Shown: positions 1 to 64,000 of the stretch, in pieces | How positions within the stretch are numbered: position 1 is the stretch's first letter | Layout: every line of letters starts with the position of its first letter | Virus record (IMG/VR): IMGVR_UViG_3300045988_170943 | Coordinates: 1-64,000 of that record | Reading direction: 5' to 3' (one strand) | Origin: a virus | Length of the DNA: 64,000 bases | Position numbers and translations under genes: made by a program | The notes under the pieces: generated by a model | Database searches by the model: none | Told to the model about the DNA's origin: nothing | What the model saw: only the letters and a program-made list of their open reading frames with translations

Positions 1-355
1 GGAGCAGCAAGAGGCAGGGTGCCTTCAGGTGGGTACGTTGTCTTTTATGATGACTGTACGCACCCACCATGGGGACACCAAGGCAGGAGTGGCTGAGCAG
101 AGGCTTTACTTCTTCTTGGGTCCGGGATTCCTGGCTGCTGCGGACGGGCGGGATTGGCACATGGGTTGAGGCATGCTCTCCGTTGAGGCGGATCCGACTA
201 ACACCAGGGGAGGGCGATCAGATGCCGGTATCGCTGGCGTGGATGTGTCCTGGATGTCGATGACGATGAGTGAGATCCAGGGCGCTGAGTCCTTCTATCA
301 CGCTGACGGCCCACCCTTGGTGAGCCCCTGCCGCTCAGGGTACCGCCTTGTGTTT

Positions 356-450
356 GCGTGTGAATGTGGCTCAGTTCACTCCTTTCAGGGTTGTATTGCT
401 GGTGTTGAGTATGTATGGTTGTCTCATCAGAACCGGAGAGCACAAGGCTG
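356..450 (+). promoter_or_regulatory. promoter-leader cassette copy (box GTGAAT-N8-CAGTTCAC, -35 GGTTGT, -10 TATGGT, leader TCATCAGAACCGGAGAGCACAAGGC)
   Basis: Shares the box, -35/-10 and leader with at least 18 other copies. A gene start lies about 25 nt downstream at 477. Confidence 0.55.
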
Positions 451-476
451 AACCGGAAGAACAAAAGGAGAGTCTA

Positions 477-656
477 ATGGAGACTGAGCGCGCCGCCAAA
501 ATTGCCAGAGCGATGATTGAACACGCGGAGCATGGACACAGGGTGGCTGGGAGTGATCGACTGAGGGACTGGTTCATGGATCAGATCACTCTGGCCGAGT
601 GGCTTCTTGAGAAGGTCGAGGATCCATCCTGCTCAGAAGAGATTGCCCATCTCTGA
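477..656 (+). CDS. hypothetical protein (59 aa, His/Glu-rich)
   Basis: ATG at 477 with RBS AAAAGGAGAG 6 nt upstream, directly behind cassette copy 1. Lies in the frame of track ORF 348..656. Confidence 0.45.
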   Translation: METERAAKIARAMIEHAEHGHRVAGSDRLRDWFMDQITLAEWLLEKVEDPSCSEEIAHL

Positions 657-959
657 CAGATGACACCAGCACTAGCCTTGAGTACCATTTCAAGGTTAGT
701 GCTGGTTCTTTTACCTAGGTTTTCTGGTTGTGCTCAGCAATAGTCTCTGGTTGTATCCTGCTGCTGGTAATGACAGTATCTGCATTGATGGTCATAGCCG
801 CCAATCAGTGAAGTATCTGCTAAAAAGCCAGACTCTTTGGGAATCATAAACAAGTCCCTGGGTGTAGCAGCGAATGATTTGTCAATAAGGCGCAGTGGAA
901 CAGACAAACATCTGACTTTAAGAATCGTTACCCTAACAAAAAAAGAAAGTGAGATAATC

Positions 960-1346
960 ATGGCAAGTAAGCCACCTCGCCCATACTTCCAGGTAGACAC
1001 CAACTCAATCAAGGGAGAGTTCTTCTACTCCGACTTCCATGATGTGGAGGTGGAGGCAACTGACTTCTCTCCTCAGGAGTGGCGACAGATTTCCGCAGTC
1101 TTTAGGGAACCACTCATTATCATAACAGTGGCTAGAATTATTTTGACTGCTGTCATGATCTTGGTGACATACCTTCTGCTATCTTATGGCGGCATGTCTC
1201 TTCTTGGTGTGCTTGCAGGTCTCATTGGGTCACTGACCGCACTTGTCGCATTTCACCTGACCTTCCTTTGCCCTGAAGGCAACGATCACTCTTATGGTGT
1301 TGACTATCAGGTTCTGGAAGATGATTCACCTGAGCCGAAAGAATGA
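960..1346 (+). CDS. hypothetical membrane protein (2 predicted TM helices)
   Basis: Internal ATG of ORF 837..1346 with RBS AAAGAAAGTGAG. Hydrophobic stretches IIITVARIILTAVMILVTYLLL and LLGVLAGLIGSLTALVAF. Sits in an AT-richer patch. Confidence 0.45.
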   Translation: MASKPPRPYFQVDTNSIKGEFFYSDFHDVEVEATDFSPQEWRQISAVFREPLIIITVARIILTAVMILVTYLLLSYGGMSLLGVLAGLIGSLTALVAFHLTFLCPEGNDHSYGVDYQVLEDDSPEPKE

Positions 1347-1476
1347 AATAGCACAGAACAGAAGTAGGGATTGACTCGGTTCTCAGCCGCCGCTTTTTCT
1401 GCGTCTTAGGTGATTTCCACCTGGTGCAATGACTTCATCTGCTGGTGCCGTACAGAAAAATGGATGCGTACGAGAG

Positions 1477-1560
1477 GGGTGTGACTCAGTTCACTCGTAC
1501 CAGGCTTGCGGGGTGGCAGTGGCTGATGTACGCTTGAGTCATCGCCGGAGGGAAGAGCCC
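1477..1560 (+). promoter_or_regulatory. promoter-leader cassette copy (GTGTGACTCAGTTCAC, CTTGCGG, leader TGAGTCATCGCCGGAGGGAAGAGCCC)
   Basis: Near-consensus copy, about 28 nt upstream of the ATG at 1588. Confidence 0.6.
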
Positions 1561-1587
1561 AACGGCAAAACTTGAAGGAGACAAACC

Positions 1588-1806
1588 ATGAACAACCTTT
1601 TCAGCCCCGCTAAGACCGTGAACTTTGACATGATCGGACAGGACGGTAACGCGTTCGTCCTGATCGGCGGCTGGCGTCAGCAGGCTCGCCGTGAGGGTTG
1701 GTCCTCTGCGGACATTGACAAGGTGGTCAACGAGGCGACCTCAGGTAACTATGATCACCTGATCGTCACTCTGGCGGCCCACTCGGAGTCGGAGGAGGGT
1801 TGGTGA
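1588..1806 (+). CDS. hypothetical protein (72 aa)
   Basis: ORF track entry. RBS GAAGGAGACAAACC before the ATG. Preceded by a cassette copy. Confidence 0.55.
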   Translation: MNNLFSPAKTVNFDMIGQDGNAFVLIGGWRQQARREGWSSADIDKVVNEATSGNYDHLIVTLAAHSESEEGW

Positions 1807-2037
1807 CCCTGTAAGGCACCCTGTTGGGGGTGGGTCTTAGCATCATCTGCTAGGGTCCACCCCCATTTTGTTGCCCATGCTTGTTAGTAGGCTCTTTCCT
1901 CATCTCTACCGTGCTCTTGCCCGTATATGACCTGGTTCACTTGTGCTGGGGTTGTGGTCTTGGCTGGGTGTGGGTTAGGGTTGTGTCAGCAAGAGGCCGG
2001 GCGGTAAGGGTCTGGCCGTGAACCGAGGAGTGGCCTC

Positions 2038-2193
2038 ATGTTTGTTCGTATTGCCTGGATGTCATGGGTTGTGGCGGCCCTGTTTGCGGCTGCTGCCGTT
2101 ATCAACAATCACAGCAACAGCCCGATGACGCTGGTACTTGCTCTGGCCGGTGCCTTCTTCTATTTGAAGGCGGATGAGTCCTGCAAGTCCTAG
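2038..2193 (+). CDS. small hydrophobic protein (51 aa, 2 TM)
   Basis: Not in the track because it is under 60 aa. ATG at 2038 with RBS CGAGGAG at -7. Sequence MFVRIAWMSWVVAALFAAAAVINNHSNSPMTLVLALAGAFFYLKADESCKS. Confidence 0.35.
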   Translation: MFVRIAWMSWVVAALFAAAAVINNHSNSPMTLVLALAGAFFYLKADESCKS

Positions 2194-2291
2194 GGGGAGT
2201 GAGCCCCAAAGGGGGCTGGACTTTGGGCCTGGTGGCTGGTACGATTGCGGTGCTGGCCCCAGGCCTTCTTGCGTATACGAGCAGGTGAAGG

Positions 2292-3050
2292 ATGCCACGA
2301 AAGGCAAGCGGGGCAGTGACACGCGAGAACGGAAACTCTATGGGAGATAACAGCATTATTGACGACCTGCTGGCAGCCACAAGACCAGACCAGTACACGA
2401 TCCTGGCTAGTGACGACTGGTCTGGCCTGGAGTACGCACCCCTGGTTGAGGCTGCTGTCTCACTGGGGCAGGAAGTCGTCACGGTCGAGCACTCGTGGGA
2501 GGGAGGAAACTATACGGTGAACCATGACCAGGGTGGGTACCGCTATCGCCTCATGATGAGTGGGTTCGGTAACCCCTTCCGTCTCATCCATGGTTCCGTC
2601 CGTGTTGCGGTCCCTGTGCGGGATTGTACCCTCATCGCCATATTTGATGAGGTTCAGGCTGGTGATGTGCGTGAGGTTGTGGAGGGCCTGGGGCAGGATC
2701 TTCAGGTTCTCCGCCTCGCCGCCATCGCCCTGAACGCCAGTGATGATAGCCTGTATGTGCTTGGTGGGGACTACAGCAAGACGGCTGTTATCGACCGCGC
2801 TACCAAAACCACCATTAGCGTTCAGGGCAACAAGCGTCAGGTGCACGCCGTCATCGCTGAGGTGAAGGTGCTGCACCAGCCTGACGGGGCACTAAGGGTG
2901 GTTGTGGACCCACCGGACTGGGGAAGAGGCTGGGACGTGCCGAATACTGGTAAGGTCCTGGACGCCCTGATCGCAGAATCTGGTGGGGTATTCACTGGCG
3001 ACGGCAACAACGTGCTGGATGTGCACCTACCGGCCCCTGAGGGTGTTTAA
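2292..3050 (+). CDS. hypothetical protein (252 aa)
   Basis: Long ORF with protein-like composition. The start is uncertain; an alternative ATG is near 2340. Confidence 0.5.
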   Translation: MPRKASGAVTRENGNSMGDNSIIDDLLAATRPDQYTILASDDWSGLEYAPLVEAAVSLGQEVVTVEHSWEGGNYTVNHDQGGYRYRLMMSGFGNPFRLIHGSVRVAVPVRDCTLIAIFDEVQAGDVREVVEGLGQDLQVLRLAAIALNASDDSLYVLGGDYSKTAVIDRATKTTISVQGNKRQVHAVIAEVKVLHQPDGALRVVVDPPDWGRGWDVPNTGKVLDALIAESGGVFTGDGNNVLDVHLPAPEGV

Positions 3051-3154
3051 CAGACAGGTGCTAGGAGTCGCCGTCACGAGACACCCAGCAGTAGGCACTC
3101 AACCCGAGGACGGGCACTGCTGTCCCCTTCTGTGTGTTCTAGCGTGCCGTATGG

Positions 3155-3235
3155 TGTGATCCACATCACTTGTTCTGGGCTTGCGGGGAGTAGGGGGTGT
3201 GCTATACGCTAGAGTCAACAAGTCAAGGACAAAGG
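3155..3235 (+). promoter_or_regulatory. promoter-leader cassette, variant copy (GTGTGATCCACATCAC, CTTGCGG, TATACG, leader CTAGAGTCAACAAG)
   Basis: Matches the cassette architecture with substitutions in the box. Lies 30 nt upstream of the ATG at 3266. Confidence 0.5.
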
Positions 3236-3265
3236 GTCCTGGCGCGATTCCAAGGAGCACACGAA

Positions 3266-3610
3266 ATGACCAAGATCAAGATGGCTCTCGCCGAGGCCCG
3301 CGACAACAAGAACGTCGATCAGGCCACTCTGGAGGCGGGCGTCAGGGCCATCACCAATGCTCTCGGCCCTGACGCAGAGATTTACCTTGTTCATGCAGAC
3401 GAGGAAGGCGGAGAGGTCTCCATTTACGGGAAGCACGAGCAGTGGCACTCCGTTCTGACAGTGAAGAGCCGTCGGGGCGACAACTTTAAGTTCAACGCCT
3501 GGGGATCCTTCACGGATCGCTTTGGCGACTGGTACCATGAGCACTCCGATGAGGGCAATGCCCAGTTCATGTCGGATGTTACGGCCTCAGTGCTTGACAA
3601 CGCCTACTGA
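3266..3610 (+). CDS. hypothetical protein (114 aa)
   Basis: Internal ATG of ORF 3197..3610 (24th codon) with RBS CAAGGAGCAC. Followed by terminator hairpin 3623..3668. Confidence 0.55.
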   Translation: MTKIKMALAEARDNKNVDQATLEAGVRAITNALGPDAEIYLVHADEEGGEVSIYGKHEQWHSVLTVKSRRGDNFKFNAWGSFTDRFGDWYHEHSDEGNAQFMSDVTASVLDNAY

Positions 3611-3622
3611 ACCCTCATCTTC

Positions 3623-3668
3623 AAGACCCCAGGTAGTCAGACAGTGCTACCTGGGGTCTTCGTTTATG
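3623..3668. terminator. rho-independent terminator hairpin (AAGACCCCAGGTAG / CTACCTGGGGTCTT, then T-rich CGTTTATG)
   Basis: A 14-bp inverted repeat between the convergent genes 3266..3610 (+) and 3762..4202 (-). It probably acts in both directions. Confidence 0.6.
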
Positions 3669-3761
3669 TGGGTCATGGGGGGTGTCGCGCTGAGTCTGGG
3701 GCGGGCGCTCTCAGCGATTGTCGTACCCCTAGGTGCCGCTCAGCGTATTGTGCTTGTGGCT

Positions 3762-4202
3762 CTACGTGCCCGAGTATGCTTTCACTGCGTCGGCCATGCC
3801 CGGCTTGGTGGCCTTGTACTCCTCACGTACCCCGTCAGGGTGGGCGACGGCGAGGACTCCGGTGCGGTCTGCCTTGAGGTCCAGGACGACCATGGTCCTG
3901 GCTGGTGCTGCCACGCATCTTCCGTCGTCTCCGACCTGGTGAGACAGGGTGGGGTAGTGCTTGATGTCCATGTCGCGCACGGAGAGGACGTGGCAGCCTT
4001 CCTGGGAGGCAAGTTCCCGCGCCAGTGTCTCCGCCTTGCTGTCCTTGTCTGTGCCCGCTGTGGCCTTCCTGGTGGCGTCCTGGTAGGTGTTTACGACTGC
4101 GGCCAGCGTGTCACTTAGGCTGCCGGTGTAGGTGAGGGTTCGTACCCTGATGTAGTCGCGCTTCTTGACGACGAGCGGCACGATAATGTTGACGAGAGTC
4201 AT
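3762..4202 (-). CDS. hypothetical protein (146 aa), co-oriented directly 3' of the TnpB-like gene
   Basis: The minus ORF has protein-like composition, whereas the overlapping plus ORF 3522..4118 is Cys/Arg-rich and looks like wrong-frame noise. Confidence 0.45.
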   Translation of the reverse strand: MTLVNIIVPLVVKKRDYIRVRTLTYTGSLSDTLAAVVNTYQDATRKATAGTDKDSKAETLARELASQEGCHVLSVRDMDIKHYPTLSHQVGDDGRCVAAPARTMVVLDLKADRTGVLAVAHPDGVREEYKATKPGMADAVKAYSGT

Positions 4203-4289
4203 GGCGGAATGTAGGCCTGTCTTCTTTGGGGTGTGGTGGGGCCTGGCGGTCGCTTATCGGCCCTGGACCCATGTGTGCTCGCGCACCCT

Positions 4290-5995
4290 GTTTTGTGAGG
4301 TTGTGTCCAGGGGCGGCATGTCATGGTATCACGCAACATGTCCGTCTCGCAACACTCGCTGACTAGGTTGGGGATCCCCTAGAATCTAGGGTTTCCCTCA
4401 CCATCATCAGCGTCGCCTCCAAACAGTTGTTGGAGGTACCGGTGTGTCCCTGGATTCCACCCAAGACAGTGACCGGCTTCGACTGCCGTGTAACAGCCGA
4501 ACTTCGCTCTAACGTTCTCTGACGAAGCAGTAAGCGCATTCTCTCTCGTGATCGGGATGACTGGGATGTCGCGCGCAGCGCAATCTCACGACTGGCACTC
4601 ACATCTCTGTTCAGTGAGAAACCACAAACTGTGCAGGCGCCAACTCGCGTCTTCGAGTTATTCGATACCTGACCGCCACATCTAGAACAGGTTCTAGATG
4701 TGTTCTTGGCACTCACCTTAACCACCTTCAGGCCATAACGCTTAGCGGTTTTCTCGATCCTGTGCTGTATCTCGGCATGAGGCCAGCGACCGCCTTGAGA
4801 GTCCAGCCAGGACAGGTTCTCTAAAGACAGGTGGGCATCGCTCTTCTCAGCGATTCCCACTACCTGGCTGGCGATACACTGACTGATCTCATGCTTGATC
4901 CTAGTGGCCTTAGCGCTGACTCTTTTCGCCTCGGTTCTGAGAACCTGGGCGTGAAAGTCCCGATTGTGTTTCTCACAAAGGTTTGCTCGCTCGTACAGAT
5001 GGGCGGCTAGAGTACGACGCTGCCGCTCCTTCTTAACTAGAGAGCCGATCCGTTTCTTATAGTTGGCGTGATACGGAGCAGACCTGTGCTTGTTCTCAGG
5101 GTCAAGGACGGTAGCGACGAACGGCTCCACCTTACCCAGGTCAACACCCATGACATTCTTGGTCTGACGAGTATCCACTTCATGCTCGATAGCGACATCA
5201 AAGACGACCCGACCTTTACTGTTCAGTCTGATGGTTGGGCGACAGACCTTGCCATCACCAAATCTCTCGCTGTTCTCTGGTAACCTGAGACTAATCTTGG
5301 TGAGACCATAAGTAGGCGTCTTCACCTGAACAACAACATTCAACGGATCGCTGTCGTCTCGAACTGCCTTAGGTGCGAAGTAGGTGTCACACACAGCCAG
5401 GTTCAGTTTGGCGCTCACTCCTGGTAGAGACGCTTTACGCTCACCTTTCTTGTGGTACCTGATCAGGTGAGCACGGATCATTCCACTGGTCGGTTGCGGG
5501 GCATCAGGATAGGTTCTTCTGTAGCAGGAGAGGATCTTTTCTGGGCTGGTCTCCTTAGGGTGAGTGTTCATTACCTGGAATAAACCCACTGAGATGGCAT
5601 AATCCTCTAGAGCGCCAACCGCATTGGTGACCAGCATCTCGTTCATGTTGTGCTTCTGAAACTCAAAGTCGTAGCGAGGCAGTCTCTTCCTGCCCCAGGA
5701 GTTCAAGGAACCAGTCGGCCTGTCACCTTTCAGGGTCTTCACTGCCAGGTCGTGAAACTCTGAACCGGCAAGCACCTCTCGTTCTGACTCGGCCATCCAG
5801 GTAACCATCTGAGCCAGATCGCGTTCAACCTGCTCCACGTCAACCCTGTTTTCTGTGGTGAACCTGTGCCTAGTCACCGTGTCATAGTATCTCACAGGTT
5901 CACCTCCTCTTGAATGGGTTGATTAGTAGCACCTATATAGTGTATTGTAGTACAGAGTGACTTGATACTGCAAGTCAAGGGATTGTAAAGGATCT
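4290..5995 (-). mobile_element. IS200/IS605-type element carrying only a TnpB-like gene (no TnpA); ends approximate
   Basis: Holds the TnpB-like ORF. The AT-rich 5' flank 5905..5990 carries the hairpin GACTTG-atactg-CAAGTC (5966..5983). The 3' flank carries the palindromes GGGGATCCCC and CCCTAGAATCTAGGG (about 4365..4400). Exact ends and target site are not determinable by eye. Confidence 0.5.
4363..5895 (-). CDS. tnpB: TnpB-like RNA-guided endonuclease (IS605 OrfB family; split RuvC with zinc finger), 510 aa
   Basis: Carries a split RuvC: GVDLGKVEPFV (RuvC-I Asp), LSLENLSW (RuvC-II Glu), a zinc finger CSRCG..(x12)..CTVCG, and NRDVSAS (RuvC-III Asp). No HNH domain is present, so it is not IscB or Cas9. 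Confidence 0.8.
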   Translation of the reverse strand: MRYYDTVTRHRFTTENRVDVEQVERDLAQMVTWMAESEREVLAGSEFHDLAVKTLKGDRPTGSLNSWGRKRLPRYDFEFQKHNMNEMLVTNAVGALEDYAISVGLFQVMNTHPKETSPEKILSCYRRTYPDAPQPTSGMIRAHLIRYHKKGERKASLPGVSAKLNLAVCDTYFAPKAVRDDSDPLNVVVQVKTPTYGLTKISLRLPENSERFGDGKVCRPTIRLNSKGRVVFDVAIEHEVDTRQTKNVMGVDLGKVEPFVATVLDPENKHRSAPYHANYKKRIGSLVKKERQRRTLAAHLYERANLCEKHNRDFHAQVLRTEAKRVSAKATRIKHEISQCIASQVVGIAEKSDAHLSLENLSWLDSQGGRWPHAEIQHRIEKTAKRYGLKVVKVSAKNTSRTCSRCGGQVSNNSKTRVGACTVCGFSLNRDVSASREIALRATSQSSRSRERMRLLLRQRTLERSSAVTRQSKPVTVLGGIQGHTGTSNNCLEATLMMVRETLDSRGSPT

Positions 5996-6234
5996 GTGTG
6001 ACTGCGGGCGACAGTTGCGTGTGGCCGGGGTTGATCCGCCGCCCCAGTGATCATCTGTGTTGACGGCCCCTGAAGTGCGGTGGCTCTGGAATGAGGGTTT
6101 TGCTCCGGTTTGTCTTGTCACTGACACCACTGGTTTCAGGTTGCGTCCATCACCTGTTGAGCACTAAACTTGCAGCATACGCACAGGAACCACCCAGAAG
6201 AACATGAGGGTGGTGCGCAACAAGGGAGGCCCAC

Positions 6235-6444
6235 ATGGCAGCCATTACGGAGACCACGGTCCAGGACGTGCAGGCTGGAGACCGGATCCTATCCCCAGCC
6301 GACGGAAGGATCTGGGTAGTTGACGCCGTGTTCCAGGACAACCACGGCACCTACACGCTGGTGCTCACCCGCGACGACAAGGGGCTGCACCTGTACGACC
6401 ACCACCTGCTAGGCCGCCACGCGATCCTTGACGTCGCGCGGTAG
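6235..6444 (+). CDS. hypothetical protein (69 aa)
   Basis: ORF track entry. RBS CAAGGGAGGCCCAC before the ATG. Confidence 0.45.
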   Translation: MAAITETTVQDVQAGDRILSPADGRIWVVDAVFQDNHGTYTLVLTRDDKGLHLYDHHLLGRHAILDVAR

Positions 6445-6644
6445 AGCGCGAGGGGCACCAAGTCGCCCCGCTCTGGTACTGTCGGCCCAACGTCCCGCCC
6501 CTGGGTCTCCTAGACCGGAACGCACAAGCGCCCTGTTGACGACGCGGCCCACTCTCTGCTACTATTGGCCGCATTAGGTCGCTCTCCAACCCATGGAGAC
6601 AGTGCAGACCATGACGACAGTAGGGCAGCAGAAAGGCGGGTGGC

Positions 6645-7415
6645 GTGTTGCTGGAGAAGATAACCCCCAAGACCGTCTACGACAAGCAGAAATGTGACTA
6701 CCTCAACAGGGTCATATGGGATTGGAACAATAGTGCGCCAGTAGTTAGGCGAGTGCTTGGTGATCACGTCCTTCCTGCTGACAGTGAGATGCAGGCGATC
6801 CTAACTGAAGACGGCTTGCTCATGGTAACCAAGGCTGGCCATTTCATCGACAAGGTGAACCGTGTCATGCCCCTTCAGGCGAGCCGCGCCCTACTGACCC
6901 TACTAACTAGCGGCCGGGACGCAACAAACGGAGGCGAGATACATGCCCTCACGTGTGCCAGGTTCCCTAACGAATCCGCAACTAGGATACAACCAGATAC
7001 CCACAGAGCCATCAAAGACATCAAACGGGTGTACAAGAAGACCAAAAGGACACTGAGCAATGTTATTCTGTCACCCGACTGCCAGGATGCGTGGGTGGCA
7101 GTCTCTACCACGATGGATGTACTGCTGGGGAAGATGCCACCCAACTTCAACCTCGACTACCTGGCACACCTGACGGATTCCATGCTGTTCCAGGCGGAGA
7201 GACTGCTATCTGCGGCACAGACAGTACGGTTCCTGAACTCAGACGCGGATGCGCCAAGCGAGTCCGTAGAGGCCGCAGATACCTTCCTGTTGTCAGACAT
7301 CAACAGGCTGACCCCGCTCGCCACGGAGGCGGTGGAGATCATGCGTCTGGTTATTGAGACTAACGTGATCATGAGAGCCAGAAAAGAGGCTAGGAGCAGT
7401 GATCGGAACTCTTAA
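6645..7415 (+). CDS. hypothetical protein (256 aa)
   Basis: Long ORF with a probable GTG start and RBS GAAAGGCGGG. Confidence 0.5.
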   Translation: MLLEKITPKTVYDKQKCDYLNRVIWDWNNSAPVVRRVLGDHVLPADSEMQAILTEDGLLMVTKAGHFIDKVNRVMPLQASRALLTLLTSGRDATNGGEIHALTCARFPNESATRIQPDTHRAIKDIKRVYKKTKRTLSNVILSPDCQDAWVAVSTTMDVLLGKMPPNFNLDYLAHLTDSMLFQAERLLSAAQTVRFLNSDADAPSESVEAADTFLLSDINRLTPLATEAVEIMRLVIETNVIMRARKEARSSDRNS

Positions 7416-7827
7416 CAGCAATGGTGATAGCCCCGAGCCCCTACCAGCAGAAAAGGTAGACGACCTGGCGGCACAGTGGTATGACGACAGCGAGAGTCGC
7501 TACTGCTGGACCGAGGATGGGCCACCCACGTTCAACCCGGCAGGCACCCGCGGGCCACAACCGAAACCACCAGCAGGATGCGACACCCCAGTGATCGCCC
7601 GGGCTGGGGATGCCAGGAGGTTCACGCACGTTTTCCTTGACGACGGGCGCTGGTGGGGTTATGATGAGGTGCACGTGTGGCCGCCTAGCCGGTTCCATCC
7701 TACTGGGTGGGTGGAGTTCTCCTGCCAGGTGAATGGTTGGGGTGACATGCCGGACTGGTGGATGTTCTGCAACTGCCCACCAGAAGCCATGGTGTGGGTG
7801 GCCCGGGAATCACAGAGTGACGCTTAG
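7399..7827 (+). CDS. hypothetical protein (142 aa, Trp/Cys-rich C-terminus)
   Basis: Overlaps the upstream gene by 17 nt, which suggests operon coupling. The start codon is uncertain. Confidence 0.4.
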   Translation: MIGTLNSNGDSPEPLPAEKVDDLAAQWYDDSESRYCWTEDGPPTFNPAGTRGPQPKPPAGCDTPVIARAGDARRFTHVFLDDGRWWGYDEVHVWPPSRFHPTGWVEFSCQVNGWGDMPDWWMFCNCPPEAMVWVARESQSDA

Positions 7828-7860
7828 ATCGCAGATGAGTAGCAGTTGCACACAGAATAG

Positions 7861-8259
7861 GTGAGAGGAAAGCAGAAATTGAGTGATCATAAAGAGTCGG
7901 ACACTTGGGGGATTAGTGAGCCGCCGGAGATTCGCACACCGGATGGCGAACTGATCGAGCCGCGAATGTCGTATGCGACAGGTGCAGGGGGCTGCAACAT
8001 GATCCTCAAGTCAGGAAAATGGGCGCCTTATTGCAGAACGAACTACATGGGTGGGCCATTCTTCTCGTGTGTTGAGTTCCTGGACGAAACGGATAACTCA
8101 GTGTACACGTGCAGCAGCGATGAGCAAGTCTGGGTGGCCTACATGCCAGCAGCAAGAAAACCGTCCACGCCAGAGACAGAAGAGCCGTCTATGCCAGCAG
8201 TAAGAGAGCCCTCGCGTAGTGGGATTATTGGCGTGATCGCTAGGCTCTTGGGGTTCTGA
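7861..8259 (+). CDS. hypothetical protein (132 aa)
   Basis: ORF track entry with RBS GAGAGGAAAGCAG. An alternative TTG start at 7879 is possible. Confidence 0.45.
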   Translation: MRGKQKLSDHKESDTWGISEPPEIRTPDGELIEPRMSYATGAGGCNMILKSGKWAPYCRTNYMGGPFFSCVEFLDETDNSVYTCSSDEQVWVAYMPAARKPSTPETEEPSMPAVREPSRSGIIGVIARLLGF

Positions 8260-8771
8260 TGGGTATATTCAGCAGTGATCAGGGCGCTGCCGAACCGAAG
8301 ATGGTGAAGGTGGTGCCCAAGGACCGGTGGGCGCTCGCAGAACGTAAACGGCGTGAGGCCTCAGAGCGCGCCTTGAAGGTGGCGAACATGCTGGCCGACA
8401 GGTTCAGTGGCGTGGTGGAGCCCGTTGAGACCCCACTGGATCCAGGAGAGACGCCCATTAACGCCGGGATGCCACGAACATACCGGGTCAACACCGGGAA
8501 CACGAGAATCTACGTGCATACTGAGGTTCGTGGGTTGTGGGATCTCCGCTGCCCAGAAGAGGTCTACAATGGTATGCCCTATGAGAAGATACGCGAAATG
8601 GAGGACAAACTGGCGTCAGTGAAGGTCCTGGTAACCTTCATGTACAGATACTTCAAAGCGTCAGACGAGTCGTTCTACTGGGATAGTGAATACAGGGTAT
8701 CCTGGGATGACACATGTCAGGATGAGGATGAAATCAACAAGATAGAGAACGACAGGGTAGTCATGTGGTGA
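8259..8771 (+). CDS. hypothetical protein (170 aa)
   Basis: Its ATG overlaps the stop of the upstream gene in an ATGA arrangement, which indicates translational coupling. Confidence 0.5.
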   Translation: MGIFSSDQGAAEPKMVKVVPKDRWALAERKRREASERALKVANMLADRFSGVVEPVETPLDPGETPINAGMPRTYRVNTGNTRIYVHTEVRGLWDLRCPEEVYNGMPYEKIREMEDKLASVKVLVTFMYRYFKASDESFYWDSEYRVSWDDTCQDEDEINKIENDRVVMW

Positions 8772-8935
8772 ATGTGCCATCCTGTGGCCCACGTATCACA
8801 CCCAGAAGGATACCCCACAGGAAACAAAGGGGGGGAGTGCTGGTACCCGACAGCACATAGTGTCGCCAGCGAGCACAAACCCAGCAAAAACCCTACCAGC
8901 AACCATATAACCGGAAACAGATAGAAGCAACAGCC

Positions 8936-9196
8936 ATGATGCGAATACCTGCCAGAGCCATCATCCCAGGAGACCACGTGCTCATCAAATGCATCCGGTC
9001 CACAGGCGTCGTCGATGATGTGCGCCCATCCCAGTATGACCCTCAGAAACTCAGCATCACCTTCCGGGACAGTGAACGACTCTTCGGCACCAGGGTCAGT
9101 ATCACAGCAGACCGGGAGGCTCCCGTCAACGTCACCAAGATGGCGGGTACCCCTACCACCAGTAGGCAGCGGCGGCAGGGCGGCCGCATCTACTGA
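8936..9196 (+). CDS. hypothetical protein (86 aa)
   Basis: ORF track entry with a weak RBS. Competes with the antisense ORF 8717..9346. Confidence 0.3.
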   Translation: MMRIPARAIIPGDHVLIKCIRSTGVVDDVRPSQYDPQKLSITFRDSERLFGTRVSITADREAPVNVTKMAGTPTTSRQRRQGGRIY

Positions 9197-9405
9197 CACC
9201 AGGGAGACCCGACAGCAGTATCCTGCTCTAGGAGCACAGGCAGCAGATGCAGGCATACAGGTGCGGGCCAACGGCGTCAAACAGAAGAATACGTAGCAGG
9301 AGAAGGAGACGAAGATCTCCATACGACACAGCACCCAGCCTATCACGGTCTGCTACAATAACCCACGAAACACTACTGTCAACACTATAGGAAGGCGATG
9401 CCAGA

Positions 9406-9831
9406 ATGGCCGTCTACTACACATCTATCTCCGTCGAGGTAGACCCCATGGCGCACGACGTCTACGGGCTGCCCCAGAGTCTTCCCCACCTGCTCGACGC
9501 CATGGAGACTGAGCACACCCACATTGGCTCCACCTCCAGCCGCATCCACCTCAGGGGCCATGACGCCACCTTCCTTAATGCGCACTTCCTGTTCCTGTGC
9601 GATGGGAACGACTTCGATGCTGGGGATCTTGTTCGCCAGGTTCTCCACGAGGCTCCCCGTAAGGTGTCGCACTTCGCCACGCCGGTGAATGTGCACAAGC
9701 GTAACGACTGGCTGTCTGATGCCCGCAAACGAATCATCCAGGCTGTTAGTGAGCACGTACCAGCCGACGCGACCAGTCTGGATGGTGTAGGAGGCGTCCT
9801 GTCCGAGGAGGGTATTACTCTAGAGGAGTGA
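9406..9831 (+). CDS. hypothetical protein (141 aa)
   Basis: RBS AGGAAGG before the ATG. Followed 95 nt later by bidirectional terminator 9926..9975. Confidence 0.4.
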   Translation: MAVYYTSISVEVDPMAHDVYGLPQSLPHLLDAMETEHTHIGSTSSRIHLRGHDATFLNAHFLFLCDGNDFDAGDLVRQVLHEAPRKVSHFATPVNVHKRNDWLSDARKRIIQAVSEHVPADATSLDGVGGVLSEEGITLEE

Positions 9832-9925
9832 CCTCTAGTGGTCGCATTCTCACCCCCAGGTTAACGCTGCGACCACTGCCGTCGGCCGTCACAGATAGCG
9901 GCGGGGTGGCAGGCGGGTACTATAA

Positions 9926-9975
9926 CACTTAACCCGACCTTGAAGCACATGGGTCGGGGTAAGTGTTCGTGATTT
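9926..9975. terminator. bidirectional terminator hairpin (CACTTAACCCGACC / GGTCGGGGTAAGTG, 13 of 14 bp paired) flanked by T-rich TTCGTGATTT
   Basis: An inverted repeat lying between the convergent gene ends 9831 (+) and 10003 (-). Confidence 0.55.
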
Positions 9976-10002
9976 AAGGTTCGGCCCTCTAAGGGGGAGG
10001 GC

Positions 10003-10362
10003 TCAGAGACCTTGGAGTGCTTGTGCGAGGCTGGACCGCCACCGCCCGTTTTCGTCCTCCAGGGCAGACCGCACTGCGCGTCGAAGTTCGTGAATGTCGT
10101 CTACGTTCTTGGGAAGGTGGCGGGAGAGCACTTCCCCGTACCGTGGGTGCGTGCGCACAGGGGCTAGGCTCTCAACCTGGTAGTGGGGCTCCAGGTGACT
10201 GCGGACCGTCTGCTCATCCTTGGCGACACACAGGATCAGCACCACATGGGTGTCACCTTCCCCTCGGCGTGCCCTGAGGACAGTGCTGTGACGGCCCAGG
10301 TCTCGAATGGCTGCCGCTACGCCCATGGATCCGGTAGAGACCTCAGCAGCGTAAACCTTCAT
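10003..10362 (-). CDS. hypothetical protein (119 aa)
   Basis: The internal ATG coding MKVYAAEV has a strong RBS AAGGGAGGA at -4. The upstream part of ORF 10003..10398 is probably not translated. Confidence 0.5.
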   Translation of the reverse strand: MKVYAAEVSTGSMGVAAAIRDLGRHSTVLRARRGEGDTHVVLILCVAKDEQTVRSHLEPHYQVESLAPVRTHPRYGEVLSRHLPKNVDDIHELRRAVRSALEDENGRWRSSLAQALQGL

Positions 10363-10477
10363 GGCGTCCTCCCTTTTTGTGGCGTGTCCTGTTGACATGA
10401 TCTAGGTTACACGCCGCCAGTGCACGCATCAAGCCCACATGGTGTGTTATGGGTCACTCATGCGCCTCGTGGGGAGG

Positions 10478-10729
10478 TTAGTCCCGGTGGGCGTTCATCT
10501 CCCAGATCTCGCGCCGCACCTCCCGGCGGGCATGGCTCAGCGTCTTCGCCTTGACGGCCGCCCAGATGAAGGCTGCGGCAATGGCGACACTGACCCAGGT
10601 ACCCCAGTCCATGACCAGTGAGATCACGAACAGGATCGTGAGCGTCCACAGGAGCCGCTTCATCCGGGTGATACTGCGGCGAAGCGTTGCGTTCACCTGG
10701 TAGAGGTGGCTTTCCTCAGGACCCATCAT
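10478..10729 (-). CDS. small membrane protein (about 83 aa, 2 TM)
   Basis: The internal start coding MMGPEES has a strong RBS GAAGGAGG at -5. TM segments are LLWTLTILFVISLV and WVSVAIAAAFIWAAV. Confidence 0.45.
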   Translation of the reverse strand: MMGPEESHLYQVNATLRRSITRMKRLLWTLTILFVISLVMDWGTWVSVAIAAAFIWAAVKAKTLSHARREVRREIWEMNAHRD

Positions 10730-11149
10730 GGCGCCTCCTTCATCTGAACATGCTTCCTTGTGCATGTGGGCAATACGCTTTAAACAGGAATGATACCATA
10801 GTGGATTCACGCATGCTAGAGCCGGAGAGTGTGACTTGCACCTCCAGTGTAAAGCATCCTTTGCACCTTTAGTCGCAGAGTTGTTTTTACTCTCCCCACC
10901 TGAGGGGCGCCTTTAGTCGTAGAGGGGGTGTAAAAGATTGAGCGCGTGTGCCGCCTTTTTGATCGTAGTGGCACCTAATGGAGCCAGCCGCGCTCTTCTA
11001 GGGCATCCAAAGCGACCCGTCCTGGTTGTCGATGAACTTTGCGTACAGGTCCTTGTCATGAGTGTTGACCATGGTGTCGATTTCGTCTAGGCGGTGGCCC
11101 AGTTCAGCATCATCGTTCGGGTCACCCCAGATTTCAGCCGCGGGGTCGA

Positions 11150-12004
11150 TCACCTCATAGGCTGGGCCGTCCTGGGTGCTGCTGGTCGCCACATGGCGGG
11201 TTGTTTTGACGCCATCTGAGGGATTGGAGGACTTGCAGGCACCTTTAGCGCCCCTGTTTTTGGGATCTTTTCTGCCTGGCCCGCGTTTCTTTCCCTTCGT
11301 CTTGTTCTTGGTCTTGTCGGGGTTCTTGTTTCCTGTGTCGTCGCTGGTGATGATGGTGGGGTCGTTGATGACGGCGCGCACCCACTCCTGCCACGCCTTC
11401 TGAGTTGCGTGGATGAGGTTATCTCTTTTGAGCAGGAATCTTCTCTTGGGGTGCGCACACTGCTCAAGCGGTCATCGTTGAGCACTAACAGGTCGAGGCA
11501 GGCGGGCTTGCTGGCCTCGAGTCTTCCCGCCAACATCTGGGCCCGCGAGTCCTTATGCAGCAGGAACTTGAGGTATTTGTGTCCGTCTGCGAAATACTCA
11601 TGCAGTACAGTTTCTTTGTAGCCCGCTTTCTTCAGACTCTTCTTCTGCCGCCTGAGGAACACCTCTAACAGCAGAGGTAAGAACAGGGTGTGGATGTCCC
11701 AAGCCTTCCGTCGGGCGTTCATCTGACTCACATATGCAGGGCCTCTCATGTCACGTATGCTGGCTGGCATCCGCGACAGAAGGCCCTCATAGGACTTGAG
11801 CAGGGTGTCGGGGTCTACGCCTGTGTTCAGGATGTAGAACCTGAGGGTGATACTCATACCGTCAATGAGGGGGGCCCGACTGTCTGCCAGCATCCACGCC
11901 TCATATCTGGTGCCTATTCCTTGGGTTACCTTAATGCTTACTCTATAGGCGTCCCTGAACATGATTGCTATCTCTCTCTTTCGCTCTGTGTTCATTCCTG
12001 ACAC
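11150..12004 (-). pseudogene. frameshifted paralog of gene 12047..12958 (reading continues in frame of ORF 10998..11381)
   Basis: The N-terminal 230 aa resemble the paralog through the motif LFLPLL(L/M)EVFLR. After about 11460 the frame becomes Arg/Pro-rich junk, while a Lys-rich protein-like frame, 10998..11381, continues in another phase. Confidence 0.4.
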
Positions 12005-12046
12005 TTGACGGGCTTTGCTTTCTGGGCGGCGGAGTGTCGAGTCGTG

Positions 12047-12958
12047 CTACCAGATGCGGCCGCCACCATCTTCGTTGGCTATGTGCGTTTCAAACAGGTC
12101 CGGTACCGTCTCGATCTCCTTGTTGATCCGGTCCAGTGTCTCTTCCAGGGACTCCCACAAAGGCTCACCCTCAGGGTTGCTGCCCGGACTGCCCGATGCC
12201 ATCGTACTGACAGGCACACGGGAAGTGGCTGCACCGCCCCCAACAACACGCCCCTCAGGCCCTAGAGGGTCAGGTTCAGCACTTAGGTCCACATTGGGGT
12301 CAGATTCGGTGTCCACCCATTCAGGAACCCACTGCCCGTAACCGTCCAGGCCGCCAGCAGCAGGCCGAATGATTGTCGGGTCCTCCAGTACGTGAGTCAC
12401 CCAGTCCATCCAGTCGGCCCTCACTGCCGCATTAGGGTGTGCGTCACTGTCCCGTTTGTGAGCCCAGGCCAGTGAGCAGGAGCCACCAATGGTGAGTAGG
12501 TCACAACCCGCGCTAGGCTCCAGGCGCACGTCAGGGTCGTATGGGTACATGGTGGTCGCCAGCAGGTAGTCCACCGTTCGCCATGAGTCGTCAACATAGG
12601 CGGCCACGTCCCTGTGCCACTGGAGACCGGTCAGGTTCCGGGACTGGTGTCTGAGAAACACCTCCATCAGCAGGGGTAGAAACAGGCCATAGACGTCAGC
12701 GACACGTTCTGCCCCAGGGATAGGCACGCCTGGCCCCGGGTCCAGGTCTTCCACCAGTTCGGTAGGCATACGCTCCAGCAGGGCCCTGTGCTTACTGGCA
12801 AGCGTGATCGCGCCCTCGTGCAGGTCGAGGATGTTGAACCCCATGCTGTCGCTGATATGTTTCGCTAGCGCTATGTCGTTCTCGTCCAAAGCAACCCTAG
12901 GTGTGGTGGGGTTGGTGCCTTGGCTGGTTCTTTTCGGGGATCCTAGTTCCGTTTTCAC
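12047..12958 (-). CDS. hypothetical protein, paralog of 11150..12004 (start probably GTG at 12958, not the track M at 13144)
   Basis: Shares the LFLPLLMEVFLR region with the neighbouring gene. The track N-terminus is Arg/Pro/Trp-rich junk and overlaps gene 13050..13349. The GTG at 12958 has RBS AGAAGG. Confidence 0.45.
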   Translation of the reverse strand: MKTELGSPKRTSQGTNPTTPRVALDENDIALAKHISDSMGFNILDLHEGAITLASKHRALLERMPTELVEDLDPGPGVPIPGAERVADVYGLFLPLLMEVFLRHQSRNLTGLQWHRDVAAYVDDSWRTVDYLLATTMYPYDPDVRLEPSAGCDLLTIGGSCSLAWAHKRDSDAHPNAAVRADWMDWVTHVLEDPTIIRPAAGGLDGYGQWVPEWVDTESDPNVDLSAEPDPLGPEGRVVGGGAATSRVPVSTMASGSPGSNPEGEPLWESLEETLDRINKEIETVPDLFETHIANEDGGGRIW

Positions 12959-13049
12959 TAGATGTTGCCTTCTACGTCTTTGACTATACGGGCCCCAAGC
13001 ACGCCACGCAACCCTAATCCTTGGCGTCTGCCGCCGACGCGGGGTGCGG

Positions 13050-13349
13050 TCACTGCTCGTACAAGCCCAGTTCACCCACCCAGGTGTCCAGGGACTCCCA
13101 GAAGTCGGGATCCATGTGGGTGGCTTGAAGGTTGAGCCAGTCAACTATATACCCGTCATGGGTCACCAGGAACCTCCCGAAGTGCTGATACCCTGGGCAC
13201 TTCAGCAGCAGTTCCGTGCGGTGGAGGTCGATCATGTCTGCGTGCTCCAGCAGCGCCCACACGCCGGACCCATGCCCGGTGGCGTGCTTCAGGGTGGCTT
13301 CACGCAGAACAGCCGGGGTGCTGGTAGATGGGGTAGTGGTCGAGGCCAT
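13050..13349 (-). CDS. hypothetical protein (99 aa)
   Basis: ORF track entry with protein-like composition. Confidence 0.4.
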   Translation of the reverse strand: MASTTTPSTSTPAVLREATLKHATGHGSGVWALLEHADMIDLHRTELLLKCPGYQHFGRFLVTHDGYIVDWLNLQATHMDPDFWESLDTWVGELGLYEQ

Positions 13350-13613
13350 ATCTTGCTCTTCCTGGGGGTAGTGGCTGCCATCACCTTTATGGGGGGCGGC
13401 AGGCCACTAGGGCGGGTTGCTTACAATTCAGTACCCTATGGTAGCACAAGGCACTACACTCTGGGCAGTGGCGTTGATCACCCATACCTCAGGGAGTGCA
13501 TACACCAGGGTGGCCCACAGTGTTTCGTGTGCGGGGATTTGGAGCACCCAATCCTGGGGCTCAAACGCAGAGAGTGGAACAGGCGGCTCCTCCAAGCATG
13601 CAAGCATGGGCTT

Positions 13614-13862
13614 CTACCAACCACCCGCTCGCCTGGGGACTCCACTATTCCGGCAAGTGTCCACTATAGCCCCGGCAGGCAGGACGATGTTGCTGTACCG
13701 GGTCGTCACAGCGGCAGGGTCGTCACGTTTAACGACAAGAATCACAAACCCGTCCCGCTGGTCCTCAACACGGTCTACCTGCCACCAGCGGCCCCCTACC
13801 AGCACGGCCGCGCCCCTAGTAAGGCGACAGACAGGGATCTTGCGAGTAGCGGCGGAGGTCAT
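13614..13862 (-). CDS. hypothetical protein (82 aa)
   Basis: ORF track entry. Its stop overlaps the next minus gene's region by 4 nt. Confidence 0.3.
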   Translation of the reverse strand: MTSAATRKIPVCRLTRGAAVLVGGRWWQVDRVEDQRDGFVILVVKRDDPAAVTTRYSNIVLPAGAIVDTCRNSGVPRRAGGW

Positions 13863-14056
13863 TTCCTACCGCCTAGATGCCCATAGTAGTGCAGACACCC
13901 TATGGTGGGGATAGTGGCCGTGAAGATGAAGAAAACTAAGGGATTAGTAGGCCAGACCCCAAGAATAGCCATCCCAATCGATAGCAGTACATTGACGATA
14001 GTCACGCCGCCAATAATTTGAGAAACGGAGTACTTGGGTGCGTTATTGTTGCTCAT
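13859..14056 (-). CDS. small membrane protein (65 aa, 2 TM)
   Basis: Only the C-terminal part of ORF 13859..14431, starting at MSNNNAPKYS, is hydrophobic and protein-like. The upstream part is Cys/Arg-rich noise. Confidence 0.35.
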   Translation of the reverse strand: MSNNNAPKYSVSQIIGGVTIVNVLLSIGMAILGVWPTNPLVFFIFTATIPTIGCLHYYGHLGGRK

Positions 14057-14114
14057 ACCAGCCAGAATAGCACACCCAAGTGGCAGTAGTCCATACCACC
14101 TGCCCCTAGGTGAG

Positions 14115-14447
14115 TCACTTCCCCTTCGGTACCCAACTGAAAGCACACCAGGCAGATACCGCCACCTCCACGGGCGCAAGAACAACCTGCATGACGAAAA
14201 AGACAGCCAGGGGCGTACCAGATAGCACCCAAGCCAGGAAGACAGAAACAGGGATAGACAAGGCGAACACGGCACAGAGCCCCGCACTCTTCTTGTCCTC
14301 GACGCGAAAGCAACTCTTGACATGCCATGTCTTCTCCATGAGCACAAGCATACACCAGCAGTAGCCGCCCCACTCACCTGGCACTGTGTGACATGAGGCA
14401 CATGCTGTACACAGACTGGAAGCGGACTCACATCCCCTTCCAGGCAA
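14115..14447 (-). CDS. possible small membrane protein
   Basis: The hydrophobic C-terminus FALSIPVSVFLAWVLSGTPLAVFFVMQVVLAPV is membrane-like. The frame is ambiguous among three overlapping minus ORFs. Confidence 0.25.
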   Translation of the reverse strand: MPGRGCESASSLCTACASCHTVPGEWGGYCWCMLVLMEKTWHVKSCFRVEDKKSAGLCAVFALSIPVSVFLAWVLSGTPLAVFFVMQVVLAPVEVAVSAWCAFSWVPKGK

Positions 14448-14477
14448 CCTCAGGCTTACTTCCTCGTCTTCTCCTGA

Positions 14478-15464
14478 TCAGGACTTGTTGGTTTGGCTGG
14501 CGCGCACGACTCTACCATCCCGGATCACCATGCTCTGCACGGCCCCGTCACCCTGGTTGATCTGCACACATGACCCACGGAAACCAGCACCAAAGGTGTA
14601 CGCCGAATCCCCGTCATAGTTGGCACCAGCGGCGGTAACACCATCCGCGCTACTGAGGGTTTCGTCAGGGGTTTCCCAGATGTTGTCAGAGTCCGGGTTA
14701 ATCGTTTCCCCTATGCTGGCAGTTCTGTAGTCTTGGGCGCTGTCGTGGTTTGTTCCCTGGCGGCTACCTACCCGTTCCTGAGTCTCCTGACTCAAGTTCT
14801 TACCCTCTAAGATGAGGTTGATGGACTCGTCCGCATAGTCGGCAGTTTCGTTGACCCTCGCAGAGGTAATCTTGGCAGTTTCACTTTCAATGAATGTGGC
14901 CGCCTTGCTTATGATCCTGTTAACCCGATCAACTACAACCTCCTGTTTCAAAGTTTGGCTGCTACTGTCTAACATCTTGATAGTGTCCGGGTCCCTCAGG
15001 ATGGTCTCAACTTCGGCCACCCGCTCCATAACCTTCAGGGTGGTGTCCACGCTAGCCGCGGGCGATTCAATCGCGTACCTGGATAGCGCCTTCCCGAGGG
15101 CTTCAATGTTGTCGTTGAGTGTCTTGTGGATCTCTCTGGTACGGATGTTATCGACCTTAGTGGGGATGAAAAATGAGAAGAGGTGTCCATCGGCGCAGAG
15201 GCCGTATACAGGGCGGTGGTGGTGGATACATCCGCCATCTATCACCCTGCATATATACACACATGCTTTTATACTCAACCAGACACCCACTGCCAATATG
15301 GTCGGGGTGGGCCCACCTACCATATAAGCCACTCCACCAACTATGAGGGTGAATGCTAAGTTTGCAAGTACATGACCTGGGTACTGGACAATGTGTCTGG
15401 TTGACCACCTGGTGGATGACCACAGGTTGTTAGGAAGTGCCCAGTCCTGTCTGCGCGCGATCAT
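14478..15464 (-). CDS. 2-TM membrane protein with coiled-coil and disordered C-terminus (328 aa); paralog of 15519..16349
   Basis: Shares LWSS(T/A)RW(S/E)(T/S)R, two TM helices and a helical region (VMERVAEVETILRD versus LESLAVIETVLRQE) with the neighbouring gene. Confidence 0.55.
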   Translation of the reverse strand: MIARRQDWALPNNLWSSTRWSTRHIVQYPGHVLANLAFTLIVGGVAYMVGGPTPTILAVGVWLSIKACVYICRVIDGGCIHHHRPVYGLCADGHLFSFFIPTKVDNIRTREIHKTLNDNIEALGKALSRYAIESPAASVDTTLKVMERVAEVETILRDPDTIKMLDSSSQTLKQEVVVDRVNRIISKAATFIESETAKITSARVNETADYADESINLILEGKNLSQETQERVGSRQGTNHDSAQDYRTASIGETINPDSDNIWETPDETLSSADGVTAAGANYDGDSAYTFGAGFRGSCVQINQGDGAVQSMVIRDGRVVRASQTNKS

Positions 15465-15518
15465 ATTTCCTCTTTCTTCCTTGCGTAACTAGTGTTGTCG
15501 CCTGTGGTTACCCTTAAA

Positions 15519-16349
15519 TTACTGCCCCCAGAGCGTGAGGCTGTCTGGGTCGCTGCTAGTGCTGGGCTCATCAGTAGGGTCAGCCCCCATAGTGGCCGGA
15601 TCCTGGCTGTCACCTACCGTCAGGGTGCCAGTCTTGGTCGTGGAGGCGCCCTTGTCGCTTGGTCCGTTGACAGCAAAGTCGATAGCCCGTTCAATCTCCA
15701 TCTTCACGTCCCTGCTGGATGCTTCGCACACTCGCCTGGTCTCATTCGTAATGAGGGTTTTGGTGCTATAGATCAAGTTCTTCAGCCCGTAGATCACTCT
15801 GTCTTCGTCGCTGACTGGACCGTTGGAGGTGAGGGCCCGGATCATGGCTTCCTGTCTGAGAACGGTCTCAATGACAGCCAGCGACTCCAGTACTTGACTG
15901 TCTGGGGCCAGGTCCTCTGGCGACTCAGCGAGTGCGTTATAGTAGTTTGTGGCCGCTTCGCTTAGCCCTGTGAGGGATACCCTGATACTCCACCAGATCC
16001 TGCCCCTCTGCTCCTCTGAGGGTGCAAGTTCGTTCGGGATGTACAGGGAGACCAGATGCCCCCCGATGTTCCTGTCAAACAGTCTATGCATGCTCTTGAG
16101 TGGTCTTTCATGCAGCCACCAGAAGTAGTGCCAAGTAACGAACCCCAGACTCACAGCGGTAAACATGATGCAAGCCAACAGGTGTGCACCCATAGACCAG
16201 ACAAAGTCAGAAAGATAGGCGATACCAAACTCAATGAGCACGAACATTACCCAATAACCCCACTTGGTTCTGGATTCCCACCGGGCTGACGACCACAGGT
16301 GGGTCGGGATGTCTGGGTCATGCGGCTTGAAGAAAACTGGCTCCGTCAT
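15519..16349 (-). CDS. 2-TM membrane protein (276 aa); paralog of 14478..15464
   Basis: Same features as its paralog. Overlaps the next gene by 4 nt. Confidence 0.55.
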   Translation of the reverse strand: MTEPVFFKPHDPDIPTHLWSSARWESRTKWGYWVMFVLIEFGIAYLSDFVWSMGAHLLACIMFTAVSLGFVTWHYFWWLHERPLKSMHRLFDRNIGGHLVSLYIPNELAPSEEQRGRIWWSIRVSLTGLSEAATNYYNALAESPEDLAPDSQVLESLAVIETVLRQEAMIRALTSNGPVSDEDRVIYGLKNLIYSTKTLITNETRRVCEASSRDVKMEIERAIDFAVNGPSDKGASTTKTGTLTVGDSQDPATMGADPTDEPSTSSDPDSLTLWGQ

Positions 16350-16807
16350 GCCTTTTTCGCCGTTCTGTCGTTTTTGTGTGCGGCACGATCCCTTGCTTGG
16401 CGGGCCTGGGCGGTCGCAAGACGAAACGACATTTTTATTGCTCGTTCAAGTAAGGAGCGGTCACGTCCGTACCCTCGCTCCATAGACTCCACGTCCTTGA
16501 GCAACCTCAGCCCTACCGACGGGTCTATGAAACCGCCCTTCACCAGGATCTCGATGCGGTTGCGGATCATGTTTGCTGCCATGAGTGCGGTCTGACGGTC
16601 ACCGTACTTGCGGGCTGATACCATGAGCGGCATCAACTCTCCGTCGATTGTTTGCAGTGACTCGTTGAGGAAACCATCATCTCTGGCGGTGCTGTCGCAG
16701 CCATTATTGTCTTCTATACTCATGCTGTTCATCACTTTCTTCTCGCCCCTGTTTTGTTGTTCCCTTGTGGCTGGCGTGTTCCCGCCCCGCATTTTGGGTG
16801 GAAGCAA
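16346..16807 (-). CDS. hypothetical protein (start possibly internal at 16732, MNSMSIE)
   Basis: ORF track entry. Its stop overlaps the downstream gene in an ATGA arrangement. The far N-terminus has no RBS. Confidence 0.45.
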   Translation of the reverse strand: MLPPKMRGGNTPATREQQNRGEKKVMNSMSIEDNNGCDSTARDDGFLNESLQTIDGELMPLMVSARKYGDRQTALMAANMIRNRIEILVKGGFIDPSVGLRLLKDVESMERGYGRDRSLLERAIKMSFRLATAQARQARDRAAHKNDRTAKKA

Positions 16808-16856
16808 GAGTGTGAGGAAAGCCCTCTTACCCCTTGCCTGTTGACTGTTTTGCCTG

Positions 16857-17576
16857 TCAGGGGTTCCGTTCCGTGCCCAGGGCGAACACGTGATCGTCCG
16901 ACACTCGGTTCAGGGCTTCGACTACGACCTGGGTGGCCTCAGTGTACTTCATGGCCGCCATCTTGTTCACAATACCTAGCAGGCTGTCAGGGCTCAGCGC
17001 ACCCTCCCAGGTATAGTCATCGTAGCGGCCCGCCGGTGCCTCAAAGGGGTTCTCGGAGATACGGAACCATAGCATCAGGATCTTCCAAGGCTCCCGTCCG
17101 AGCGGCTTCCCCTGGATGGTGGCCTGCACAGCCATCTCCTCCAGCGAATCCAGGTAGTCGTCCAGTCTACGCCCAACGTAGTTTGAGCGCAGCCATACTC
17201 GGTGCCCACTCGTTAAGGGCGGCCGTGCATCAGTACGACTGGTGTTGTCGCTGTCGTTAGTGCGGTCCGTGTCCTCGCCAGGGCTGCTGTCCTTGACTGC
17301 TGGGGTGTCATTGTCAGAGTCCCCCTCGTCCTCGCTGCCGCACAGGGACTCCAACTCGGATACCTGCTCCCTGGTGAGGTCTCCGCTGGCAATGATGTGC
17401 CGAACGAGAGCGAACACATTGAACGACAGGTCCATCGCCTCATCCACCACGTCTGAGGTGTTGCTGTAGTCGGTGGAGCGAACCTCATCCGGGTCAGTGA
17501 AGTACCACCACTGAATGTCCTCCAGGGCCTTACGGATCTGCTCGAAGGTCATCTTCTTGCCACTAATCTTGGTCAT
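16857..17576 (-). CDS. hypothetical acidic protein (239 aa)
   Basis: ORF track entry. RBS AAGGAGGAAG about 7 nt before the ATG. Confidence 0.5.
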   Translation of the reverse strand: MTKISGKKMTFEQIRKALEDIQWWYFTDPDEVRSTDYSNTSDVVDEAMDLSFNVFALVRHIIASGDLTREQVSELESLCGSEDEGDSDNDTPAVKDSSPGEDTDRTNDSDNTSRTDARPPLTSGHRVWLRSNYVGRRLDDYLDSLEEMAVQATIQGKPLGREPWKILMLWFRISENPFEAPAGRYDDYTWEGALSPDSLLGIVNKMAAMKYTEATQVVVEALNRVSDDHVFALGTERNP

Positions 17577-17641
17577 TTTCTTCCTCCTTGTTTTCTTCCT
17601 CTATTACGGGCTTACTAATGCGTGTTTTCCGCTCTGCCAGT

Positions 17642-18754
17642 TTAGAAAACCACCTTGCGTTTGAAATCCCGATCATACAGGCACATTGCGCTCACAGCAA
17701 TCTTTGCCATGTCCCAATCGTTGATATGGTCTTCTACCTTGCTCAGGGTGTACGCGATCCCACCGAACATGTTGTCGTTGTGCTCTGAACTAGCAGAGAT
17801 CTGATCAATGACCTGCTGCACAAAATACGCCTTGTCGTCAAACGTAGAGGTGGGATCTTCGATAGTGTGCGGGCTAATACGGTGGTAGGCGAGTCGCGCC
17901 AGGTAGAGCCATGCCTTAGAAGAGTTGTGCTTGTCAGCGAGGTCGGCCACCTTGCGGAGCGTGTCAATGTCGGCCAGGCACTTGTCCCAGTCATTGAACT
18001 CGTCACTGAGGAACACCTGGACAGTGTTACCATCCAGGTACTTGCTGACAGGTGGAAGAGCATACGAGAGGACCGTCTGCATAGCATCCAGGACGTCCGG
18101 CGTGTCCGCACCCAGTCCCCACTCTCGCACACCCATCTCAATCATGGTCCCTAGCGACTCATACTCGTCAATGAGGGGCCGGATGTCCCACTCTACAGGA
18201 AGAGAGTGCAGAACGTCATCCTTGCTGATGATGGTGTCCTTATCGACCTTGCAGTCACCCTCTTCGGTGACCTCAGCGATGAGAATGCTATCAATAATCT
18301 TGTCTCGGAGGGAGAAGATTCGAACCAGATTAACGTCACCCATTGTTATTCCTTTCTTTTGGGCGTACTCTGTTTTACTGAAAGGCTGAGGGAGAATCGG
18401 GGTACCGTCTGGCGTCCACCTGGAGTCAATATGCAACCTCCTATACGCCTCTGCTGCACTCGCTGTGTAGGCATGCAGATTGCGGGAGGGTCCACCATCG
18501 GGGCACTCAGGGAAAAGGGGGCCGTTGGTAGCCTCGTGCTGATCAACGGCCCTTACCAGGACCTGAAGGCATCCAAGTATAACCCCGATCTCATCCTCAG
18601 ACGGCTGCTCCTGTGTGCTGAACGCGGTAACAACTGGAGGAAGGTCGCCCTCGGTGCGTTCCGCCACTGCGGCTGCGTTAGCGACAGCCAGACGAAGATT
18701 AGCGGCGATCCACTCAAGCCGCTTCCCGGTCGCCTCTTGTTCCGACATGCTCAC
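17642..18754 (-). CDS. hypothetical protein (370 aa); first gene of the minus-strand operon
   Basis: Long ORF with good protein-like composition. A divergent intergenic region lies upstream at 18755..19154. Confidence 0.55.
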   Translation of the reverse strand: MSMSEQEATGKRLEWIAANLRLAVANAAAVAERTEGDLPPVVTAFSTQEQPSEDEIGVILGCLQVLVRAVDQHEATNGPLFPECPDGGPSRNLHAYTASAAEAYRRLHIDSRWTPDGTPILPQPFSKTEYAQKKGITMGDVNLVRIFSLRDKIIDSILIAEVTEEGDCKVDKDTIISKDDVLHSLPVEWDIRPLIDEYESLGTMIEMGVREWGLGADTPDVLDAMQTVLSYALPPVSKYLDGNTVQVFLSDEFNDWDKCLADIDTLRKVADLADKHNSSKAWLYLARLAYHRISPHTIEDPTSTFDDKAYFVQQVIDQISASSEHNDNMFGGIAYTLSKVEDHINDWDMAKIAVSAMCLYDRDFKRKVVF

Positions 18755-19154
18755 CCCTTATCTAGGTAGGTCAGGGTTGTTCTCCTCTGTCAAACATACA
18801 CCAGCAGGCACCAGCACGCCAGTCCCCACGTAAGGTGATATGGGACACAACCAGTAGGTGCCCTTGTGTACGTCCCGCCGGTCAGCCAACCCCGTACCCC
18901 AGAGAGGCCCGCTCGCAATTCCAGTCCGTGTATATGGCTGCCTGCCGCCCTTCACGTCTGACCTGGGCCGCATCCCTGAGAGACGTGTTGCGGAACTACA
19001 GGAAACCGCCTACAATCCACCAAAGAGCCCACCCATAGTAGGGACACCAAAACAGCCCCGTGCGAGACCTGCACATGCTGCACCCAGTTAGCGTGCGCTA
19101 GGGACACGCATCTAGGCCCAGGCCGCACACCCACATAGTTGAAAGAGAACAACC

Positions 19155-19520
19155 ATGACCACGCAGCACATTGTACCCGAGATCGTAGAGAAGCACGCTG
19201 AGACCATCCTGTCCGCCATTGCCAGTGCCACAATCAGCGAAGTCATACTGCGCGAGTACCTAGACGATAGCCAGGTACGTGCCAGCGTCACACTCATCTT
19301 CGACAACGGGACCACCATCTCCATAGCCGACACCGTGTCGTCTTACCCTATCGCGGACACCCTGCCGGGCCAGCGAGTCACTGCCGTCGTGGCCTCCAGG
19401 AACGAAGATGGCTACTGGGGGCTCGATTACCGGAACGGCCGCTCATCCATCTTCCACACTGACGGCAACATCAATCCCGCCGATGCTATCACTGTCACAG
19501 CGGCCAGCGAGACCGCCTGA
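19155..19520 (+). CDS. hypothetical protein (121 aa)
   Basis: RBS GAAAGAGAACAACC. A T-rich hairpin follows at 19521..19560. Confidence 0.5.
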   Translation: MTTQHIVPEIVEKHAETILSAIASATISEVILREYLDDSQVRASVTLIFDNGTTISIADTVSSYPIADTLPGQRVTAVVASRNEDGYWGLDYRNGRSSIFHTDGNINPADAITVTAASETA

Positions 19521-19560
19521 GGAAGGCGTCGGCTCGTCTTGCGCCCCCCTTTTTTGTTGA
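19521..19560 (+). terminator. possible terminator (GC-rich stem then CCCCCCTTTTTTG)
   Basis: A T6 tract immediately after the gene stop. The stem is weak. Confidence 0.35.
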
Positions 19561-19757
19561 CGACAGTAGGTCGGCGGCCAGAGCGGGTGTGGCAACAGCA
19601 GGGGTCTGGCACGTGGCGATAGCATCAAGCAATGAGGCAGGTATCACACCACCCTGGGTTGACAGCAGTGGCACAACCTCCTTAACCTGGAGTGTTCACG
19701 ACCAATCAAGCACCCACGCAAGCAAGTAGCAGGGCACAGACCACAGGAAGAGGCATC

Positions 19758-20159
19758 ATGAGTGACGACAACAAGGTCACAGCGAAGTGGAAGTTCAACT
19801 GGGACGACGAGGACAAGGCCAAGAACATGCTGGTCGGCCGGAAGATCATCAACGTCGAGAAGGTAGACGAATTCAGGGCCGACCTGGCTCTGGATGACGG
19901 CACAAAGGTCGCTATCACCGGCAACATGGGATCGTGCTGCTCGAACGGTGACGTCACTATCGAGAAGTTGTATGAGGGTGAGGTCACGGGCCGTATCATG
20001 GGCATGAACGTGGTTGACAGGGAGATCGAGTACCGGGACAACCGGATCACCTTGTTCATCATGGTTGAGGGCTCAGACCTGGCCCTGGTTGAGTTCGCTG
20101 GCGACGAGGGGTGGGCGTCGTGCTACGGGTATGGCTTCACCGTCTCTGTGATCGAGTGA
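19758..20159 (+). CDS. hypothetical protein (133 aa)
   Basis: Internal ATG of ORF 19692..20159 with RBS GGAAGAGG. Confidence 0.5.
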   Translation: MSDDNKVTAKWKFNWDDEDKAKNMLVGRKIINVEKVDEFRADLALDDGTKVAITGNMGSCCSNGDVTIEKLYEGEVTGRIMGMNVVDREIEYRDNRITLFIMVEGSDLALVEFAGDEGWASCYGYGFTVSVIE

Positions 20160-20377
20160 GGTACACGCCCCTCTGAGTATGGCTTCACTATTCTGGTCCG
20201 CGTCACCATGCTGTGTTTCTTGGTGAAGTGAACCTTTGCTGTGCTGGGTTCGTTGAGGGTGGTTGGGTAGCAGGGGTCGAACCAAAAACCAGGTGCTTGA
20301 TGTGCTTGTGATCTTCCCTTGCTTCTGCTATCATTAGGTCGTTTAGTTATTGGCCTGATTCTGAGGGAGGCGAAGGG

Positions 20378-20734
20378 ATGCTTCTGACTGCTGTACCCCT
20401 AAGTTGGGGACGAACTGGGGTTCTGGGCTCGGTGCGGAAGGTTGCCCGAGTGAGACCAAACGAGATCGAGTCCTATCAGGAGTTCATCTCCCTGGCTGAG
20501 GCGGCCCTGGAGGCACATGGCCTGTCCCCCGTGTCCACCGGGTTCTTCACCAACGAGGGTGAGACCCTGATTGCACAGGTCATGCTAGGGAGGGTCGGGC
20601 ACACCCTGACCTCACTGGGGGTGCTGGTGCGAGCCAGAGGGTACCCTGTGCGGGCGTTCACTTTCCAGGCCAGTCGGAGTGACGCGCGTGCCGTGGTGGC
20701 CGACCTGGGGGATCACCTGAACCGGATCAAGTAA
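20378..20734 (+). CDS. hypothetical protein (118 aa)
   Basis: RBS GAGGGAGG before the ATG. Confidence 0.45.
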   Translation: MLLTAVPLSWGRTGVLGSVRKVARVRPNEIESYQEFISLAEAALEAHGLSPVSTGFFTNEGETLIAQVMLGRVGHTLTSLGVLVRARGYPVRAFTFQASRSDARAVVADLGDHLNRIK

Positions 20735-20934
20735 GGGAGATGAGGCAGAGGCCGAATTGGTACGAACGCGAGTCTATTTCACCCTTGCCGCAGTGTGATT
20801 CCTGTCAGTGTTTCCAATCATATTTTTGTGTCAGATATATAAAGGCGGAAGGCGACACACCCATGACCTGAACTAGTCAGACAGGACACGGGGCATGCGG
20901 CACCACACGGACACACCCCTCACTTGGAAGGGAC

Positions 20935-21501
20935 ATGAGGTTGAGTAAAACAGACGAGCAGCAGTATGTGGACGACGAGTACCTGGAGGCCCTGGCCGAG
21001 GAGGAAGACACCGGCGTCAACCACAACCACCAGCACAATGAGGAGGGTTACAGCACAGGGACCCAGGATGAGGGCGGATACCTTGAAGGCGACGGGGACG
21101 GCCACTGGATGCCAGAGAAAACCACCCCAGTGTCACCAAAGCACGACACAAGTATACTGGCAGCGACTCAGGGACTCACACTGGCCGTCCAGGACGTAGC
21201 AGACTCCTGCACCGGTGACGTCAAGGTGCGGATCTCCTACCTGACCGGCGGGGAGAACGATGGCACAGACCCAGTAAGAGGGTACGAGATCACCACCCCC
21301 ATGACCTACCTGTCGATCATGTCTATCGCTGAGTCCACTGGCCTGACGACAGCGAAGGTGTACGTGTCCTACCGCCGCCCCGTATCCCCCGGCAACTACC
21401 AGTTCAGCGACTACAAGTTCTCGGGGACGCACCCACTGTCGCCGTCCGGGTTCGTAACCGCCACATCAGCCACAGAAATAGCGAAGATGGTGTACTACTG
21501 A
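20935..21501 (+). CDS. hypothetical acidic protein (188 aa)
   Basis: ORF track entry with RBS GGAAGGGA. Confidence 0.5.
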   Translation: MRLSKTDEQQYVDDEYLEALAEEEDTGVNHNHQHNEEGYSTGTQDEGGYLEGDGDGHWMPEKTTPVSPKHDTSILAATQGLTLAVQDVADSCTGDVKVRISYLTGGENDGTDPVRGYEITTPMTYLSIMSIAESTGLTTAKVYVSYRRPVSPGNYQFSDYKFSGTHPLSPSGFVTATSATEIAKMVYY

Positions 21502-21801
21502 CCCTCTCATGAACGTCTAAAGCGCATATGGCCGCTGGGGCTCTGACGTCCTGGCGGCCATATTTGCTGCAACCCACCGCCCCTCTGCCGGTTTCTCTTT
21601 TGGGTGTCAGGCCGCAGTAGTGCGCACCACTAGACGACTTCCCTTGTGCTGGTGTATGATCCAAGACGGCAGTAGTGCACCCATCGTTGCGGACGCACGC
21701 CGCAAGCGAGGACAGAAAAGGGTCGAAAGAGGGGGTCAGTGAACATATTCTGGAAGACCTTGCGTCGAGTTGAAGTATCTGGTGTTCGAGGTGGTTGAGA
21801 C

Positions 21802-22494
21802 GTGCTGACGCAAACAGGCGACGAGAAGAACGACTCAGGTGACCCAGAGGGCGCCCTCAATCTCATGTATGATGACACCTACCTAAACTTGATACGGGCA
21901 ATGCGTGAGGACAACAGGGCGCGTAAGCGTTTCATTACCGCGGTCTGTGCCATCGAGTCAAAGGGCGTGACGGATCAGAGACGCATCCGTGAGGTGATCC
22001 ACGCCAGGGCCCGCACCCAAAGCAACAACCGAAACGGTACCCCTACCCCGTTCGTCTTCGAGAGGGTCGTGCGACTGATCGCCAAGGATGAGCCCATCCT
22101 GTGGCTGATGCGGGACGCCACCGGCAGCGTGTACCAGATGATCATGGATACGCACAGGAGGATGTTGCAAGGGCTCACGGGTTGGCTGGTGTCCATCATC
22201 ATGCTCAACTGGGCCGTGGATCTGGTACTAGGTGACGGCAAGGTGACACCGGACCGCCTGTCCTATGAAGCAACAGTCGGCTGGCAGGACTGGTTGGACA
22301 GCACCCAGTGGGGGAACCACTTAGGGTGGGACAGTCGCATACATGGCGACCCGACTCCGGAGCGCGTCTCCTGTCGGCTACTCACCCATGTGGGAGTTCC
22401 CGAGCACGTTGCGCCCGCCATGGCCCGCTGCGGCGACTTGCATGCCATCTTAGGGTCCATGATAGAGTCAGCCATGACCGCAGCAGGCCAGTGA
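21802..22494 (+). CDS. hypothetical protein; member of the C-terminal-motif family (VSCRLLTHVGVPEHV)
   Basis: Shares the C-terminal motif with 22507..23604 and 23880..25154. Confidence 0.5.
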   Translation: MLTQTGDEKNDSGDPEGALNLMYDDTYLNLIRAMREDNRARKRFITAVCAIESKGVTDQRRIREVIHARARTQSNNRNGTPTPFVFERVVRLIAKDEPILWLMRDATGSVYQMIMDTHRRMLQGLTGWLVSIIMLNWAVDLVLGDGKVTPDRLSYEATVGWQDWLDSTQWGNHLGWDSRIHGDPTPERVSCRLLTHVGVPEHVAPAMARCGDLHAILGSMIESAMTAAGQ

Positions 22495-22506
22495 GAGGTT
22501 TAGGTT

Positions 22507-23604
22507 ATGGCGTTGGCGTTTGAGGCGGCCTGTGACCCCAGGGTGGCGTGTTACAGATTGCGGAAGTTCACTGGGGGTGAGGGCTGGGGTAGCAGTATCG
22601 ACACTCAGGAGCGCGGGGAGGGTAGCAGCCCGTTCTTCTTCGACTACAAGGGGCGGAGAATCTGGTTCTGTTACGCTAGGGTGGACGGTGAGCCCACGTA
22701 CCGGGTCCTGCCTGCACGCCCCCATGAGCCGATGGTGGAGGCCCGCTTCCACTGGGCCGGGGGCGCAACTATCGTCTGCCACCTGGGCAACTCTACGCTC
22801 ACAATTGACCTGGTGGATGGTGTGAGTTTCTGCCCACAACTGGACCCTGACCCGAAGATGATCGAGGCCGTGTTCTTCACCATGCTCAGGCTCCTGTTCC
22901 TTGGTCGTGAGATCAACCGGAGGCACAGTGGTCTGCAACGAGATATGCGCATGTGCACCACCCCAGCGAACATCCATGCAGAACACACCATGCTGGTTGA
23001 CGAGACCAATGTGACCGCCTCCATCCTGTTCGCAGTGGACAGTGAGATCGCCCCAGACGCAATCAGGCTCGGCGGCAGGAACGCGATCAGGCACCTGTAC
23101 ACAGGGAACTATGATGACATGGTGCCAGCACACAGGCAGGCCCAGGGCGACTACAGCAGGGATCTGGAGCGTCTGGCGTCATTGAACCGCAGTGACCCGT
23201 TGCGAATTCGCCGAGTTGTGAAATGGGTGCGAAGTGAGTACACACGCAACTATGGCCTGTACTTTATCCACCTGAGAGGGTTGGCGTCACGGCTCATACA
23301 CAACCAGCCTTCAGTGAGTTGGCTGGTATCAGAAGCCACAGGCCCCGTGTGCGAGGAGGTGCTGCGAGCCGGTTCAACCAAAAGTAGCGCCCTACCTGTC
23401 GCGGACCAGATACCTGCTATCCTGTTGCGCCAGGCGTTTCACCTCGTGCCTGAGTGGCGCAAGCCAGATAAGAACAGGTCAGGGTACAGCCTGTGCGATC
23501 TAGAGGGCAGGGCTAGGAAGGTCCTTTGGGGTGACGAGGGTGACTGGATGATCAAAATAGAGAAGATCTCTTGTCGGTTGCTCACCTACCTTGGGGTGCC
23601 ATAG
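22507..23604 (+). CDS. hypothetical protein; C-terminal-motif family (ISCRLLTYLGVP at the extreme C-terminus)
   Basis: Its central region (ASILFAVDSEIAPDAIRLGG...YTGNYDDM) is paralogous to 23880..25154. Confidence 0.55.
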   Translation: MALAFEAACDPRVACYRLRKFTGGEGWGSSIDTQERGEGSSPFFFDYKGRRIWFCYARVDGEPTYRVLPARPHEPMVEARFHWAGGATIVCHLGNSTLTIDLVDGVSFCPQLDPDPKMIEAVFFTMLRLLFLGREINRRHSGLQRDMRMCTTPANIHAEHTMLVDETNVTASILFAVDSEIAPDAIRLGGRNAIRHLYTGNYDDMVPAHRQAQGDYSRDLERLASLNRSDPLRIRRVVKWVRSEYTRNYGLYFIHLRGLASRLIHNQPSVSWLVSEATGPVCEEVLRAGSTKSSALPVADQIPAILLRQAFHLVPEWRKPDKNRSGYSLCDLEGRARKVLWGDEGDWMIKIEKISCRLLTYLGVP

Positions 23605-23788
23605 GGTACTGCCCGCACCATCAGTGTCTCGGATGACCTGTGCCCGGTACTTTCTGCGGTCATTGAGGCCAGCCGGTAGATGAGAGGCGGGCCCAGAGGG
23701 GTGAGGGCGCACAGGTCCAGGGTGTCATGTACCTGGCCGGGAGGGGCGTGATGGGCCGTGCAACACCAGCCAGGACCCCTCTACATCT

Positions 23789-23835
23789 GTTGATAACCCT
23801 TGGCGTCATATGGTATCATCAGCACCCAAACACAC
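23789..23835 (+). promoter_or_regulatory. possible promoter with cassette-like leader (TTGATA ... TATGGTATCATCAGCAC)
   Basis: The leader resembles the TATGGTTGAGTCATCAGCC element. It lies inside the junk N-terminus of track ORF 23727, which supports a true start at 23880. Confidence 0.3.
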
Positions 23836-23879
23836 CCACCAGCACCTTATCCGAATCGCCCGAAAGGACGGGGAGCCGC

Positions 23880-25154
23880 ATGTTCGAAGACAAGATGTAC
23901 GAGGCAGCCAGCCGCCCACACGGACTCGTCTCCAGCATGCCAGCAGAGTGGACGTACATGGCAGACTCACCTACTCGGGACCCGGAAATAGCGGACAAGG
24001 ATCCAGAGGAGACACTGGGGCACATCGGATACCTGTCCTACAACCGGGACACGCCCAACGAGATCCTGTTCCGCATAGACGTGGAAGACAATGAGGTCAC
24101 CTATAACACTCGCCTCGACCAGACGTCAGCCGTGTCCATCACCTTTCGTCGCGGGGAGGATGCCCCTATCAGCATCAGATGCGGGCTCACTAGATCCACC
24201 ATCGACGTCACCATAGTCCAACTTCCTCTCGCCACGGAGGACGTCTGCAATTATGTTGCCCGCCGTGTAGTCGCGTTAGCGGTCATGCTGTACCTCATGG
24301 GTGTGGAAGCGGACGCGAACCACCTGCACCAGCAGCGAGACATGAGCATTGAGGTTCCCGCGAAATACGTGCCAACTGGACCCAAGGGCGACATCATTGT
24401 GGACTGGCAGAGGGCCGCAACCATCCTGTTCTGCTGCGACTCAGGTGTCACCCCTGAAGTTGTCCGAACAGCAGAGGACCCTATCAGCCTCCTCTACGAA
24501 GGCGGATACGGCGACCTATCCAACATCATGGACGACTCAACCTCCGAGATGATCACAGTAGCGAAGAACGACCTCAAGGGTTTATCCTGTTTCGAGGGCG
24601 ATCAGCCGTGGCGGATGCGAACATTTATCAAGGCGGGAACCCAGTGCGTCACCAATCGTGACACGTGGAGCCTGAGATCCTTGTGGCCCGCCGCGACCCG
24701 CATATACATGGATTTTTACTTGCAATGGATGATAGCGAACGGACCGGATGGCATCTACAACCGGATCGCAGAAGACCTCACATCGCAGTGGCTCAAGTTT
24801 TTTTCGCCCCACGATATCCCGCCGTCTGAGAAGACAGCACTGATACTCACCTACCATGCTGCGTCCGCGGCCCTGACCGGGGCCATGATGGCAGCAGAGG
24901 AAGTGAGTGAGCGACTGGACGCCAGCAGCACGCCCCACCCGGTCGGAGGATGGGATGATCGGGCATCCTGGGTTTACAGCAGCGACGGCAGCCTGATCAC
25001 TACATCGCACGCAGCCTGTCAACTACTCACCCACCTTGGGGTGCCGGAAGATGTAAGCCGGTCCCTACTGTCACCAGACGCAGTGTGTGAGACCCTGTGT
25101 GCAATCATCCAGGACACCATACAGCCAGGTGGTGGGGAGGAAAACTGCGGATAG
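23880..25154 (+). CDS. hypothetical protein (424 aa); C-terminal-motif family (ACQLLTHLGVPEDV)
   Basis: Internal ATG (52nd codon of ORF 23727..25154) with RBS GGACGGGGAG. Paralogous to 22507..23604. Confidence 0.5.
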   Translation: MFEDKMYEAASRPHGLVSSMPAEWTYMADSPTRDPEIADKDPEETLGHIGYLSYNRDTPNEILFRIDVEDNEVTYNTRLDQTSAVSITFRRGEDAPISIRCGLTRSTIDVTIVQLPLATEDVCNYVARRVVALAVMLYLMGVEADANHLHQQRDMSIEVPAKYVPTGPKGDIIVDWQRAATILFCCDSGVTPEVVRTAEDPISLLYEGGYGDLSNIMDDSTSEMITVAKNDLKGLSCFEGDQPWRMRTFIKAGTQCVTNRDTWSLRSLWPAATRIYMDFYLQWMIANGPDGIYNRIAEDLTSQWLKFFSPHDIPPSEKTALILTYHAASAALTGAMMAAEEVSERLDASSTPHPVGGWDDRASWVYSSDGSLITTSHAACQLLTHLGVPEDVSRSLLSPDAVCETLCAIIQDTIQPGGGEENCG

Positions 25155-25412
25155 CAGTAATCGCCGCGTCTCCTAGGTGAGAGCAGGCATTGATCCCCTG
25201 GAAGTGACGCCCTGTTCGACCTGGCGAGGAGGGCATGCGAGATACGAGTTCCTTAATGGGTACGTCACTCATGCCGGGCGTCACTGCCCGTTTCAATTGA
25301 CGAAAAACGGCAATCACCAGAGAGAGGGTAGCGCAACCACCCTTCCCTGTGGCGCCATGATTCCTGCTGACCACTAATGTCGAACAGGACTGGCATCGTA
25401 GTCAACAGGTCG

Positions 25413-26024
25413 TCAATCGCGTTTCACCTTCTTCTTGCCGACACGGAACCGGCGATCTCTTCGCTCAAGAGTAACAACGCCAAGAGTGTTATTCCAGGAC
25501 TTGTTGGCCTTCACCACACGGATCCCCCCGTTACGCTTGATAGCCCAGATAAACATCTCAAGTGCTCGCTCAAACCCCACGATCCTAGAAACTTTGACAG
25601 CATCACTGTGGTACCACCCAATAACCTCCTTCATTCCCTTGACTCCACGAATGTATGCATCGCACCCTAGAATGAGGTCCTCTGTGGCTTCGCTAATCTT
25701 GTCAAGTCTCTTACGAGTAATTCTTCCTAGCACCCCGAACCGGATGTCACGAATCCACTCACCTTCGTGTTCATCGTACTTGAAGATGAAAAAGTCATCA
25801 TCGCAGCCAGCAAGAACGATCAGGGAAAGATCGCCGGTCAACAACTGGACGCTATCGGTGAACTCATCATTGAAAATATTCGTCGCGGGAAGAATGCACA
25901 TCGCCTTTACTGGAGAGATCTTGCTTATAGCGGCAATGACCTCATTGGGCGTCCTAGCCTCAACGACAGCCTTAACGTTCTTGTCAGTCTCAGCAAGAAA
26001 CTCAGTGGCAAAATGATCCAGCAT
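25413..26024 (-). CDS. hypothetical protein (203 aa); paralog of 41258..41890
   Basis: Shares RALEMFIWAI...RRFRVG with KALEMFSFCI...RRYRVG of the plus-strand gene. Chosen over the antisense ORF 25435..26016. Confidence 0.5.
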   Translation of the reverse strand: MLDHFATEFLAETDKNVKAVVEARTPNEVIAAISKISPVKAMCILPATNIFNDEFTDSVQLLTGDLSLIVLAGCDDDFFIFKYDEHEGEWIRDIRFGVLGRITRKRLDKISEATEDLILGCDAYIRGVKGMKEVIGWYHSDAVKVSRIVGFERALEMFIWAIKRNGGIRVVKANKSWNNTLGVVTLERRDRRFRVGKKKVKRD

Positions 26025-26194
26025 TGGGACTCTCCTCTTGTTTTGACATCATAACCTCTCACTCTAGAGTAAACTTGATACGCCAAGTATACTATGAAAT
26101 GAGAACTAGCGCAACCCTTAACCAAATGGAGTAGGTCACCCCAGGGTTAGGTAAGTTACAAGGGGGATGAGAGCGGGGGAAGGCTTTGTGTCTG

Positions 26195-26632
26195 TTAGAA
26201 GTCGGCGTCACTGTCCTTGTACTCCTGGTGGCGGCGGGAAATGTAGTCGCGGATCAACGCCTGGTCCTCAACCCCGTAGAAGAAGTCAATACCATCGAAG
26301 TTGACCTCTCCTCGATTACTTCGGATGACATTCACGGACCAGACCTCATCGTCGGTCGCGTCGCTGGTGGCCCACAGGCATGTCAGGCAGGCGTCATCCT
26401 TCCGGTCCAGTACGATAGCCGGAGTGAACAAGGGAACGTCCTCGATAGACGAGTAGACCTTGATGGTCCGGTCAGCCTCCCGAATACAGACGGGCTCACC
26501 GGTCGTGATGAAATCGCACACGCTCATTAGAGTGTGCTGGGCTCGGCTTGATGCGTCAGACTGGGCGTTAGATGCCCTCAGGATCTCTGCCTGATCTGCT
26601 GGCGTCATGTCCATCCAGTGCTTGCGTGGCAT
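26195..26632 (-). CDS. hypothetical protein (about 146 aa)
   Basis: The start MPRKHWMDM lies directly after the stop of the upstream gene, separated by 2 nt, which suggests coupling. Confidence 0.45.
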   Translation of the reverse strand: MPRKHWMDMTPADQAEILRASNAQSDASSRAQHTLMSVCDFITTGEPVCIREADRTIKVYSSIEDVPLFTPAIVLDRKDDACLTCLWATSDATDDEVWSVNVIRSNRGEVNFDGIDFFYGVEDQALIRDYISRRHQEYKDSDADF

Positions 26633-26634
26633 GT

Positions 26635-26940
26635 TCACTCTTCCTCCAGGTCGTCGTTGGTGTTGGTTTCTGCTGCCATGTGCTCCAGGATGTTTCCCGC
26701 GCATGTCAGCAGGTCATAGTCGTGGTCTCGGTGCATTCGCCCCACCTCCACTGCGACCCAGTATAGTGAGGATGCGGCTTTTTCGTGGGCGAGACTCTTG
26801 TTGTCCGAGTGCTCGCCATAGGTCCCGTTGACCTCCTCCGCGCACGCCAGCAGGTCCGCGGACACCTCGCCCACAACATTGGGGGAGAGTTCCTTGATGG
26901 CCTCAATGGTCTGGGGCATGAACAGGGAGGTGCTGGTCAT
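26635..26940 (-). CDS. hypothetical acidic protein (101 aa)
   Basis: ORF track entry; first gene of a three-gene minus operon. Confidence 0.45.
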   Translation of the reverse strand: MTSTSLFMPQTIEAIKELSPNVVGEVSADLLACAEEVNGTYGEHSDNKSLAHEKAASSLYWVAVEVGRMHRDHDYDLLTCAGNILEHMAAETNTNDDLEEE

Positions 26941-27366
26941 GGTCGATGTTCTTTCTTGTGCTCGCTAGGGGCTGTCGCACCAGCCTAGGCGGAGAGGTGG
27001 TCCTCCTTTTGCTGGTGTGGCTTAGCCCTTGTGTAAGACAGTGATACCACGCGCCTGTCTGGGGCTGCAACTACTGTCCCCTGTATGGTAGCGTGATGCT
27101 GGCCACAGTGCTTGGTTGCGTGTGATTAACGAACGCCACCTAAAGCGTTTGCGTCGCATGGTCTTCCTGGTGCCCCAATAAGGTCATTGCCTGGTTCAGA
27201 GGGGCCGCATCCAAGCCCCGCCCTATAGGGATTGGTGGTTAGAAAACCCATTACTGGGGCGGATTCATGGGCACCCAAGTCAGGTTTCCACCCACCGGGA
27301 CCACAGGAACAGTTTCAAGAGTGTATCCATAGCCACCAGTAAAGGGCGAGAAGGAGACGAGCAGCA

Positions 27367-27630
27367 ATGGCAAACAGGGCCAGCAGGCACAGCATGACGA
27401 AGTGGCACCCACGTAAGAGCGACGGCAAGGCAGTCAGGTGCGAGGCCGATGTCAGGAAGTGCCCAAGAACCAAGGAGGGTGAGGTGCACGTATACGCCAA
27501 CACCCCAGGTGAGGCCCAACGAAAGATCGACACCATCAAAGCCGAGTACGCCGGGGAAGGACTGTTCGCCACAGCATCCACCAGCAACCCCAGCACCACT
27601 GTCACCCCCCCCCAACACCAATTCTGGTGA
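27367..27630 (+). CDS. N-terminal ORF (87 aa, basic, CxxxxxC) ending at a C9 homopolymer; possibly fused by a frameshift to the kinase ORF
   Basis: RBS GAGAAGGAGACGAG before the ATG. A run of nine C at about 27603..27611 lies where it overlaps the +1 frame ORF 27449..28642. Confidence 0.4.
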   Translation: MANRASRHSMTKWHPRKSDGKAVRCEADVRKCPRTKEGEVHVYANTPGEAQRKIDTIKAEYAGEGLFATASTSNPSTTVTPPQHQFW

Positions 27631-28642
27631 CACTAAGCCACCAGCCCCTACCCCTGGCGGTGCCGCACCCAGTGGACGTGACAACACGCCTCCACCGGAG
27701 AACGACAACGACACCCAGGCGAGGAAAGCGTGGGAGCAGATGTCCCTCGTTGAGCAGGGCCGCGAGTGCGAACGCATCCTGAACGAGGCCATACGAAACC
27801 GCCAACCAATCGGCGGGCTAGACCTGTCACTACGTCAACAGTACGCCGAGCGCGCCCTGTCCCAGGCGATACGAGACGGCAAGATCACCAGCAAAATCTA
27901 CGCATCCAGTGAGGTCCCCGGCATGGAGTACACGAAGGAGCGGCACCTGGCGCAGCAGGAGATCATTGAGGACGTGCTCAAGGCCCACGACAAGGTACCC
28001 CGCGAAGGGAAAGCGGTCCTGTCCGGCGGAATGGGTGGAGCAGGCAAAACCACCGTCCTCACCCGATACCTCGGCATGGACACCAGCCAATACATCACCA
28101 TCAACCCAGACGACATCAAAGAGATCATGGCAGAAAGAGGCATGATCCCAACCTTGCGTGGCCTCACCCCCATGGAGTGCTCCACCCTCGCCCACCAGGA
28201 AGCCTCCTACATCTCCAGCCTCATCATGAAACGCGCCATCGCCGAGAAAAGAAACATCATCCTGGACGGCACCATGGCCAGCATGAAGTCCATGAGACGC
28301 AGAACCGGGCAACTTCGAGACGGCGGCTACCACCTGAGTGCCGTGTTCGTTGACATCACCCCAGAAACCTCCCAGAAGCGGGCCACATCCAGGTACCAGA
28401 GAGGCATGAGCAAATACACGACCTCAGGGGAGGGGAACGGTGGCCGTATCCTCCCCGCATCCGTCAACCAGAGCAACACGCCAGAGGACCCGACACGGTT
28501 CAGGTCACGCAGCGCAGAGAACCTGGCGGCCCTGTACGAGGACGGCACCATACCCAGCACCCCGGTCGTCTACAACAACGACGGAGACGCCCCACAGCCC
28601 GTAGCATACGACGACTTCGTTGGTAGGGTTGAGTATAAGTGA
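27449..28642 (+). CDS. P-loop kinase, zeta-toxin-like or AAA_33-like (Walker A GGMGGAGKTT); Pro-rich N-terminal region
   Basis: Walker A sequence VLSGGMGGAGKTTVL, followed by ILDGTMAS, fits the zeta-toxin and polynucleotide-kinase-like P-loop family. The N-terminal 80 aa in this frame are low-complexity, so the true N-terminus may come from ORF 27367 through the C9 tract. Confidence 0.55.
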   Translation: MSGSAQEPRRVRCTYTPTPQVRPNERSTPSKPSTPGKDCSPQHPPATPAPLSPPPNTNSGDTKPPAPTPGGAAPSGRDNTPPPENDNDTQARKAWEQMSLVEQGRECERILNEAIRNRQPIGGLDLSLRQQYAERALSQAIRDGKITSKIYASSEVPGMEYTKERHLAQQEIIEDVLKAHDKVPREGKAVLSGGMGGAGKTTVLTRYLGMDTSQYITINPDDIKEIMAERGMIPTLRGLTPMECSTLAHQEASYISSLIMKRAIAEKRNIILDGTMASMKSMRRRTGQLRDGGYHLSAVFVDITPETSQKRATSRYQRGMSKYTTSGEGNGGRILPASVNQSNTPEDPTRFRSRSAENLAALYEDGTIPSTPVVYNNDGDAPQPVAYDDFVGRVEYK

Positions 28643-28772
28643 CCATAATCACTAGCCTGCTACTGTCGCCACTACACCCGACTGTGTTACCTTGACCCCA
28701 CAGGTGGGTATAGACACCACACCACCCATCCCTACCTTATTCACTAACAACACGCAAAATGAGGAGGTCAAC

Positions 28773-29060
28773 ATGGCGAATACGCTAGTTGACATCTACA
28801 ACGACTATGTTGCCGACCCCACCAAGGACCAGGGCGCCTACATTCGGCGTATCCAGTCCATCCCCGACGAGGACGTGCCCACTATCTCATATGACCGGGA
28901 CGGGATGGTCCTGGACGGGGGCCTGGACGCGAACACCACTGTGGATGTTGTCGCACTCGCCGGGCACCGCAAGGACGACCAGGATGTCCTGTACCAGTTC
29001 TTGACCATTGTCGCAACCGCGCGCCCCGACAAGCCACAGTTCGACCCCAACCTCTACTGA
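28773..29060 (+). CDS. hypothetical protein (95 aa); tandem paralog of 29079..29357
   Basis: Internal ATG with strong RBS GAGGAGG. Shares TLVDIYNDY...RIQ(S/A)IP...(S/T)YD(R/E)DG...GGLD(A/S)NT with the next gene. Confidence 0.5.
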   Translation: MANTLVDIYNDYVADPTKDQGAYIRRIQSIPDEDVPTISYDRDGMVLDGGLDANTTVDVVALAGHRKDDQDVLYQFLTIVATARPDKPQFDPNLY

Positions 29061-29078
29061 CAAAGGAGGGGTGAGGAA

Positions 29079-29357
29079 GTGGCGGCCAAAACACTAGTTG
29101 ACATCTACAACGACTACTATGAGGACGAGGACACCCCAGCACAGGTGTTCATAGCCCGCATCCAGGCGATCCCCCACAGCAACTTCCCCAGGGTCACCTA
29201 TGATGAGGACGGTCAGGAGGACGTCACGGGTGGCCTTGACAGCAACACCATCTCCACCGTGAGGGCTGTTGCTTACGCCAGCCGTGACGACAGGGATGTT
29301 TTTGACGCCTTCATGAACCTCGTTAAGGCGGCACTACCTGACCTGCCCGCCATGTGA
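29079..29357 (+). CDS. hypothetical protein (92 aa); tandem paralog
   Basis: RBS AAAGGAGGGGTGAGGAAG. Paralogous to the upstream gene. Confidence 0.5.
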   Translation: MAAKTLVDIYNDYYEDEDTPAQVFIARIQAIPHSNFPRVTYDEDGQEDVTGGLDSNTISTVRAVAYASRDDRDVFDAFMNLVKAALPDLPAM

Positions 29358-29446
29358 CCCCAGCAAAGTAGACAGTGATAGAGGGAAGAGAAGACCCACC
29401 CTGAGTAGGCTGTGCGCCTCACACAAGAGAAGAAACGACTGATGAA

Positions 29447-30040
29447 GTGGCAAAGGAGAGAAACGTGGCCGACAACATCATTAGTGAAATCCGTGAGCAG
29501 GCATCCATGCTACCAGGCCACAAGGTGAAGTGGAAGAAAAGAGGCGTCTCCGTCACGGACACCTTCACCCATGAGGACATGACTGTGCAGGTCACCTATG
29601 ACACTGACTACCGGGCCCTCAATGAGCCGCCAGGAGTACGCTCATGGGTGACCAGTATCAGGTTGCACCACCCAGACCTTGACCTACAGGACGGGTGGAG
29701 TGAGATCGGGCTCGGGTACTCCACCAGATTCCTCAACAAGCAGTGCAGCCTCCTGGCCGAGTACGCCACCATCTACAGGCTATTGGAGTCCGCCGGTTTG
29801 CGAGCGGTCTGCAAGACGTACCTTCCTGTAGTTGTAGGCTCCAGGGGCAGGGACTACGCCTTGGCCATCCGTAGTGACAGAATCGAAATTCTCCCCTCCG
29901 GCGGCACTCAGGACGAAGATGCCACCCTTAAGGAGGATACGCTCCTAGTGCCTGGTATCGCAGAAGCACTTCGCGGATACTGTCAGGAATCCAACAGGAT
30001 CATCCAGGTGGTTACAAGATACGGCACCATTAGAGTATGA
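29447..30040 (+). CDS. hypothetical protein; single-copy version of the repeat domain found twice in 30679..31854
   Basis: Shares PGH(K/E)V.W...(D/T)(T/S)FTH..M.VQV.Y and HPDL.L...WS..GLGY with the next large gene. An alternative GTG start at 29465 with RBS AAGGAGAG is possible. Confidence 0.5.
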   Translation: MAKERNVADNIISEIREQASMLPGHKVKWKKRGVSVTDTFTHEDMTVQVTYDTDYRALNEPPGVRSWVTSIRLHHPDLDLQDGWSEIGLGYSTRFLNKQCSLLAEYATIYRLLESAGLRAVCKTYLPVVVGSRGRDYALAIRSDRIEILPSGGTQDEDATLKEDTLLVPGIAEALRGYCQESNRIIQVVTRYGTIRV

Positions 30041-30111
30041 TGCGCTGGTTACCAGAAGCAACTATCTCCTGACAGTTTTGAGTCACCATCAAACAGAAAC
30101 GAAGAGTCACC

Positions 30112-30549
30112 ATGGGCATGTATGAGAATACCCCATACGGGCACATTCGCAACAGCACGAATGGTACGCTCACATGGGGGAGTGCCGACAGTGAAGTGAA
30201 CCCCGCCCTGGCTGGTGACCGTGACCGCATCAACCTAGACGCTGTTCACAGGTGCGGCACACTCAGGCACCTTATGCGTAGAGGCGGGTGCGAGATTAAC
30301 GCCGTGACGGTTGAGGTAGAGTGCTTTGAAATCATGGAGGCACTGGGTTTGCCCGTCAACTTCGACGAGTACGGCGTTTTTGTCACCACCCCCATGGGCA
30401 CCCAGTACCGTATCAACGGATGTGACACGGGTGGGCAGGTCGCTATCCTGGATGCGAGCGGACACAAGGATCCAGGCCTCATTGAGCAGGTCAGCCAGGT
30501 AGTATTCAAGATCACTGGCCGCGATGCTGTCTATTCCGCTCTACTATGA
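30112..30549 (+). CDS. hypothetical protein (145 aa)
   Basis: ORF track entry with an ATG start. Confidence 0.45.
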   Translation: MGMYENTPYGHIRNSTNGTLTWGSADSEVNPALAGDRDRINLDAVHRCGTLRHLMRRGGCEINAVTVEVECFEIMEALGLPVNFDEYGVFVTTPMGTQYRINGCDTGGQVAILDASGHKDPGLIEQVSQVVFKITGRDAVYSALL

Positions 30550-30678
30550 TCTACTGATGTGATCAGGTAGGGCCGCATCCTTCGGGAAGGACCCTAGATC
30601 ACTGACACCAACAACTATAAGCCACGTCCGCAATATGCGGCAGAAACGACCAACAAGAGCACAAGGAGAAACCAGACA

Positions 30679-31854
30679 ATGGACACTAATGCGGCGAAGG
30701 CGGCCATCCAAGAAGCATACGATAAGGCGGTCACTAAGGAAGGCCACACGGTCGATTGGGTCACAGGGCGCACAGGTGAAGCGTTCACAGACGCATACGA
30801 CCTGGACCGTCTAGAGGTCGTCATCGTCTATGACATTGACATGCCGCCAGGCGGCCCCTTTATGGACCTAGCGCTTCATCGCGGGGCGTGGACTCTGATC
30901 TGTGTGCAGCACAAGGACCGGGGCTTCAGGATCCATCTGGCACGCGAAGGCATCGGCTACAAAGACCATGACCTTCAGTACGTCATTGATGGGGTAAGCA
31001 CTGCTGCCAGCATCTATGAGGCGTTCCTGGCGGACCCACAGTTGCAGGGGAGAACTGGCCGCAACCCAGACGCACCTGTCTTCGTAGATGACAATGGTGT
31101 GGAGTACAACATCAACCCTTGCGGTCTCCGTAACTATGTGTCGGTTTACTCGAAGGCAAGTACTTACGATCAAGATCTGGTGGACCATGCGCTAGAGATC
31201 ATCCGGGAGGCGTCAGGTAAAGAGGTCAGGTACGGCAACTTCCCTCCCAATGGGGACAAACCTGAGAGCCACCCGGAGACATCCTTGACGGTATGGGGTG
31301 ACATCATCCAAGCCATGTACGACATCGCATCAGAAACACCCGGACATGAGGCCGTGTGGGTGCGTGACGGCATCGAGTTCTGTGACTCTTTCACACACAT
31401 GGGCATGAACGTTCAGGTCAAATACACGATTGACGACATCCTGTCCGTGTTCATCAAAGAGGATCCAATGATCACTAAGATCAAGGTCACCCACCCGGAC
31501 CTGAATCTTAACCGCGAATGGAGCAGGAGCGGCCTAGGGTACCCGAACAGCACCCTGGACACCCTGTGTGAGGCACTACGGGCGCGCGCTGACCTGTACC
31601 AGGCTGTCAAGGAGGCAGAGTTCATGGTCGCATGTAATGGGAATAGTCTAGTTGTCATGGGGCCACGCTCTGAGATGTATGACCTGACGATCACCCCGGA
31701 AGCCATCGAAGTCACCCCCGACGAGGAGAGTTTCACAGTGGCTGGGGTCCGTGAGGTTGACAAGCCTTTGTTGACCTATTTGGGGCAAGCACTTCACAAG
31801 TGCGCTTCCGGGCACAACCGCAGTGTTTACGTCCGCCGAAACGTGTTCGCCTAG
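30679..31854 (+). CDS. hypothetical protein (391 aa) with internal tandem duplication; C-terminus contains LLTYLG
   Basis: The N-terminal half (GHTVDWVTGRTGEAFTDAYD...VVIVYD) and C-terminal half (GHEAVWVRDGIEFCDSFTH...VQVKYT) are homologous to each other and to 29447..30040. RBS AAGGAGAAACC before the ATG. Confidence 0.55.
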   Translation: MDTNAAKAAIQEAYDKAVTKEGHTVDWVTGRTGEAFTDAYDLDRLEVVIVYDIDMPPGGPFMDLALHRGAWTLICVQHKDRGFRIHLAREGIGYKDHDLQYVIDGVSTAASIYEAFLADPQLQGRTGRNPDAPVFVDDNGVEYNINPCGLRNYVSVYSKASTYDQDLVDHALEIIREASGKEVRYGNFPPNGDKPESHPETSLTVWGDIIQAMYDIASETPGHEAVWVRDGIEFCDSFTHMGMNVQVKYTIDDILSVFIKEDPMITKIKVTHPDLNLNREWSRSGLGYPNSTLDTLCEALRARADLYQAVKEAEFMVACNGNSLVVMGPRSEMYDLTITPEAIEVTPDEESFTVAGVREVDKPLLTYLGQALHKCASGHNRSVYVRRNVFA

Positions 31855-32064
31855 CAGACTGGGCGAGCCCACAACCCCTCACCTTGTTGCGTTAGTTCTG
31901 CTGGTGTGAGGGGTGAGTTGCGGGCCTGTAGGGGCCACTGGGGGCAGAAAAGGGGTCCGGCCTGACTCGAATCCGTATCTGAGTCAGGCCGGACCCTTCG
32001 CACGCTCTACACCCCTCTCTGGGCGCATGTTAGGGGAGGGTGCGTTTCGGTCCCCGTTACAGGA

Positions 32065-33126
32065 TCATGCGGCCCCCAGGGCGGCGAGCAAGGTTGTGAC
32101 AAGCACGGTCGCCCCATTGTAGGTGGCGTGCAACCCATAGGCGCCCCAGATGTGCTTTTGCTTCAGCACCAGGAGACTGTTGACAAACCCGACCAGCCCC
32201 GTCCAGATGACGATGAACCAGTCTGACACGCTATTGAACCCTTGTGCGTGGGCGAGCCCGAACCAGACGGTAGCGAACAGGACACCCAAGAACCTCGCCG
32301 CCCTGGGGTTCTTGATGCCGGTCTGGAACGAGGACAGGATCATGCCTCGGTAGAACATCTCCTCCAGTAACGGGATAATGAACGGGGTTGCCACATACCA
32401 GAGGAATACACGCCACCCGCCGGTGAGGCCACTCAGGGAAGCGGCCGTGGTGCTGGAGGACATCTTGACGCCCATGGTGACGAGCCCGTAGTTAGCCAAC
32501 TGGAGTGCCAACCACATTCCGGCACCGGCGAGCACACCGAGCCCCAGGTGTTTAAGGTTGAACCCTTTCACCTGTAGGAACTCCCGCCACTTGCTGACGC
32601 TCCCAGTGACCGCCGCTGTCGCCCCCACCATAACGGCCAGTTCCGCGACAGTGACCGCCAGGAGGAGACTCTGGATGCTGGCAGGGTTGCCACCGAGGAT
32701 AGCGACCAGGACAGTGACAGGGATGGCGGCGACAGCGAGCCACAGGAACGCCCCGTACCCGGTGATGAGCGCGGGGATACGTTTCCATCTGCTGCGTTCC
32801 GCTCGCTGCCTTGTCAGGATCAGGGCACCCATGGGGTCTACTGGGGGTATACACCAGGCCTGGGGTGTGTCTGATGGGGATACTCCAGGTTGCTGGCCAG
32901 GCACAAGGGGGATGGTTGAGGCCGGTGATGGTGTGTCTGATGGCGGCAGCGCAGCCGGGGCGACATCGACTTCTGACTGGTTGCGCGCTTGAGACACGTC
33001 TGATGGGGGCTGATTTGGTATCGTGCTATCTGACACTGGCTTATTCCTTAGGTGTGGGTTCAGAAACGGATGTACGGCAGAGAGTATCGGTGAGCGATGC
33101 CCTGTTACTCCTCGCCGCACCTGCAC
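32065..33126 (-). CDS. CPBP-family intramembrane metalloprotease (CAAX protease/Abi-type)
   Basis: Carries the canonical motifs EEMFYRG (EExxxR), FGLAHA (FxxxH) and HATYN (HxxxN), with multiple TM helices. The Pro-rich N-terminal 98 aa may not be translated; an alternative start is at 32832. Confidence 0.7.
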   Translation of the reverse strand: MQVRRGVTGHRSPILSAVHPFLNPHLRNKPVSDSTIPNQPPSDVSQARNQSEVDVAPAALPPSDTPSPASTIPLVPGQQPGVSPSDTPQAWCIPPVDPMGALILTRQRAERSRWKRIPALITGYGAFLWLAVAAIPVTVLVAILGGNPASIQSLLLAVTVAELAVMVGATAAVTGSVSKWREFLQVKGFNLKHLGLGVLAGAGMWLALQLANYGLVTMGVKMSSSTTAASLSGLTGGWRVFLWYVATPFIIPLLEEMFYRGMILSSFQTGIKNPRAARFLGVLFATVWFGLAHAQGFNSVSDWFIVIWTGLVGFVNSLLVLKQKHIWGAYGLHATYNGATVLVTTLLAALGAA

Positions 33127-33630
33127 TCAGGCTACCTACAAGCATGGGCGGCCAGGTCGGTTAGTCGTCTAGTCCGATCGTCTAGTTTTCTCGTATCCTT
33201 GCTAAAAGCACAGAGTGGCGACTACAGCGATACGCAGTCGCTATGACGGAAGCAACCCAGATGGAGGTGAACTAGGTCACACGGGTTGAGGCGAGCACTA
33301 ACTAGCGACCCAGCGGCACAAGGGCAGTGCGATCAGGAAGGTAGAGGGCCAGGCACACTCACCGACGTCTTTCTCTTTGATGATGCTTGGGTGGGGCGCG
33401 TTCTGGCTGGGCGGTCTGGCACCTGGCACTGTGGGTAGTGGTGTATTCAAGGCGTGTGAGGGGGCGGCGAGAGATATGGGGCTTGCTTTGTGCTTAAGGT
33501 CACGTCATACTCTTGTTGTGTGTTTTCTGCTTGATGGTGTACCGTGTAGGTGAACGTGAGTCATTTAGTATCAGTGCCGAGTGTGTGCGCTGATGCTGGC
33601 TCATCAAGATTTCGAGAAGGAGCAGAAGAG

Positions 33631-33954
33631 ATGAGTAAGAGCGACATTCCTGCTATGTTCTATCGTGTCAAGCGGGTTCTCGCGGACTGTTTTCCTGGGG
33701 CTGAGGTTGAGCACTCCTATGTGCCTGAGAGTCCTGAGAATTATGGCGGCCATACTGCTTCAGTTCGTGATGGCAGGTTCTCTGTTATGGCGGGAGTAAG
33801 TAAGAATTTCGTCGTTGTTCTTTCTGTTTTTTATGTGGGCTATGCTTACAAGGTTACCTCTTCTGCACTTTCAGATCCTTCCAGTAAGGAGATTCGTGAG
33901 TGCCTGGTTGAGTTGTGTACTGAGTCGTTCAGGAAGTACTGCCTGGATCAGTAG
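33631..33954 (+). CDS. hypothetical protein (107 aa); paralog of 48787..49137
   Basis: Internal ATG with RBS GAAGGAGCAGAAGAG. Shares ...DC(F/M)PGA...ES/EAF(R/K)KYC with the distant copy. Confidence 0.5.
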   Translation: MSKSDIPAMFYRVKRVLADCFPGAEVEHSYVPESPENYGGHTASVRDGRFSVMAGVSKNFVVVLSVFYVGYAYKVTSSALSDPSSKEIRECLVELCTESFRKYCLDQ

Positions 33955-33977
33955 CGTTTCTTCGAGAGGATAACGGC

Positions 33978-34388
33978 ATGTCTGTTGAGGATTGGGGCGG
34001 GGCTCCGTTTCAGGTTGTAGTGACCTGGGCGTCAGGTGAGCGTGACGTGTACACTTTTGAGGCTAAGAACAGGGACGTTCTTAAGAGGGAGATGCTGCGT
34101 GTGCTTGATGCTGACGTGGACAGTTTTCCTTCTGTGTGGGAGCGTTCTTGCGAGGCTCTTGGAGCCAGGATTGAACCATGTGGTTTTGAGTCAGATCGGG
34201 AGGGCTTTACCATCTCAGTTGACTTGAGTGCTGGTAGTGTTCCTTACGTTCACGGAATGGCGGTTAGATGGGAGTTAGACTGCGAGGTGATCCAGTGGCT
34301 TAACCGACACGATCTCATGGATGCTATGGGTGATGGCTCTGATTTGTTCTGCAATATTGCGGACTACTGGACGGAAAATGGTGAGTAG
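33978..34388 (+). CDS. hypothetical protein (136 aa)
   Basis: ORF track entry with RBS GAGAGGATAACGGC. Confidence 0.5.
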   Translation: MSVEDWGGAPFQVVVTWASGERDVYTFEAKNRDVLKREMLRVLDADVDSFPSVWERSCEALGARIEPCGFESDREGFTISVDLSAGSVPYVHGMAVRWELDCEVIQWLNRHDLMDAMGDGSDLFCNIADYWTENGE

Positions 34389-34731
34389 TGATCTCGGGCG
34401 TCGTATTGTCACGGCTCGACTAACACCAAGAGCATGCAGTGTCTTTTTGGGGTGCTGAAGGCTGTTCTACACTCTTTGTTCTTGGTGGCGGTTTTGTACT
34501 GCTAATGTCACCCGCCTCTTCACCGGGCGGGCTGGAGAGACATCGGCAGTGGGAGGAGTGCCCCAGCACCATGAGGCCACTCCTCCCACTGCCGCATACT
34601 GGAGGGTGGCGAGTTATGTTTGTGGTGCGGCTCATATGTGTTTAGGGTTGTGCCAGGCGCTTCGGGTGATGTAGTGTTGAGTCGTCAAGTTGGGGACCGT
34701 AAGGCCCAGGATGAGAGCAGAGGAAGATAGC

Positions 34732-35391
34732 ATGGACGTCAGGTCCGTTAACATCGACACTCAGGGCGGGTTCGTTACAGGGGTCCAGGATAGTAACTGG
34801 AAGGACATTGACAATCCTCCTGCACACGTCATGGAAGTCGCTTCAGCAGTTAGTAAGGTGACTGACGGGTGGACACAGTTGTCAGTTATTGAGGATTCCG
34901 ACATCCCTTATGTTTTGGCTTTTGTACCCATGAAGACAGTAGGGGTTGTCAGTAAGGAGTTTTACCTGGCAATTGACTGCTATTCCCATGAAAATATTCC
35001 CATCATGATGCATCTTAAAATTGTTCCCGGACCGACTCCCGAACCCGTTATGACCTACACCATGTTACCTGTTGGCGGTGAGTTTGTCAACGTCAAAGGC
35101 GACATTGACCGTCTAGTGCGACGTTTCAGCACTCTGTGGGACATGCAGGAAGTCATGACAGCATCAATTGGTAATGAAGAGATTGTCTTCTTCGACGGTG
35201 AGAACATTGAGAAGATCAAGGTGTACGCCAAGGAGAACTCTCCTGAGGTTATTATCTACCAGGACAACCCTAAGAAGGAGATCATCGACAAGGTTGCTGG
35301 GATCTTCAAGGGTCACACCGTCCATGTGGGGGATGATGGCGTCACTGTACTTCTTGATCTGAAGGAGGACAGTCGTGTTTGTGCTGGGTGA
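34732..35391 (+). CDS. hypothetical protein (219 aa)
   Basis: Internal ATG with RBS AGAGGAAGATAGC. Confidence 0.5.
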   Translation: MDVRSVNIDTQGGFVTGVQDSNWKDIDNPPAHVMEVASAVSKVTDGWTQLSVIEDSDIPYVLAFVPMKTVGVVSKEFYLAIDCYSHENIPIMMHLKIVPGPTPEPVMTYTMLPVGGEFVNVKGDIDRLVRRFSTLWDMQEVMTASIGNEEIVFFDGENIEKIKVYAKENSPEVIIYQDNPKKEIIDKVAGIFKGHTVHVGDDGVTVLLDLKEDSRVCAG

Positions 35392-36382
35392 GGTCACCAA
35401 GATGATGACACCTGATGACGTGGTGGTTTTCCTTAACAGGGTGACCCGTTATGATCAAATCCCCACTGACATGGATGGTTTGCTTGAGAGTGTTCGTAGT
35501 GGATCCTTGTCGCTGTACAAGTTCGATGAGGATGCCACTCTTATGGTGAACACCGTGAGTCAGTGGTTCGGCGAGGGTGAAATTGTCTCGGTGGTCCTGA
35601 GGACACAGGGTAAGAGGGTTGTTTACACTCTTTCTGAGGTCAACAGTGTCACGGGATCGTCCTTGACGTGGTGGTGGCGACGTTTCAAGACTGCTGACTA
35701 CAGACCGCTTATGGAGGCGGTTGAGCAGGGTAGGGGTATCCAGTACCGTCTGCTTGAGGCACGGGACAACAGGTTCATGGTTCAGGAGGCGGTTCAGGTC
35801 GCCTGGAATACAGCCAGAGAGATTCCAGGCGACTACTCGCTACAGTTCTTCAGGAAAGTGTTTGAAGGCTTTGGAAGTAGCGTAGACATCAGGCCCTTGC
35901 ATACGTGGCAGCCGCTTGATGACTGCGATCCACAGGAATGGAATGACTTTCTTGAGAATGGGGGTGATGTCAGGATCAGAGGCAAGGATACAGTCGTGAG
36001 AGTTGGGGACAAGTTCACTGACGGGCATATCTCCTGGTGGAAGACTCTCATTCAGGGCTCAGATTTACTGAGGGTGCTTCAAGTTGCCAAGGCGAGCGGT
36101 GTGATGTCCTCCCCTGACAGGTTCTCCTACCGCAACCTTTACCGTCATGCCGAGGGATACCGTGAGGACCTATCAGACGTTAGTGCTGCCCGGAATGATG
36201 CTGCGCTCTCCCAGAACGGCCGAGTGCACATTGTTGACATGTTCGTCACAGTAAGGGACGCCAGTCCTGTCGTGTACATGCTGTCGAATCATGGCGGGCG
36301 CTACGACTGGCGGGAGTTCAACGACCTGGGTGTTATCTCTTCTTATCTTCACCGGGTGGGCTGGCGAGACAGTAACCAGTAG
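35375..36382 (+). CDS. hypothetical protein (335 aa)
   Basis: GTG start with RBS GAAGGAGGAC at -5. Overlaps the upstream stop by 17 nt. Confidence 0.5.
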   Translation: MFVLGEVTKMMTPDDVVVFLNRVTRYDQIPTDMDGLLESVRSGSLSLYKFDEDATLMVNTVSQWFGEGEIVSVVLRTQGKRVVYTLSEVNSVTGSSLTWWWRRFKTADYRPLMEAVEQGRGIQYRLLEARDNRFMVQEAVQVAWNTAREIPGDYSLQFFRKVFEGFGSSVDIRPLHTWQPLDDCDPQEWNDFLENGGDVRIRGKDTVVRVGDKFTDGHISWWKTLIQGSDLLRVLQVAKASGVMSSPDRFSYRNLYRHAEGYREDLSDVSAARNDAALSQNGRVHIVDMFVTVRDASPVVYMLSNHGGRYDWREFNDLGVISSYLHRVGWRDSNQ

Positions 36383-36400
36383 GCCCAGCCGCCCCCATTT

Positions 36401-36492
36401 GCGTGTGGTTCAGTTCACATGCTCACTGGCTTGCGTGTTCTGTCTTGTTGGGGGTATGGTTGAGTCATCGCCAGAGGGAAGAGCCCGCTGGC
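36401..36492 (+). promoter_or_regulatory. promoter-leader cassette copy (GCGTGTGGTTCAGTTCAC, CTTGCGT, TATGGT, TGAGTCATCGCCAGAGGGAAGAGCCC)
   Basis: Near-consensus copy, 21 nt upstream of the ATG at 36513. Confidence 0.6.
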
Positions 36493-36512
36493 AGGACTCG
36501 GAGGAGAGTACT

Positions 36513-36920
36513 ATGGGCCTTAACCACGTGATTATTTCGGGTTGGGTTGTTGCCAACATTACTACTGATGACGCTAATAAGCGGGCGAACGCTTTTCGTG
36601 ACGCCTGCCGGAAGCGTTCCGAGTACGCCCAGATCGATGTTAATGTTGAGGATAAGGGCGGCCTCCCTAGTAGGATCCAGTTTATGGTGACAGGGGACTC
36701 CGATTCCCTGACGGATGACCTTAATGACCTGGTTGAGTCCACTATTACGGCAGGTCTTAACATTCAGGACCATTTTGTTCGGGGAACTTTATCAGTGACA
36801 GATCTTCGTCAGGTCAAGATGGGTGCTATTCCGGCGATGGCGGTCTATGGTTTTGACTTTGATGGTAAGGTTAAGGCTAGGGTTGAGGTATGCCCTAATG
36901 GCAGGGTTATCAGGGACTAG
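36513..36920 (+). CDS. hypothetical protein (135 aa)
   Basis: Internal ATG (75th codon of ORF 36291..36920) with RBS GGAGGAGAG, directly behind the cassette. Confidence 0.55.
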   Translation: MGLNHVIISGWVVANITTDDANKRANAFRDACRKRSEYAQIDVNVEDKGGLPSRIQFMVTGDSDSLTDDLNDLVESTITAGLNIQDHFVRGTLSVTDLRQVKMGAIPAMAVYGFDFDGKVKARVEVCPNGRVIRD

Positions 36921-37052
36921 TTCTGCGTCCTGTTGTCAAACCGCCTTGTGGACAGTGTTGGACTACTGTCCACAAGGCGGTTTCGTTCTTGATATGTGTG
37001 TTCAGTGTTTCAGCAGTAGACGTTTTGTTGGACACGAAGAGCACACGCATGG

Positions 37053-37147
37053 GTGTGGCCTGTTTCACTTGCTGCGGGGTTGCGTGGGCTGTTACAGGTG
37101 CTCTAGTATTGAGTCATCAGCCAAGGGCAACAGGTCCGAGGCACGAG
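37053..37147 (+). promoter_or_regulatory. promoter-leader cassette copy (GTGTGGCCTGTTTCAC, TTGCGT, TAGTAT, TGAGTCATCAGCCAAGGGCAACAGG)
   Basis: Copy lying upstream of the ATG at 37165. Confidence 0.55.
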
Positions 37148-37164
37148 TCCTATAGGAGGACAAG

Positions 37165-37563
37165 ATGAACGCCATGGCCGCCACCGCCGAGAAGACCACC
37201 ACTATCTCTGTGAATGAGATGCGTGACTATGTTTTGAATGTCGTCAATGGTGACGGTTCTCTTTTCGTCTGGGGGATTATGAACCTTCCCAGCGACATTG
37301 TGCCAGAGTTCGGCATGTACGCTCCGATTGTGGATCAGGGGCGCACGAAGCGCCTTCGGCGAATGACGAAGGAGGAGAACCTGTTCGTTCTCTCTAGCAA
37401 GGAGCGACCTGGCTCAGTCAAGATCGTAGTCAAGAACGCTGATGGTTACTGGAGTGAGCATGGGGCGATTCTGGACCCGGTTCATTTCACCACGGAGGGC
37501 CTGGATGAGGTCTACGACGCCTGGAAGGATGATGCTGATCAGGAGTCCGAGGAGTGGGCGTGA
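37165..37563 (+). CDS. hypothetical protein (132 aa)
   Basis: RBS ATAGGAGGACAAG before the ATG. Confidence 0.55.
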   Translation: MNAMAATAEKTTTISVNEMRDYVLNVVNGDGSLFVWGIMNLPSDIVPEFGMYAPIVDQGRTKRLRRMTKEENLFVLSSKERPGSVKIVVKNADGYWSEHGAILDPVHFTTEGLDEVYDAWKDDADQESEEWA

Positions 37564-37873
37564 CTTGTTGCACCCTGTTTCGTTCCTAGTGGGGGGTGGG
37601 CGTAGCCTTCTTGCCCCTGGCAATAAGAGTCGTGGTGGATGGCACGCTGAAGTATGTGTGTCACCTACCACGACTCTTGCGTTCTTCTGGTGGGTGCTTG
37701 CTGGTGTCGTTTCTGGATGCTCTTATGTTGGGGTGCTGTGACTGTCGTATCGGGGCTGCCTCGATGGTTTGTGGATCTGGGGCGGTAGAGAGTCGAGCCT
37801 GTTCTCTCCTGAAGGGGGCAGGAACCAACGAGCGAGACCCGCGGCAGGAACGGGGTGTATCCGTAGCAAGAGA

Positions 37874-37960
37874 GTGTGTGGCTCAGTTCACTCCCCTTTG
37901 AGGTTGTGTGGTCTCGTTCAGGTGCGTATAGTTGTGTCTGCCAGAGAGGAAGAGCGTAAG
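37874..37960 (+). promoter_or_regulatory. promoter-leader cassette copy (GTGTGTGGCTCAGTTCAC, GGTTGTG, TATAGT, leader TGTGTCTGCCAGAGAGGAAGAGCG)
   Basis: Copy lying upstream of the ATG at 37994. Confidence 0.6.
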
Positions 37961-37993
37961 GCTCTCCTCGCAGATTGAAGGGAAAGAGCAGCA

Positions 37994-38410
37994 ATGACCA
38001 CCAACTCGGTCTATGGGAGCATTGACGCATACATGGATCGCTCTGACCTGAAGCCTCTGATCGACGACCTGATGAGGGCTCTTGGCGCTGGAGCCCAGGT
38101 CACCGTAGAGAAGTACAGGGATCGTCACCATTCTGTCGTGTTCTCTCTGCTGACTGGTGAGGACATTGATCAGGCAGCGGTCATGGATGCTGTTCGCGCC
38201 ATCACGGAGGGCCGGGTTAGCAGGGGTGTCGTGTACTTCGTTGATCTGCGTGGCATGAGGTCAGGCATGTCACCTGAGATCACCTTGTTTGACCTGTCTC
38301 GTTCTTCGAGTGCCGTCGTTGAGGGAACCTGGTTCGGGGTGAGTGCTCAGGCTGAGGACTTTCTTGAGCCGGATTACTCTGTTGTGCACTACAGTGAGAT
38401 GCCCTGGTAA
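37994..38410 (+). CDS. hypothetical protein (138 aa)
   Basis: ORF track entry with RBS GAAGGGAAAGAGCAGC. Confidence 0.55.
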   Translation: MTTNSVYGSIDAYMDRSDLKPLIDDLMRALGAGAQVTVEKYRDRHHSVVFSLLTGEDIDQAAVMDAVRAITEGRVSRGVVYFVDLRGMRSGMSPEITLFDLSRSSSAVVEGTWFGVSAQAEDFLEPDYSVVHYSEMPW

Positions 38411-38560
38411 GGGCTGGTACGTATGGTGTGCGCTTTCGCCATGAAGAATACCATTATCTGGTTCTGCTAGAGGAAGAGGATCATGTTTTCATCGGTTGTG
38501 TCGGCTGGCACTGTTTTTACTCCAGGGGATGGTGCAGGTAGTATTGTCTCTTAATGGGCG

Positions 38561-39028
38561 ATGGTTGTGGTAGCGACTTTAGGTTTTGTCTTTGCTTTGA
38601 TAGCGGTTTTGATTCTTATAGCCGGGCACAAGATTGAGGATCCTAAAGAGAACATGGTGGCCCTTATGACTTTCCTTGCCGTCTTTGTTGCTGCCGACTT
38701 CTGTTTCTCGAGGGCAAGCGTATTCTATCGGCAGTCGTTTCCAGGTGAATCAACTGTTGAGGGCACTGTCGTCAAAGTCATGGACGTTGGGTCTGATGGT
38801 GCCGAACTGCTGTTTGACGACGGCAAGTCGGTGCGCATGTACAATTCGGGGAACGATTTGAAGGACGTTCAGGGTCTAAGAGTTCTTCTGACGTGTGACA
38901 CAAACAAAAACACCAACGACAGTTTCGATGACATCAACAAGTGCGAGTATGAGAAGGTTGTTTCAATTCCTTCCTCCACCCCTAGTGGGAGCAGTGGCGA
39001 GGTTCAGCAAAAGCACAATTCGAACTGA
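38561..39028 (+). CDS. 2-TM membrane protein with Cys-containing soluble domain (155 aa); weak paralog of 48126..48626
   Basis: N-terminal TMs VVVATLGFVFALIAVLILIAG and LMTFLAVFVAADFCF. The C-terminal pattern LLTCDTNK...CEYEK parallels VLKCDYDK...CDLSG. Confidence 0.5.
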   Translation: MVVVATLGFVFALIAVLILIAGHKIEDPKENMVALMTFLAVFVAADFCFSRASVFYRQSFPGESTVEGTVVKVMDVGSDGAELLFDDGKSVRMYNSGNDLKDVQGLRVLLTCDTNKNTNDSFDDINKCEYEKVVSIPSSTPSGSSGEVQQKHNSN

Positions 39029-39271
39029 AGAGAGTAGTGTGCACAGGGTAATTGTGCTTTGCTTCTTTAGGTGCAAAGTAGGTCAAGGTCGCCTTCGTCT
39101 GGTATTAGGTGGTTGGGTTGCCACATATATAGTGGCAACCAGGTCATTCCCCATAATGCCCTGTGTAACCCAGTTCACTGATCATCGTGTTGACTTCGTT
39201 CCTGATTCGATCATATACTTAAACCATCGCAAGACACACAGGGTGACTTGCAGCAATTGTAGGAGATAGAA

Positions 39272-39481
39272 ATGAGTATTGCTGTTGAGACGACTCAGAA
39301 GTTTTTTGAAGGTGTCGAGGAGGCTGCTAAGAACGGACAGGTTTTCAGCCAGGACGCTGGTATTGATGATGGTCTTGTACTGACTGTTAGTCCTGACGGT
39401 GGCGCTGTATGTCACCTTTTCAGAGAGCAGGTGGCTACCCTCCCTGCTGGCAGCACCCCGGATGAGGTGCTTGCCTTCTAG
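39272..39481 (+). CDS. hypothetical protein (69 aa)
   Basis: RBS GTAGGAGATAGAA before the ATG. Confidence 0.45.
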   Translation: MSIAVETTQKFFEGVEEAAKNGQVFSQDAGIDDGLVLTVSPDGGAVCHLFREQVATLPAGSTPDEVLAF

Positions 39482-39532
39482 TCTGAGTCTGTCCGCAAGT
39501 TTGCTCCATCCTACAGTGAGGCTGCCGGAACG

Positions 39533-39778
39533 ATGACTTTTGTCAAGGACCTGAGGGTGGGGGATGTCATTGTTGACGAGGACGGCCTGAACGCTAAGGT
39601 CGTCTGCACGCTCGGCGGTGATCCTACCTATGTGACGCTTATCTCCCACGGATATATTACTGCTAGAAATTATGACGGTAAGCAGATCCAGAAGTTTCGG
39701 GAATACCCTGAGGGCAGTATGAAGGCTGTTGATCTACTGTGGGCCTCTGACGGCGACATCCTCTATCAGAACGACTAA
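39533..39778 (+). CDS. hypothetical protein (81 aa)
   Basis: ORF track entry with RBS GAGGCTGCCGGAACG. Confidence 0.45.
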   Translation: MTFVKDLRVGDVIVDEDGLNAKVVCTLGGDPTYVTLISHGYITARNYDGKQIQKFREYPEGSMKAVDLLWASDGDILYQND

Positions 39779-40005
39779 CCCACCAAATTCTGGCCTCATA
39801 GGCTTCCTACCCCTGTGCCAGGCGCGCAACTCACTTTACGTGCGCGCCTGGCACAGGGTTTTATTGTGGCGGGCCATCATGTCCGGGTACTGGATACCTG
39901 TTGCTACAGGCGGTTAGTGTGGCGTTGACGTGTCTTGCCTCGTGTGGTATGGTTAGTGCTGACAACTATAGTGAAACCATGTGCTAGGAAGGCAGAGGTG
40001 CGTGT

Positions 40006-40170
40006 ATGGATGCTGCTGATGTTCAGAATGTCCTTGAGGGCGTTCTTAGGGATGCTTACAAGAACAAGAATCTTGACCGTGAACTTATCGAAGTGGTAAG
40101 TTACCTTATTGAGATGATTGTGAGTGGGGCGATGGAGCCTGTTCTTGACTATGACGGCTACTACGACTAA
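40006..40170 (+). CDS. possible small protein (54 aa)
   Basis: Not in the track. ATG with RBS GGAAGGCAGAGG. Sequence MDAADVQNVLEGVLRDAYKNKNLDRELIEVVSYLIEMIVSGAMEPVLDYDGYYD. Confidence 0.3.
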   Translation: MDAADVQNVLEGVLRDAYKNKNLDRELIEVVSYLIEMIVSGAMEPVLDYDGYYD

Positions 40171-40234
40171 GTATAGGCAGAGCAGTGTGTAGCGCAGAGA
40201 ATCCTGAGGCGGAAGAAGGGTTAAGGTACAGGGG

Positions 40235-40960
40235 ATGACTATGGGCAGTGAGAGCGGTTCGTTTAACGTTGAGCATTTATTGAAGGAGTTCTCTATAGGT
40301 GTGAACAAGTGCGCTGGAGGGGTACACAAGACGTCTATCTTCTCAATGAATGAGAAGGCTGTGGATGGTGTCCTATTCGGTATGGCCAGTGTGCTTGCAG
40401 GCGGATCATTCCAGGTGTCCGCTTACGGCCGCATTCCTCTGCATGGGCTTGATGACCACTACTTCGGGTTGAGGTGCGGCGAGATCTATGGGGATGACGA
40501 GTGTGTTCACGGTAACATTGAGGCATCTGTCGTGGTTGACATCGATGATGGTGAGTGTACGTCTGCGACTCTCATGACCAAGGATGATGACGGCAGTGTC
40601 CTCATGGAAAGGAAACTTGACAACAACCTGGCCAGTAGTGAGGTTGTTGAGTCCGTCCAGAAGTCACGCATTATCATGGAACTCAAGAAGGTTTTCAAGG
40701 GGTCACAGGTTGTTGATGGTATGCTCCATATCCCTGTGAGCGGGGACACCGTAGTTGTCAGTATCAGGGACTACCTGTGGAACGAGGTCGGTGAGAACGA
40801 GGAGGGGAAGGACAGTGTTCTCCTGACCTGCACAGATCTCAGTGGTTGCGAGTATTCCTATGCCGGATACGTTGGCAGCATGTTCCCTGAGTGCCGCATC
40901 GTTTGCCAGGAAAGTCGGGACAAGGTTCGGGTGAGTGTACCTGTCCTGTATCTTGGTTAG
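40235..40960 (+). CDS. hypothetical protein (241 aa)
   Basis: ORF track entry with RBS AGGGGATGAC. Confidence 0.5.
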   Translation: MTMGSESGSFNVEHLLKEFSIGVNKCAGGVHKTSIFSMNEKAVDGVLFGMASVLAGGSFQVSAYGRIPLHGLDDHYFGLRCGEIYGDDECVHGNIEASVVVDIDDGECTSATLMTKDDDGSVLMERKLDNNLASSEVVESVQKSRIIMELKKVFKGSQVVDGMLHIPVSGDTVVVSIRDYLWNEVGENEEGKDSVLLTCTDLSGCEYSYAGYVGSMFPECRIVCQESRDKVRVSVPVLYLG

Positions 40961-41083
40961 CCCTAACGGCACTAGATTCTTTTGTGAGATGCAGTTGGCG
41001 TAGTGTCACCTGACTCGATTCTCGTCCTGATGGCGCCTAACTCTGCACTACTGGAATGTCGGTCTGACTCTCCAGTTTTACCC

Positions 41084-41237
41084 GTGTGACTCAGTTCACG
41101 TACCAAGGCTGATGTTATTGATAGAGCAGCAGCCTTCTACTCTTTTGTGCTCTATCTCACTTAATCACAGATTGCCTTTAATCCCTGATTCAGGGTATGC
41201 TTGGCGTATCAAGCCGAGGGCACGAAGAGTCCTGACA
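41084..41237 (+). promoter_or_regulatory. cassette variant: box GTGTGACTCAGTTCAC (41084..41099), then core promoter TTGCCT-N17-TATGCT and leader TATCAAGCCGAGGGCACGAAGAG (41172..41237)
   Basis: The box and core are separated by about 70 nt. The leader still matches the consensus. The ATG is at 41258. Confidence 0.45.
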
Positions 41238-41257
41238 CTAGAACAAGGAGCACCATT

Positions 41258-41890
41258 ATGTCTTGCACCACCGATTTCCTCGCTAAGAGGAACAAGAATT
41301 TCCGTGAGGTCATTGAGGCAGAGAGTTCTATTGAACTCATCTACGCTATGCAGGTGCTTCATCCCGCCCAGATGACTCAGGTGGCAGAGATGTCGCGCCT
41401 TGTTCACAAGGACTACACTGAGAAGGTCCGTAAGATTACGGGCGACTTCTCGTCGCTTGTGATTCGTGACACTGACGGAGAAAGTGACAGCGAGTACATT
41501 GTTGTTCGTTATGATGCCCTCTATGATGGTGGTCGCGGAAAGTGGAGCAAGGACAATCGTTTTGGCTACAAGGGAGGCGTGTCTACTGACACCCTGGACG
41601 CTCTTTGGCGTGCGTTTGAAGTCCTTGTAGATTGTCCTTATGACATGTACTACGAGAACAGGGAGGAGATTAAGGATTGCCTTGAGGAGGAGCACGCCCA
41701 GGCTGTTGTCCTCTCTAAGTTGCTGGGTACCGACAAGGCACTTGAAATGTTCTCCTTCTGCATTGAGTACGTAAATGGGTTCAAGATCGTTTCGACTGGC
41801 GGCATCTTTGATGGCAAGTTCGGAGTGATTGTCGTCAAAGATCACAAGGATCGGCGCTATCGTGTTGGCACTCGTGCAACCAGTAAGTAG
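41258..41890 (+). CDS. hypothetical protein (210 aa); paralog of minus-strand gene 25413..26024
   Basis: Internal ATG (20th codon of ORF 41201..41890) with RBS CAAGGAGCACC. Shares ALEMF...RRYRVG. Confidence 0.55.
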   Translation: MSCTTDFLAKRNKNFREVIEAESSIELIYAMQVLHPAQMTQVAEMSRLVHKDYTEKVRKITGDFSSLVIRDTDGESDSEYIVVRYDALYDGGRGKWSKDNRFGYKGGVSTDTLDALWRAFEVLVDCPYDMYYENREEIKDCLEEEHAQAVVLSKLLGTDKALEMFSFCIEYVNGFKIVSTGGIFDGKFGVIVVKDHKDRRYRVGTRATSK

Positions 41891-41929
41891 TGACTGATGC
41901 TCTGAAGTCATGTCATAATCGCTAGCTAC

Positions 41930-41991
41930 GGGTGAGCCCCATCTGCCTTATAGGAACTGTTGCCCACAGTTTTGGCAGATGGGGCTCACCC
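41930..41991 (+). other. large structured hairpin: perfect 18-bp stem GGGTGAGCCCCATCTGCC / GGCAGATGGGGCTCACCC with a nested hairpin AACTGT..ACAGTTTT in the loop
   Basis: Seen directly. It lies 40 nt after the stop of gene 41258..41890. No U-tract follows the outer stem; the only T-run sits after the inner hairpin. Confidence 0.5.
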
Positions 41992-42159
41992 ACGTTGTGT
42001 TAGGTAGGGGTTATTGCTGAGGCAAGAGCAACACATCTTTATAGTTGTGACCTACTTCACTCACATCTGGGTTGCTTCCATCAAGGTTGGTGTGTATCGT
42101 TGTATCCATCAAGGGGCGAGAGCAAAAGGCTTGAGCCAGAAGACACGAGGAGAACAGCA

Positions 42160-42534
42160 ATGAGTGATAGCACTGTGAAGAACGTTCGTGAGATTGAGAC
42201 CCGTCTCCTGGCTGGGACGATTGTTGAAACCCGTAAGGTCCTGAAGGTCGTTGACGGTGAGGTGCGTGAGTACACCACCATCCTCACTGAGAGCGATTTC
42301 GAGGAGTATGACCCCTATGATGAGGAGGCGTACTACCCGATTGGTGACACCTTCCCTGGTGCCATCGAGGGTGGTGAGAGACTTCTTGGCCACCAGCACG
42401 TCATCAAGACCTTCGTGGACGGTGACACCTGGGAGAGCACTTGGGGTTGCCACTTTGTCAGCGAGACTACTGGTGAGATTGTGGCGACCATGTACTGCCG
42501 AGGAGAGCACATGGGAACCTACTACGGGAAGTAA
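42160..42534 (+). CDS. hypothetical protein (124 aa); paralog of 44338..44694
   Basis: Internal ATG with RBS CACGAGGAGAACAGC. Shares ...TR(K)(V/I)VDGEV(R/K)(E/D)Y(T/V)TI(L/V)TE(S/A)D...W(G)...HCRG(G/E). Confidence 0.55.
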   Translation: MSDSTVKNVREIETRLLAGTIVETRKVLKVVDGEVREYTTILTESDFEEYDPYDEEAYYPIGDTFPGAIEGGERLLGHQHVIKTFVDGDTWESTWGCHFVSETTGEIVATMYCRGEHMGTYYGK

Positions 42535-42551
42535 GTTTCCGTCATCTGTAT

Positions 42552-42606
42552 GGGCTGAGGTCACGTCAGAACACACTCTCTGACGTGACCTCAGCCCGTT
42601 TTCGTG
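42552..42606 (+). terminator. rho-independent terminator (perfect 19-bp stem GGGCTGAGGTCACGTCAGA / TCTGACGTGACCTCAGCCC then GTTTTCGTG)
   Basis: Lies 18 nt after the stop of gene 42160..42534. Confidence 0.65.
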
Positions 42607-42654
42607 TCTCTTCTACCGGCACTCTCCCATGTGCAGGTTTCCGCGCTCAAAGGG

Positions 42655-42747
42655 TTGCGACCTAGTTCACTTCTGTTCGGGTTGCAGGATGGGGTACAGG
42701 TGCGTATAGTTGTAGTCATCAAGGCCGGAGGAAACAGGTCCGACGGC
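42655..42747 (+). promoter_or_regulatory. promoter-leader cassette copy (CTAGTTCAC, GGTTGCAG, TATAGT, TGTAGTCATCAAGGCCGGAGGAAACAGG)
   Basis: Copy lying upstream of the ATG at 42771. Confidence 0.55.
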
Positions 42748-42770
42748 AGTAGACAAAAGGAACGGTTGTG

Positions 42771-43151
42771 ATGGCTCTCTCTCAGCAGGATAAGGACCAG
42801 ATGAAGCATGAGCGTATTCTCCGTGAGGTGACCGCGAAGGCCAAGGACGCTTTGGTTGGCAAGACCATTGAGCAGGTCAACGAGAATCGGTACATGAGCG
42901 CTGACGGAAGCGTGATCACCAAGGCCATCATCAATGCCCGCGGCAGTATCGCTAACGTTGTGATTGAGGGGGCTGATTTCAGTCAGAGAGGAATGGTGGG
43001 TGCCACTATCTCGGATGTTGACTTCGTTCCTCTTCACCATGTCGGCCCGATGGGTTGGTCCATCAAGATCTACTCTGGTGGTCGCCACTCCTACATGGTG
43101 GGGGAGATTTTTGGTGACACTGACCCGGCTGAGGCGGTTCAGGTCTACTGA
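42771..43151 (+). CDS. hypothetical protein (126 aa)
   Basis: ATG with RBS AAAGGAACGG. Confidence 0.5.
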   Translation: MALSQQDKDQMKHERILREVTAKAKDALVGKTIEQVNENRYMSADGSVITKAIINARGSIANVVIEGADFSQRGMVGATISDVDFVPLHHVGPMGWSIKIYSGGRHSYMVGEIFGDTDPAEAVQVY

Positions 43152-43162
43152 CGGCACCCCTT

Positions 43163-43215
43163 AACGACTGAGACCCAGGAGGTTTATTCTCTTCATGGGT
43201 CTCAGTCGTTTGCGT
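43163..43215 (+). terminator. hairpin AACGACTGAGACCC / GGGTCTCAGTCGTT (14 bp) with weak T-tract
   Basis: An inverted repeat 12 nt after the stop of gene 42771..43151. Confidence 0.4.
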
Positions 43216-43328
43216 GTCCTATGCTTTTACCTGACCATCACAGCCGACGTCTATCAGCAGAAGATAACGGTGACGATACTGCTGATAGACTCAAAGTGGA
43301 TAGGACTGCTGTAGGCAGCCCTATTGTT

Positions 43329-43410
43329 GAGTGTATTCCAGTTCACATCTAATGGAGTTGACTTCTTGCATCTCCATCACGTATGGTTAAGGGACGAAAG
43401 AAGAGGGGGG
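43329..43410 (+). promoter_or_regulatory. promoter-leader cassette copy (GAGTGTATTCCAGTTCAC, TTGACT-N18-TATGGT)
   Basis: Copy lying upstream of the ATG at 43418. Confidence 0.55.
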
Positions 43411-43417
43411 ATCACCA

Positions 43418-43966
43418 ATGTTCGGTATTGAGAACGTCAAGGGCTTCATTAGCGACGCGGTAACGTGGGCTAGCACCCATGAGTATGCTGATGGTGGTGA
43501 CAACACCTATACCAGTACAGACGGTTACCTTAGTCTCACGATTAACCCTGGAGGAATCTCTGCCAGGGCTGTTCTCCCTGTCTTTTCTGACAATGGCAGG
43601 TGGGAGATGGCTTTTGTGGCGGAACGCGACACACTCACCCCGAAAGCGGTCAAGGAGGCTGTTCAGGAGGTAGCCACCGAGCATGATGTCATGTACCAGA
43701 TTGCGAGGTCTCTTGCCTCCTATGGGTGGTATGTAAGTGTTCTTCACACTGACGGAAAATCTCTTACTGCCAAGCGCTACGGGGGACACGACATCTGTGT
43801 ACACAATGACCTCATTGAACGTTCCGTCTACATCGGAGGGAATGGGCAGAGTATTGCCTTAATGCATTTGAGCAATGCCGGGCTATTGAAGACCAACAAC
43901 AATGCGTCTGAGCATCGCGGTCGCTATCGGATTGCTGACTGGCTGTTTAACGGTTACGATTTCTAG
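43418..43966 (+). CDS. hypothetical protein (182 aa); member of a 4-copy paralog family (43418, 49305, 53910, 61096)
   Basis: Shares the A(L)..(S/A)GW.V motif and a C-terminal G(D/N)..........L...G(I/L)L segment. RBS GAAGAGGGGGG. Confidence 0.55.
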   Translation: MFGIENVKGFISDAVTWASTHEYADGGDNTYTSTDGYLSLTINPGGISARAVLPVFSDNGRWEMAFVAERDTLTPKAVKEAVQEVATEHDVMYQIARSLASYGWYVSVLHTDGKSLTAKRYGGHDICVHNDLIERSVYIGGNGQSIALMHLSNAGLLKTNNNASEHRGRYRIADWLFNGYDF

Positions 43967-44225
43967 GTCATCGTATATCCTGATGTGCTGATTCAACCAC
44001 TAAAGAGCGCACACAAGGGGATTACGGTCAGAGTGCTTCCTAGATTCCAGTAGAGCCAGCAAAGTGACTGTACAAGCCCCCTGTGGTCTTCTGCGGCATG
44101 TTCCCACGCAACATGACCTGGGTTCTTGACTGTGGACGTTCTAGGAGTCCTAGGGGCCAGTGAGCATGAGATGCGTCAGAGGAGACAGGACGTCCCTTCT
44201 GACGCAACGTTTACACACTTGGATA

Positions 44226-44316
44226 GTGACCCAGTTCACGTAATGTGTGGTTGCGGCCAGCCTGATCTACATGTATCGTTATAGTCATCAAGGCGAGAGC
44301 AAAGGGCTCGGAGCCA
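44226..44316 (+). promoter_or_regulatory. promoter-leader cassette copy (GTGACCCAGTTCAC, GGTTGCGG-N17-TATCGT, TATAGTCATCAAGGCGAGAGCAAAGGGC)
   Basis: Consensus copy lying upstream of the ATG at 44338. Confidence 0.6.
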
Positions 44317-44337
44317 AGATAGAACAAGGAGACTGCA

Positions 44338-44694
44338 ATGACTACAGCCGCTCACATCACCCGCACTGTTTACACTGAGGCCCTTGACGGTCAGACGATT
44401 GTTGAGGTCAGCACCACTCGCAAGATTGTTGACGGTGAGGTCAAAGACTATGTGACGATTGTCACCGAGGCGGACCTTGCAGACTGTGAGAATGGGGAGG
44501 ACCCACAGGGAATCACCTTCCCTGGTCGCTTCATCGACTTGGAAGCGGTCAACAAGATGGTCGGGTACCCTTTTGAGGTGTATATGTTCGAGGATGGTGA
44601 GGACTGGTCCGACCACTGGGGTGTTCGGTTCACGAACGGGTATAGGTACAAGGACCTTGTCCTGCACTGCCGTGGTGGTGAGCCCCTGTCCTGA
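44338..44694 (+). CDS. hypothetical protein (118 aa); paralog of 42160..42534
   Basis: RBS CAAGGAGACTGCA before the ATG. Confidence 0.55.
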   Translation: MTTAAHITRTVYTEALDGQTIVEVSTTRKIVDGEVKDYVTIVTEADLADCENGEDPQGITFPGRFIDLEAVNKMVGYPFEVYMFEDGEDWSDHWGVRFTNGYRYKDLVLHCRGGEPLS

Positions 44695-44721
44695 ACGGAG
44701 ATCTAGCCACCCAAACTGATG

Positions 44722-44786
44722 GCGACTTTCATGCCTAGGGTAAGGGTGATGGCCCTAGGCATGAAAGTCGCGCTGTGCTTTTCTGG
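44722..44786 (+). terminator. rho-independent terminator (19-bp stem GCGACTTTCATGCCTAGGG / CCCTAGGCATGAAAGTCGC then GCTGTGCTTTTCTGG)
   Basis: Lies 28 nt after the stop of gene 44338..44694. Confidence 0.6.
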
Positions 44787-44832
44787 CAAAACAGAAGTAC
44801 AGATGGTGGAGAACCGAGACGGCGAAAGAGGA

Positions 44833-45252
44833 CTACTTGGTGCCTTCCGTCGTCTTGGTAGTCATTGCTGAGGCCAGGTTGCTGAGTACCTGTGCCGCAT
44901 CGTACTGGCTGTTTTCCTGAAGATGGCTCATGATCTCAATAGTGGTGGGGAGTGAGGTCACAATGACTTGGTACTCACGGCTGCTCACCTCGAAAACTAC
45001 GCCAGCGGTGAAACAGATAATGCCCTCCCCGTCGGTACGGCAACCAAGAATGGACACTAGGCCGTCAGATTCAACGATCATTCGAGTAACAGCGGGAATG
45101 CTGTTGCCCCGATAGTCATCCTCGTTTAGGTTTCGAAAGATGGCCTCCCCTAGAGCACTGTTGGCCCGGTTGAAGGTGTCCACTAGCCGCGCAGTCAGGA
45201 CGGCGTGGTCCTTGCTGAGGACGTCCCATGGGATGTTTGAGCGTGCGGACAT
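44833..45252 (-). CDS. hypothetical protein (139 aa), co-oriented directly 3' of the TnpB-like gene
   Basis: ORF track entry with protein-like composition. Confidence 0.45.
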   Translation of the reverse strand: MSARSNIPWDVLSKDHAVLTARLVDTFNRANSALGEAIFRNLNEDDYRGNSIPAVTRMIVESDGLVSILGCRTDGEGIICFTAGVVFEVSSREYQVIVTSLPTTIEIMSHLQENSQYDAAQVLSNLASAMTTKTTEGTK

Positions 45253-45259
45253 GGGCTAT

Positions 45260-46960
45260 CTCCTCGAAGTGCTGGGGTGTCGTTTACTTGCACTAGGCTA
45301 CTCGCCATCTACTGTTCCTGTCAATCATGATTCGAGCGAAGTAAGCGTATGACTATTCCTTGAGATAAACCGTATCTATTGTATTCCCAATAGGTAGGTC
45401 CCTTGTCGGAATTGTCGTGCCGCTGGTTGTCTGAAACCACTCCAGGTGGTCCACCGCAGAAACCCTAGACTCTGCGGGGCACATCCCTTTACTCACCTCC
45501 TTGGAAGGTGCAGCAGGAACGTCAGTTTTTGGTTTGTTCTGTGGCGCCTTTGGTGTGGGCCGGTTCTTCGTGCCAGGATGCTTGAGCGGTTTTACATGGC
45601 ACTTGGAGCGGCGGACACGCTTGGTCTTTGTAGCGTGCCGCTTCCGTGTCTGGCACGCCTTAGCGTGATTCACCTTCTGAGCGATGTTCGCCGCCGCATT
45701 AATGTCCCGATGGTGTGTAACACCACAGGTAGTGCAGTGTGGCTGGGAGTAGTTCTGCATGTCTAGATTCGACTGGCAGGCGTGGCACTTTCTGGACGTA
45801 TAGGCCGCATTGACTTTGAGGACCCTGCCGCCGTCGGCCTCAATCATGTCACGGGTACGTCTGTACACCTCGCCACGGAACCACCTACCGAACTTCATGG
45901 TGTTCTTGATATGGGATAGGTCCTCAAACACCACCAGAGCATTGTCATACTTCCAGGCCGCGTCAGCAACCTCCTGAGCAATGAGGATACTCAGTTCCTT
46001 ACGACGATTCGATAGATGCTCTCTGTGAGAAACCGCCTCCTTGTCCTTGCCTTTTCTCTTCAGGGAAGCGACCTGTCTGGCTCCACGTTTGATCTTGTTG
46101 CTCAGCGACCTCGAACGCTGGCCTAAAAGAGATCTCTCAACGACCTGTTTCTTCTCAGTGTCCCAGACGACGTAAGCGGCCGGATTGGCGACTCCGACGT
46201 CCACACCAATGACGTACCTGGAAGAGAACTCGGGGCGGCCAGGATCCGTCGTGCCATGGAACCCGAACATGACCCTGTTGTTCTTGTCAACCCAGACGTC
46301 TGGTACACCAGGCTCACAGCCCGGCTCTAGTAGTTGAGGTGGCGTCGGGAAGTGCAGTGTCACCCACTGACCCTGGACAACCATGTCAAGAGAAATACGT
46401 TCTGGTGTGACACTGAAGTTCTTGTGGTAGCCCTTGTCTGTAGCGGACAGGGCCAGACGAGGCTGTAGGGCCCTGGGTTTAGAGTCTTTGACGGTCCTTC
46501 TCCACCCAGCCGAGACGTAACCAGTGTAGTTCCCGGAAGCAACTCCTGCTCTGGTGGTCCAGGATCTTAGATTGACAACTACTTGCTCTCTGAACATACG
46601 TTCCAATCTGGAACTACCGCTTCTGAGCCGCTTCTTCACCTCACTGGGGAGAAACAGACCCATTCTCCGACCTGCCTCAGCGGGTTTGTATCTGTCGAAG
46701 TAGGTCACCAGAGCGAGGTTCTGCTCAGTCAACTCCCGTAAGGCATAGTGAGCAGATAACTCTGCATCCTTCCTGATACCGTCCAGGACTTCATCAAGAT
46801 CCAGAGGATCACCACTCTTGCTGAATGCAGCGTACGGCACCCTTGGGTATGTGCGAGACACAACAGTCTTAGACGGCATCCGGTGAGCCTCCTCTCAAAG
46901 AAGTCGTACGTGTGTATCCTAACACAGGATCAGTGAAGTATGCCAGTACATACCAAGACA
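45260..46960 (-). mobile_element. second TnpB-only IS200/605-like element; boundaries approximate
   Basis: Defined by the TnpB-like gene and its flanks. The ends are not resolved by eye. Confidence 0.4.
45353..46879 (-). CDS. tnpB: TnpB-like endonuclease (IS605 OrfB family), 508 aa, with about 100-aa basic C-terminal tail
   Basis: IGVDVGVANPA (RuvC-I), VVFEDLSHIK (RuvC-II Glu), a zinc finger CHACQ..(x12)..CTTCG, and HRDINAAANIA (RuvC-III). Unrelated in sequence to the first TnpB-like gene. Confidence 0.85.
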   Translation of the reverse strand: MPSKTVVSRTYPRVPYAAFSKSGDPLDLDEVLDGIRKDAELSAHYALRELTEQNLALVTYFDRYKPAEAGRRMGLFLPSEVKKRLRSGSSRLERMFREQVVVNLRSWTTRAGVASGNYTGYVSAGWRRTVKDSKPRALQPRLALSATDKGYHKNFSVTPERISLDMVVQGQWVTLHFPTPPQLLEPGCEPGVPDVWVDKNNRVMFGFHGTTDPGRPEFSSRYVIGVDVGVANPAAYVVWDTEKKQVVERSLLGQRSRSLSNKIKRGARQVASLKRKGKDKEAVSHREHLSNRRKELSILIAQEVADAAWKYDNALVVFEDLSHIKNTMKFGRWFRGEVYRRTRDMIEADGGRVLKVNAAYTSRKCHACQSNLDMQNYSQPHCTTCGVTHHRDINAAANIAQKVNHAKACQTRKRHATKTKRVRRSKCHVKPLKHPGTKNRPTPKAPQNKPKTDVPAAPSKEVSKGMCPAESRVSAVDHLEWFQTTSGTTIPTRDLPIGNTIDTVYLKE

Positions 46961-47179
46961 GGGAAACAATGTCAGGCTACAGTAGAACAGCCACAACTCT
47001 CTTAGTGCAGGCGATAACGGCAGGGACCACTGTGGCCCGCCTCACTTTACCCCCATAGTGTGGGCGTTGACTTCCTGGCTGCCCTTGTAGTAGGCTGGTT
47101 CCAGCAGAGCAGCCCTGCATTTGGTAGGGTCACACGAGCAGGAAGGCTAGGGGCGCAAGTGGCTAACAATGATGATGAC

Positions 47180-48103
47180 ATGACTCCTGAGGGGTTTATT
47201 CACCGACTCCAGGAAGAGGTCATTTCTCAACGTGACTGGATCGCCTGGGACATGGGGTGCAGCCCGAATGGCTCCCGCTACCTCAGTGTTGGTGAGGGGG
47301 ACCTGGCGACCATTTATGCGGACTGGGGTGAACGCGACAGTGACGAGGATCCCGAGGAGGTGGAGTGGGCTGTGTATAACCGTCACGGGGAGTGCGTGCT
47401 TGAGAAGTACTTCTTGGATGAGGGCACGAGTATGGATGTCTCTGAAGTCGCCAGTGAAATGATTTTCATGGCTCGTGAGCAGAGTGAGTCACTTGACCTG
47501 TGCTGCCGAGTTGAGGACGCTGTGGCTGACGTGGAGGTGCGAACTTTCTCCACCAGTAATGGGCGCATGGTTTTCCTGAAAGACTCCGAGACTCTTGAAG
47601 GGTGCACCATCAGTGCAACGTTCGAGTTCACTGAGTCTGAGGGCGGGCTGATTACTGGCGGGACGTTCTCGTTCAGTGGCGACGGTTTCACTGACATACT
47701 GAACGCCGAGGTGGACGTGACTGAATGGCCAGTTAACAGCCTGGTTGATAGCCTGTTCGTCCCGGTCCTGTCACAGAGGGAGAACTGGATCGGTAGCCTT
47801 TTTGCCCCCTGGAGCCCGCTGGCTCTTCCCCCGGGTTGCAGCAACATTATCGAGTGCTTTGCCTCCCAGGAACAGGTGGACTACTACAGGGACGACTGGA
47901 ACATGCGTTGCGGTGTACGCAGTGTGGGAGACGGGGGTTACGCTGAGATTGAGTACACTCCTAATGGGGTTCAGGTCACTTGCGACAGTGAGGAAGGCGA
48001 GGGGCACGACTTTGTGCTGTTTGACAGTCATCGTGACGCCGCAGAGCATGCCCTAGAGAAGGCCTGGAAGCACTGGGTTGAGAAGAACTCAAAGTCAGAG
48101 TAA
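47180..48103 (+). CDS. hypothetical acidic protein (307 aa)
   Basis: Internal ATG (41st codon of ORF 47060..48103). A sigma70-like promoter element TTGACT...TAGTAGGCT lies inside the rejected N-terminus. Confidence 0.5.
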   Translation: MTPEGFIHRLQEEVISQRDWIAWDMGCSPNGSRYLSVGEGDLATIYADWGERDSDEDPEEVEWAVYNRHGECVLEKYFLDEGTSMDVSEVASEMIFMAREQSESLDLCCRVEDAVADVEVRTFSTSNGRMVFLKDSETLEGCTISATFEFTESEGGLITGGTFSFSGDGFTDILNAEVDVTEWPVNSLVDSLFVPVLSQRENWIGSLFAPWSPLALPPGCSNIIECFASQEQVDYYRDDWNMRCGVRSVGDGGYAEIEYTPNGVQVTCDSEEGEGHDFVLFDSHRDAAEHALEKAWKHWVEKNSKSE

Positions 48104-48125
48104 CAAGATAGGGGCGTGATGCTAT

Positions 48126-48626
48126 ATGGGTAGGTTTGCTGTAGTGCTGCCGTTGGCGATCAGTGGCGGCGAGGAGCATTCCGGGGTCAACTATCCTTTT
48201 GTAGTTACTATTCTAGGCATGGTTGCCATCATGGCTTTAGCGATTGTGCTATCGCGTGTGGACCGCTCCCCAGAGTATATCCTTTTAGGGGTAGTGGGTT
48301 GTGCCTTTGTGTTCATTTTTTCTTTTTGCGTCTCCCCTTCAGTGGGATATACGGTATGGACTAGTCACAGCCCCTACAAGATAACAAGCACGTTGACGAA
48401 GGTGGAAGAGAGCAGCGATCGCCCAGGTCAGTCAGATGTGACCCTCAGTGAAGAGGGGAAGGTCAGAGTCAACGAGCGCGTGAGTAACCTTACAAATCTC
48501 GTGGGGAAGGAAGTCGTTCTCAAGTGCGACTACGACAAGATGCCAGAGAAGAAGATCACCACTGAGACCGAGTGTGATCTCAGTGGTTTCGGGACTGCCC
48601 CTAAGCCACCCTCTGTGTCGAACTAG
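48126..48626 (+). CDS. 2-TM membrane protein (166 aa); weak paralog of 38561..39028
   Basis: TM segments VVTILGMVAIMALAIVL and LLGVVGCAFVFIFSFCV, followed by a Cys-containing soluble domain. Confidence 0.5.
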   Translation: MGRFAVVLPLAISGGEEHSGVNYPFVVTILGMVAIMALAIVLSRVDRSPEYILLGVVGCAFVFIFSFCVSPSVGYTVWTSHSPYKITSTLTKVEESSDRPGQSDVTLSEEGKVRVNERVSNLTNLVGKEVVLKCDYDKMPEKKITTETECDLSGFGTAPKPPSVSN

Positions 48627-48652
48627 AACACCTCTTCACCTATCTTCTGGCA

Positions 48653-48745
48653 GTGTGTCATGGTTCACACATTCCTGGGTTGCGGCACCTAGATGGCTTG
48701 CCCTATGCTTAGGGGTGTCAACAGGAAGCATCCACCCCGGACGGA
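48653..48745 (+). promoter_or_regulatory. promoter-leader cassette copy (GTGTGTCATGGTTCAC, GGTTGCGG-N18-TATGCT)
   Basis: Copy lying upstream of the ATG at 48787. Confidence 0.55.
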
Positions 48746-48786
48746 CTCTAAGAGACCCGTCTACTATGCACCCAAGGAGAGATCTC

Positions 48787-49137
48787 ATGACTAACTTGAC
48801 CCCCGTCTCAGCAAACAACGCCATTGAACTGGCCGTTCGCGTTGGGCGCATCATCTCGGACTGCATGCCTGGGGCGACTCTCACCTACACCAGGGACCTG
48901 GACGCGAAGCCGGGTATGGATGCAGGAGGCGTTATCGCCGACTCAGGCAACTATGTCATCAATGTCGCCATTATGGGGCAGGACGGGGTTCACAATGGGA
49001 TGTTTGAGATCCATTACGGCAGCAAAGAGTTCAAGGTTCAGGGCTTCCTGTTCGATTGGATGACGAATGACATGATTCGTGAGACCATTGTTGACACCAG
49101 TATGGAGGCATTCAAGAAGTACTGCTCCAACAACTAA
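48787..49137 (+). CDS. hypothetical protein (116 aa); paralog of 33631..33954
   Basis: Internal ATG (72nd codon of ORF 48574..49137) with RBS AAGGAGAGATC. Confidence 0.55.
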   Translation: MTNLTPVSANNAIELAVRVGRIISDCMPGATLTYTRDLDAKPGMDAGGVIADSGNYVINVAIMGQDGVHNGMFEIHYGSKEFKVQGFLFDWMTNDMIRETIVDTSMEAFKKYCSNN

Positions 49138-49192
49138 GCCACATCATCTTTCTCTTGGGCTTCCTCTCGCTAAGGGGTGGCCCAAGATCATT

Positions 49193-49275
49193 TTGTGGGC
49201 CAGTTCACACAACAGGCGGTTGCTCAGCGTCCCGTCCGTGGTGTATAGTATTAGCCATCAGGAGGAAAACAACGG
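49193..49275 (+). promoter_or_regulatory. promoter-leader cassette copy (TTGTGGGCCAGTTCAC, GGTTGCTC-N18-TATAGT, ATTAGCCATCAGGAGG)
   Basis: Copy lying upstream of the ATG at 49305. Confidence 0.6.
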
Positions 49276-49304
49276 GTTACCTCCACTGAACATCGGGAGC
49301 AAAA

Positions 49305-49811
49305 ATGTCCTACCTTGCGGACAACATGATTAAGGTCGCCGGTCGCTACGGCTTCGCTGGCAGCATCCAGGAGGACGACAACGTTGTCACTTTCACCAGT
49401 GACGACAAGAGCCTTCAGATCATCGGCAGGCATGAGATTGAGGTCACCTTGTCTATGACGGTCAACGGGCAACCTTTCAATCTGGAGGACGGCGCTGGTA
49501 ATTTCGCTGAGCACTCTATCGAGATGGCGGTCAGTCGTCTACTGGAGGGCCGCAAGGCCATGGAGGACTGCGTTAACGCCCTGAATGACGCTGGCTGGAA
49601 CGTAGAGGTCGTCAAGACAGACTACTCCAGAGGCTATGTGCGCATGACTAAGGGGAACAAGAAGGCCTATATGCAGCCTCCGTCTGGCAGTAGTGTCACC
49701 ATTAATGGCGATAACCGGAGGACTGCGGCCAAGGATCTGTATAACGTCGGCTTTCTTAGCAGCCACAAGCAGATTCCTGGGTGCAGTGGGGTCTACCCTA
49801 TTGCAAAGTGA
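49305..49811 (+). CDS. hypothetical protein (168 aa); 4-copy paralog family
   Basis: ALNDAGWNVEV...VTINGDNRRTAAKDLYNVGFL aligns with ALEGAGWSVTK...IFINGKSRRSAAKILHDAGII of gene 61096..61605. Confidence 0.55.
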   Translation: MSYLADNMIKVAGRYGFAGSIQEDDNVVTFTSDDKSLQIIGRHEIEVTLSMTVNGQPFNLEDGAGNFAEHSIEMAVSRLLEGRKAMEDCVNALNDAGWNVEVVKTDYSRGYVRMTKGNKKAYMQPPSGSSVTINGDNRRTAAKDLYNVGFLSSHKQIPGCSGVYPIAK

Positions 49812-50018
49812 TTGGCCCTCCCACATAATCAGGGGACGCCAATAACCTCGTAAGAAGGGCATGGGCTGCGCTTTCCGTCAGTAGAGGGTGTGGCCCATGC
49901 TGCAAATGAGTATGTTGTTTGCTTGGTCTTGCAGTAGAGGTCGTGCTACAATCGGCTGCAAAGTCCAACAGAGGTTGTAGCGAATCAGCACAACAGGCAA
50001 TAGAAGGAGGCGATTCGG

Positions 50019-50594
50019 ATGAGCGCTCGTGAGATGTTCTCCACGCTGGACACTACTCTGACGATGGCTTCAGGGGTTGAGGCGAGGTCGCAGACAGTTA
50101 CCACGCACAGGTCCACTACAGATATAGACGCTTTACTGCCAACACAGGATCACATCAGCATTGAGGCAATCTGCTACCAGGACGCTGGCGGCGACTCGTG
50201 GCGTTCTATCCTGCTGACAGCCATGTACAAGTATAAGAAGATCCTATCATATTCTCTACTGCCGTCCTCAATGTTCCCTGAGGGCTCTGGTGGCGGAGTG
50301 GCAGACGAAGAGGTTCCTTCCAGTGTTCACAGGTTTATCAGGCAGGCAAGAGTCATCGCCCGGCTACTGCATTATATTCCGGGGGCAAAGTCTGCTGACA
50401 ACACTGTTGAGGTCACGTTCAGTAGCGGCAGACATGAGTTCGTGGAGGTCTCTGAGGACGCGAACAATCCTGACACTGTGCTGGTGAGTGTCTGGCCTCA
50501 GAAGGGGGTTCGTGAGATGGTCGCCGAGTTGCGTGAGCCGTTCAAGGGTCTCATTGTCCGCAACTATGATGACGGGTTCTCAGTAGTTCTGTAG
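50019..50594 (+). CDS. hypothetical protein (191 aa)
   Basis: Strong RBS AGAAGGAGGCGATTCGG before the ATG. Confidence 0.55.
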   Translation: MSAREMFSTLDTTLTMASGVEARSQTVTTHRSTTDIDALLPTQDHISIEAICYQDAGGDSWRSILLTAMYKYKKILSYSLLPSSMFPEGSGGGVADEEVPSSVHRFIRQARVIARLLHYIPGAKSADNTVEVTFSSGRHEFVEVSEDANNPDTVLVSVWPQKGVREMVAELREPFKGLIVRNYDDGFSVVL

Positions 50595-50685
50595 GCAGAA
50601 ACTCGGGATAGAGGGACACCATTCAGTGCCGAAAATCCCTATCCACTAGAACCTCAAAAGATAAGGAAAACGAGAGGAAACGGCT

Positions 50686-50856
50686 GTGGAGAACATCACC
50701 ACTTACACCATCTACATCGAAACTGCTCTCCCCTTCAACGGGATGAAGACCCTGGAGAAGCGGATCAAGAGGTTCCTCAAAGAGGTTGGGCTTGATTTCC
50801 GCACCGATTTCGGTAACTCTCAGGACACTGGCAACTACAATGCTTTATTCGAGTAG
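50686..50856 (+). CDS. possible small protein (56 aa, GTG start)
   Basis: Not in the track. RBS GAGAGGAAACGGCT before the GTG. It lies downstream of the GGGACACCA motif copy at 50605..50621. Confidence 0.3.
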   Translation: MENITTYTIYIETALPFNGMKTLEKRIKRFLKEVGLDFRTDFGNSQDTGNYNALFE

Positions 50857-50882
50857 AAGAGAAAGCTCCAGAAGACGAGCAG

Positions 50883-51188
50883 ATGGCGAAGTGGCTTATC
50901 AGTGGTGAGTCAGTCGTTCACAAGACGGTTATTCCTTTCTTCGAAGGCAATGAAGGTGTCATCAACTGCGAGGATAACTGCGTCCAGTTCGCTGCATCAC
51001 AGATCATTGATTACGACAGCACCGAGTTCTTCTCTCGCTCCCAGACGACACGGTACAAGCGGCACAAGGATACAGGAGAATTGAGGCAGGAGCGCACGGT
51101 CGTCAATGACACAAGTGTTAGATGGTATTCCACCGCTGTGCCCGCCTTGCTTTCACGTATATCTAGTGGTGTTTCTGGGGGCGCCTAA
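50883..51188 (+). CDS. hypothetical protein (101 aa)
   Basis: ORF track entry with a weak RBS. Confidence 0.4.
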   Translation: MAKWLISGESVVHKTVIPFFEGNEGVINCEDNCVQFAASQIIDYDSTEFFSRSQTTRYKRHKDTGELRQERTVVNDTSVRWYSTAVPALLSRISSGVSGGA

Positions 51189-51247
51189 ACGCCCTCATAA
51201 GGGAGTCCTGTGACCTATGGTTGTTGCCCCTCCCCCGAAGAATGTGC

Positions 51248-51340
51248 GCGTGTGCCCCAGTTCACATAGCACTGGGGTTGCGGTCACCGGCCCTAGTGCT
51301 CTATGCTGGTGCCACAAGCCAAGGACAACAGGTCTGAGGC
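51248..51340 (+). promoter_or_regulatory. promoter-leader cassette copy (GCGTGTGCCCCAGTTCAC, GGTTGCGG-N18-TATGCT, leader GCCACAAGCCAAGGACAACAGG)
   Basis: Copy lying upstream of the ATG at 51364. Confidence 0.6.
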
Positions 51341-51363
51341 GGCAGCCGGAAGGAAACCTCACC

Positions 51364-51945
51364 ATGAACGTCACCCCGATCACTGACCTGTCCGTCCCCA
51401 CCACTAAGGTTGTTGTCAAGGCCGTTCGTGACGCTTTCGGCGAGAAGGCCGGACAGATCACTGGTGTCCAGTGGGTTGATAGCGATGGTCGTGAGGCAGC
51501 CAAGGTGTCCACCCATGTCGGAGACACTGAGGTTGAGGTGCAAGTCGTTGAGGTCCGTAACACTGGGTTCACTTTCACCATCACCACCAAGGATAGTCAG
51601 GGTGAGGTCCTTTCTGACTTTCTTGGTCACCATGTTAAGGTCGATGAGATGAGGAAGATCATCTCAAAGACCTATGACACCGCGTGGCGAGTCACCCTCA
51701 TGCGTGGCCTCCTGAAGGATCGCGGATACGATGTTTCTCCTATCAGCGATGCCAACATGTTCACCGTCTACGACCAGGGCCACCATAACAGCGCTGAGGT
51801 TGATGTCCAGATCCATAAGGGGATCATTGACGTCGGCTCTGAGAACGGCCGCAAGTTCGCCCAGAAGGTTGCTCTGGCTGGAGCGCTCAGCGGAACAGTC
51901 ATCCTTGATGAGAACTATGGGTCCATTGTTCGGGATACTCTCTGA
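51364..51945 (+). CDS. hypothetical protein (193 aa)
   Basis: Internal ATG (50th codon of ORF 51217..51945) with RBS GGAAGGAAACCTCACC. Confidence 0.55.
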   Translation: MNVTPITDLSVPTTKVVVKAVRDAFGEKAGQITGVQWVDSDGREAAKVSTHVGDTEVEVQVVEVRNTGFTFTITTKDSQGEVLSDFLGHHVKVDEMRKIISKTYDTAWRVTLMRGLLKDRGYDVSPISDANMFTVYDQGHHNSAEVDVQIHKGIIDVGSENGRKFAQKVALAGALSGTVILDENYGSIVRDTL

Positions 51946-51964
51946 GACCTGAGAACAGAACATA

Positions 51965-52008
51965 CCCTTGGGTTACGCTGGCCGTCAGTATCCAGCGTAA
52001 CCCAAGGG
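51965..52008 (+). terminator. perfect 17-bp hairpin CCCTTGGGTTACGCTGG / CCAGCGTAACCCAAGGG (no U-tract)
   Basis: An inverted repeat 20 nt after the stop of gene 51364..51945. Confidence 0.4.
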
Positions 52009-52100
52009 CGTTACTACTTGCCTCCGCCTTCCTGAAGTAGAGCCAGTCGAGCAAGGTAAACTTTCCTGTAGGAAGTGCTAAAAGTCGAGAAGAGGTCAAG

Positions 52101-52757
52101 ATGCACAAACCCGGGACCATCGCCAGCATTGTTGAAAACGTTAACGTCAATGGGGTTCATGAGACGTTCGGCAGTGTTGAGTCAGCATCTAGGAACGGCT
52201 GGTACGACTGGTTCTGTGACAGCACCATGTTGAAGCACCGCACAAAGAAGTTCCTCCCTATTCTTAGCGGAATCTCAGGCGAGGGCAAAGTCAGGGCTGA
52301 TAGCAGGGTGACTTTTAAGAATGCGTGCGGCCAACGCCTGTACGACCTAATGACACTGAAAACTAGGGACACACTCTTATGCATTGAGAACTTCCCAGAA
52401 CGCAACGGGGCCCAGTGGCTTGTCACCACCTATCATAGTGGAGACGTGGGAGAGAAAGGAGAGGAGTACAGGTTCAACGACACAGGCGCCCTCACAGCAT
52501 GGCTTAACACACCCTGGGAACAGGTCGGAGACGACGGAGACTCAGGCGACGTTGAGCCTGTTAGCGACTTGCATCTAGGGGCAGGAGATGAAGACGCTGG
52601 CGGCCGCTCGAAAGAGTCCAGCAGCAAAAGTGTGCCCTTGGAGGAGATGCTTGAAGTCATAGAGGAGATCCTTCATGGAGACCCCTGGATGTCGGATCGC
52701 CAGCGGGAAGCCCTTGAAAACGCAATGAGGTTCATCGACAGTAAGACCGGCAACTAA
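52101..52757 (+). CDS. hypothetical protein (218 aa)
   Basis: RBS GAGAAGAGGTCAAG before the ATG. Confidence 0.55.
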   Translation: MHKPGTIASIVENVNVNGVHETFGSVESASRNGWYDWFCDSTMLKHRTKKFLPILSGISGEGKVRADSRVTFKNACGQRLYDLMTLKTRDTLLCIENFPERNGAQWLVTTYHSGDVGEKGEEYRFNDTGALTAWLNTPWEQVGDDGDSGDVEPVSDLHLGAGDEDAGGRSKESSSKSVPLEEMLEVIEEILHGDPWMSDRQREALENAMRFIDSKTGN

Positions 52758-52812
52758 CCTCAAAGCAAATTAGTCGCCGGTCCTTGCTGGCAGACAATCT
52801 CCCGCCTGTTGC

Positions 52813-53262
52813 CTAGACAGAGGCCACATGCTCAGCGACAGTGAGCAGGGCCGAACTCAGGTAGCCATGCTCCTCAACGTCACCACCAATAGTCGTAGCG
52901 AACGACCCGTCCTCGCTGTGGCGGATGTCAGCAACGTGCTCACCTAGCACGGACACATGGTAGCCGTCAGCATCCTCCGTGACATCAGCGTCTACCAGGC
53001 GGCGGAGACGACCCTCAACGGAGACACTTGTGTCAGCCAGGGCAACGCGCATGAACTCCCATGTTGCCGCATGGGTCATATCCAGTCGAAAACTTGGTGT
53101 GACGGACCCGCCCACGCGACCGATACCGTACATGTCACCAACGATCACAAGAGCGACGCTGCCGAGAATCACAGCATCATAGTCGTCGTTGTGGACAGTG
53201 CGAACGACTGACTTAGGGAACTGGTTGCGGATCCATTTTTGCATGTTCTCAACAGTGCTCAT
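52813..53262 (-). CDS. hypothetical protein (149 aa)
   Basis: ORF track entry with protein-like composition. Convergent with gene 52101..52757. Confidence 0.45.
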   Translation of the reverse strand: MSTVENMQKWIRNQFPKSVVRTVHNDDYDAVILGSVALVIVGDMYGIGRVGGSVTPSFRLDMTHAATWEFMRVALADTSVSVEGRLRRLVDADVTEDADGYHVSVLGEHVADIRHSEDGSFATTIGGDVEEHGYLSSALLTVAEHVASV

Positions 53263-53343
53263 GTGTGTCTCCTATCTTGTGAGTGTTTGTTGCTGGCTGA
53301 GTCGAATCTTGCGTGACTACCATAGTACGTATTGGGAAGTCAG

Positions 53344-53676
53344 TCAACTCTCATCAATCTCATCAGCATCGACCCATTTCTCACTGAGACCTAGATACTC
53401 GCAGTACGGAACGTACTCAGTCGCCGATCCGGCGATGCCATTGGCAGCGTCCTCTAGCGCCTGAAGCATCTCCTCCGCTGTATCCGTTTCGTCCGAGAGA
53501 TTCGCACGGATGTCCTCGGGAGTGCCGTACACGGTGTTGAGCCACGTTCGAATGTCGTCACGGCTAGTGTCATCAGTGACAATGAGTTGTCCACCTGTGC
53601 CAATCTCATCGGTGACGACTTTCACGGTGTCGCGGTGGATACGGACGAAGTAGCCACCACTGTTGTTGGTACTCAT
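53344..53676 (-). CDS. hypothetical acidic protein (110 aa)
   Basis: ORF track entry. RBS GAGGAG before the start; on the plus strand this appears as TTGAGGAGATTCTGAGATG. Confidence 0.45.
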   Translation of the reverse strand: MSTNNSGGYFVRIHRDTVKVVTDEIGTGGQLIVTDDTSRDDIRTWLNTVYGTPEDIRANLSDETDTAEEMLQALEDAANGIAGSATEYVPYCEYLGLSEKWVDADEIDES

Positions 53677-53835
53677 CTCAGAATCTCCTCAATTTACTCA
53701 GTAGAGGCCCTTCACCTCGCCGATGATTCGAGCATACACTGCGACTATAACAGACTGCAACGCTCTCACGTGTGATGCGCACCATATGTCAAAGTTGCCG
53801 GTGCTCCAGACTCTCCCCATGCTGCTCTATGACCC

Positions 53836-53900
53836 ATGTCACTCGTTCTTGAGTTGACTGCCCATGGTGCTGGTGGGTATGGTTGAGTCACAAGCAAGGA
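53836..53900 (+). promoter_or_regulatory. promoter-leader cassette, degenerate box (GTCACTCGTTC), TTGACT-N18-TATGGT, leader TGAGTCACAAGC
   Basis: Copy lying upstream of the ATG at about 53910. Confidence 0.5.
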
Positions 53901-53909
53901 GGAAGAACA

Positions 53910-54431
53910 ATGGATAGCCAAGTCAAGGACATTATCAAGGAAGCGCTGAATTTGTACGCTTCTAGGGGCATTGATGATGAAATGTTCTACACTGAGGATC
54001 GTGACATTTTCATCTTTGTCAGGTCGGGAGGTATGGTCGCTCAAGCGATTCTTCCTATTGGTGATTCTTTCGCCGAGTTTGAGGTGACGCACTACAATCT
54101 TCACCCTAACTCCATTGCGGAGATTGTTCAGACGGCGATTATGCACCGTGAGATCATGCTCGCCTGCATTAAAGCCCTGGATTCTAAGGGATGGAGTGTG
54201 TCTGCGTATAGGCCATTCTTCTATAAGGGGGTTGCTGTTGAGCGAGATGGCGAAAAAGCCCTCCTGACTGACCTAACAACCGCATCCGTCACTATCGAGG
54301 GGGACGGGTTTGAGGCTGTCGTTGAAGACCTCCACCAAAGCGGCATCCTCAGGGATCGAAGGTTCATGACACCTAGAGTGTTTACTTTCTCAAATGCCAC
54401 GATCAATGCGGCAGTTAACGCCCTGGACTAA
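53910..54431 (+). CDS. hypothetical protein (173 aa); 4-copy paralog family
   Basis: Internal ATG (10th codon of ORF 53883..54431) with strong RBS CAAGGAGGAAGAAC. Shares ALDSKGWSVSA with the other family members. Confidence 0.55.
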   Translation: MDSQVKDIIKEALNLYASRGIDDEMFYTEDRDIFIFVRSGGMVAQAILPIGDSFAEFEVTHYNLHPNSIAEIVQTAIMHREIMLACIKALDSKGWSVSAYRPFFYKGVAVERDGEKALLTDLTTASVTIEGDGFEAVVEDLHQSGILRDRRFMTPRVFTFSNATINAAVNALD

Positions 54432-54466
54432 AAGAACAACCAGTACATTTGATGAAGGAAGATAAG

Positions 54467-55111
54467 ATGACCAACTCTGACACTGGCACCATTGAGGCGA
54501 TCTGCGAGGCCATGAAGGCCATCGAGAACGCTAACTGCTCCAACGACTTGGTGTGGTCTCTCGACAAGATCCCCCTGAAGTACGCCCCAGAGTGGGGTTT
54601 CAAGTGCCCTGCCGTCAACAAGGATCTAACCCAAAAGATGCGCACCATGACAGGTGATGACCGTCTGTTCGTTGTGGCCGAGAACACCACCGACCTCTGG
54701 GATCATGGGATCGTCCGCTACGTTGAGGACAACGAGTGGGGATGGATAGTTGACGGATATGGCGACGAAGACAATAGTGTCCACCCTGAGGACATTGAGG
54801 CCGTCTGGGGTGCCTACCTGAAACTGACTGACAGCACGTTTACTGTGGACCCAGGTGAGTTCCGCTGGGATGAGGACTACCTTGAGTACGTCCGTAATCA
54901 GGCCGTCAAGGTTTCTGGTGTCATTGGAATAGACAAGGCGTGTGAACTCATGGTCAAGGTGTTTGAGGACGCTGACTTCAAGGTTAAGGGCATGAGGGAC
55001 ACCTCCCCTGAGCATGGGCGTGTTGGAATCGTTATTGTAACCAACTATGACGGCGAAGAGCACCTTGTTGGTTATGGCCGCCCCAGGGTGCGTTTCCACC
55101 AGGTCTCCTAG
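54467..55111 (+). CDS. hypothetical protein (about 214 aa)
   Basis: Internal ATG (7th codon) with RBS GAAGGAAGATAAG. Earlier starts at 54449 or 54452 are possible. Confidence 0.5.
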   Translation: MTNSDTGTIEAICEAMKAIENANCSNDLVWSLDKIPLKYAPEWGFKCPAVNKDLTQKMRTMTGDDRLFVVAENTTDLWDHGIVRYVEDNEWGWIVDGYGDEDNSVHPEDIEAVWGAYLKLTDSTFTVDPGEFRWDEDYLEYVRNQAVKVSGVIGIDKACELMVKVFEDADFKVKGMRDTSPEHGRVGIVIVTNYDGEEHLVGYGRPRVRFHQVS

Positions 55112-55134
55112 TCGCCCTTACTCCAAGGGGTGAC

Positions 55135-55746
55135 ATGTTAGAAGGGACACCAATAGTGGTTAACAGGTTGGATGACTACTGCCATATAGATGACCCGTTC
55201 GCCCGCACTGCCATCAGTTTCGTCATGAACTCGCGCGACTTCACTGGCGGACTGATCGAGGCAGTGTACAAGACCGTCTACATGAGCAGTTACGATCCAG
55301 ATGCCCTGTGTCAAATCCTGTGCGAGATCCCCAGGCAGGTGTTCGCACTGAACCGGTCAATCACCGCTGGAGACGCCCTTGTGAGTAGTGTTGTTGACGA
55401 TCTGGTGGCAGAAATGTGCCGTGCTGTGTGGAGGGTTGAACCTGAGGACACTCCGCTCTTCAAGGCGCTAGAGGTTCAGTCAAGCAGCAGGGTTCTTGCA
55501 GAGGGGGAGGATAAGGTCTCTTGGTCTCCAGCGTTCACCTGGCAGGACTCTAATATGCCATGCCTGGCAGTCAACTTCTACAGCGGCATGATTTACGTCA
55601 GCGATTACACATATAAGGGCGTTGTAGCGGACAGGTACACTTCATGGCCTATCAAAAGGTGGATTTTCCGTTCCCGGCCGGTCGCTCGTGAGATTGTCGG
55701 CCAGTACCATGAGACTGAACCGCTGAGGGAGATGGAGTACTTCTAA
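55135..55746 (+). CDS. hypothetical protein (203 aa)
   Basis: RBS CAAGGGGTGAC before the ATG. The GGGACACCAATAG motif lies at codons 3 to 6. Confidence 0.45.
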   Translation: MLEGTPIVVNRLDDYCHIDDPFARTAISFVMNSRDFTGGLIEAVYKTVYMSSYDPDALCQILCEIPRQVFALNRSITAGDALVSSVVDDLVAEMCRAVWRVEPEDTPLFKALEVQSSSRVLAEGEDKVSWSPAFTWQDSNMPCLAVNFYSGMIYVSDYTYKGVVADRYTSWPIKRWIFRSRPVAREIVGQYHETEPLREMEYF

Positions 55747-55881
55747 CAGGTTCAGTGTCGCCCCTATTCATGTGATAGAAGAGCACGGATAGGGGACACC
55801 AGACAGCAGTCAGGGGAGTTCGAGATGCACCCATCTGATTTGCGCACCTAGACACCACATCTCAGGCAAATCAGGCCCCTC

Positions 55882-55973
55882 TATGTGGCATAGTTCACAC
55901 GAACCTGGGTTGCAGCACTCTGGCTGGCCGTGTAGTATGGAGTCATCAGCCAGGGAGCACAAGGCTTCCGGCC
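55882..55973 (+). promoter_or_regulatory. promoter-leader cassette copy (TATGTGGCATAGTTCAC, GGTTGCAG, TAGTAT, GGAGTCATCAGCCAGGGAGCACAAGGC)
   Basis: Copy lying upstream of the ATG at 55992. Confidence 0.6.
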
Positions 55974-55991
55974 AGAAGAAGGAGCACAAGA

Positions 55992-56153
55992 ATGGACATT
56001 AGTTTCGCTGTCGCAGTCATTGAGAAGATGATCTCCGACGTGGAGGCCCGCATCAAGGTTGAGGACAACATGACCAGCAGGACAGTGCTCACGATCAAGT
56101 TGGATGCTTATAAGGAGGTTCTGGCTGAGGTTGAGCCTATGGCTAACGTCTGA
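55992..56153 (+). CDS. possible small protein (53 aa)
   Basis: Not in the track. ATG with RBS GAAGGAGCACAAGA, directly behind a cassette copy. Hairpin 56171..56215 follows. Confidence 0.4.
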   Translation: MDISFAVAVIEKMISDVEARIKVEDNMTSRTVLTIKLDAYKEVLAEVEPMANV

Positions 56154-56170
56154 TCTCTGTCAACACCTTT

Positions 56171-56215
56171 GAGGGTGGCACACTGGTTAGTGAGAGACCA
56201 AGCGTGCCACCCTAT
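56171..56215 (+). terminator. hairpin AGGGTGGCAC / GTGCCACCCT (10 bp) then ATTCC
   Basis: An inverted repeat after the small gene 55992..56153. Confidence 0.35.
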
Positions 56216-56711
56216 TCCTGTGCTGGAGGCGATGACGCGATATGTACCCCCTTTACGTCTAGGTGACTCTCAAGGCAGAGGTTGTGTGTTTCTCTGTGGC
56301 ACCTTAGTTCGCTGGCTCAAGAGTTGGTGCAGGGGATGAGGTCGGGTGATTGCTGGCGGTGTCAGATGTTTTCTGACCTTGCGGCTCAGCAGTGTCATGC
56401 TGCTCGCCGTCTTCTGGGGCACTGGGCTGGCTGCTAAGACCGGAAGACGGGATACTGAAGGGTGCAGTGGCTCCGTAGAGGTGCCTTTGTATAGGCCGAC
56501 TGTCTCTGTCGTCTACTTGAAGCCCAGGAGGAATAAGTTCTATGGAATCGCCATTCGTGCGGCTTGGCTACCAGAATAGAGCCGCAAGGGTTACCATTAT
56601 AGTAAAAATCACTATTACTGCTGGACCGATTCTGCCATGCCTGACAAAACTGACGACGAAGAGCAACATAATTAGTGTTACCACTCCGATTATTAAGGTT
56701 ACCATTTTTGC

Positions 56712-57017
56712 CTAGTTCACCGGTTTGCGGGTTGGCGTATAGGTTGGGTGGTTGCTGTTATCGGGCGTACTTGTTTCGTGTGTGACTGAGTGATGACTCA
56801 TGCTGCTAGATATATCGTGCTCTGGATATACAGCATCGCCAATTACAAATATTCCGGAAAGAATAGGTCCGAACAGCGCCCCAAATAATATGATAGCAAA
56901 TAGCATTTCGTCAATCTTGGAGCCCCACTTTACAAGCATCCACAAAATGAGGATGCCAACCACTATCAGTGCGATACCAAAAACCACGTCAATCACCTCA
57001 GGTCCTTTCTGCTGCAT
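56712..57017 (-). CDS. small membrane protein (101 aa, 2-3 TM, hydrophilic C-tail); holin-like topology
   Basis: TM segments VVFGIALIVVGILILWMLV and LFAIILFGALFGPILSGIFVIG. Sits in a low-GC patch. Confidence 0.4.
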   Translation of the reverse strand: MQQKGPEVIDVVFGIALIVVGILILWMLVKWGSKIDEMLFAIILFGALFGPILSGIFVIGDAVYPEHDISSSMSHHSVTHETSTPDNSNHPTYTPTRKPVN

Positions 57018-57172
57018 GCACCTTCACATGTTAGCAGATCGTTGAGGAAAAGCAAGAGGGTGAAGCGAATCTTACTGCCGATCATTTTCTTGAGCGTCAG
57101 AGGTGTTGATGTGAAACCGCCCCGCCCTGTTACAACAGAACAGGGCGGGGCGGTTGAGAGGGGCCTGACGGC

Positions 57173-57832
57173 TCACACCTGGGGGAGAAACTTGCTCACA
57201 GGGATGAGCATAACCTCAGACTCGACGAACGAGTCCTGGCTCTTAAGATCCTCGCCGAGCCAGAAGAGCGAATTTGCAACCATATCAACAATCTTCCCCG
57301 AAGGATCCGTCTCGCCGCCGCTCCCGCTGTAGAAGTTCATGGAAATCATGTCACTGTCCTCCACGCTGAAAGTAATGTCTACAGAGGAGGTGTCGTCAGT
57401 GTCTTCGGAACCGATCTCCACCTCAATGGTGTTCTCAGCAACACTACCCACCCAATCAGCCTCATCCGAGAGGTTGCGAACAAGGTAGGTGGCGACCTCA
57501 GACTCCGCCTTGACGCCCTTGACGTGCTCGATAATTGCCGCAATGGCCCCGTACACGGACATCTCAGAGATTCGACGCACCTCCTCCTCAAAGCGCCCAG
57601 CCGTCTCAGTTACGCGAGAGACAAGGACGTTATCAGAGGTGTTGGAGTATCGAATGCGGACGTTGTTGACAGTAGTCCAGATGTAGTTATCGTTCATGTA
57701 GACTTCAACACACGGGATGTTGAGCGCGAAAGCGGTCTTGACAAGAACGCGAACAGGAATTGACTCCTTGCGAAGAGAATTGAATGTCTTGCGGTCGAAC
57801 TTGCTGAACACCTGGATGCTAACATTCTCCAT
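57173..57832 (-). CDS. hypothetical acidic protein (219 aa)
   Basis: ORF track entry. A minus-strand copy of the promoter cassette lies directly upstream. Confidence 0.5.
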   Translation of the reverse strand: MENVSIQVFSKFDRKTFNSLRKESIPVRVLVKTAFALNIPCVEVYMNDNYIWTTVNNVRIRYSNTSDNVLVSRVTETAGRFEEEVRRISEMSVYGAIAAIIEHVKGVKAESEVATYLVRNLSDEADWVGSVAENTIEVEIGSEDTDDTSSVDITFSVEDSDMISMNFYSGSGGETDPSGKIVDMVANSLFWLGEDLKSQDSFVESEVMLIPVSKFLPQV

Positions 57833-57847
57833 GATTCCCCCTCAGGG

Positions 57848-57942
57848 TCTTGCCTTGGGCCGGTTGCCCTTTGGCTGATAACCCAACCATACCCCACCCG
57901 CCAGCCAGGAGGCAACCCCACTGTGAGTGAACTGGGCCACAC
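57848..57942 (-). promoter_or_regulatory. promoter-leader cassette copy on minus strand (GTGTGGCCCAGTTCAC, GGTTGCC, TATGGT, TGGGTTATCAGCCAAAGGGCAACCGG)
   Basis: The reverse complement of 57848..57942 matches the consensus. It drives gene 57173..57832. Confidence 0.55.
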
Positions 57943-58058
57943 ATCACAACACTGCCCCCAGCCGTGACCCGCATTGACCTGCCAATGGCTGGGAGTGGTG
58001 TTGTTGAAGATAGAACGGGTGGGGTGAGCCCGACTGTTCTCGCCCCACCCGTTCGGAG

Positions 58059-58880
58059 TCACCCGAGCACTACAGCATCCTTCTGGGCCTCAACAATCAG
58101 AGCATATGCGTCAGCGATGCGTCCAGCCCACACCATGGGCATGGAGTCGCTATAACTCTGGGCGCGAATCTCACGAACCGTCTCAATCAGCATGTTTGAG
58201 GCCAGCATCTCATCCACACTGGGGGCATACACCCCAACGTCCACACCCCAGCGGGCAGACTGAGCATTGGCCTCCAAGGCAGCCTGAACGCGCTCATCAT
58301 CGGGGATCTTGAAGTCCTCATGCAGGGGTACATTGATTCCGTCATCGTTGCGCATGTACTCGCGCCACACAGTGCGGAACAGGTCGAGATGAGCCAGGGG
58401 AACATACCACTCTCCCGCATGAGGCCCAGAGATGTTCGTCATCATCTTAGCGTCATAGTGCTCAGGGAGCCGCTTCGTGACCTCAACCACGCCATCGGAC
58501 ATGACCGCATACAGGGCAGGTGCAGGGCGAGAAACGATACCGTTAATGATGACAGAACGCGAGTAGTACTCATCGTAGCGTTCACGAACCACCTCCCGCT
58601 TATCTCGGCTCCCCAAGTGGAAGGTGTCGTAAACCTCACCATCACAGAAGGTGGATACAGCCTCGTAAATCAGGCCGTCAGGGGCGATAAAGTAGGTGTT
58701 TCTCCCAATGATGGTGGGGTGATCGCCATCCCACGAAGGGAGAGTCGTCTTAACTGTCTCCTTGCGCGATGAACGGCCGTAACCTCCATACCCCTCGCAG
58801 CGGATCCTGACCTTGACGGGCTTGGCTCCCGCCTTGATTGCGGCGTCCTGGCTCTCGGTCATGGTCTTAACGGTAATCAA
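58059..58880 (-). CDS. hypothetical protein (273 aa)
   Basis: TTG start with RBS AAAGGAGA at -6. Preceded by a minus-strand cassette variant. Confidence 0.5.
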   Translation of the reverse strand: MITVKTMTESQDAAIKAGAKPVKVRIRCEGYGGYGRSSRKETVKTTLPSWDGDHPTIIGRNTYFIAPDGLIYEAVSTFCDGEVYDTFHLGSRDKREVVRERYDEYYSRSVIINGIVSRPAPALYAVMSDGVVEVTKRLPEHYDAKMMTNISGPHAGEWYVPLAHLDLFRTVWREYMRNDDGINVPLHEDFKIPDDERVQAALEANAQSARWGVDVGVYAPSVDEMLASNMLIETVREIRAQSYSDSMPMVWAGRIADAYALIVEAQKDAVVLG

Positions 58881-58889
58881 GGGAGTCTC

Positions 58890-58975
58890 CTTTTGTGCGG
58901 TGTGTGTTTGTTGACTGATGTGAACACTACCTACTGTTCAGAGATGTGTCAACCATATGGTGTGTGAACTAGAAC
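58890..58975 (-). promoter_or_regulatory. cassette variant on minus strand (CTAGTTCACACACC box, TTGACA-N17-TAGTGT)
   Basis: The reverse complement shows the box followed by a sigma70-like promoter, upstream of gene 58059..58880. Confidence 0.5.
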
Positions 58976-59119
58976 ATAGTCGCACGAGATTTGAGCATAA
59001 CCGCTAGTAAGCACCAGAACCAACCTTCCGAAAGTGGGCATTCAAGGTTGGTTCTGGTGCTTCTATTGGAGGCATCTGAATGAACTTAGTAATGAGTCCC
59101 GGCCAGGATATTGGCTGAC

Positions 59120-59410
59120 TTACTCGACATTCCCCTCGCGCTTGTCCCACGTATCTGTTGGTACCACCTCAAAGCCGACCTGAACTCCAACCTTGTCCAC
59201 CAGGCTCATCGCCTTTGCCATGGCTTCGCTTGGTGACTTTGCGTCAATGGTGACAACCACGTCAATCATGCCCGGAAAATCAGTCGAGTCACTGATAGCG
59301 GGGTGGTATCCTTCAAGGTTGGTCATGATGTCATCCACCATAGCGTCCTCATCAGGGTACTCGTTGGGGTTGACGTTGATCGTGGCATTGTACAGCATGC
59401 ATTCTCCCAT
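59120..59410 (-). CDS. hypothetical protein (96 aa)
   Basis: ORF track entry. A candidate promoter TTGACG-N13-TACAAT lies upstream on the minus strand. Confidence 0.45.
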   Translation of the reverse strand: MGECMLYNATINVNPNEYPDEDAMVDDIMTNLEGYHPAISDSTDFPGMIDVVVTIDAKSPSEAMAKAMSLVDKVGVQVGFEVVPTDTWDKREGNVE

Positions 59411-59584
59411 GTGTCAAGTGTGAAGCAAGTTCTGCCATTGTAGCACATGTGCGTCAAGGGTGGCAACACGTTCCAGCAGAACCAGGTAGGTAAGGAAGTT
59501 GGGAGACGTGGCTCATAGGGGCTGAACGCCTCCCATCTCTTTTAGCCCATCCTCCCTTTTACAAAGGAGGGTGTTGGGAAATGT

Positions 59585-59950
59585 TTACGCCCAGGTGACA
59601 TCTTCAACATGCTCCCAGGATAGCCCCAGAGTGTTGAGCAGTGCATCCTCGGCAGCCTCGCGGTCAGAGTTCTCCATGCCTACCTCACCATCAGACCCAG
59701 GAACAGTGACTTCAATGTCACTCATCCAGTAGGGCGGCTCAGTATCCACCCCGTACAGGCTGTCCACGCCAGGCGGGATGACGTCAGAAACTCGAAGAAC
59801 CCACGGCCCGCCATTAATGTCGGTGTCGCTGGAGAGAAACCACTGGAGGACAATCTTAGTGCCGTCAGACACCAGCGCCTTAGCCTTCTGCTGTGTAGTG
59901 CTCATCAATGCTCTCTTTGAAGTAACGGTCGTTAACCTTTGCGACAACAA
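59585..59950 (-). CDS. hypothetical protein (121 aa)
   Basis: ORF track entry. RBS AAAGAGAG before the start. Confidence 0.45.
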   Translation of the reverse strand: MLSQRLTTVTSKRALMSTTQQKAKALVSDGTKIVLQWFLSSDTDINGGPWVLRVSDVIPPGVDSLYGVDTEPPYWMSDIEVTVPGSDGEVGMENSDREAAEDALLNTLGLSWEHVEDVTWA

Positions 59951-60141
59951 CCTAGATGCTCATCAGCATAAACCTACACTGCTGTAGTAGTCAAACACGG
60001 CACGAGTGATCTGCCGCACACCCACACAACAGAGAGAGTGGAACGTACTGCACCGACCTGAACCTAATCACTATAGGGACACCAATATTAGATGACGCGG
60101 GGCAAGACACCCAGAACCTTCTCTATGCGCGCTCTATATAA

Positions 60142-60200
60142 GTGACCCTGTTCACACCCCTACAGGTTGACGACTCCGGGCATGGGATGTCTATACTGGG
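60142..60200 (+). promoter_or_regulatory. cassette variant (GTGACCCTGTTCAC, TTGACG-N19-TATACT)
   Basis: The box and sigma70-like core lie upstream of the GTG at 60252. The leader diverges from the consensus. Confidence 0.45.
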
Positions 60201-60251
60201 GCCAGTTGGTGCGCATACACGCGAACCCACCATATTACTCCAGGAGGAAAA

Positions 60252-60656
60252 GTGTCCAAGATTATTCTCATCGTCAAGAGCATCAACAACACCGAGAAGC
60301 CGCTTGAGGCCCACGTTGGCGAGATCGACCGTGACGACCTGGATGATGCGGTCAAGGAGATGACTGACTCCAAGTATCTCGGTCGCACCTGGTCATCAGA
60401 CGATGCTGACGACCTGAAGAATGCCGCCGAGGACAAGGGTGCATACTTCATGGATGAGGCAGAAAACGACAGTGACTCCTACAACATCGTCACCCGCCAC
60501 TCTGACTACCTGGAAGACGGGGACGATGAGGTGACAGTGGTCATCAACTACACCTGTGGCGATGATCGCTCAATCGATGTCGCTACAGCGCGTACTGTGG
60601 CCACGTTCGACGGGGAGACCCGCGACCTGCTCTTCGACTACATGGCGAGTCTCTAA
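60252..60656 (+). CDS. hypothetical acidic protein (134 aa, GTG start)
   Basis: RBS CCAGGAGGAAAA before the GTG. Confidence 0.5.
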   Translation: MSKIILIVKSINNTEKPLEAHVGEIDRDDLDDAVKEMTDSKYLGRTWSSDDADDLKNAAEDKGAYFMDEAENDSDSYNIVTRHSDYLEDGDDEVTVVINYTCGDDRSIDVATARTVATFDGETRDLLFDYMASL

Positions 60657-60767
60657 GGCCCTCCTGCTCGCGTTAAGGCGTGAGTGGCGGGGTGTCAGAG
60701 AAATAGTTTCTGGCGTCATAAAAAAGACCAATACATCACACTTAAGTACTTAGATAGGATTCAGTCA

Positions 60768-60947
60768 TGGATAACCGCATGGCATCTGTTATTATTGGAG
60801 ATCTGCTTCAAGAAACTAGCGCAAACGTGATAGCGTCTACTGACGAACTCCGAAAGGATATGCTATTGGATCGCCTTGAAGTTCTTGAGATCGCCTTTTC
60901 TCTTGCATGTGATGGGGATCTCATTGATGAGGACCCGAACTCCTAGC
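60768..60947 (+). CDS. possible small protein (59 aa) in low-GC stretch
   Basis: Not in the track. An ATG-started ORF, MDNRMASVIIGDLLQETSANVIASTDELRKDMLLDRLEVLEIAFSLACDGDLIDEDPNS. Confidence 0.25.
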
Positions 60948-60978
60948 CCAAGTAGCAATAATGCACACCCCGCTCCTT

Positions 60979-61080
60979 GTGTTCCAGATCACATGCTACC
61001 AGGTTGCACCCATTTCGTGCACTCTGATATGGTGAACCCACCCAAGCGGGTGAGACACAAAGGTCCCATCCCTCGCCCAG
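60979..61080 (+). promoter_or_regulatory. cassette variant (GTGTTCCAGATCAC, GGTTGCAC, ATATGG)
   Basis: Copy lying upstream of the ATG at 61096. Confidence 0.45.
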
Positions 61081-61095
61081 AAAGAGAGACCGGTA

Positions 61096-61605
61096 ATGGC
61101 GGCGACAATCTTCGAGTCCGTCGAGGATGATGTGCGTGAGGCAGTCATCGCGCTCAACGTTAATGGCGAGATGGTAGCAGACGACTCCGGGGCTACCTTC
61201 AATAGCAAGAGCCTGACCATCTTCGCCCGCCCTGGATTCACTAGGGCGACTGTTCGGCTTGCCATTGAGGGCCATGAAGTTGAAGAGACCCTGACCATGC
61301 AGACCACTAGGCCAAAGTCCATCTGTGTGCTCGTGGAGGGGATGACTGAACGGCTCACTACTCTATCGAAGTGCGTGAGTGCCCTTGAGGGCGCTGGATG
61401 GTCGGTTACTAAGACCCAAGGGGGCATAGTGTTCATGGGCAACAAGAATAAGACGGTGTTCATGGCGGCGAACACCTGGGACATCTTCATCAACGGGAAG
61501 AGTCGCCGAAGTGCTGCAAAGATCCTCCATGACGCTGGGATCATTGAGGATACGAAGAGTATCCCCTATCAGCCGGGAACCTACCATCTCACCCGGAACG
61601 ACTAA
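61096..61605 (+). CDS. hypothetical protein (169 aa); 4-copy paralog family
   Basis: RBS GAAAGAGAGACCGGTA before the ATG. Family similarity as described for 49305..49811. Confidence 0.55.
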   Translation: MAATIFESVEDDVREAVIALNVNGEMVADDSGATFNSKSLTIFARPGFTRATVRLAIEGHEVEETLTMQTTRPKSICVLVEGMTERLTTLSKCVSALEGAGWSVTKTQGGIVFMGNKNKTVFMAANTWDIFINGKSRRSAAKILHDAGIIEDTKSIPYQPGTYHLTRND

Positions 61606-61616
61606 GGGGCGGACTC

Positions 61617-62249
61617 ATGACGTCGCCTCCACTCGTGCTCAGTGTTCGGGTGGGGGCAGAAGTGTATCAACTGATCATACTCTCCTGGGTGGCCTCATGT
61701 GGTATGTGGGTCCCCAGGAGGAAGAGTTCTTCCACCCGATGCGCCCGCCAAACGGTATGCTACTCAGAGCAAGTACAGCACCTAGAGTCAGGACGCGTAA
61801 CAATGCTAGAACAAGAGGATAAAAGGTCGCCTTGGTGGTGGTTCCTTGACTTCCTGATCGGGTACCTGCCTTTCCTTCCTGTCCAGATGTTCGCCCTCCA
61901 TGACATGATGTCACAAATGGAAACAGGTGGAGGGAAGGTTTTCGCAGTAGCGTGCTACATATGCATGGTTGCTATATTCAGCGGATACTTGTCGGAATTT
62001 GGTTGCAGTCTTCGAAAACGCTGGTGCAAGAGGGGCACTGGCGAAGACGGCCTCAAGGATACGAATGTCGCAGCAGGGAAGGAATCATCCGAAGTATACA
62101 GGGTAGATCGTGTTGATCTTGTTGGTGGTGACGAGTACGACTTGTTCATGAAATACGGGCTGGGGCAACAGCACGAGGACACCAACACCCCGGAAGAAGT
62201 CTGCACACCAAGGGAGAGGTTTTACGCCGGACAAAAGGATCAGAGGTAA
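61617..62249 (+). CDS. membrane-associated protein (210 aa); tandem paralog of 62252..62665
   Basis: RBS AAGGGGCGGACTC before the ATG. Shares the C-terminus RVDLVGGDEYDLFMKYGLG with the next gene. Confidence 0.5.
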   Translation: MTSPPLVLSVRVGAEVYQLIILSWVASCGMWVPRRKSSSTRCARQTVCYSEQVQHLESGRVTMLEQEDKRSPWWWFLDFLIGYLPFLPVQMFALHDMMSQMETGGGKVFAVACYICMVAIFSGYLSEFGCSLRKRWCKRGTGEDGLKDTNVAAGKESSEVYRVDRVDLVGGDEYDLFMKYGLGQQHEDTNTPEEVCTPRERFYAGQKDQR

Positions 62250-62251
62250 CA

Positions 62252-62665
62252 TTGAGGCAAGAAAACCGAAGATCGAGAAGCCAACATTTCAACGACTTAC
62301 TTGTCGGGCATGCTGTCCATCTTATTGTGTCATGGACATGCTTGTCCATAATGCTAACTCAAGCGGGCGCACCGGCACGGGTGTGGGTCATAGTGGGGGT
62401 TGCAAGCACGTTCAATGCGTTGTACCACTCTGATAAGATAGCCGACATTGGGCGAATACTCCGAGAACAGGGCAAGACAGATGCCCATTGCAACACATTA
62501 ACCCAAAACAGCACGAAAAACAAAACCCCCACCAGTGATCGCATTGAACTAGTAGATGGTGGCGAGTATGATCTGTTCGTGAAGTATGGGTTAGGGGAAG
62601 ATGGTGACAAAAATGTTCAACGAGGAGAGGGTCATGTCCAGCAAAGATGCCAGCAGTTTGAGTGA
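62252..62665 (+). CDS. membrane-associated protein (137 aa); tandem paralog
   Basis: Shares RIELVDGGEYDLFVKYGLG with the upstream gene. Starts 3 nt after the upstream stop. Confidence 0.5.
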   Translation: MRQENRRSRSQHFNDLLVGHAVHLIVSWTCLSIMLTQAGAPARVWVIVGVASTFNALYHSDKIADIGRILREQGKTDAHCNTLTQNSTKNKTPTSDRIELVDGGEYDLFVKYGLGEDGDKNVQRGEGHVQQRCQQFE

Positions 62666-63032
62666 GATTGATTCTGCGTTCAGTATCGTAAAGAAGGTGC
62701 ACCATGAGGTCATTGAAAATGGTGGCAGCGTTGCTGACGCAATCAGAATGCTCACACGCTTAGCGGAAGAGGGTGGGTACACGCTGCGCATAAATGGATG
62801 CAAGGTGCTAGTACGCAAGCCACCAAAAGACGCCGCATCAATTCGCCTCAACAGGGGGCGCCGCAGCACCAACAGTGTGCAGTTAGAGATGGTGGACGCT
62901 ATCATGAACGAGGTAAAGGATAAGCCTCATAGCAGCGTATGGGGAAGTCGTGAGGTATGGGATGCTCGACACCGGAGTGCGTACAGAGTGTTATGCCAAA
63001 AGGATACACCAGTAGGCGATAGGGTCATCTGA
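62634..63032 (+). CDS. hypothetical protein (132 aa)
   Basis: Internal ATG (12th codon of ORF 62601..63032) with RBS CGAGGAGAGGGTC. Overlaps the upstream gene by 32 nt. Confidence 0.45.
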   Translation: MSSKDASSLSEIDSAFSIVKKVHHEVIENGGSVADAIRMLTRLAEEGGYTLRINGCKVLVRKPPKDAASIRLNRGRRSTNSVQLEMVDAIMNEVKDKPHSSVWGSREVWDARHRSAYRVLCQKDTPVGDRVI

Positions 63033-63131
63033 CCTAGCCCTGTAGTATGAGTCACAAGTGGGCAGGGTTGATCTGTTGTGCGCCCGTCTGGTACCATGAG
63101 GAACACAGCAGTTCAAGGAGGTTTTGGTGAT

Positions 63132-63506
63132 ATGCTGCTTGATATCCCCAACGACATTGCAAGACTGTTTATCATGAAGCAGATCGCTACGAAGATGCTT
63201 CTGGAAGAGCCGTTTAATACTCACGAAGAGATGCGATTCAGTGAGGAGTTGATGCTGGACGTTGAAGTCGAGGACGGTCTAGCACAGGTTACTCTCTACG
63301 ACGCGGCTCTGCGGAGCATCATCCCAGTCAAGTCAGACAAGCACCCCAACGGGTGGCCACTGACTAGGGAGGGACTGTCACCAAACGACCTAGATGAGAT
63401 CGACTCCCTTGTGTACACTTTCTTCTTCTCTCACTACCCAAGTCAGGAGCGAACTTTCCTAGTGCACACCTGGGAGAACGCTTTTCACCGCTTCATTGTG
63501 AGTTAA
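63132..63506 (+). CDS. hypothetical protein (124 aa)
   Basis: Internal ATG (19th codon of ORF 63078..63506) with RBS CAAGGAGGTTTTGGTG. Confidence 0.45.
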   Translation: MLLDIPNDIARLFIMKQIATKMLLEEPFNTHEEMRFSEELMLDVEVEDGLAQVTLYDAALRSIIPVKSDKHPNGWPLTREGLSPNDLDEIDSLVYTFFFSHYPSQERTFLVHTWENAFHRFIVS

Positions 63507-63560
63507 CAAGCCCCCAGAACGAGATCTCTACATCATCACACATCAAGGAAAGGATACTGT

Positions 63561-64000
63561 TGTGTCAACATACTCGTACATAGACAATCTGAAGTTTGAC
63601 GCCAACTTCAAGGGGGCGAAGATTTCTAAAGAGGAATGGGATAATCTTGTGAACGACACGCTTGATATGACTTTCCTTACTAGCGTGATCGATTTCAAGC
63701 CAAAGTTCAACAAGGCGGGGCATGTCACTAAAGTCAATGCCGAGGATGCAGGAAGAGATAACTCGGCACTATATCTCCCTGACGAACTGCGGGTCATGAA
63801 GAGATTCCTTGACGATCGTGGTGTCAAATACACCCTGGAGTTCGATGTCATCACTGGTCGAACCGCAGAGATCAACCGGTTCAAGATTAGCGACAAGAAC
63901 CCTGACGTCATGATCTCAACATGTGAGGTAGTGTTCAAGGGCTTCGTGCCTATCACCGAGGTGGACAGAGAGAACATTCCAGAGTACGGAAGCACCCTTT
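63561..64000 (+). CDS. hypothetical protein, 5' partial (runs off window end)
   Basis: GTG start with RBS CAAGGAAAGGATAC. The frame is open to the window end. Preferred over the antisense ORF 63543..63995. Confidence 0.4.

Follow-up and report, generated by a model that had tools for sequence, protein, structure and literature searches.

What is a gene for a TnpB-like nuclease doing in a viral genome when no transposase stands beside it? The locus considered here lies in a 64,000-nucleotide stretch of DNA (hereafter the window; positions 1 to 64,000 of IMG/VR record IMGVR_UViG_3300045988_170943), and a first-pass annotation had described it as a transposase-less insertion sequence (IS) whose nuclease may have been domesticated by the host element. 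When more than 80 related loci are compared, the unit at 4352-6010 (with its close kin, here termed family 1) emerges instead as a discrete selfish mobile element that has moved among many sites in a family of ~400-kb phage-like genomes.

The TnpB protein

The tnpB open reading frame (4363-5895, minus strand) opens with a GTG start codon, has AGGAGG upstream, and encodes 510 residues, as originally read. The split RuvC domain and CxxC..CxxC finger recognized at the outset are equally secure: catalytic residues D252 (in GVDLGKVE, 5140-5142), E359 (in LENLSW, 4819-4821), and D431 (in NRDVSAS, 4603-4605), together with the zinc-finger cysteines C403, C406, C421, and C424 (4624-4689), all on the minus strand, show no variation in a 23-sequence family alignment, and the D-E-D triad is nowhere replaced. 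The protein matches the Pfam Cas12f1-like TNB domain (PF07282; E 5e-16; 59 bits, cutoff 26.3), and a PDB sequence search returns Cas12f and TnpB chains, with whose RuvC motifs D252, E359, and D431 align. The NCBIfam guided_TnpB model aligns with residues 191-440 alone and, at 83.1 bits, stays below its cutoff of 100. With tblastn, phages and plasmids yield nothing closer than distant TnpBs that match the C-terminal half at 23-33% identity.

An AlphaFold2 model of the window TnpB (pLDDT 85) finds its best Foldseek matches in Cas12f (E~1e-14, ~470 columns, probability 1.0), the TnpB of the IS607 element ISFba1 (8iaz; E 6e-9), and mimivirus Fanzor2. Judged by sequence and modeled fold, this is a full-length TnpB/Cas12f-like nuclease, and probably an active RNA-guided DNA-cutting enzyme. 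Its size is unexceptional: the 510 residues, at first taken as longer than a typical TnpB, lie within the 350-550 aa published for TnpB (quoted in PMC12607003). Of the long terminal extensions also described, the N-terminal one dissolves into a WED/REC region of Cas12f-like size, aligned with Cas12f structures across the same columns. What endures is at the C terminus, where residues 467-508 (pLDDT below 50) are predicted to form a disordered tail, one that overlaps the RNA scaffold discussed below.

Ends, target-adjacent motif, and insertion sites

Homology with copies elsewhere begins and stops exactly at the ends of a 1,659-bp (1.66-kb) unit on the minus strand (4352-6010), whose left end begins CGCCCGCAGTCACAC and whose right end closes ...CCAACCTAGTCAGCGAGTGT; family-1 ends can be written CGCCCGCAGTC.. 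on the left and ..GCGAGTGT on the right. The flanking DNA directly 5' of the left end carries the target-adjacent motif (TAM) 5'-ACTGT-3' (6011-6015, minus strand). Both the IS ends and the TAM are defined from the further copies in related loci. Among 29 distinct insertion sites the TAM logo reads A in 20, C in 21, T in 21, G in 27, and T in 28, and positions -6 to -10 on the same side are random.

Family 1 occupies at least 29 distinct insertion sites (distinct flanks number 29 on the left and 41 on the right), and IMG/VR contigs carry two to four or more copies each, with several diverged copies per genome. Six pairs of occupied and empty sites illustrate how the unit inserts: ACTGT is already present in the unoccupied alleles, and the unit enters precisely 3' of it, with no target-site duplication. 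The ACTGT|flank joint is exact in four pairs (L018/L073, L018/L030, L020/L030, and L043/window) and also in a fifth (L002/window), where an indel lies adjacent. Three of the empty sites fall inside the window, and L002 presents the same backbone genome with the unit at a different site. The empty allele in L006 has a variant TAM, ACTGC. Two IMG/VR scans returned no empty allele of the window copy's own site; the window contains no solo ends or MITE-like copies, and each of the 13 exact matches to the right end in IMG/VR comes with a tnpB. The flanks of some loci are chimeric.

The non-coding left end comprises 115 nt (5896-6010, minus strand). In an alignment of 35 distinct copies, it features a -10-like hexamer (5944-5949, minus strand), TACAAT in the window and TGTGTTATAAT in most other copies, followed by the Shine-Dalgarno AGGAGG (5903-5908, minus strand). 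Because a strict sigma-70 scan of the window copy returned no promoter, we only infer that the left end functions as one. The hairpin GACTTG-atactg-CAAGTC, noted originally in the 5' flank, does exist within this promoter-like stretch (5959-5976), but is fully paired in just 3 of the 35 copies, and the alignment reveals no conserved hairpin, inverted repeat, or structure (alifold -5 kcal/mol). The subterminal hairpins first ascribed to the element thus fall away: no structure is conserved at the left end, and the one at the right end belongs to an RNA scaffold.

The omegaRNA scaffold and its predicted guide

Covariation and constraint at synonymous sites indicate that a structured omegaRNA sits at the 3' end of tnpB and the right end of the unit. 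The scaffold, which ends at the right end, spans about 4352-4501 on the minus strand, or extends to 4530 with an optional upstream hairpin (4519-4530); RNAalifold and pair counts place helices 2-8 at 4357-4501 (minus strand), and the stop codon TAG (4363-4365, minus strand) adjoins the 3' arm of the closing stem. Over 41 distinct copies, the 51 pairs of this fold are 98.2% paired, against 29-45% when slid, with compensatory changes in nine pairs; none of 500 shuffles scores as high. Single-sequence folding of the region gives a z-score of -4.68, third-codon-position entropy drops from 1.0 to 0.49 over the scaffold, and the closing helix also covaries in distant relatives. Since the structure contains sense-strand G-U pairs, we read it as RNA and not as a DNA hairpin. 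The searches for an omegaRNA proposed earlier divide: a covarying fold emerges from the 41 copies, but Rfam offers nothing in the window at gathering thresholds and nothing meaningful, RAGATH-18 included, at E<=10 for 4250-4750.

A structured RNA at the 3' end had been anticipated, but at 4200..4400. The element ends at 4352, and 4200-4351 is therefore flanking DNA, which holds the predicted guide as well as the beginning of a neighboring gene, but no omegaRNA scaffold. Similarly, the palindromes described as lying 3' of the stop codon are real (4370-4391), but they lie inside the reading frame, 5' of the stop; as a conserved palindrome GGGGATCCCC does not hold up, other copies having GGGGATCTCC and GAGGATCTCC. 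The scaffold overlaps codons ~456-510, the last ~50-60 of tnpB, wholly within the open reading frame, hence the disordered protein tail and the constrained synonymous sites. The locus is a clean natural case of coding sequence that contains a guide-RNA scaffold in full. Ribosomes passing through the scaffold might also link guide maturation to the making of TnpB.

By analogy with known TnpB biology, the guide of each copy is predicted to be the flank of its right end, which in the window would be TGCGAGACGGACATGTTGCG (about 4332-4351, minus strand), the DNA directly 3' of that end. Sequence past the right end is not conserved across the 41 sites, and at other sites it equals what comes after the TAM when the site is empty.

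Family assignment and mobilization

No Y1 or serine transposase was found among the 90 window ORFs scanned against Pfam (no PF01797 match), and none of the 35 family-1 left ends has a tnpA beside it, which upholds the description of a TnpB/Cas12-type nuclease in a transposase-less IS. IS607 TnpA is a serine recombinase that combines a MerR-like HTH with a resolvase catalytic domain, and a circular double-stranded DNA intermediate is a further hallmark of the family. A 207-aa MerR-HTH/serine-recombinase protein is encoded in L065 and L083, from related genomes (L083 5001-5624), scoring 117.5 bits against NF033518, the NCBIfam model "IS607 family transposase" (cutoff 110); followed by a tnpB, its gene forms a 2.27-kb unit present at three different sites. 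In addition, P0124, a TnpB 39% identical to that of the window, comes directly after an IS607-type tnpA (42% identical, E 6e-22). As a serine tnpA is absent from the window copy and present in trans, we file the unit as a non-autonomous derivative, and regard an IS607-family IS carrying only tnpB and its omegaRNA as the likely identity of this locus.

The insertion junctions are consistent with this assignment. In family 1, GT is shared by the TAM (27-28 of 29 TAMs) and the right end (..GTGT, being AGTGT or TGTGT in 36 of 41); in a second, diverged family (family 2; window 45344-46993), TAM and right end share CT. This parallels the published IS607 relation of TGGG to ..UCGG (bioRxiv 10.1101/2023.11.20.567912). 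The autonomous tnpA-tnpB element has a left end unlike that of family 1 and a right end that matches family 2 (..TAGTCATACGCT, core CT); because of that left end and a core of CT versus GT, its TnpA is no more than a candidate for mobilizing family 1 in trans.

Among characterized systems, the IS607 IStron of C. botulinum is an instructive parallel. Like the window unit, it inserts scarlessly with no target-site duplication, lacks terminal inverted repeats or hairpins, has a TAM that abuts the left end on its 5' side and an omegaRNA overlapping the right end, and ends both right end and scaffold on the last two bases of the TAM. TnpA-less copies accompany autonomous ones in both, with relatives directly after a MerR-HTH serine recombinase. 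The IStron TAM is TGGG with a GG core (bioRxiv 10.1101/2023.11.20.567912), whereas the window unit has ACTGT with a presumed GT core, a TnpB of about 510 aa whose N-terminal REC region is larger, no group I intron, and no tnpA. RAGATH-18-guided IS607 elements (ISFba1 TnpB, 8iaz) have the RuvC/zinc-finger fold and a 5-nt TAM in common with the window unit; their TnpBs average about 390 aa, with TAMs AGGAG or GAGGG, and their guide RNA lies wholly outside the coding sequence (PMC11061315), in contrast to the window scaffold.

That last difference counts toward the rival that survives best, an IS1341-like, TnpB-only element of the IS200/IS605 family moved as single-stranded DNA by a Y1 HUH TnpA from the host or from another part of the genome. 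An omegaRNA overlapping the coding sequence is described as typical there (PMC11061315), and elements of the ISDra2 and IS1341-like types share with the window unit the TnpB-only layout, the overlap at the 3' end of tnpB, and the TAM/guide homing logic. Duplication-free insertion on the 3' side of a fixed pentanucleotide would fit as well, and the NCBIfam IS200/IS605 TnpB model (IS200_TnpB) gives E 5e-12, versus 0.0076 for the IS607 model (IS607_TnpB). We nonetheless consider this reading rather unlikely: conserved DNA hairpins of the imperfect subterminal kind used by TnpA-Y1 are absent from the left and right ends, related TnpBs adjoin serine TnpA genes, and no Y1 transposase was detected by Pfam in the window or by tblastn with an IS200 TnpA probe in 470 kb of related loci, the latter a weak test.

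A domesticated TnpB serving the large host element, whether as a nuclease against competing phages or host DNA or as a TldR-like RNA-guided regulator, is very improbable. Family 1 is very abundant here, forming over 120 clusters at 79-95% identity and turning up on contigs of 200-530 kb. This abundance, like the lack of an adjacent transposase, would suit such a role, but the position of the unit varies within one and the same backbone, three of the sites being empty in the window, its ends are exact, a TAM is present, several diverged copies occur per genome, and what follows the right end is unconstrained flank and not a fixed guide. TldRs are nuclease-dead TnpB-like regulators in which the RuvC site is inactivated, unlike the intact triad found here. 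Finally, a miniature type V CRISPR effector with a nearby array is effectively ruled out: although Cas12f (type V-F) supplies the best structural and PDB sequence matches, over near-full length and at similar size, and the NCBIfam Cas12f2 model gives E 5e-15 (yet 55 bits, where the cutoff is 450), the window contains no CRISPR-like array (a single 24-nt tandem repeat, far from the gene, has 2.9 copies), no direct-repeat family near tnpB, and no tracrRNA locus, and the protein lies within transposon ends whose right-end scaffold is the RNA.

For a non-autonomous IS607 element, the reading we prefer, the following cycle can be envisaged. An mRNA would start from the left end, and the last ~150-180 nt at its 3' end, coding at the same time for the disordered C-terminal tail, would fold as the omegaRNA scaffold, running past the right end into about 16-20 nt of flank that, once processed, would act as guide. 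TnpB and omegaRNA would then cut alleles in which ACTGT precedes a matching flank, whether the element has just been excised from the site or that copy of the genome never had it there. Excision would be scarless, and homologous repair would re-copy the element into the cut site, a form of homing or retention. Transfer to new ACTGT sites would require a serine-recombinase TnpA in trans, with strand exchange at the GT in which both the TAM, ACTGT, and the right-end sequence ..GAGTGT finish.

More tentatively, it is possible that TnpB/omegaRNA units spread in the manner of gene drives when these very large phage-like genomes infect the same cell. The guide of each copy would direct cutting of competitor genomes with an empty ACTGT site, to be followed by their conversion through homing or by a replicative disadvantage, much as homing endonucleases bring about marker exclusion in T-even phages. 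Such a drive would account for the many polymorphic occupied and empty sites, the ACTGC allele of L006, and the chimeric flanks.

The TnpB system appears uncharacterized, although its kind is already well known; it is not a new system, and current understanding of TnpB biology is unchanged by it. With the protein, the ~150-180 nt scaffold, the TAM ACTGT, and the exact ends all delimited, the system is directly testable as a compact genome editor, and its TAM is neither G-rich nor T-rich.

From these comparisons, two or three diverged IS607-type families appear to be actively reshuffling a ~400-kb phage-like lineage almost without recognizable genes. Pfam matches 4 of the 90 window ORFs, PHROGs and Pfam recover almost nothing from the large ones, and the window has no tRNA genes. 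Nothing in GenBank phages matched the 5 kb around tnpB by megablast, no phage matched a 475-aa ORF of the backbone by tblastn, and GTDB species genomes contain no relative that would point to a host. The GC content of the window, about 55%, led us to reject two candidate identities for the backbone, namely Inocles, at 24-32% GC (PMC12340149), and Jug phages, at 27-30% GC (PMC12363816).

The mobile unit and its nuclease

The TnpB-only unit under study, family 1, spans window positions 4352–6010 on the minus strand (1,659 bp). More than 120 full-length relatives of its TnpB, 79–95% identical, lie on contigs of up to 408–423 kb, the longest in that list being 512 kb, with another of 534 kb. About 60 more loci came from IMG/VR and metagenome scans, with two to four or more copies per contig differing by about 20%. 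Among the numbered related loci, L001 encodes a 95% identical protein and is syntenic with the window, while the gene flanks of L002 (protein 81% identical, 420-kb contig) match the window near 60534 and 60186; L002 shares the window's backbone genome but has the unit in another place.

Wherever copies are compared, their homology starts at window 6015 or 6010 and stops at 4352. Occupied and empty versions of a site could be paired in six cases: L018/L073, L018/L030, L020/L030 and L043/window each give an exact joint of ACTGT to flank without duplication, L002/window does so too but with an adjacent indel of about 348 nt, and L017/window is more diverged, the window reading GCTGT. The five bases ahead of the left end are A in 20, C in 21, T in 21, G in 27 and T in 28 of the 29 distinct left flanks; bases −6 to −10 before that end, and +1 to +8 past the right end (41 distinct right flanks), are random. 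The joints and the constant homology limits therefore define the unit as 4352–6010 and its target-adjacent motif (TAM) as ACTGT (6011–6015, minus strand). Three empty target sites lie in the window in minus-strand sense: 30188/30187, filled in L043, and 60534–60538, filled in L002, where ACTGT precedes the flank, and about 19496–19504, filled in L017, where GCTGT does. The window is therefore a potential homing substrate for those three copies.

The tnpB gene (4363–5895, minus strand) is a real 510-aa ORF, as first annotated, with a GTG start and AGGAGG 7 nt ahead of it. Its sole Pfam match is the Cas12f1-like TNB domain (E 5e-16); NCBIfam guided_TnpB scores 83 bits over residues 191–440 (cutoff 100), PHROGs returns phrog_506 'transposase' (E 1e-24), and a sequence comparison with solved structures places Cas12f/TnpB chains closest (E 5e-13 to 1e-9). 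In an alignment reaching relatives of 19–46% identity, the split RuvC and inserted zinc finger noted at first reading are present and invariant: D252 (GVDLG), E359 (LENLSW) and D431 (NRDVSAS), and likewise C403/C406/C421/C424. An AlphaFold2 model built from the family alignment has a mean pLDDT of 85, with residues 467–508 below 50. Its top Foldseek matches in the PDB are the Cas12f structures 8dzj and 8j1j (E about 1e-14, about 470 columns aligned), followed by ISFba1 (IS607) TnpB 8iaz and mimivirus Fanzor2 9b0l. The TNB domain and the Cas12f/TnpB matches in sequence and Foldseek thus bear out the original classification as a TnpB-type nuclease. Its supposedly atypical length with an N-terminal extension does not survive: 510 aa falls within the 350–550 aa quoted for TnpB (PMC12607003), and, because some 470 columns align with Cas12f, the N-terminal 190 residues, to which sequence profiles are blind, form the WED/REC region of a TnpB as large as Cas12f and include no added domain.

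Left end and transposon family

The family-1 left end is 115 nt long, and 35 distinct copies, when aligned, have no conserved secondary structure there. The hairpin first described on the 5' side (5959–5976) does exist in the window, but it is fully paired in just 3 of these 35 copies, and the reading of subterminal hairpins was wrong. Most copies carry an extended −10-like motif, TGTGTTATAAT, in place of which the window has the weaker TACAAT; a strict promoter scan of the window copy called no promoter, and we infer only a putative promoter role.

No transposase gene was found by Pfam among the 90 ORFs of the window. At a distance of 2.5 kb from one of the copies, a tblastn probe recovered a resolvase-like gene encoding a 207-aa protein with a MerR-HTH and a serine recombinase (NCBIfam 'IS607 family transposase', NF033518, 117.5 bits, cutoff 110). 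Four of the IMG/VR contigs with TnpB units also have this tnpA, with a tnpB directly after it. This autonomous IS607-family element (L083 4900–7170; other sites in L085 and L086; contigs of about 200–400 kb), with its 207-aa tnpA at L083 5001–5624 (L065 8537–9160), is a 2.27-kb block, 85% conserved at three different sites; none was seen in the window. Its TnpB (about 510–528 aa) is 50% identical to that of family 2, a second TnpB-only element in the window, and its right end (..CCAAGGTATAGTCATACGCT) matches the family-2 right end. In a separate case, P0124, a TnpB 39% identical to that of family 1, lies just after the C-terminus of an IS607-type TnpA and overlaps it (42% identity, E 6e-22).

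Family 2 (45344–46993, minus strand; ORF 45353–46879, 508 aa) shares the N-terminal family signature and 31% identity with family-1 TnpB over the C-terminal RuvC/zinc-finger region. The layout is also that of family 1, with a left end of about 114 nt, a right end 9 nt past the stop (..AAGGAATAGTCATACGCT), a left-flank motif WGKCT and visible hairpin covariation at the 3' end; in IMG/VR contigs it is multi-copy at differing sites. Family-2 right ends also lie 1–2 kb upstream of family-1 copies (L021 about 1380, L023 about 775, L055 about 774, L072 minus strand), and the two families crowd into the same regions.

IS607 elements excise without scars, duplicate no target and have ends free of inverted repeats and palindromes, and the core dinucleotide in their TAM (TGGG) recurs where the omegaRNA scaffold ends (..UCGG) (bioRxiv 10.1101/2023.11.20.567912). 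The same relation holds here between ACTGT and ..GAGTGT in family 1 and between WGKCT and ..ACGCT in family 2. Membership of IS200/IS605, the reading that NCBIfam favours through its IS200 TnpB model, is made less likely by the lack of a conserved left-end hairpin and of a Y1 TnpA, a gene that neither Pfam in the window nor an approximate probe in 470 kb of related loci, a weak test, turned up. On the strength of the IS607 features, the TAM/right-end relation, the tnpA beside a related tnpB and the lack of a transposase in the window, we file family 1 as a probable non-autonomous IS607-family element with a presumed mobilising TnpA.

A predicted omegaRNA within the coding sequence

When 41 distinct family-1 copies were aligned over their final 300 nt, RNAalifold predicted a multi-helix structure of 51 pairs. 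Pairing cells are 98.2% paired, against 29–45% when partners are slid by 1–3 columns, and two-sided changes occur at 9 of the 51 pairs (67 cells), a level reached in 0 of 500 shuffles. In the most variable hairpin (CCUCCAAC..GUUUGGAGG, CCUCGG..CCGAGG, CCUCAGG..CCUGAGG and others) the stem is kept while the encoded peptide shifts freely. Numerous sense-strand G-U pairs favour a gene-strand RNA over a DNA hairpin, and the window sequence folded alone reaches −85.4 kcal/mol (z = −4.68). Rfam matched no family to this region, even at E<=10. Distant relatives from other metagenomes (L087, L089 and L090; proteins 30–46% identical) keep the right-end terminus (GCGAGTGT or GCGAGCGT) and the left-end start CGYCCGCAGT, with ACTGT, CTTGT or ACCAT as TAM, and their closing helix covaries (CGCUGA:UCAGCG, CGCUAC:GUAGCG, CGCCAU:AUGGCG).

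The predicted scaffold covers about 4357–4501 on the minus strand, possibly with an extra hairpin to 4530, ending at the right end, beyond which the flank from 4351 to about 4332 is the predicted guide. The interval first proposed for it, 4200–4400, is mostly flanking DNA; of the two palindromes described there, both exist (4370–4391), inside the ORF and upstream of the stop (4363–4365), not 3' of it. The scaffold thus lies wholly within the final 50–60 or so tnpB codons, the TAG stop adjoining the closing stem on its 3' arm. At third codon positions the entropy is 1.0 over codons 1–445 and 0.49 over codons 467–510, a drop as expected if RNA constrains synonymous sites. A peptide in this stretch, S-x-x-T-R-x-S-x-x-V-T (residues about 467–480, window about 4456–4497), is kept even in 30%-identical relatives, despite the disorder modelled there; since it coincides with omegaRNA helix 2 (UUCGGCUG..CAGUCGAA), its conservation probably reflects RNA, not protein.

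Insertion at variable positions, ends that are exact, guides under no constraint and an intact active site together contradict the earlier suggestion that the host element has domesticated this nuclease. A CRISPR effector is excluded, no array being found in the window. The best-studied IS607 TnpBs, of the RAGATH-18 type, are about 390 aa, with TAM AGGAG or GAGGG, and their guide RNA does not overlap the coding sequence (PMC11061315), whereas the family-1 clade has proteins of about 510 aa, TAM ACTGT with a presumed GT core, and the whole predicted scaffold inside the coding sequence. These differences are details within an already known mechanism. The system is clearly delimited and lends itself to testing, and its dark-matter genome is intriguing, but the mechanism is ordinary.

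The backbone genome

Only 4 of the 90 window ORFs of at least 69 aa have any Pfam match: a Zeta_toxin/AAA_33 protein (27449–28642), an Rce1-like CAAX protease (32065–33126), and DUF7448 and DUF998 proteins. No tRNAs or Rfam families were found in the window, and the family-1 element is absent from the cultured phages, plasmids and GTDB genomes searched. Backbone relatives in IMG/VR are viral contigs of 200–400 kb, and the backbone itself, of about 400 kb and listed as viral by IMG/VR, is almost entirely unannotatable. Inocles (24–32% GC) and Jug phages (27–30%) are ruled out by a window GC of about 55%.

Around the insertion sites, about 333–348 bp (window 60186–60534) directly after the site filled in L002 and L013 are absent from L002 (7556–7570) and L013; the missing segment is bounded by short ATCCCC-like repeats and adjoins the predicted match of the guide. 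The empty allele of the L028 site in L006 (about 5662–5664) reads AACTGC where the occupied allele has AACTGT, a one-base TAM change that could shield the empty site from cleavage or be a neutral polymorphism. Chimeric flanks in L011 (left from the L014/L042 site, right from the L019 site) and L013 (right from the L002 site, left different) suggest recombination between element copies, rearranging the backbone genome. The flanks of L019 and L056 (about 15–25 nt ahead of the left end) and of L024 (about 20–30 nt ahead) hold GGCGACAGT / GGCAACAGT. In reverse complement this is the start of the left end together with its TAM (ACTGTCGCC), perhaps left over from a neighbouring copy in inverted orientation. 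Finally, a 36-nt motif, GGTGTGACTCAGTTCACTCGTACCAGGCTTGCGGGG, recurs three times at window 363–398, 1478–1513 and 3153–3188 with 69–100% identity, perhaps as a backbone repeat with a regulatory or promoter-associated role.

Follow-up and report, generated by a model that had tools for sequence, protein, structure and literature searches.

A nine-base intergenic word of an uncultured mobile element as a probable transcription-control signal

The nine-base word GGGACACCA stays intact while the DNA around it changes, and on this sequence evidence it is probably a new transcription-control signal of the mobile element that carries it. We studied it in a window of 64 kb (the whole stretch of DNA analysed) and in relatives approximately 86–90% identical to the window. 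The source is an uncultured, extrachromosomal mobile element of ∼400–420 kb and ∼55% GC from the human mouth. The conjugation and pilus genes of its left flank (CpaB, TcpE and ATPases of the TcpF/VirB4-like and PilT-like kinds) suggest that the element may be a giant plasmid and not a phage. The evidence supports a real motif that is mostly intergenic, lies in regulatory DNA and is partly stacked with sigma-70-type cassettes.

Frequency of the word

Exact matching finds six copies of GGGACACCA in the window, all on the plus strand (Table 1). The initial annotation had listed the five from 19041 to 60076, all of which were recovered, and missed the sixth, which is coding. It had also put the chance expectation at about 0.5, where dinucleotide shuffles give 1.10; the observed number exceeds this k-mer background, since six or more copies were reached in 0 of 100 shuffles. 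Unrelated viral loci (a control set of 2.2 Mb) contain the word 0.30 times per 64 kb, or 0.40 times at 50–60% GC, corresponding to a 15–20 fold enrichment here.

Five of the six copies are intergenic; the new gene calls place all five of the listed copies between genes, not four of them as originally described. This makes GGGACACCA the joint commonest intergenic 9-mer of the window, a rank it shares with the sigma-70 cassette's strongest word. When the intergenic set was simulated 1000 times under a Markov-1 model, some 9-mer reached a count of at least 5 in 29 runs, so the family-wise probability is ∼0.03 from the window alone. The word is also sharply defined, given that its one-mismatch variants show no enrichment (35 found where 26 are expected, with the exact copies making up 6 of the 35). 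No further copy was found in 9.6 kb of right-hand flank, nor in 9.5 kb further left. Relatives do carry minus-strand copies ∼4–9 kb left of the window (9261 and 13716 in L137), so that of the original description the motif itself stands, while its restriction to the plus strand is local and not a property of the genome.

Table 1. Copies of the word and neighbouring features in the window.
Feature	Position	Strand	Context
Sixth exact copy	72..80	+	coding, CAC CAT GGG GAC ACC AAG = HHGDTK; not a regulatory member
Sigma-70-like promoter TTGCGG-N17-TACAAT	18988..19016	+	upstream of 19041 copy; context, outside motif
Motif copy	19041..19049	+	exact; divergent intergenic region 17642-18748(-) / 19155-19520(+)
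Variant copy TAGGGACACGC	19099..19109	+	same leader, 58 nt downstream of 19041 copy
Motif copy	50613..50621	+	19 nt past stop of 50019-50594, 73 nt before 50686-50856
Motif copy	55144..55152	+	44-nt spacer before GTG 55156
Motif copy, best supported	55793..55801	+	47 nt past stop of 55156-55746
Sigma-70-type cassette	55882..55953	+	TGTGGCATAGTTCACAC dyad, -35 TTGCAG 55910-55915, -10 TAGTAT 55933-55938; context
Cassette leader GAGTCATCAGCC	within 55882..55953	+	part of cassette downstream of 55793 copy
Conserved block AATCACTATAGGGACACC(A)ATATTAGATG	60066..60094	+	contains motif 60076-60084 and T7-like core 60068-60079
Sigma-70-type cassette	60135..60200	+	AGTGACCCTGTTCACAC, -35 TTGACG 60167-60172, -10 TATACT; downstream of 60076; context

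Conservation of the individual copies

Comparison with the relatives shows selection on exactly these nine bases. The copy at 55793 is exact in 13 of 14 sequences (L125 has GGGATACCA), which fall into three flank haplotypes that cannot be aligned with one another. In a 6-genome alignment only 30% of the 141 columns of its spacer (55747–55880) are invariant, and the sole invariant run of at least 5 columns is formed by the nine bases of the motif. At 19041, the 12 nt of AGGGACACCAAA form an island without variation in L001 and L002, between flanks roughly 79–80% identical, and the same haplotype is found in 10 further public contigs. Nine sequences span the block at 60066–60094, and 8 of them keep it (the window and 7 of 8 relatives; L128 has GGAGAACC), the extra A after the motif being absent from most relatives.

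The copy at 55144 occupies the place expected for a ribosome-binding site. Its TTAGAAGGGACACCAATAGTGG is kept in L003, L123 and L124; in the more distant lineage the spacer differs and carries AGGAGG plus ATG. The conserved start of the downstream gene is the GTG at 55156 (ATG in distant relatives); an ATG at 55135 is not conserved. The copy at 50613 is exact only in the window and L132, other relatives having GAGAGACACCA or GAGGAACACCA, with ACACCATTCAGT still conserved, and is probably either a weak member or an incidental one. The similar word TAGGGACACG previously noticed near 19098 was found at 19099, as part of the variant copy, whose status is doubtful because it is kept in L001 but reads TAGAGCCACGC in L002.

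Some of these data also bear on the idea that the word has no function of its own and is a by-product of CA-rich leaders, GGG runs, coding sequence or the shared ancestry of duplicated intergenic modules. Two exact copies are indeed coding, the one at 72, in a conserved homologue of L135 7660–8355, and the one at L137 14693 (= L135 5685), and both read G-D-T-K. The 50613 copy is not kept in most relatives, only 1 of 3 genomes has an exact copy at the 6452 site, the family-wise probability is modest, and the intergenic regions here do share duplicated modules. Against this stand the nine bases kept invariant in an otherwise unalignable spacer, the island at 19041 and the enrichment over unrelated viral DNA; moreover, the flanks of the copies have no homology and so do not represent duplicated modules. 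We consider this explanation highly improbable.

Orientation, flanks and structure

Of 8 informative sites, 7 have the word oriented with the gene that is nearest or lies downstream (one-sided probability ∼0.035), in our own tally that takes in the minus-strand copies left of the window. This evidence is weak, because half of the intergenic sites (4 of 8) lie in divergent regions and the copy at L137 7866 may be antisense. The distance from copy to start codon ranges from 12 to 199 nt, with copies on either side of sigma-70 promoters, a variability that an independent initiation signal tolerates better than the site of an activator or repressor.

Among 11 flank-independent copies, single-position preferences are confined to −1, a purine in 11 of 11, and −2, with A or T in 10 of 11. 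AT content is 67% over positions −6 to −1, against a background of 45% (p = 3e-4), and 61% over the four bases that follow the word (p = 0.02), while positions −17 to −3 contain no shared information. The extended motif is thus W-R-GGGACACCA with AT-rich flanks. We found neither dyad symmetry nor a second half-site at a fixed distance, no sigma-70 hexamer pair consistently associated with the copies, and no −10-like hexamer at a fixed distance after the word. The copies have no RNA fold in common, Rfam gave no match, and no link to TnpB elements was found. The hairpins earlier proposed around two copies can form in the window, where GGGATAG (50605–50611) can pair with CCCTATCC (50637–50644) and CCCCTATTC (55761–55769) with GGATAGGGG, which runs from just before the 55793 copy into it; neither is conserved in relatives, and the data do not support them as part of the motif.

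What may read the word

The reading that we favour, tentatively and at somewhat less than even confidence, is that GGGACACCA is a sequence-specific, direction-dependent DNA recognition site, either a promoter core or a loading site, for something other than the primary sigma factor. It would mark the centre of a second type of signal for initiating transcription or for loading, read by an alternative or element-encoded sigma factor or by an element-encoded polymerase, not by the host primary sigma, and would drive transcription toward the downstream gene. Its reader would be a transcription protein for which direction matters, and initiation would occur at the word or just after it. It would act alone at 50613 and 55144 and be stacked with sigma-70-type promoters at 19041, 55793 and 60076, much as phages combine their middle and late promoters with early ones. 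The sharp definition of the word counts in favour of such a promoter, near-identical copies being usual in phage promoter sets, and so does the layout of an AT-rich patch, a GC-rich specific block and a second AT-rich patch. The SP6 promoter, ATTTA-GGTGACAC-TATA-G, and the K11 promoter, AATTA-GGGCACAC-TATA-G, have the same AT/GC/AT layout.

Several observations count against a promoter. A word of 67% G+C is a poor melting element, nothing upstream is shared here, unlike in known promoters of single-subunit polymerases, and a transcript starting at 55144 would have almost no leader. The conjugation and pilus genes nearby also weigh against it, as plasmid regulons usually employ operators, and so do the weakness of the orientation evidence and the lack of more copies in the flanking stretches. 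Finally, the ∼58 proteins scanned over ∼100 kb of the ∼400–420 kb gave no Pfam hit to a polymerase or sigma factor, and no protein of another transcription function was found among them; the single-subunit RNA polymerase gene that the initial annotation proposed to look for was not among them.

Alternatively, the word could be an operator through which a single element-encoded, sequence-specific DNA-binding regulator, acting at scattered promoter regions, represses or activates the neighbouring sigma-70-type promoters as a global regulon. The plasmid-like character of the element fits such a regulon. The copy at 19041 lies ∼18–28 nt beyond the start predicted for a conserved sigma-70-like promoter (hexamers kept as TTGCGR and TAYAAT with varying spacer positions in L001 and L002), a classic roadblock position; the 60076 copy is flanked by two divergent promoters, one for 59585-59905(-) and one for 60252-60656(+), the word at 55144 takes up the spacer in a weak match to GTGACA-N16-AATAGT, and divergent regions hold half of the intergenic sites. 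Conserved islands would suit any protein-binding site. The asymmetry of the word and its missing second half-site do not fit, nor do its inconsistent positions relative to sigma-70 promoters (+18, about −90, about −115, or none nearby). As the initial annotation had noted, some copies precede a cassette: those at 55793 and 60076 lie ∼75–100 nt upstream, the former ∼100 nt from the cassette of 55992-56153, whose conserved islands are 55892–55900, 55932–55943 and 55945–55953. Only 2 of ∼20 cassettes carry the word, though, and operator sets are usually degenerate, which the lack of enriched one-mismatch variants does not match. The downstream proteins are acidic and lack a DNA-binding domain, which leaves no obvious candidate nearby for the cognate regulator. 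An operator is in our view possible but rather unlikely.

The word could also be read after initiation, as a linear RNA site for a binding protein, a nuclease or a small-RNA seed, or as a non-template-strand DNA site that loads an elongation or antitermination factor in the manner of ops and RfaH and so allows read-through of the many terminators in this cassette-rich region. Most copies do lie in stretches expected to be sense-transcribed (the 5′ leader at 19041, the operon junctions at 50613 and 55144, and a 3′ region without a terminator at 55793), in a region full of terminators and one-gene units. AT-rich flanks without stable structure would leave a linear RNA site accessible, and the sharpness of an exact 9-mer suits base pairing. 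The best-extended site, at 60076, has no upstream plus-strand gene and no detectable plus-strand promoter, which argues against a purely RNA-level role there. The complement TGGTGTCCC, which a trans-acting RNA would need, is absent from the window, and its two copies in L137 have, by inspection, no extended complementarity to targets. Considering also the lack of an Rfam match, of any known sequence resemblance to ops or boxA, and of a NusG-like gene among the proteins scanned, we regard a post-initiation signal as improbable.

A T7-type promoter family was rejected as a candidate: nothing is common to the copies from −17 to −5, and the T7-class core TCACTATAGGGA, present at 60068–60079 as originally reported, is a single case. 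That copy is the main reason to consider strict T7/T3/SP6-class promoters with initiation at the GGG. Its 17 bases TCACTATAGGGACACCA are one position off the T7 phi10 promoter, TCACTATAGGGAGACCA, the block GAACCYAATCACTATAGGGACACC is kept in relatives, and CACTATAG is mildly over-represented (4 against 0.98 expected; 3 of 100 shuffles reach 4). Yet the upstream region that such a polymerase would bind is where the copies share nothing, the specificity positions −11 to −9 are TAA rather than the GAC of T7, and the only other copy with AATCACT (L137 13716) has a distance to GGG that is 2 nt shorter. Furthermore, AATCACTNNNGGGA occurs once, as expected by chance, conservation is centred on the would-be transcribed positions +1 to +9, the window has no ORF of at least 600 aa, and the ∼58 proteins scanned gave no polymerase match. 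The initial annotation had offered promoters for a phage-type RNA polymerase, RNA processing sites and binding sites as options. The doubt it already voiced about a classical T7-like family was justified, since the 16 bases upstream of GGG are not shared; of the earlier interpretation, the regulatory, intergenic motif survives and the T7-class family, now very unlikely, does not.

Comparison with known systems

By general description, the host element resembles the Inocles, which come from the human mouth, are circular-plasmid-like, measure ∼395 kb and encode mostly genes of unknown function; however, the Inocles described have 24–32% GC, against ∼55% here, and Streptococcus hosts. Their marker InoC is paralleled by a protein that gives the impression, from its sequence, of a replication-relaxation-like wHTH protein, with no Pfam, NCBIfam or PDB support.

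The T7 group (T7 phi10, T3, K11 and SP6) is matched exactly by one copy over the −7 to +4 core, and the 9-mer is one base off the phi10 transcript start GGGAGACCA. In another register, the AT-rich patch, the GC-rich 8-mer GGGACACC and the A/T-rich 4-mer resemble the −17 to −1 architecture of SP6 and K11, with GGGACACC in the place of their GC-rich blocks. The sharp definition of the copies, most of which face a gene, is a further similarity. Unlike in the T7 group, only 9–11 bases are conserved here instead of a shared 17–23 bp consensus, the spacing to an upstream AATCACT or ATAG varies by 0–3 nt, and the ∼100 kb scanned, from an element that resembles a conjugative giant plasmid, yielded no cognate polymerase gene.

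The ops element, GGCGGTAGNNTG, recruits RfaH in operon leaders, including that of the F-plasmid tra operon. Like ops, the word is short, exact and strand-specific, occupies leaders and intergenic positions in a mobile element, and would have a sensible role in a terminator-rich region. It has no sequence similarity to ops, one well-conserved copy is not downstream of a detectable promoter, and a NusG paralogue was not seen in the scanned proteins.

Global plasmid or actinobacterial regulons such as IncP KorA/KorB and Streptomyces AdpA likewise have copies scattered through promoter regions, with no set distance to the start site. The element that carries the word is itself plasmid-like, and AdpA provides a precedent for an asymmetric ∼10-bp site (TGGCSNGWWY). 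KorA and KorB sites are palindromes, however, and AdpA sites are degenerate and are found in either orientation, whereas the word is exact and, at most sites, runs in the direction of the genes.

The T4 late promoter, TATAAATA, used with gp55, and the T4 MotA box at −30 both serve the host polymerase together with phage factors. The T4 late element is AT-rich at −10 where the word is GC-rich, and a MotA box is followed at a fixed distance by a −10 hexamer that is missing here. In common with both, the word is a short, asymmetric, single block without a −35/−10 pair, is repeated through a mobile genome, and is stacked with early sigma-70 promoters.

Frequency and location of the word

Six copies of the 9-mer GGGACACCA, here called the word, are present in the window; named by their first coordinate, they are 72, 19041, 50613, 55144, 55793 and 60076. 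All of them lie on the plus strand, and no reverse-complement copy is found in the window. Dinucleotide shuffles predict 1.10 copies and none of 100 shuffles reaches six, while 2.2 Mb of unrelated viral contigs contain 0.30 copies per 64 kb, or 0.40 at 50–60% GC. The initial annotation had placed the expectation too low, at about 0.5, and had listed five of the copies, all correctly positioned, missing the one at 72. The missed copy lies in coding sequence, where it encodes His-His-Gly-Asp-Thr-Lys, and two related contigs have an intact homologue of the protein concerned. The remaining five are all intergenic by a rough codon-usage gene call, rather than four of them as originally counted. They include the copy at 55144, since relatives do not keep the ATG at 55135 and the start that is conserved is a GTG at 55156, downstream of the copy; more distant relatives have ATG at that codon. 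Five of the six copies thus fall in the intergenic 27% of the window.

The intergenic DNA amounts to 17 kb, and in it the word (five copies, all on one strand) ties as the commonest 9-mer with the core word of the sigma-70-type promoter cassette that is repeated in the region. Some 9-mer reaches five copies in 29 of 1000 Markov-1 simulations of the intergenic set, and the family-wise probability from the window alone is therefore about 0.03. Allowing one mismatch reveals no enrichment (35 occurrences, six of them the exact copies, where 26 are expected); the variant TAGGGACACG at 19099 is as first described. A literature search for the 9-mer returned primer sequences only.

Conservation at individual sites

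Conservation is the strongest evidence on the word. Six genomes with pairwise identities of 86–91% were aligned over window positions 46993–64000. The spacer from the stop codon of gene 55156–55746 to the next cassette spans 141 columns, 30% of them invariant, and the flanks in this spacer come in three haplotypes that cannot be aligned with each other. Its sole invariant run of at least five columns is GGGACACCA exactly, at 55793–55801, and the word at this site is exact in 13 of 14 sequences. The further invariant islands downstream are AGTTCACAC of the cassette, its -10 box and its leader. Since these are all parts of a sigma-70 cassette, the word is as well conserved as known promoter elements.

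At 19041 the island is 12 bases long, AGGGACACCAAA, and lies in flanks that are about 79–80% identical; the promoter upstream of it consists of TTGCGR and TAYAAT, 17 apart, with both hexamers conserved. Around 60076 a longer block, AATCACTATAGGGACACC(A)ATATTAGATG, is kept in 8 of the 9 sequences that cover the site. The copy at 55144 is retained in the closer lineage only, the other lineage having a different spacer with a canonical ribosome-binding site. At window positions 55112–55155 the translation-start spacer of gene 55156–55746 comes in two versions: the motif and a GTG start without a clear Shine-Dalgarno sequence in the lineage of the window, AGGAGG and ATG in the other. The GGG of the copy at 50613 is not maintained in most relatives, so this copy is probably incidental. 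For the motif as a whole, pure chance, which the window count alone would occasionally allow, is very hard to reconcile with these alignments: we regard the motif as real and almost certainly functional.

Sequence context

An alignment anchored on the word was made from eleven copies whose flanks are independent. Position -1 is a purine in all of them and position -2 is A or T in ten; positions -6 to -1 are 67% AT, compared with 45% in distant flanks (p = 3e-4), and the four bases 3′ of the word are 61% AT (p = 0.02). Positions -20 to -7 are at background, and no partner block at a fixed distance, upstream or downstream, is found among the eleven copies.

The RNA folds of 13 copies are unrelated, with MFE z-scores from -1.7 to +1.3, and no copy has a match in Rfam. 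Two local hairpins noted in the initial annotation are indeed present in the window sequence, but their arms are lost in other haplotypes. The differing folds and the lost arms argue against a structured cis-acting RNA and against a REP-like or attC-like hairpin.

Several other known classes were considered and rejected. A sigma-70-type promoter, with its hexamers 16–18 bp apart, would show TAnnnT at a fixed distance after the word or a -35 element before it, and neither is found; the actual sigma-70 cassettes lie 75–100 nt away as separate elements. By inspection, a fixed-distance partner is likewise missing for a MotA-like box with a -10 hexamer, for an ECF-type -35 with a CGT or GTT -10 and for sigma-54 and sigB-type patterns. 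The word is not self-complementary and has no conserved partner at fixed spacing, as a palindromic operator of the KorA/KorB type would require. The two TnpB elements in the window have the word neither at their junctions nor at their empty sites, which speaks against an IS200/IS605-TnpB end or target. The word also resembles a tRNA acceptor 3′ strand followed by A and CCA; ARAGORN finds no tRNA, however, and no GGTTCGAATCC-like T-loop precedes any copy, which speaks against a tRNA 3′-end mimic or an att core. No extended pairing was found for a trans-acting RNA carrying the complement of the word. The gene at 55156–55746 is flanked by two copies, as at the boundaries of a recombining cassette, yet the gene is retained in relatives without the left copy. 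Genes downstream of 19041 or 60076 might have encoded an autoregulator, an idea rejected because their proteins are acidic and have no DNA-binding domain.

The promoter cassette and other promoter-like words

About 20 cassettes are present in the region (Table). Each consists, in order, of a CRP-like dyad, TGTGN-N6-TCAC(A/T)C, a -35 (GGTTGC or GTTGAC) about 10 nt further on, a 17-nt spacer, a -10 (TATAGT, TATGGT or TAGTAT), a conserved, potentially hairpin-forming leader GAGTCATCAGCC, and a Shine-Dalgarno sequence. The start codon usually lies about 100–110 nt after CAGTTCAC (range 79–166), and there is one small, often acidic, ORF per cassette, frequently followed by a strong terminator hairpin. 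The word accompanies only two of the roughly 20 cassettes, at distances of 73 and 99 nt 5′ of the GTTCAC anchor, so it is not a constitutive part of them. A scan of IMG/VR with the pattern CAGTTCAC-N8-11-GGTTGC gave chance matches only.

A second promoter-like word, TGCTGGTG, immediately precedes a TATGNT -10 box or lies within about 10 nt of it. It has 7 bases in common with the E. coli Chi sequence (GCTGGTGG), and its location is in promoter spacers.

Features of the window and of related contigs (L-handles)
Feature	Sequence	Positions	Strand	Remark
TnpB elements	window	4352-6015; 45344-46992		RNA-guided nuclease
TnpB copy	L001	8133-9733		
TnpB copy	L136	19016-20526		
TnpB copy	L129	8422-10079		
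DUF7448 domain	window	19758-20159		
Zeta-toxin/AAA_33 kinase-domain protein	window	27449-28642	+	remotely like Mycobacterium phage Phrappuccino gp57
Rce1-like CAAX protease	window	32065-33036	-	
DPPW-motif protein	L135	993-1781		many prophage homologues, ~55-80% identity
Conjugation/pilus genes	L218			TcpE, TcpF/VirB4-like ATPase, CpaB
Further ATPase genes	L218			MinD/ParA-like; 949-aa PilT-like
798-aa protein	L218			G/S/R-rich N-terminus; putative winged-helix-like C-terminus, from reading the sequence
Promoter cassettes	window	372, 1487, 36411, 37062, 37884, 39171, 42054, 42664, 43339, 44232, 48662, 49201, 51258, 55892, 60149	+	
Promoter cassettes	window	57933, 58970, 33273	-	
TGCTGGTG	window	397, 21647, 53868	+	before genes
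TGCTGGTG	window	14353, 18799, 18809	-	before genes
CACTATAG	window	9383, 13662, 60069	+	
CACTATAG	window	39966	-	

Orientation of the word

To the left of the window, IMG/VR relatives have copies in intergenic or 5′ regions at 7866 (+), 9261 (-) and 13716 (-) of the related contig L137. An additional coding copy at 14693 (+) of the same contig, equivalent to position 5685 of L135, again encodes G-D-T-K. No copies are found in a further 9.5 kb leftward or in 9.6 kb to the right of the window. Because of the minus-strand copies, the exclusive use of the plus strand that had been reported from the sequence is a local property, which holds within the window and not beyond it.

By our own tally the word is directed at the downstream or nearer gene at 7 of the 8 sites that can be judged. 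Divergent regions, in which a copy would face a gene whichever way it is turned, account for half of the intergenic sites, and the copy at L137 7866 may be antisense; the evidence for direction-dependence is thus modest (approximately p = 0.035). A replication-polar word, as Chi or KOPS would be, is disfavoured by the flips in orientation within about 1–5 kb in L137 (+7866, -9261, -13716, +14693) and by the predominance of intergenic copies.

The host element

The window is about 86–90% identical to IMG/VR contigs of 201 kb and 394 kb. Twelve metagenome contigs are similarly close, two of which are ERZ772924.1 NODE_1 (400,504 bp) and ERZ772978.2 NODE_2 (408,666 bp). The 121-aa protein encoded at 19155–19520 has exact matches on at least 23 public contigs, among them L221 (ENA ERZ27262911 k119_16908, 418,686 bp) and records that are labelled human oral metagenome (L228) or belong to Human Microbiome Project samples. 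There is no close relative among INPHARED phages by megablast (tblastn gives remote matches only), among PLSDB plasmids (remote ATPase matches only) or, with two different proteins searched, among GTDB species genomes. The 475-aa ORF has no exact match, and nearly all proteins of the window are without a family assignment, the exceptions being the two TnpB genes and the products with a zeta-toxin-like domain, a DUF7448 domain or likeness to an Rce1 protease.

The window thus belongs to a giant extrachromosomal element of the human mouth, about 400–420 kb in size. Although classed as viral in IMG/VR, the element resembles a conjugative plasmid at least as closely as a virus, and it may be a giant conjugative plasmid or a phage-plasmid. 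The conjugation and pilus genes in the Table are from L218 1–12500 (IMGVR_UViG_3300045988_187272, 140395–152900), about 18–28 kb left of the window. The DPPW-motif protein, which has no NCBIfam match, is probably an MT-A70-type adenine methyltransferase, judging by its motif.

The published Inocles are like the element in habitat and size but have a GC content of 24–32%, compared with an average of about 55% for the window and the sampled flanks. The difference in GC content speaks against identity with the Inocles, and the element may belong to an undescribed family with a high-GC host. Together with the promoter style, the GC content suggests an oral actinobacterium, for instance Rothia, Corynebacterium or Actinomyces, as host. 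Giant extrachromosomal elements of the mouth entered the literature not long ago, and hardly any of their genes or control mechanisms are understood; the present one is common, occurring in many public oral metagenomes.

Three further observations concern the architecture of the element. The TnpB elements are polymorphic insertions, with empty sites in some relatives and copies elsewhere in others; in L129 a TnpB copy replaces the -10 box and the gene at 60252–60656, about 110 nt after the 60076 copy of the word. The 18 kb from 27240 to 45291 have no counterpart in the 394-kb IMG/VR contig, whose ends map at about 27240 and 45291: either the contig represents a circle opened at this point, with a gap, or these 18 kb vary between relatives. 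Finally, L137 500–11000, about 4–14 kb left of the window, shows extreme strand asymmetry, the GC skew ranging from -0.44 to +0.69 and the AT skew from +0.58 to -0.74, with the switch at about 4.2–4.5 kb. It contains several kb without convincing ORFs, one strand is CA-rich, and positions 8725–10000 are 99–100% identical to L138 while the neighbouring DNA is less conserved. Possible interpretations are an origin or terminus, genes of low complexity, or a long stretch of non-coding DNA.

Possible functions of the word

An explanation has to account for an exact, asymmetric word of 9–11 bases under selection, in AT-rich flanks and without shared structure. The word lies in regulatory DNA, its distance to the start codon ranges from 12 to 199 nt, it sits on either side of sigma-70 promoters, sometimes with none nearby, and it mostly faces a gene. 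The best explanation, which we favour only tentatively, is that the word would act independently, as the signal at which a non-primary transcription factor initiates or loads, because this one rule covers all these positions. Counting against it are the GC-rich nature of the word, the near-absence of a leader at 55144 and the plasmid-like character of the element; no candidate for the reader protein appears among about 58 proteins over about 100 kb.

Alternatively, the word could be an operator for a DNA-binding regulator. This would suit the plasmid context, and also the 19041 copy, at +18 to +28 from its promoter, and the 60076 copy, which lies between divergent promoters. However, several different modes of action would be required, the word has no symmetry, and its sharpness is unusual for a set of operators, so that we consider an operator possible but doubtful. 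If the signal were read on the transcript, or else on the non-template strand, most positions and the accessible flanks would be accounted for, but such a reading is strained at 60076, where no upstream promoter on the plus strand can be detected, and seems to us unlikely.

Returning to the initiation or loading signal, a more novel form of this reading is a conjecture to which we give rather little weight. The element would itself encode an undescribed transcription apparatus, with a divergent polymerase or a sigma-like factor, for which the word would be promoter core or loading site. The element would represent a new oral lineage of about 400–420 kb and about 55% GC, separate from the Inocles, and the word would mark a second temporal class among about 50 arrayed genes for small acidic proteins with a possible anti-defence role.

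The word is a cis-element that is new but of a generally familiar kind, and the giant mobile element that carries it is very poorly known. Being short, exact and selectively maintained, it provides a concrete handle on the regulation of the element. A reader encoded by the element would show that such elements run a transcription programme of their own, whereas an ordinary operator would amount to an annotation of some use but no surprise.

Comparison with promoters of single-subunit RNA polymerases

The string TCACTATAGGGA at 60068–60079 matches the T7 promoter core from -7 to +4, as the initial annotation had pointed out, and over 17 bases (TCACTATAGGGACACCA) only one position differs from the T7 phi10 promoter. 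A T7-class promoter has a consensus of about 17–23 bp, and the polymerase-binding part, -17 to -5, is conserved among the copies of one genome. Among the copies of the word, by contrast, the part that is conserved would be transcribed, as +1 to +9, and upstream of it the eleven aligned copies are constrained at -1 and -2 only, bearing out the early remark that the upstream recognition region is not shared. A CACTATA-like core precedes the GGG at 60068–60079 only, the other copies having ATAGTA, GATAGA, TTAGAA, GGATAG and similar sequences. The string AATCACTNNNGGGA occurs once, which is the chance expectation, and the only other copy bearing AATCACT is that at L137 13716, with a spacing two bases shorter. 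The suggested family of T7-class promoters therefore does not hold up, as it fails on two defining features, the shared consensus and the CACTATA-like core.

Single-subunit RNA polymerases have about 800–900 aa (Pfam PF00940). The window has no ORF of at least 600 aa, the longest being the two TnpB genes at about 510 aa, and none of about 58 proteins over about 100 kb of the approximately 400-kb genome (window and flanks) matches a polymerase or sigma family. The 798-aa protein left of the window was considered as a polymerase candidate and dropped, having no PDB or Pfam match. A strict T7 reading, for which the 60068–60079 string speaks, is in our judgement highly improbable; the resemblance is best treated as a coincidence and gives no basis for inferring a phage-type polymerase.

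A related string, CACTATAG, occurs four times in the window where 0.98 copies are expected, and 3 of 100 shuffles reach four. The copy at 9383 reads ACACTATAGGAAGG, which is SP6-like, and begins 22 nt after a TACAAT box, just before the gene at 9406–9831.

The composition of the word and its flanks is better fitted by an alternative register, in which an AT-rich patch is followed by GGGACACC as a specificity block, four A/T-rich bases and the start. The SP6 promoter reads ATTTA-GGTGACAC-TATA-G and the K11 promoter AATTA-GGGCACAC-TATA-G, and it is the layout of these two promoters that the word in this register resembles, as a likeness only.

Follow-up and report, generated by a model that had tools for sequence, protein, structure and literature searches.

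Switching between an intact and a split gene by means of a homopolymer is a known kind of switch. Among phages, contingency loci have been described in T2 and T4, for example an A-run at bases 288-296 of T2 agt (Gomez, Barrick & Waters, bioRxiv 10.1101/2025.10.21.683753), and hypermutable polyG tracts are attributed to Campylobacter Fletchervirus phages by an article that cites the original work (Sorensen et al. 2021, Cell Rep 35:109214, as cited in PMC10877375). In bacteria, homopolymer-tract phase variation has been reported for Mycobacterium tuberculosis, with glpK nt565-572insC as one example (10.1101/2022.06.10.495637).

The locus described here lies in a stretch of 64,000 nucleotides (positions 1 to 64,000 of IMG/VR record IMGVR_UViG_3300045988_170943), hereafter the window. 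It has in common with the phage contingency loci a mononucleotide run of about 9 nt in a coding region, where length changes other than multiples of three turn the product on or off, and the presence of both states in populations. It differs from them in that the tract is poly-C and is carried by a GC-rich, uncultivated element of ~420 kb, and in that the affected gene encodes a zeta-like kinase, whereas theirs are DNA-modification or receptor-binding genes. Moreover, the shift parts two domains here, which goes beyond the simple truncation of an enzyme, and the variation is known from natural metagenome alleles and not from measured switching rates. With glpK of M. tuberculosis the locus shares a run of 7-9 C/G in a kinase gene, recurrent +/-1 frameshifts in natural isolates and, probably, an actinobacterial context, because nearly all relatives of the kinase belong to Actinomycetota or to a Mycobacterium phage. 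However, glpK is chromosomal, with homoplasy scored on a large phylogeny and a measured rate, whereas recombination blurs the phylogeny at the present locus.

In the window, a single gene is divided between two overlapping reading frames at a run of nine C. The sequence-only reading had described an upstream ORF with a good ribosome-binding site meeting a +1-frame ORF that holds a kinase, and these elements are present in the sequence as described; the nine C do stand at the frame junction, but the run had been placed at 27603..27611 and is in fact found 2 nt further on. The features of the locus are as follows.

27351..27356, plus strand: Shine-Dalgarno-like AAGGAG, 10 nt 5' of the gene's ATG, read from the sequence.
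27367..27630, plus strand: ORF1, 87 aa with an ATG start, the truncated product of the C9 allele.
27388..27564, plus strand: predicted folded N-terminal domain, residues ~8-66 (AlphaFold2 pLDDT ~85-90; alignment; dN/dS 0.07-0.16).
27449..28642, plus strand: ORF2, an open reading frame in the +1 frame relative to ORF1, which carries the kinase.
27449..27604, plus strand: 5' part of the mechanical ORF2, non-coding in the +1 frame; homologues align to the ORF1 frame.
27605..27613, plus strand: C9 homopolymer in the interdomain linker, read directly, one C more than in the in-frame C8 allele.
27614..27739, plus strand: remaining Pro/Thr/Gly/Asn-rich linker in the kinase (+1) frame, predicted to be disordered (alignment gap; pLDDT <50).
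27740..27742, plus strand: first in-frame start after the ORF1 stop, the Met of conserved WEQMSLVEQ, a candidate start of a 300-aa kinase-only product.
27740..28642, plus strand: helical domain and zeta/PezT/AvrRxo1-like P-loop kinase domain (Pfam PF06414; model pLDDT >90; dN/dS ~0.05).
28025..28054, plus strand: Walker A motif GGMGGAGKTT (sequence; homologue alignment).
28103..28114, plus strand: NPDD motif, whose D248 lies 21 residues past the P-loop Lys and is invariant in 65 homologues.
28773..29060, plus strand: small downstream gene of 95 aa, a tandem paralogue of the next gene, adjoining the kinase in all related loci.
29079..29357, plus strand: small downstream gene of 92 aa, without a Pfam match.

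ORF1 comprises the N-terminal domain and the beginning of the linker, followed by five out-of-frame residues (QHQFW) and a TGA stop, and it ends 15 nt past the tract. The C9 allele of the window thus encodes an 87-aa N-domain fragment and not the full-length protein. The first 156 nt of the mechanical ORF2 (27449..27604) are a chance opening of the +1 frame over the real N-terminal coding frame; an exact look-up of the 397-aa ORF2 translation returned no record, and gene callers never call it. A kinase-only product would have to start at ATG 27740, as this is the first start codon of the kinase frame after the ORF1 stop. It would at best be weakly initiated: the only Shine-Dalgarno-like sequence, GGGAG, is a mere 3 nt 5' of the ATG, the ATG is 110 nt past the ORF1 stop, and a search for an internal promoter near it found no promoter-like site. 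Gene callers nevertheless start a 300-aa gene there on frameshifted contigs.

When one C is removed in silico, the frames fuse into a 424-aa protein that is 98% identical over 100% of its length to the protein P0001 (424 aa), with TVTPPNTNSGDTK as the peptide across the junction. The proposal that a single slip would join the two ORFs is borne out by this match. The tract by itself is not statistically improbable: a first-order Markov model of the 64 kb expects ~0.27 C-runs and ~0.86 runs of any base of at least 9 nt, and since this amounts to ~0.9 homopolymers of that length in the window, one C9 is unremarkable. It is the sole run of 8 nt or more in the window, where runs of at least 7 nt are about 3-fold depleted (4 observed against ~12 expected). 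What goes beyond chance is that the tract coincides with the frame junction of a gene whose two parts are fused in relatives, and that its length varies between related contigs.

The gene encodes one two-domain protein, in which a disordered linker joins an N-terminal Cys/His domain to a zeta-toxin-like P-loop kinase. A protein search recovered dozens of 396/397-aa proteins at ~93% identity that span the whole 424-aa query, and a single ORF holds both the N-terminal domain and the kinase in aligned relatives with as little as ~40% identity. The fused state is therefore ancestral, and the possibility that orthologues would prove to be two separate genes falls away. The upstream ORF could likewise have proved non-coding, and it did not, as its domain is conserved, has a dN/dS of 0.07-0.16 and receives a confident predicted fold. 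His14, Gly20, Cys25, Ala27 and Cys32 show almost no variation in the alignment, and most relatives have a further His around position 42; because of these His and Cys residues, the N-terminal domain may bind metal. The AlphaFold2 model of P0001 (mean pLDDT 86) is confident for residues 8-66 of the N-domain and for a helical-plus-kinase body at residues 113-420, while residues 69-106 of the linker have a pLDDT below 50 and are predicted to be disordered. The tract codes for residues 80-82 (Thr-Pro-Pro) within this linker, so the shift would part two folded domains cleanly. Exhaustive HMMER searches with the 75-aa N-domain returned solely its own family and weak multi-stretch matches in giant repetitive proteins. 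The latter, with their incoherent Pfam content, are regarded as compositional, and no domain family was assigned from them.

The tract falls within a 27-aa insertion that is absent from the 396/397-aa orthologues, and most of 27614..27739 belongs to the same insertion, which is found only in the sub-lineage of the window. As most orthologues and the paralogue described below are without it, the tract is a recent feature of one sub-lineage and not a conserved regulatory device.

The kinase gives a Pfam Zeta_toxin (PF06414) match of 64.2 bits (gathering cut-off 22.3, E 1.5e-17; Zeta_toxin/AAA_33 domain), and the Walker A motif that had been read from the letters is present, with G221, G224, G226 and K227 invariant across 65 homologues. 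From its spacing of 21 residues from the P-loop Lys, which is that of the catalytic Asp of zeta toxin (D67), D248 is the likely counterpart of this residue. The best structural matches of the model in a Foldseek search of the PDB are 1gvn_B (E 1.1e-7), PezT 2p5t and AvrRxo1 4z8t, with target-normalised TM scores of 0.51-0.62, and 3q8x is also among the best. A sequence search of the PDB gave just a weak PezT match, and identity to the solved zeta/PezT/AvrRxo1 members is 13-16%. By predicted fold and by profile, the enzyme can thus be placed in the zeta/PezT/AvrRxo1 kinase family, with which it shares the Zeta_toxin domain, the P-loop and the conserved Asp; it differs from these proteins by its additional N-terminal Cys/His domain and helical domain. 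As in AvrRxo1-ORF1:ORF2, a small conserved gene follows the kinase.

The locus does not qualify as an epsilon/zeta or PezAT type II toxin-antitoxin module. Unlike those modules, it has no epsilon/PezA-like gene directly upstream; the genes there lie on the opposite strand and have no Pfam match. The NCBIfam PezT model scores 16.9 bits, far below its cut-off of 470, and PADLOC gave no match. Homologous kinase domains are found in large phage genomes, with Mycobacterium phage Phrappuccino gp57 as the best phage match (31% identity); others are a minor head/head morphogenesis protein of cyanophage PSS2 (27% identity) and PHROG 16619 'minor head protein'. These phage modules differ from the present one in being single intact ORFs, some of them fused to head proteins, and none has a poly-C linker.

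The carrier element is probably viral and jumbo-phage-like, with a size of ~420 kb, and is probably a jumbo phage of an actinobacterial host. Carrier contigs are as long as 392-424 kb, a 201-kb UViG in IMG/VR has a 396-aa orthologue, and kinase relatives in GTDB genomes are almost all from Actinomycetota. When the 82 ORFs of the window were compared with Pfam, matches were restricted to TnpB (two ORFs), Rce1-like and DUF7448, and comparison with PHROGs gave just two transposase families and two families of unknown function; as almost no ORF matches, the nature and host of the element are not fixed by the window alone. When the literature was searched, nothing specific turned up on a ~420-kb actinobacterial jumbo phage of the mouth or gut. 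On one contig of 421,241 bp, two kinase paralogues occur in inverted orientation ~83 kb apart: a tract-bearing 424-aa gene (C8) and a 400-aa copy with ~65-68% identity that is without the tract. A homologue of the 92-aa gene, 44% identical, is likewise found after the second kinase paralogue. The window itself contains no paralogue of either the kinase or the N-domain. It is possible that the redundancy of an intact paralogue could buffer the loss of the tract-bearing gene.

Related contigs present a series of alleles at the tract, given here with their frame relative to the kinase.

C9AA: out of frame (+1), in the window and in L003-L012.
C9GA: out of frame, in L031/32.
C6AA: out of frame, in L027/28.
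C7AA: out of frame (-1), in L013-L021, 13 contigs.
C8AA: in frame, in L024/25 on linker haplotype 2 and in L077 on haplotype 1.
C7AAA: in frame, in L001, L002, L022 and L023.
C5AA: in frame, in L029/30.
22-nt deletion between CACCA repeats: in frame (417 aa), in L026.

The C9AA of the window is a single C apart from the in-frame C8AA. Its exact 87-aa ORF1 product is recorded on many contigs; 17 of these, up to 418,686 bp in length, were read, and all 17 have TGTCA-C9-AACACC with identical flanks; they derive from independent samples of several studies, in ENA and Logan assemblies (MEGAHIT, SPAdes and Logan as assemblers). The one metagenome scan found one contig, with the C7AAA allele, while near-identity DNA searches of phages and plasmids and an exact-pattern scan of IMG/VR gave no match. 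Among predicted proteins, P0152 (105 aa) is the expected product of C9 on linker haplotype 2, and P0154 is a 55-aa product suggestive of an allele with a large internal deletion. The N-terminal haplotype of L026 is of the window type, which is elsewhere out of frame exclusively (C9 or C6), and the deletion in this contig removes the tract. Because losing 22 nt brings a C9 allele back into frame, L026 has the appearance of a compensatory restoration; it could instead have lost 21 nt from a C8 ancestor, although no such ancestor was seen.

Seven tract states are distributed over thirteen flank haplotypes (240 + 130 nt), and the nearest pairs of in-frame and out-of-frame haplotypes are 2-3 substitutions apart in 370 nt. 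Tract length tracks the flank haplotype and is not scattered at random: C9 is the only state in a set of eight contigs that share their flanks, and C7 the only one in another set of five. As no identical flank haplotype among the 13 shows two tract lengths, tract states are stable at the consensus level, which argues against very high slippage rates and suggests that the rate may be modest. A repair of one base yields the full ORF in eight of nine out-of-frame clones. The exception, L016/L018/L019, has a second frameshift inside the kinase, an extra A in CAGGAGG outside any homopolymer, which indicates decay.

The kinase part is under strong purifying selection, with Nei-Gojobori dN/dS of 0.03-0.06 in almost all pairs, C9 versus C9 pairs (dS 0.10-0.29) included; the corresponding values for the N-domain were those given above for ORF1. 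The locus is a mosaic: four backgrounds share an identical C9 block at ~27167..27700 but diverge by 5-9% to one side of it or to both. Since the same block sits in four diverged backgrounds, the C9 allele is young relative to them and has spread by recombination, and for this reason the signal of constraint is not assignable to the period after the frameshift arose. N-terminal fragments that are out of frame occur on at least 43 contigs and in-frame tract-bearing proteins on at least 16 among the matches listed, the latter count being incomplete and hence a lower bound. Nulls this frequent in so constrained a gene are hard to explain by mutation pressure alone. Their frequency despite the constraint favours either a conditional advantage with reversibility or a residual function.

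Several explanations of the split can be weighed against these data. An error of sequencing or assembly that added a C to a true C8 tract was allowed for by the sequence-only reading, homopolymers being error-prone and the frameshift a single base; we reject it because the identical C9 allele recurs on 17 contigs of diverse sample, study and assembler origin. Tract length also follows the flank haplotype, with C7AAA, C8, C7, C6 and C5 each reproducible, and an artefact is thus scarcely credible. Programmed frameshifting, also put forward, is disfavoured. Here C9 would be the functional state, and +1 ribosomal frameshifting at CCC_CCC_C or slippage of RNA polymerase would supply the full-length protein. 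CCC CCC C would permit perfect +1 re-pairing of tRNA-Pro, Pro-Pro sites can pause ribosomes, the C7AA allele has a C_CCC_CCA heptamer, and a 5-bp hairpin (CACCA/UGGUG) begins 2 nt after the tract. Against this, the out-of-frame arrangement is not conserved, since close relatives are in frame (C8, C7AAA, C5) and most orthologues have no tract, and alleles exist in both the +1 and the -1 direction. No convincing stimulator was found, as the shift site has no upstream Shine-Dalgarno sequence and no stop or rare codon, and the downstream fold (127 nt) is only weakly better than shuffled sequences (z = -1.98). Recoding is for these reasons quite improbable as the function of the tract, while low-level spontaneous +1 slippage on CCC_CCC_C may still occur. 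A stable gene fission, by which C9 (and C7) alleles would make the N-domain and the kinase as two functional proteins, is unlikely. In its favour, the shift parts two folded domains within a disordered linker, ATG 27740 is a conserved Met, preceded by GGGAG and picked by gene callers, and the kinase ORF is intact and shows constraint. On the other hand, the spacing of that GGGAG is poor and no promoter-like site accompanies it, the distance from the ORF1 stop is too great for coupling, no relative without the frameshift has a split arrangement, and, as the C9 block is young and recombining, the constraint may date from ancestors that were still in frame.

A dead-end loss of function deserves more attention, and we regard it as a real but doubtful possibility. 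The tract would then be a mutational weak spot, C9 and C7 would be tolerated nulls, in effect young pseudogenes, whose function the paralogue covers, and no meaningful switching would take place. The two paralogues on one 421-kb contig, the second frameshift in L016/18/19, the apparent internal deletion behind P0154, the stability of tract states within flank haplotypes and the restriction of the tract to one lineage are all in keeping with it. However, the constraint on the kinase is strong (dN/dS ~0.05), all but one of the nine out-of-frame clones are otherwise intact, and out-of-frame alleles are too frequent for deleterious nulls. Moreover, four of the six classes of disruption allele map to one 9-nt site rather than across the 1.27-kb gene, and L026 resembles a restoration of the frame. 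On balance, we lean slightly towards a contingency-type, phase-variable slippage site that toggles the gene between a whole and a split or OFF state, of which the window has the C9 (+1) allele. The tract is a simple repeat in a coding region where a change of +/-1 toggles the frame (C8 giving the 424-aa ORF), it is polymorphic from C5 to C9 on near-identical flanks with both in-frame and out-of-frame alleles, and its out-of-frame alleles are otherwise intact except in L016/L018/L019. By its structure and its distribution in populations, as far as sequences can tell, it would therefore qualify as a contingency locus. Stable states per haplotype, the recent origin of the tract, decay in one clone and the intact paralogue count against this reading. 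The proposed slipped-strand phase variation thus finds support in the length variation and the C5-C9 series; 'switchable' holds at the level of populations and not within one clone.

If the tract is a contingency-type slippage site, its history may be pictured as follows. In one sub-lineage, the linker would have gained the 27-aa insertion with its poly-C run, which would have become a hot spot of replication slippage and now varies from 5 to 9 C among natural variants. Slipped-strand mispairing during replication would alter tract length and so generate heritable whole and split alleles, with C5, C8 and C7+AAA giving the whole protein and C6, C7 and C9 a stop just after the N-terminal domain. 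Selection would then shift which tract state is in the majority. Frequent reversible switching within a lineage, and its usefulness to the element, are what we infer from the pattern of alleles. More speculatively, it is conceivable, if rather unlikely, that the tract serves as an adaptive domain-splitting switch in an uncultivated human-associated jumbo phage, in which C8 versus C7/C9 maintains fused and split forms. Balancing selection, driven for instance by a host defence able to sense the protein or by toxicity of the kinase, would hold both forms common across human cohorts; the split form would consist of a free N-domain with little or no kinase, or with an untethered kinase, and the small downstream proteins would be kinase inhibitors like AvrRxo1-ORF2.

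Apart from its contingency and annotation aspects, the locus is an ordinary homopolymer frameshift polymorphism. For annotation, it follows that the called 87-aa and 300/397-aa 'genes' are the two halves of one kinase gene, and that the 5' 156 nt of the mechanical ORF2 are non-coding. To our knowledge, reports of contingency loci in phages are recent and confined to cultured coliphages and vibriophages. The window locus would be a site of this kind in the wild, in populations of an uncultivated element of ~420 kb, with at least seven natural alleles, and it offers a concrete locus at which public metagenome reads could measure switching in situ.

The split kinase gene opens with a Cys/His domain and is followed by two tandem small genes, placed in the window as follows:
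27388-27564, N-terminal domain of the kinase gene
28773-29060, small gene of 95 aa, 3' of the kinase
29079-29357, small gene of 92 aa, 3' of the kinase and in tandem with the 95-aa gene

In the N-terminal domain, His14, Cys25, and Cys32 are nearly invariant and a further His lies near position 42 in most relatives, and it is possible because of this pattern that the domain is a small metal-binding module. It matches no Pfam family, and our search for convincing homologues found none outside the kinase family that carries the Cys/His domain. The two small genes are paralogues (42% identical), and the second copy of the kinase gene precedes an 86-aa homologue of them (44% identical; L076 4340-4600). 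The kinase and small-protein cassette is conserved. The small proteins have no match in Pfam, and homologues of their genes were not found adjoining the kinase relatives at actinobacterial chromosomal loci (L033-L074). Because the gene order is similar to that of AvrRxo1-ORF1:ORF2, the small protein may be considered a candidate inhibitor.

A single genome of ~421 kb (contig ERZ27319640:k141_942782) encodes two paralogous Cys/His-domain and zeta-like kinase genes with ~65-68% identity, only one of which contains the poly-C linker. They lie ~83 kb apart in inverted relative orientation:
~96.7-97.9 kb of the record, kinase locus L076
~179.7-180.9 kb, kinase locus L077, on the strand opposite to L076

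P0153, a 120-aa sequence read at the protein level, resembles the second paralogue's N-domain continuing, after ...SSKGGK, into a linker in a shifted frame, and linker frameshifts may therefore occur in the paralogue as well. The two copies also appear to have exchanged sequence, as represented by a hybrid gene:
L006 2001-4264 (ZHAN15-1 scaffold_18), hybrid kinase gene, corresponding to window ~28070-28200

Up to ~28070, L006 is 100% identical to the window, C9 included, while beyond this point it shows 94-99% identity to the paralogue and continues into the downstream genes of the paralogue. This pattern is compatible with homologous recombination, probably an inversion, between two inverted paralogues within the conserved NPDDIKEIMAERGMIP...TPMECS core.

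Other alleles point to decay or remove the tract altogether. One clone carrying the out-of-frame C7AA tract (L016/L018/L019) has a second frameshift in the kinase domain, CAGGAGG to CAGGAAGG, at ~2835 (window ~28201), which breaks the domain into 180-aa and 138-aa calls and provides evidence of decay in at least one of the out-of-frame lineages. The related contig L026, whose N-terminal haplotype is of the window type, has lost 22 nt between direct CACCA repeats at ~2230 (window 27599-27620). The loss removes the whole tract and leaves the gene in frame, with a product of 417 aa; this allele is present on 4 contigs, the largest of 295 kb. P0154 (55 aa), likewise read at the protein level, looks like the product of a window-type gene that has undergone a large internal deletion.

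Upstream of the kinase in the window lie small divergent genes encoding 203, 145, and 101 aa; in place of these three, some genomes have a resolvase and TnpB (Cas12f1-like TNB) pair, an IS607-like unit:
L015 1-1868 and L022 1-1867, resolvase and TnpB pair, directly upstream of the kinase gene

This substitution marks the kinase neighbourhood as a site of IS turnover.

Among 82 non-overlapping window ORFs of at least 90 aa, Pfam matches were limited to one DUF7448 and the following:
4363-5895 (-), TnpB-like ORF
45353-46879 (-), TnpB-like ORF
32065-33126 (-), Rce1-like ORF

PHROGs matches among these ORFs comprised only transposases and two unknown families, and no tRNAs were found in 1-64000. 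The ~420-kb element is common, yet its genes are almost entirely uncharacterised. Finally, homopolymers of at least 7 nt are ~three-fold rarer in 1-64000 than expected under a first-order Markov model (4 observed versus ~12), a deficit suggesting that slippery runs are generally selected against in this genome and that the C9 linker tract is the exception.
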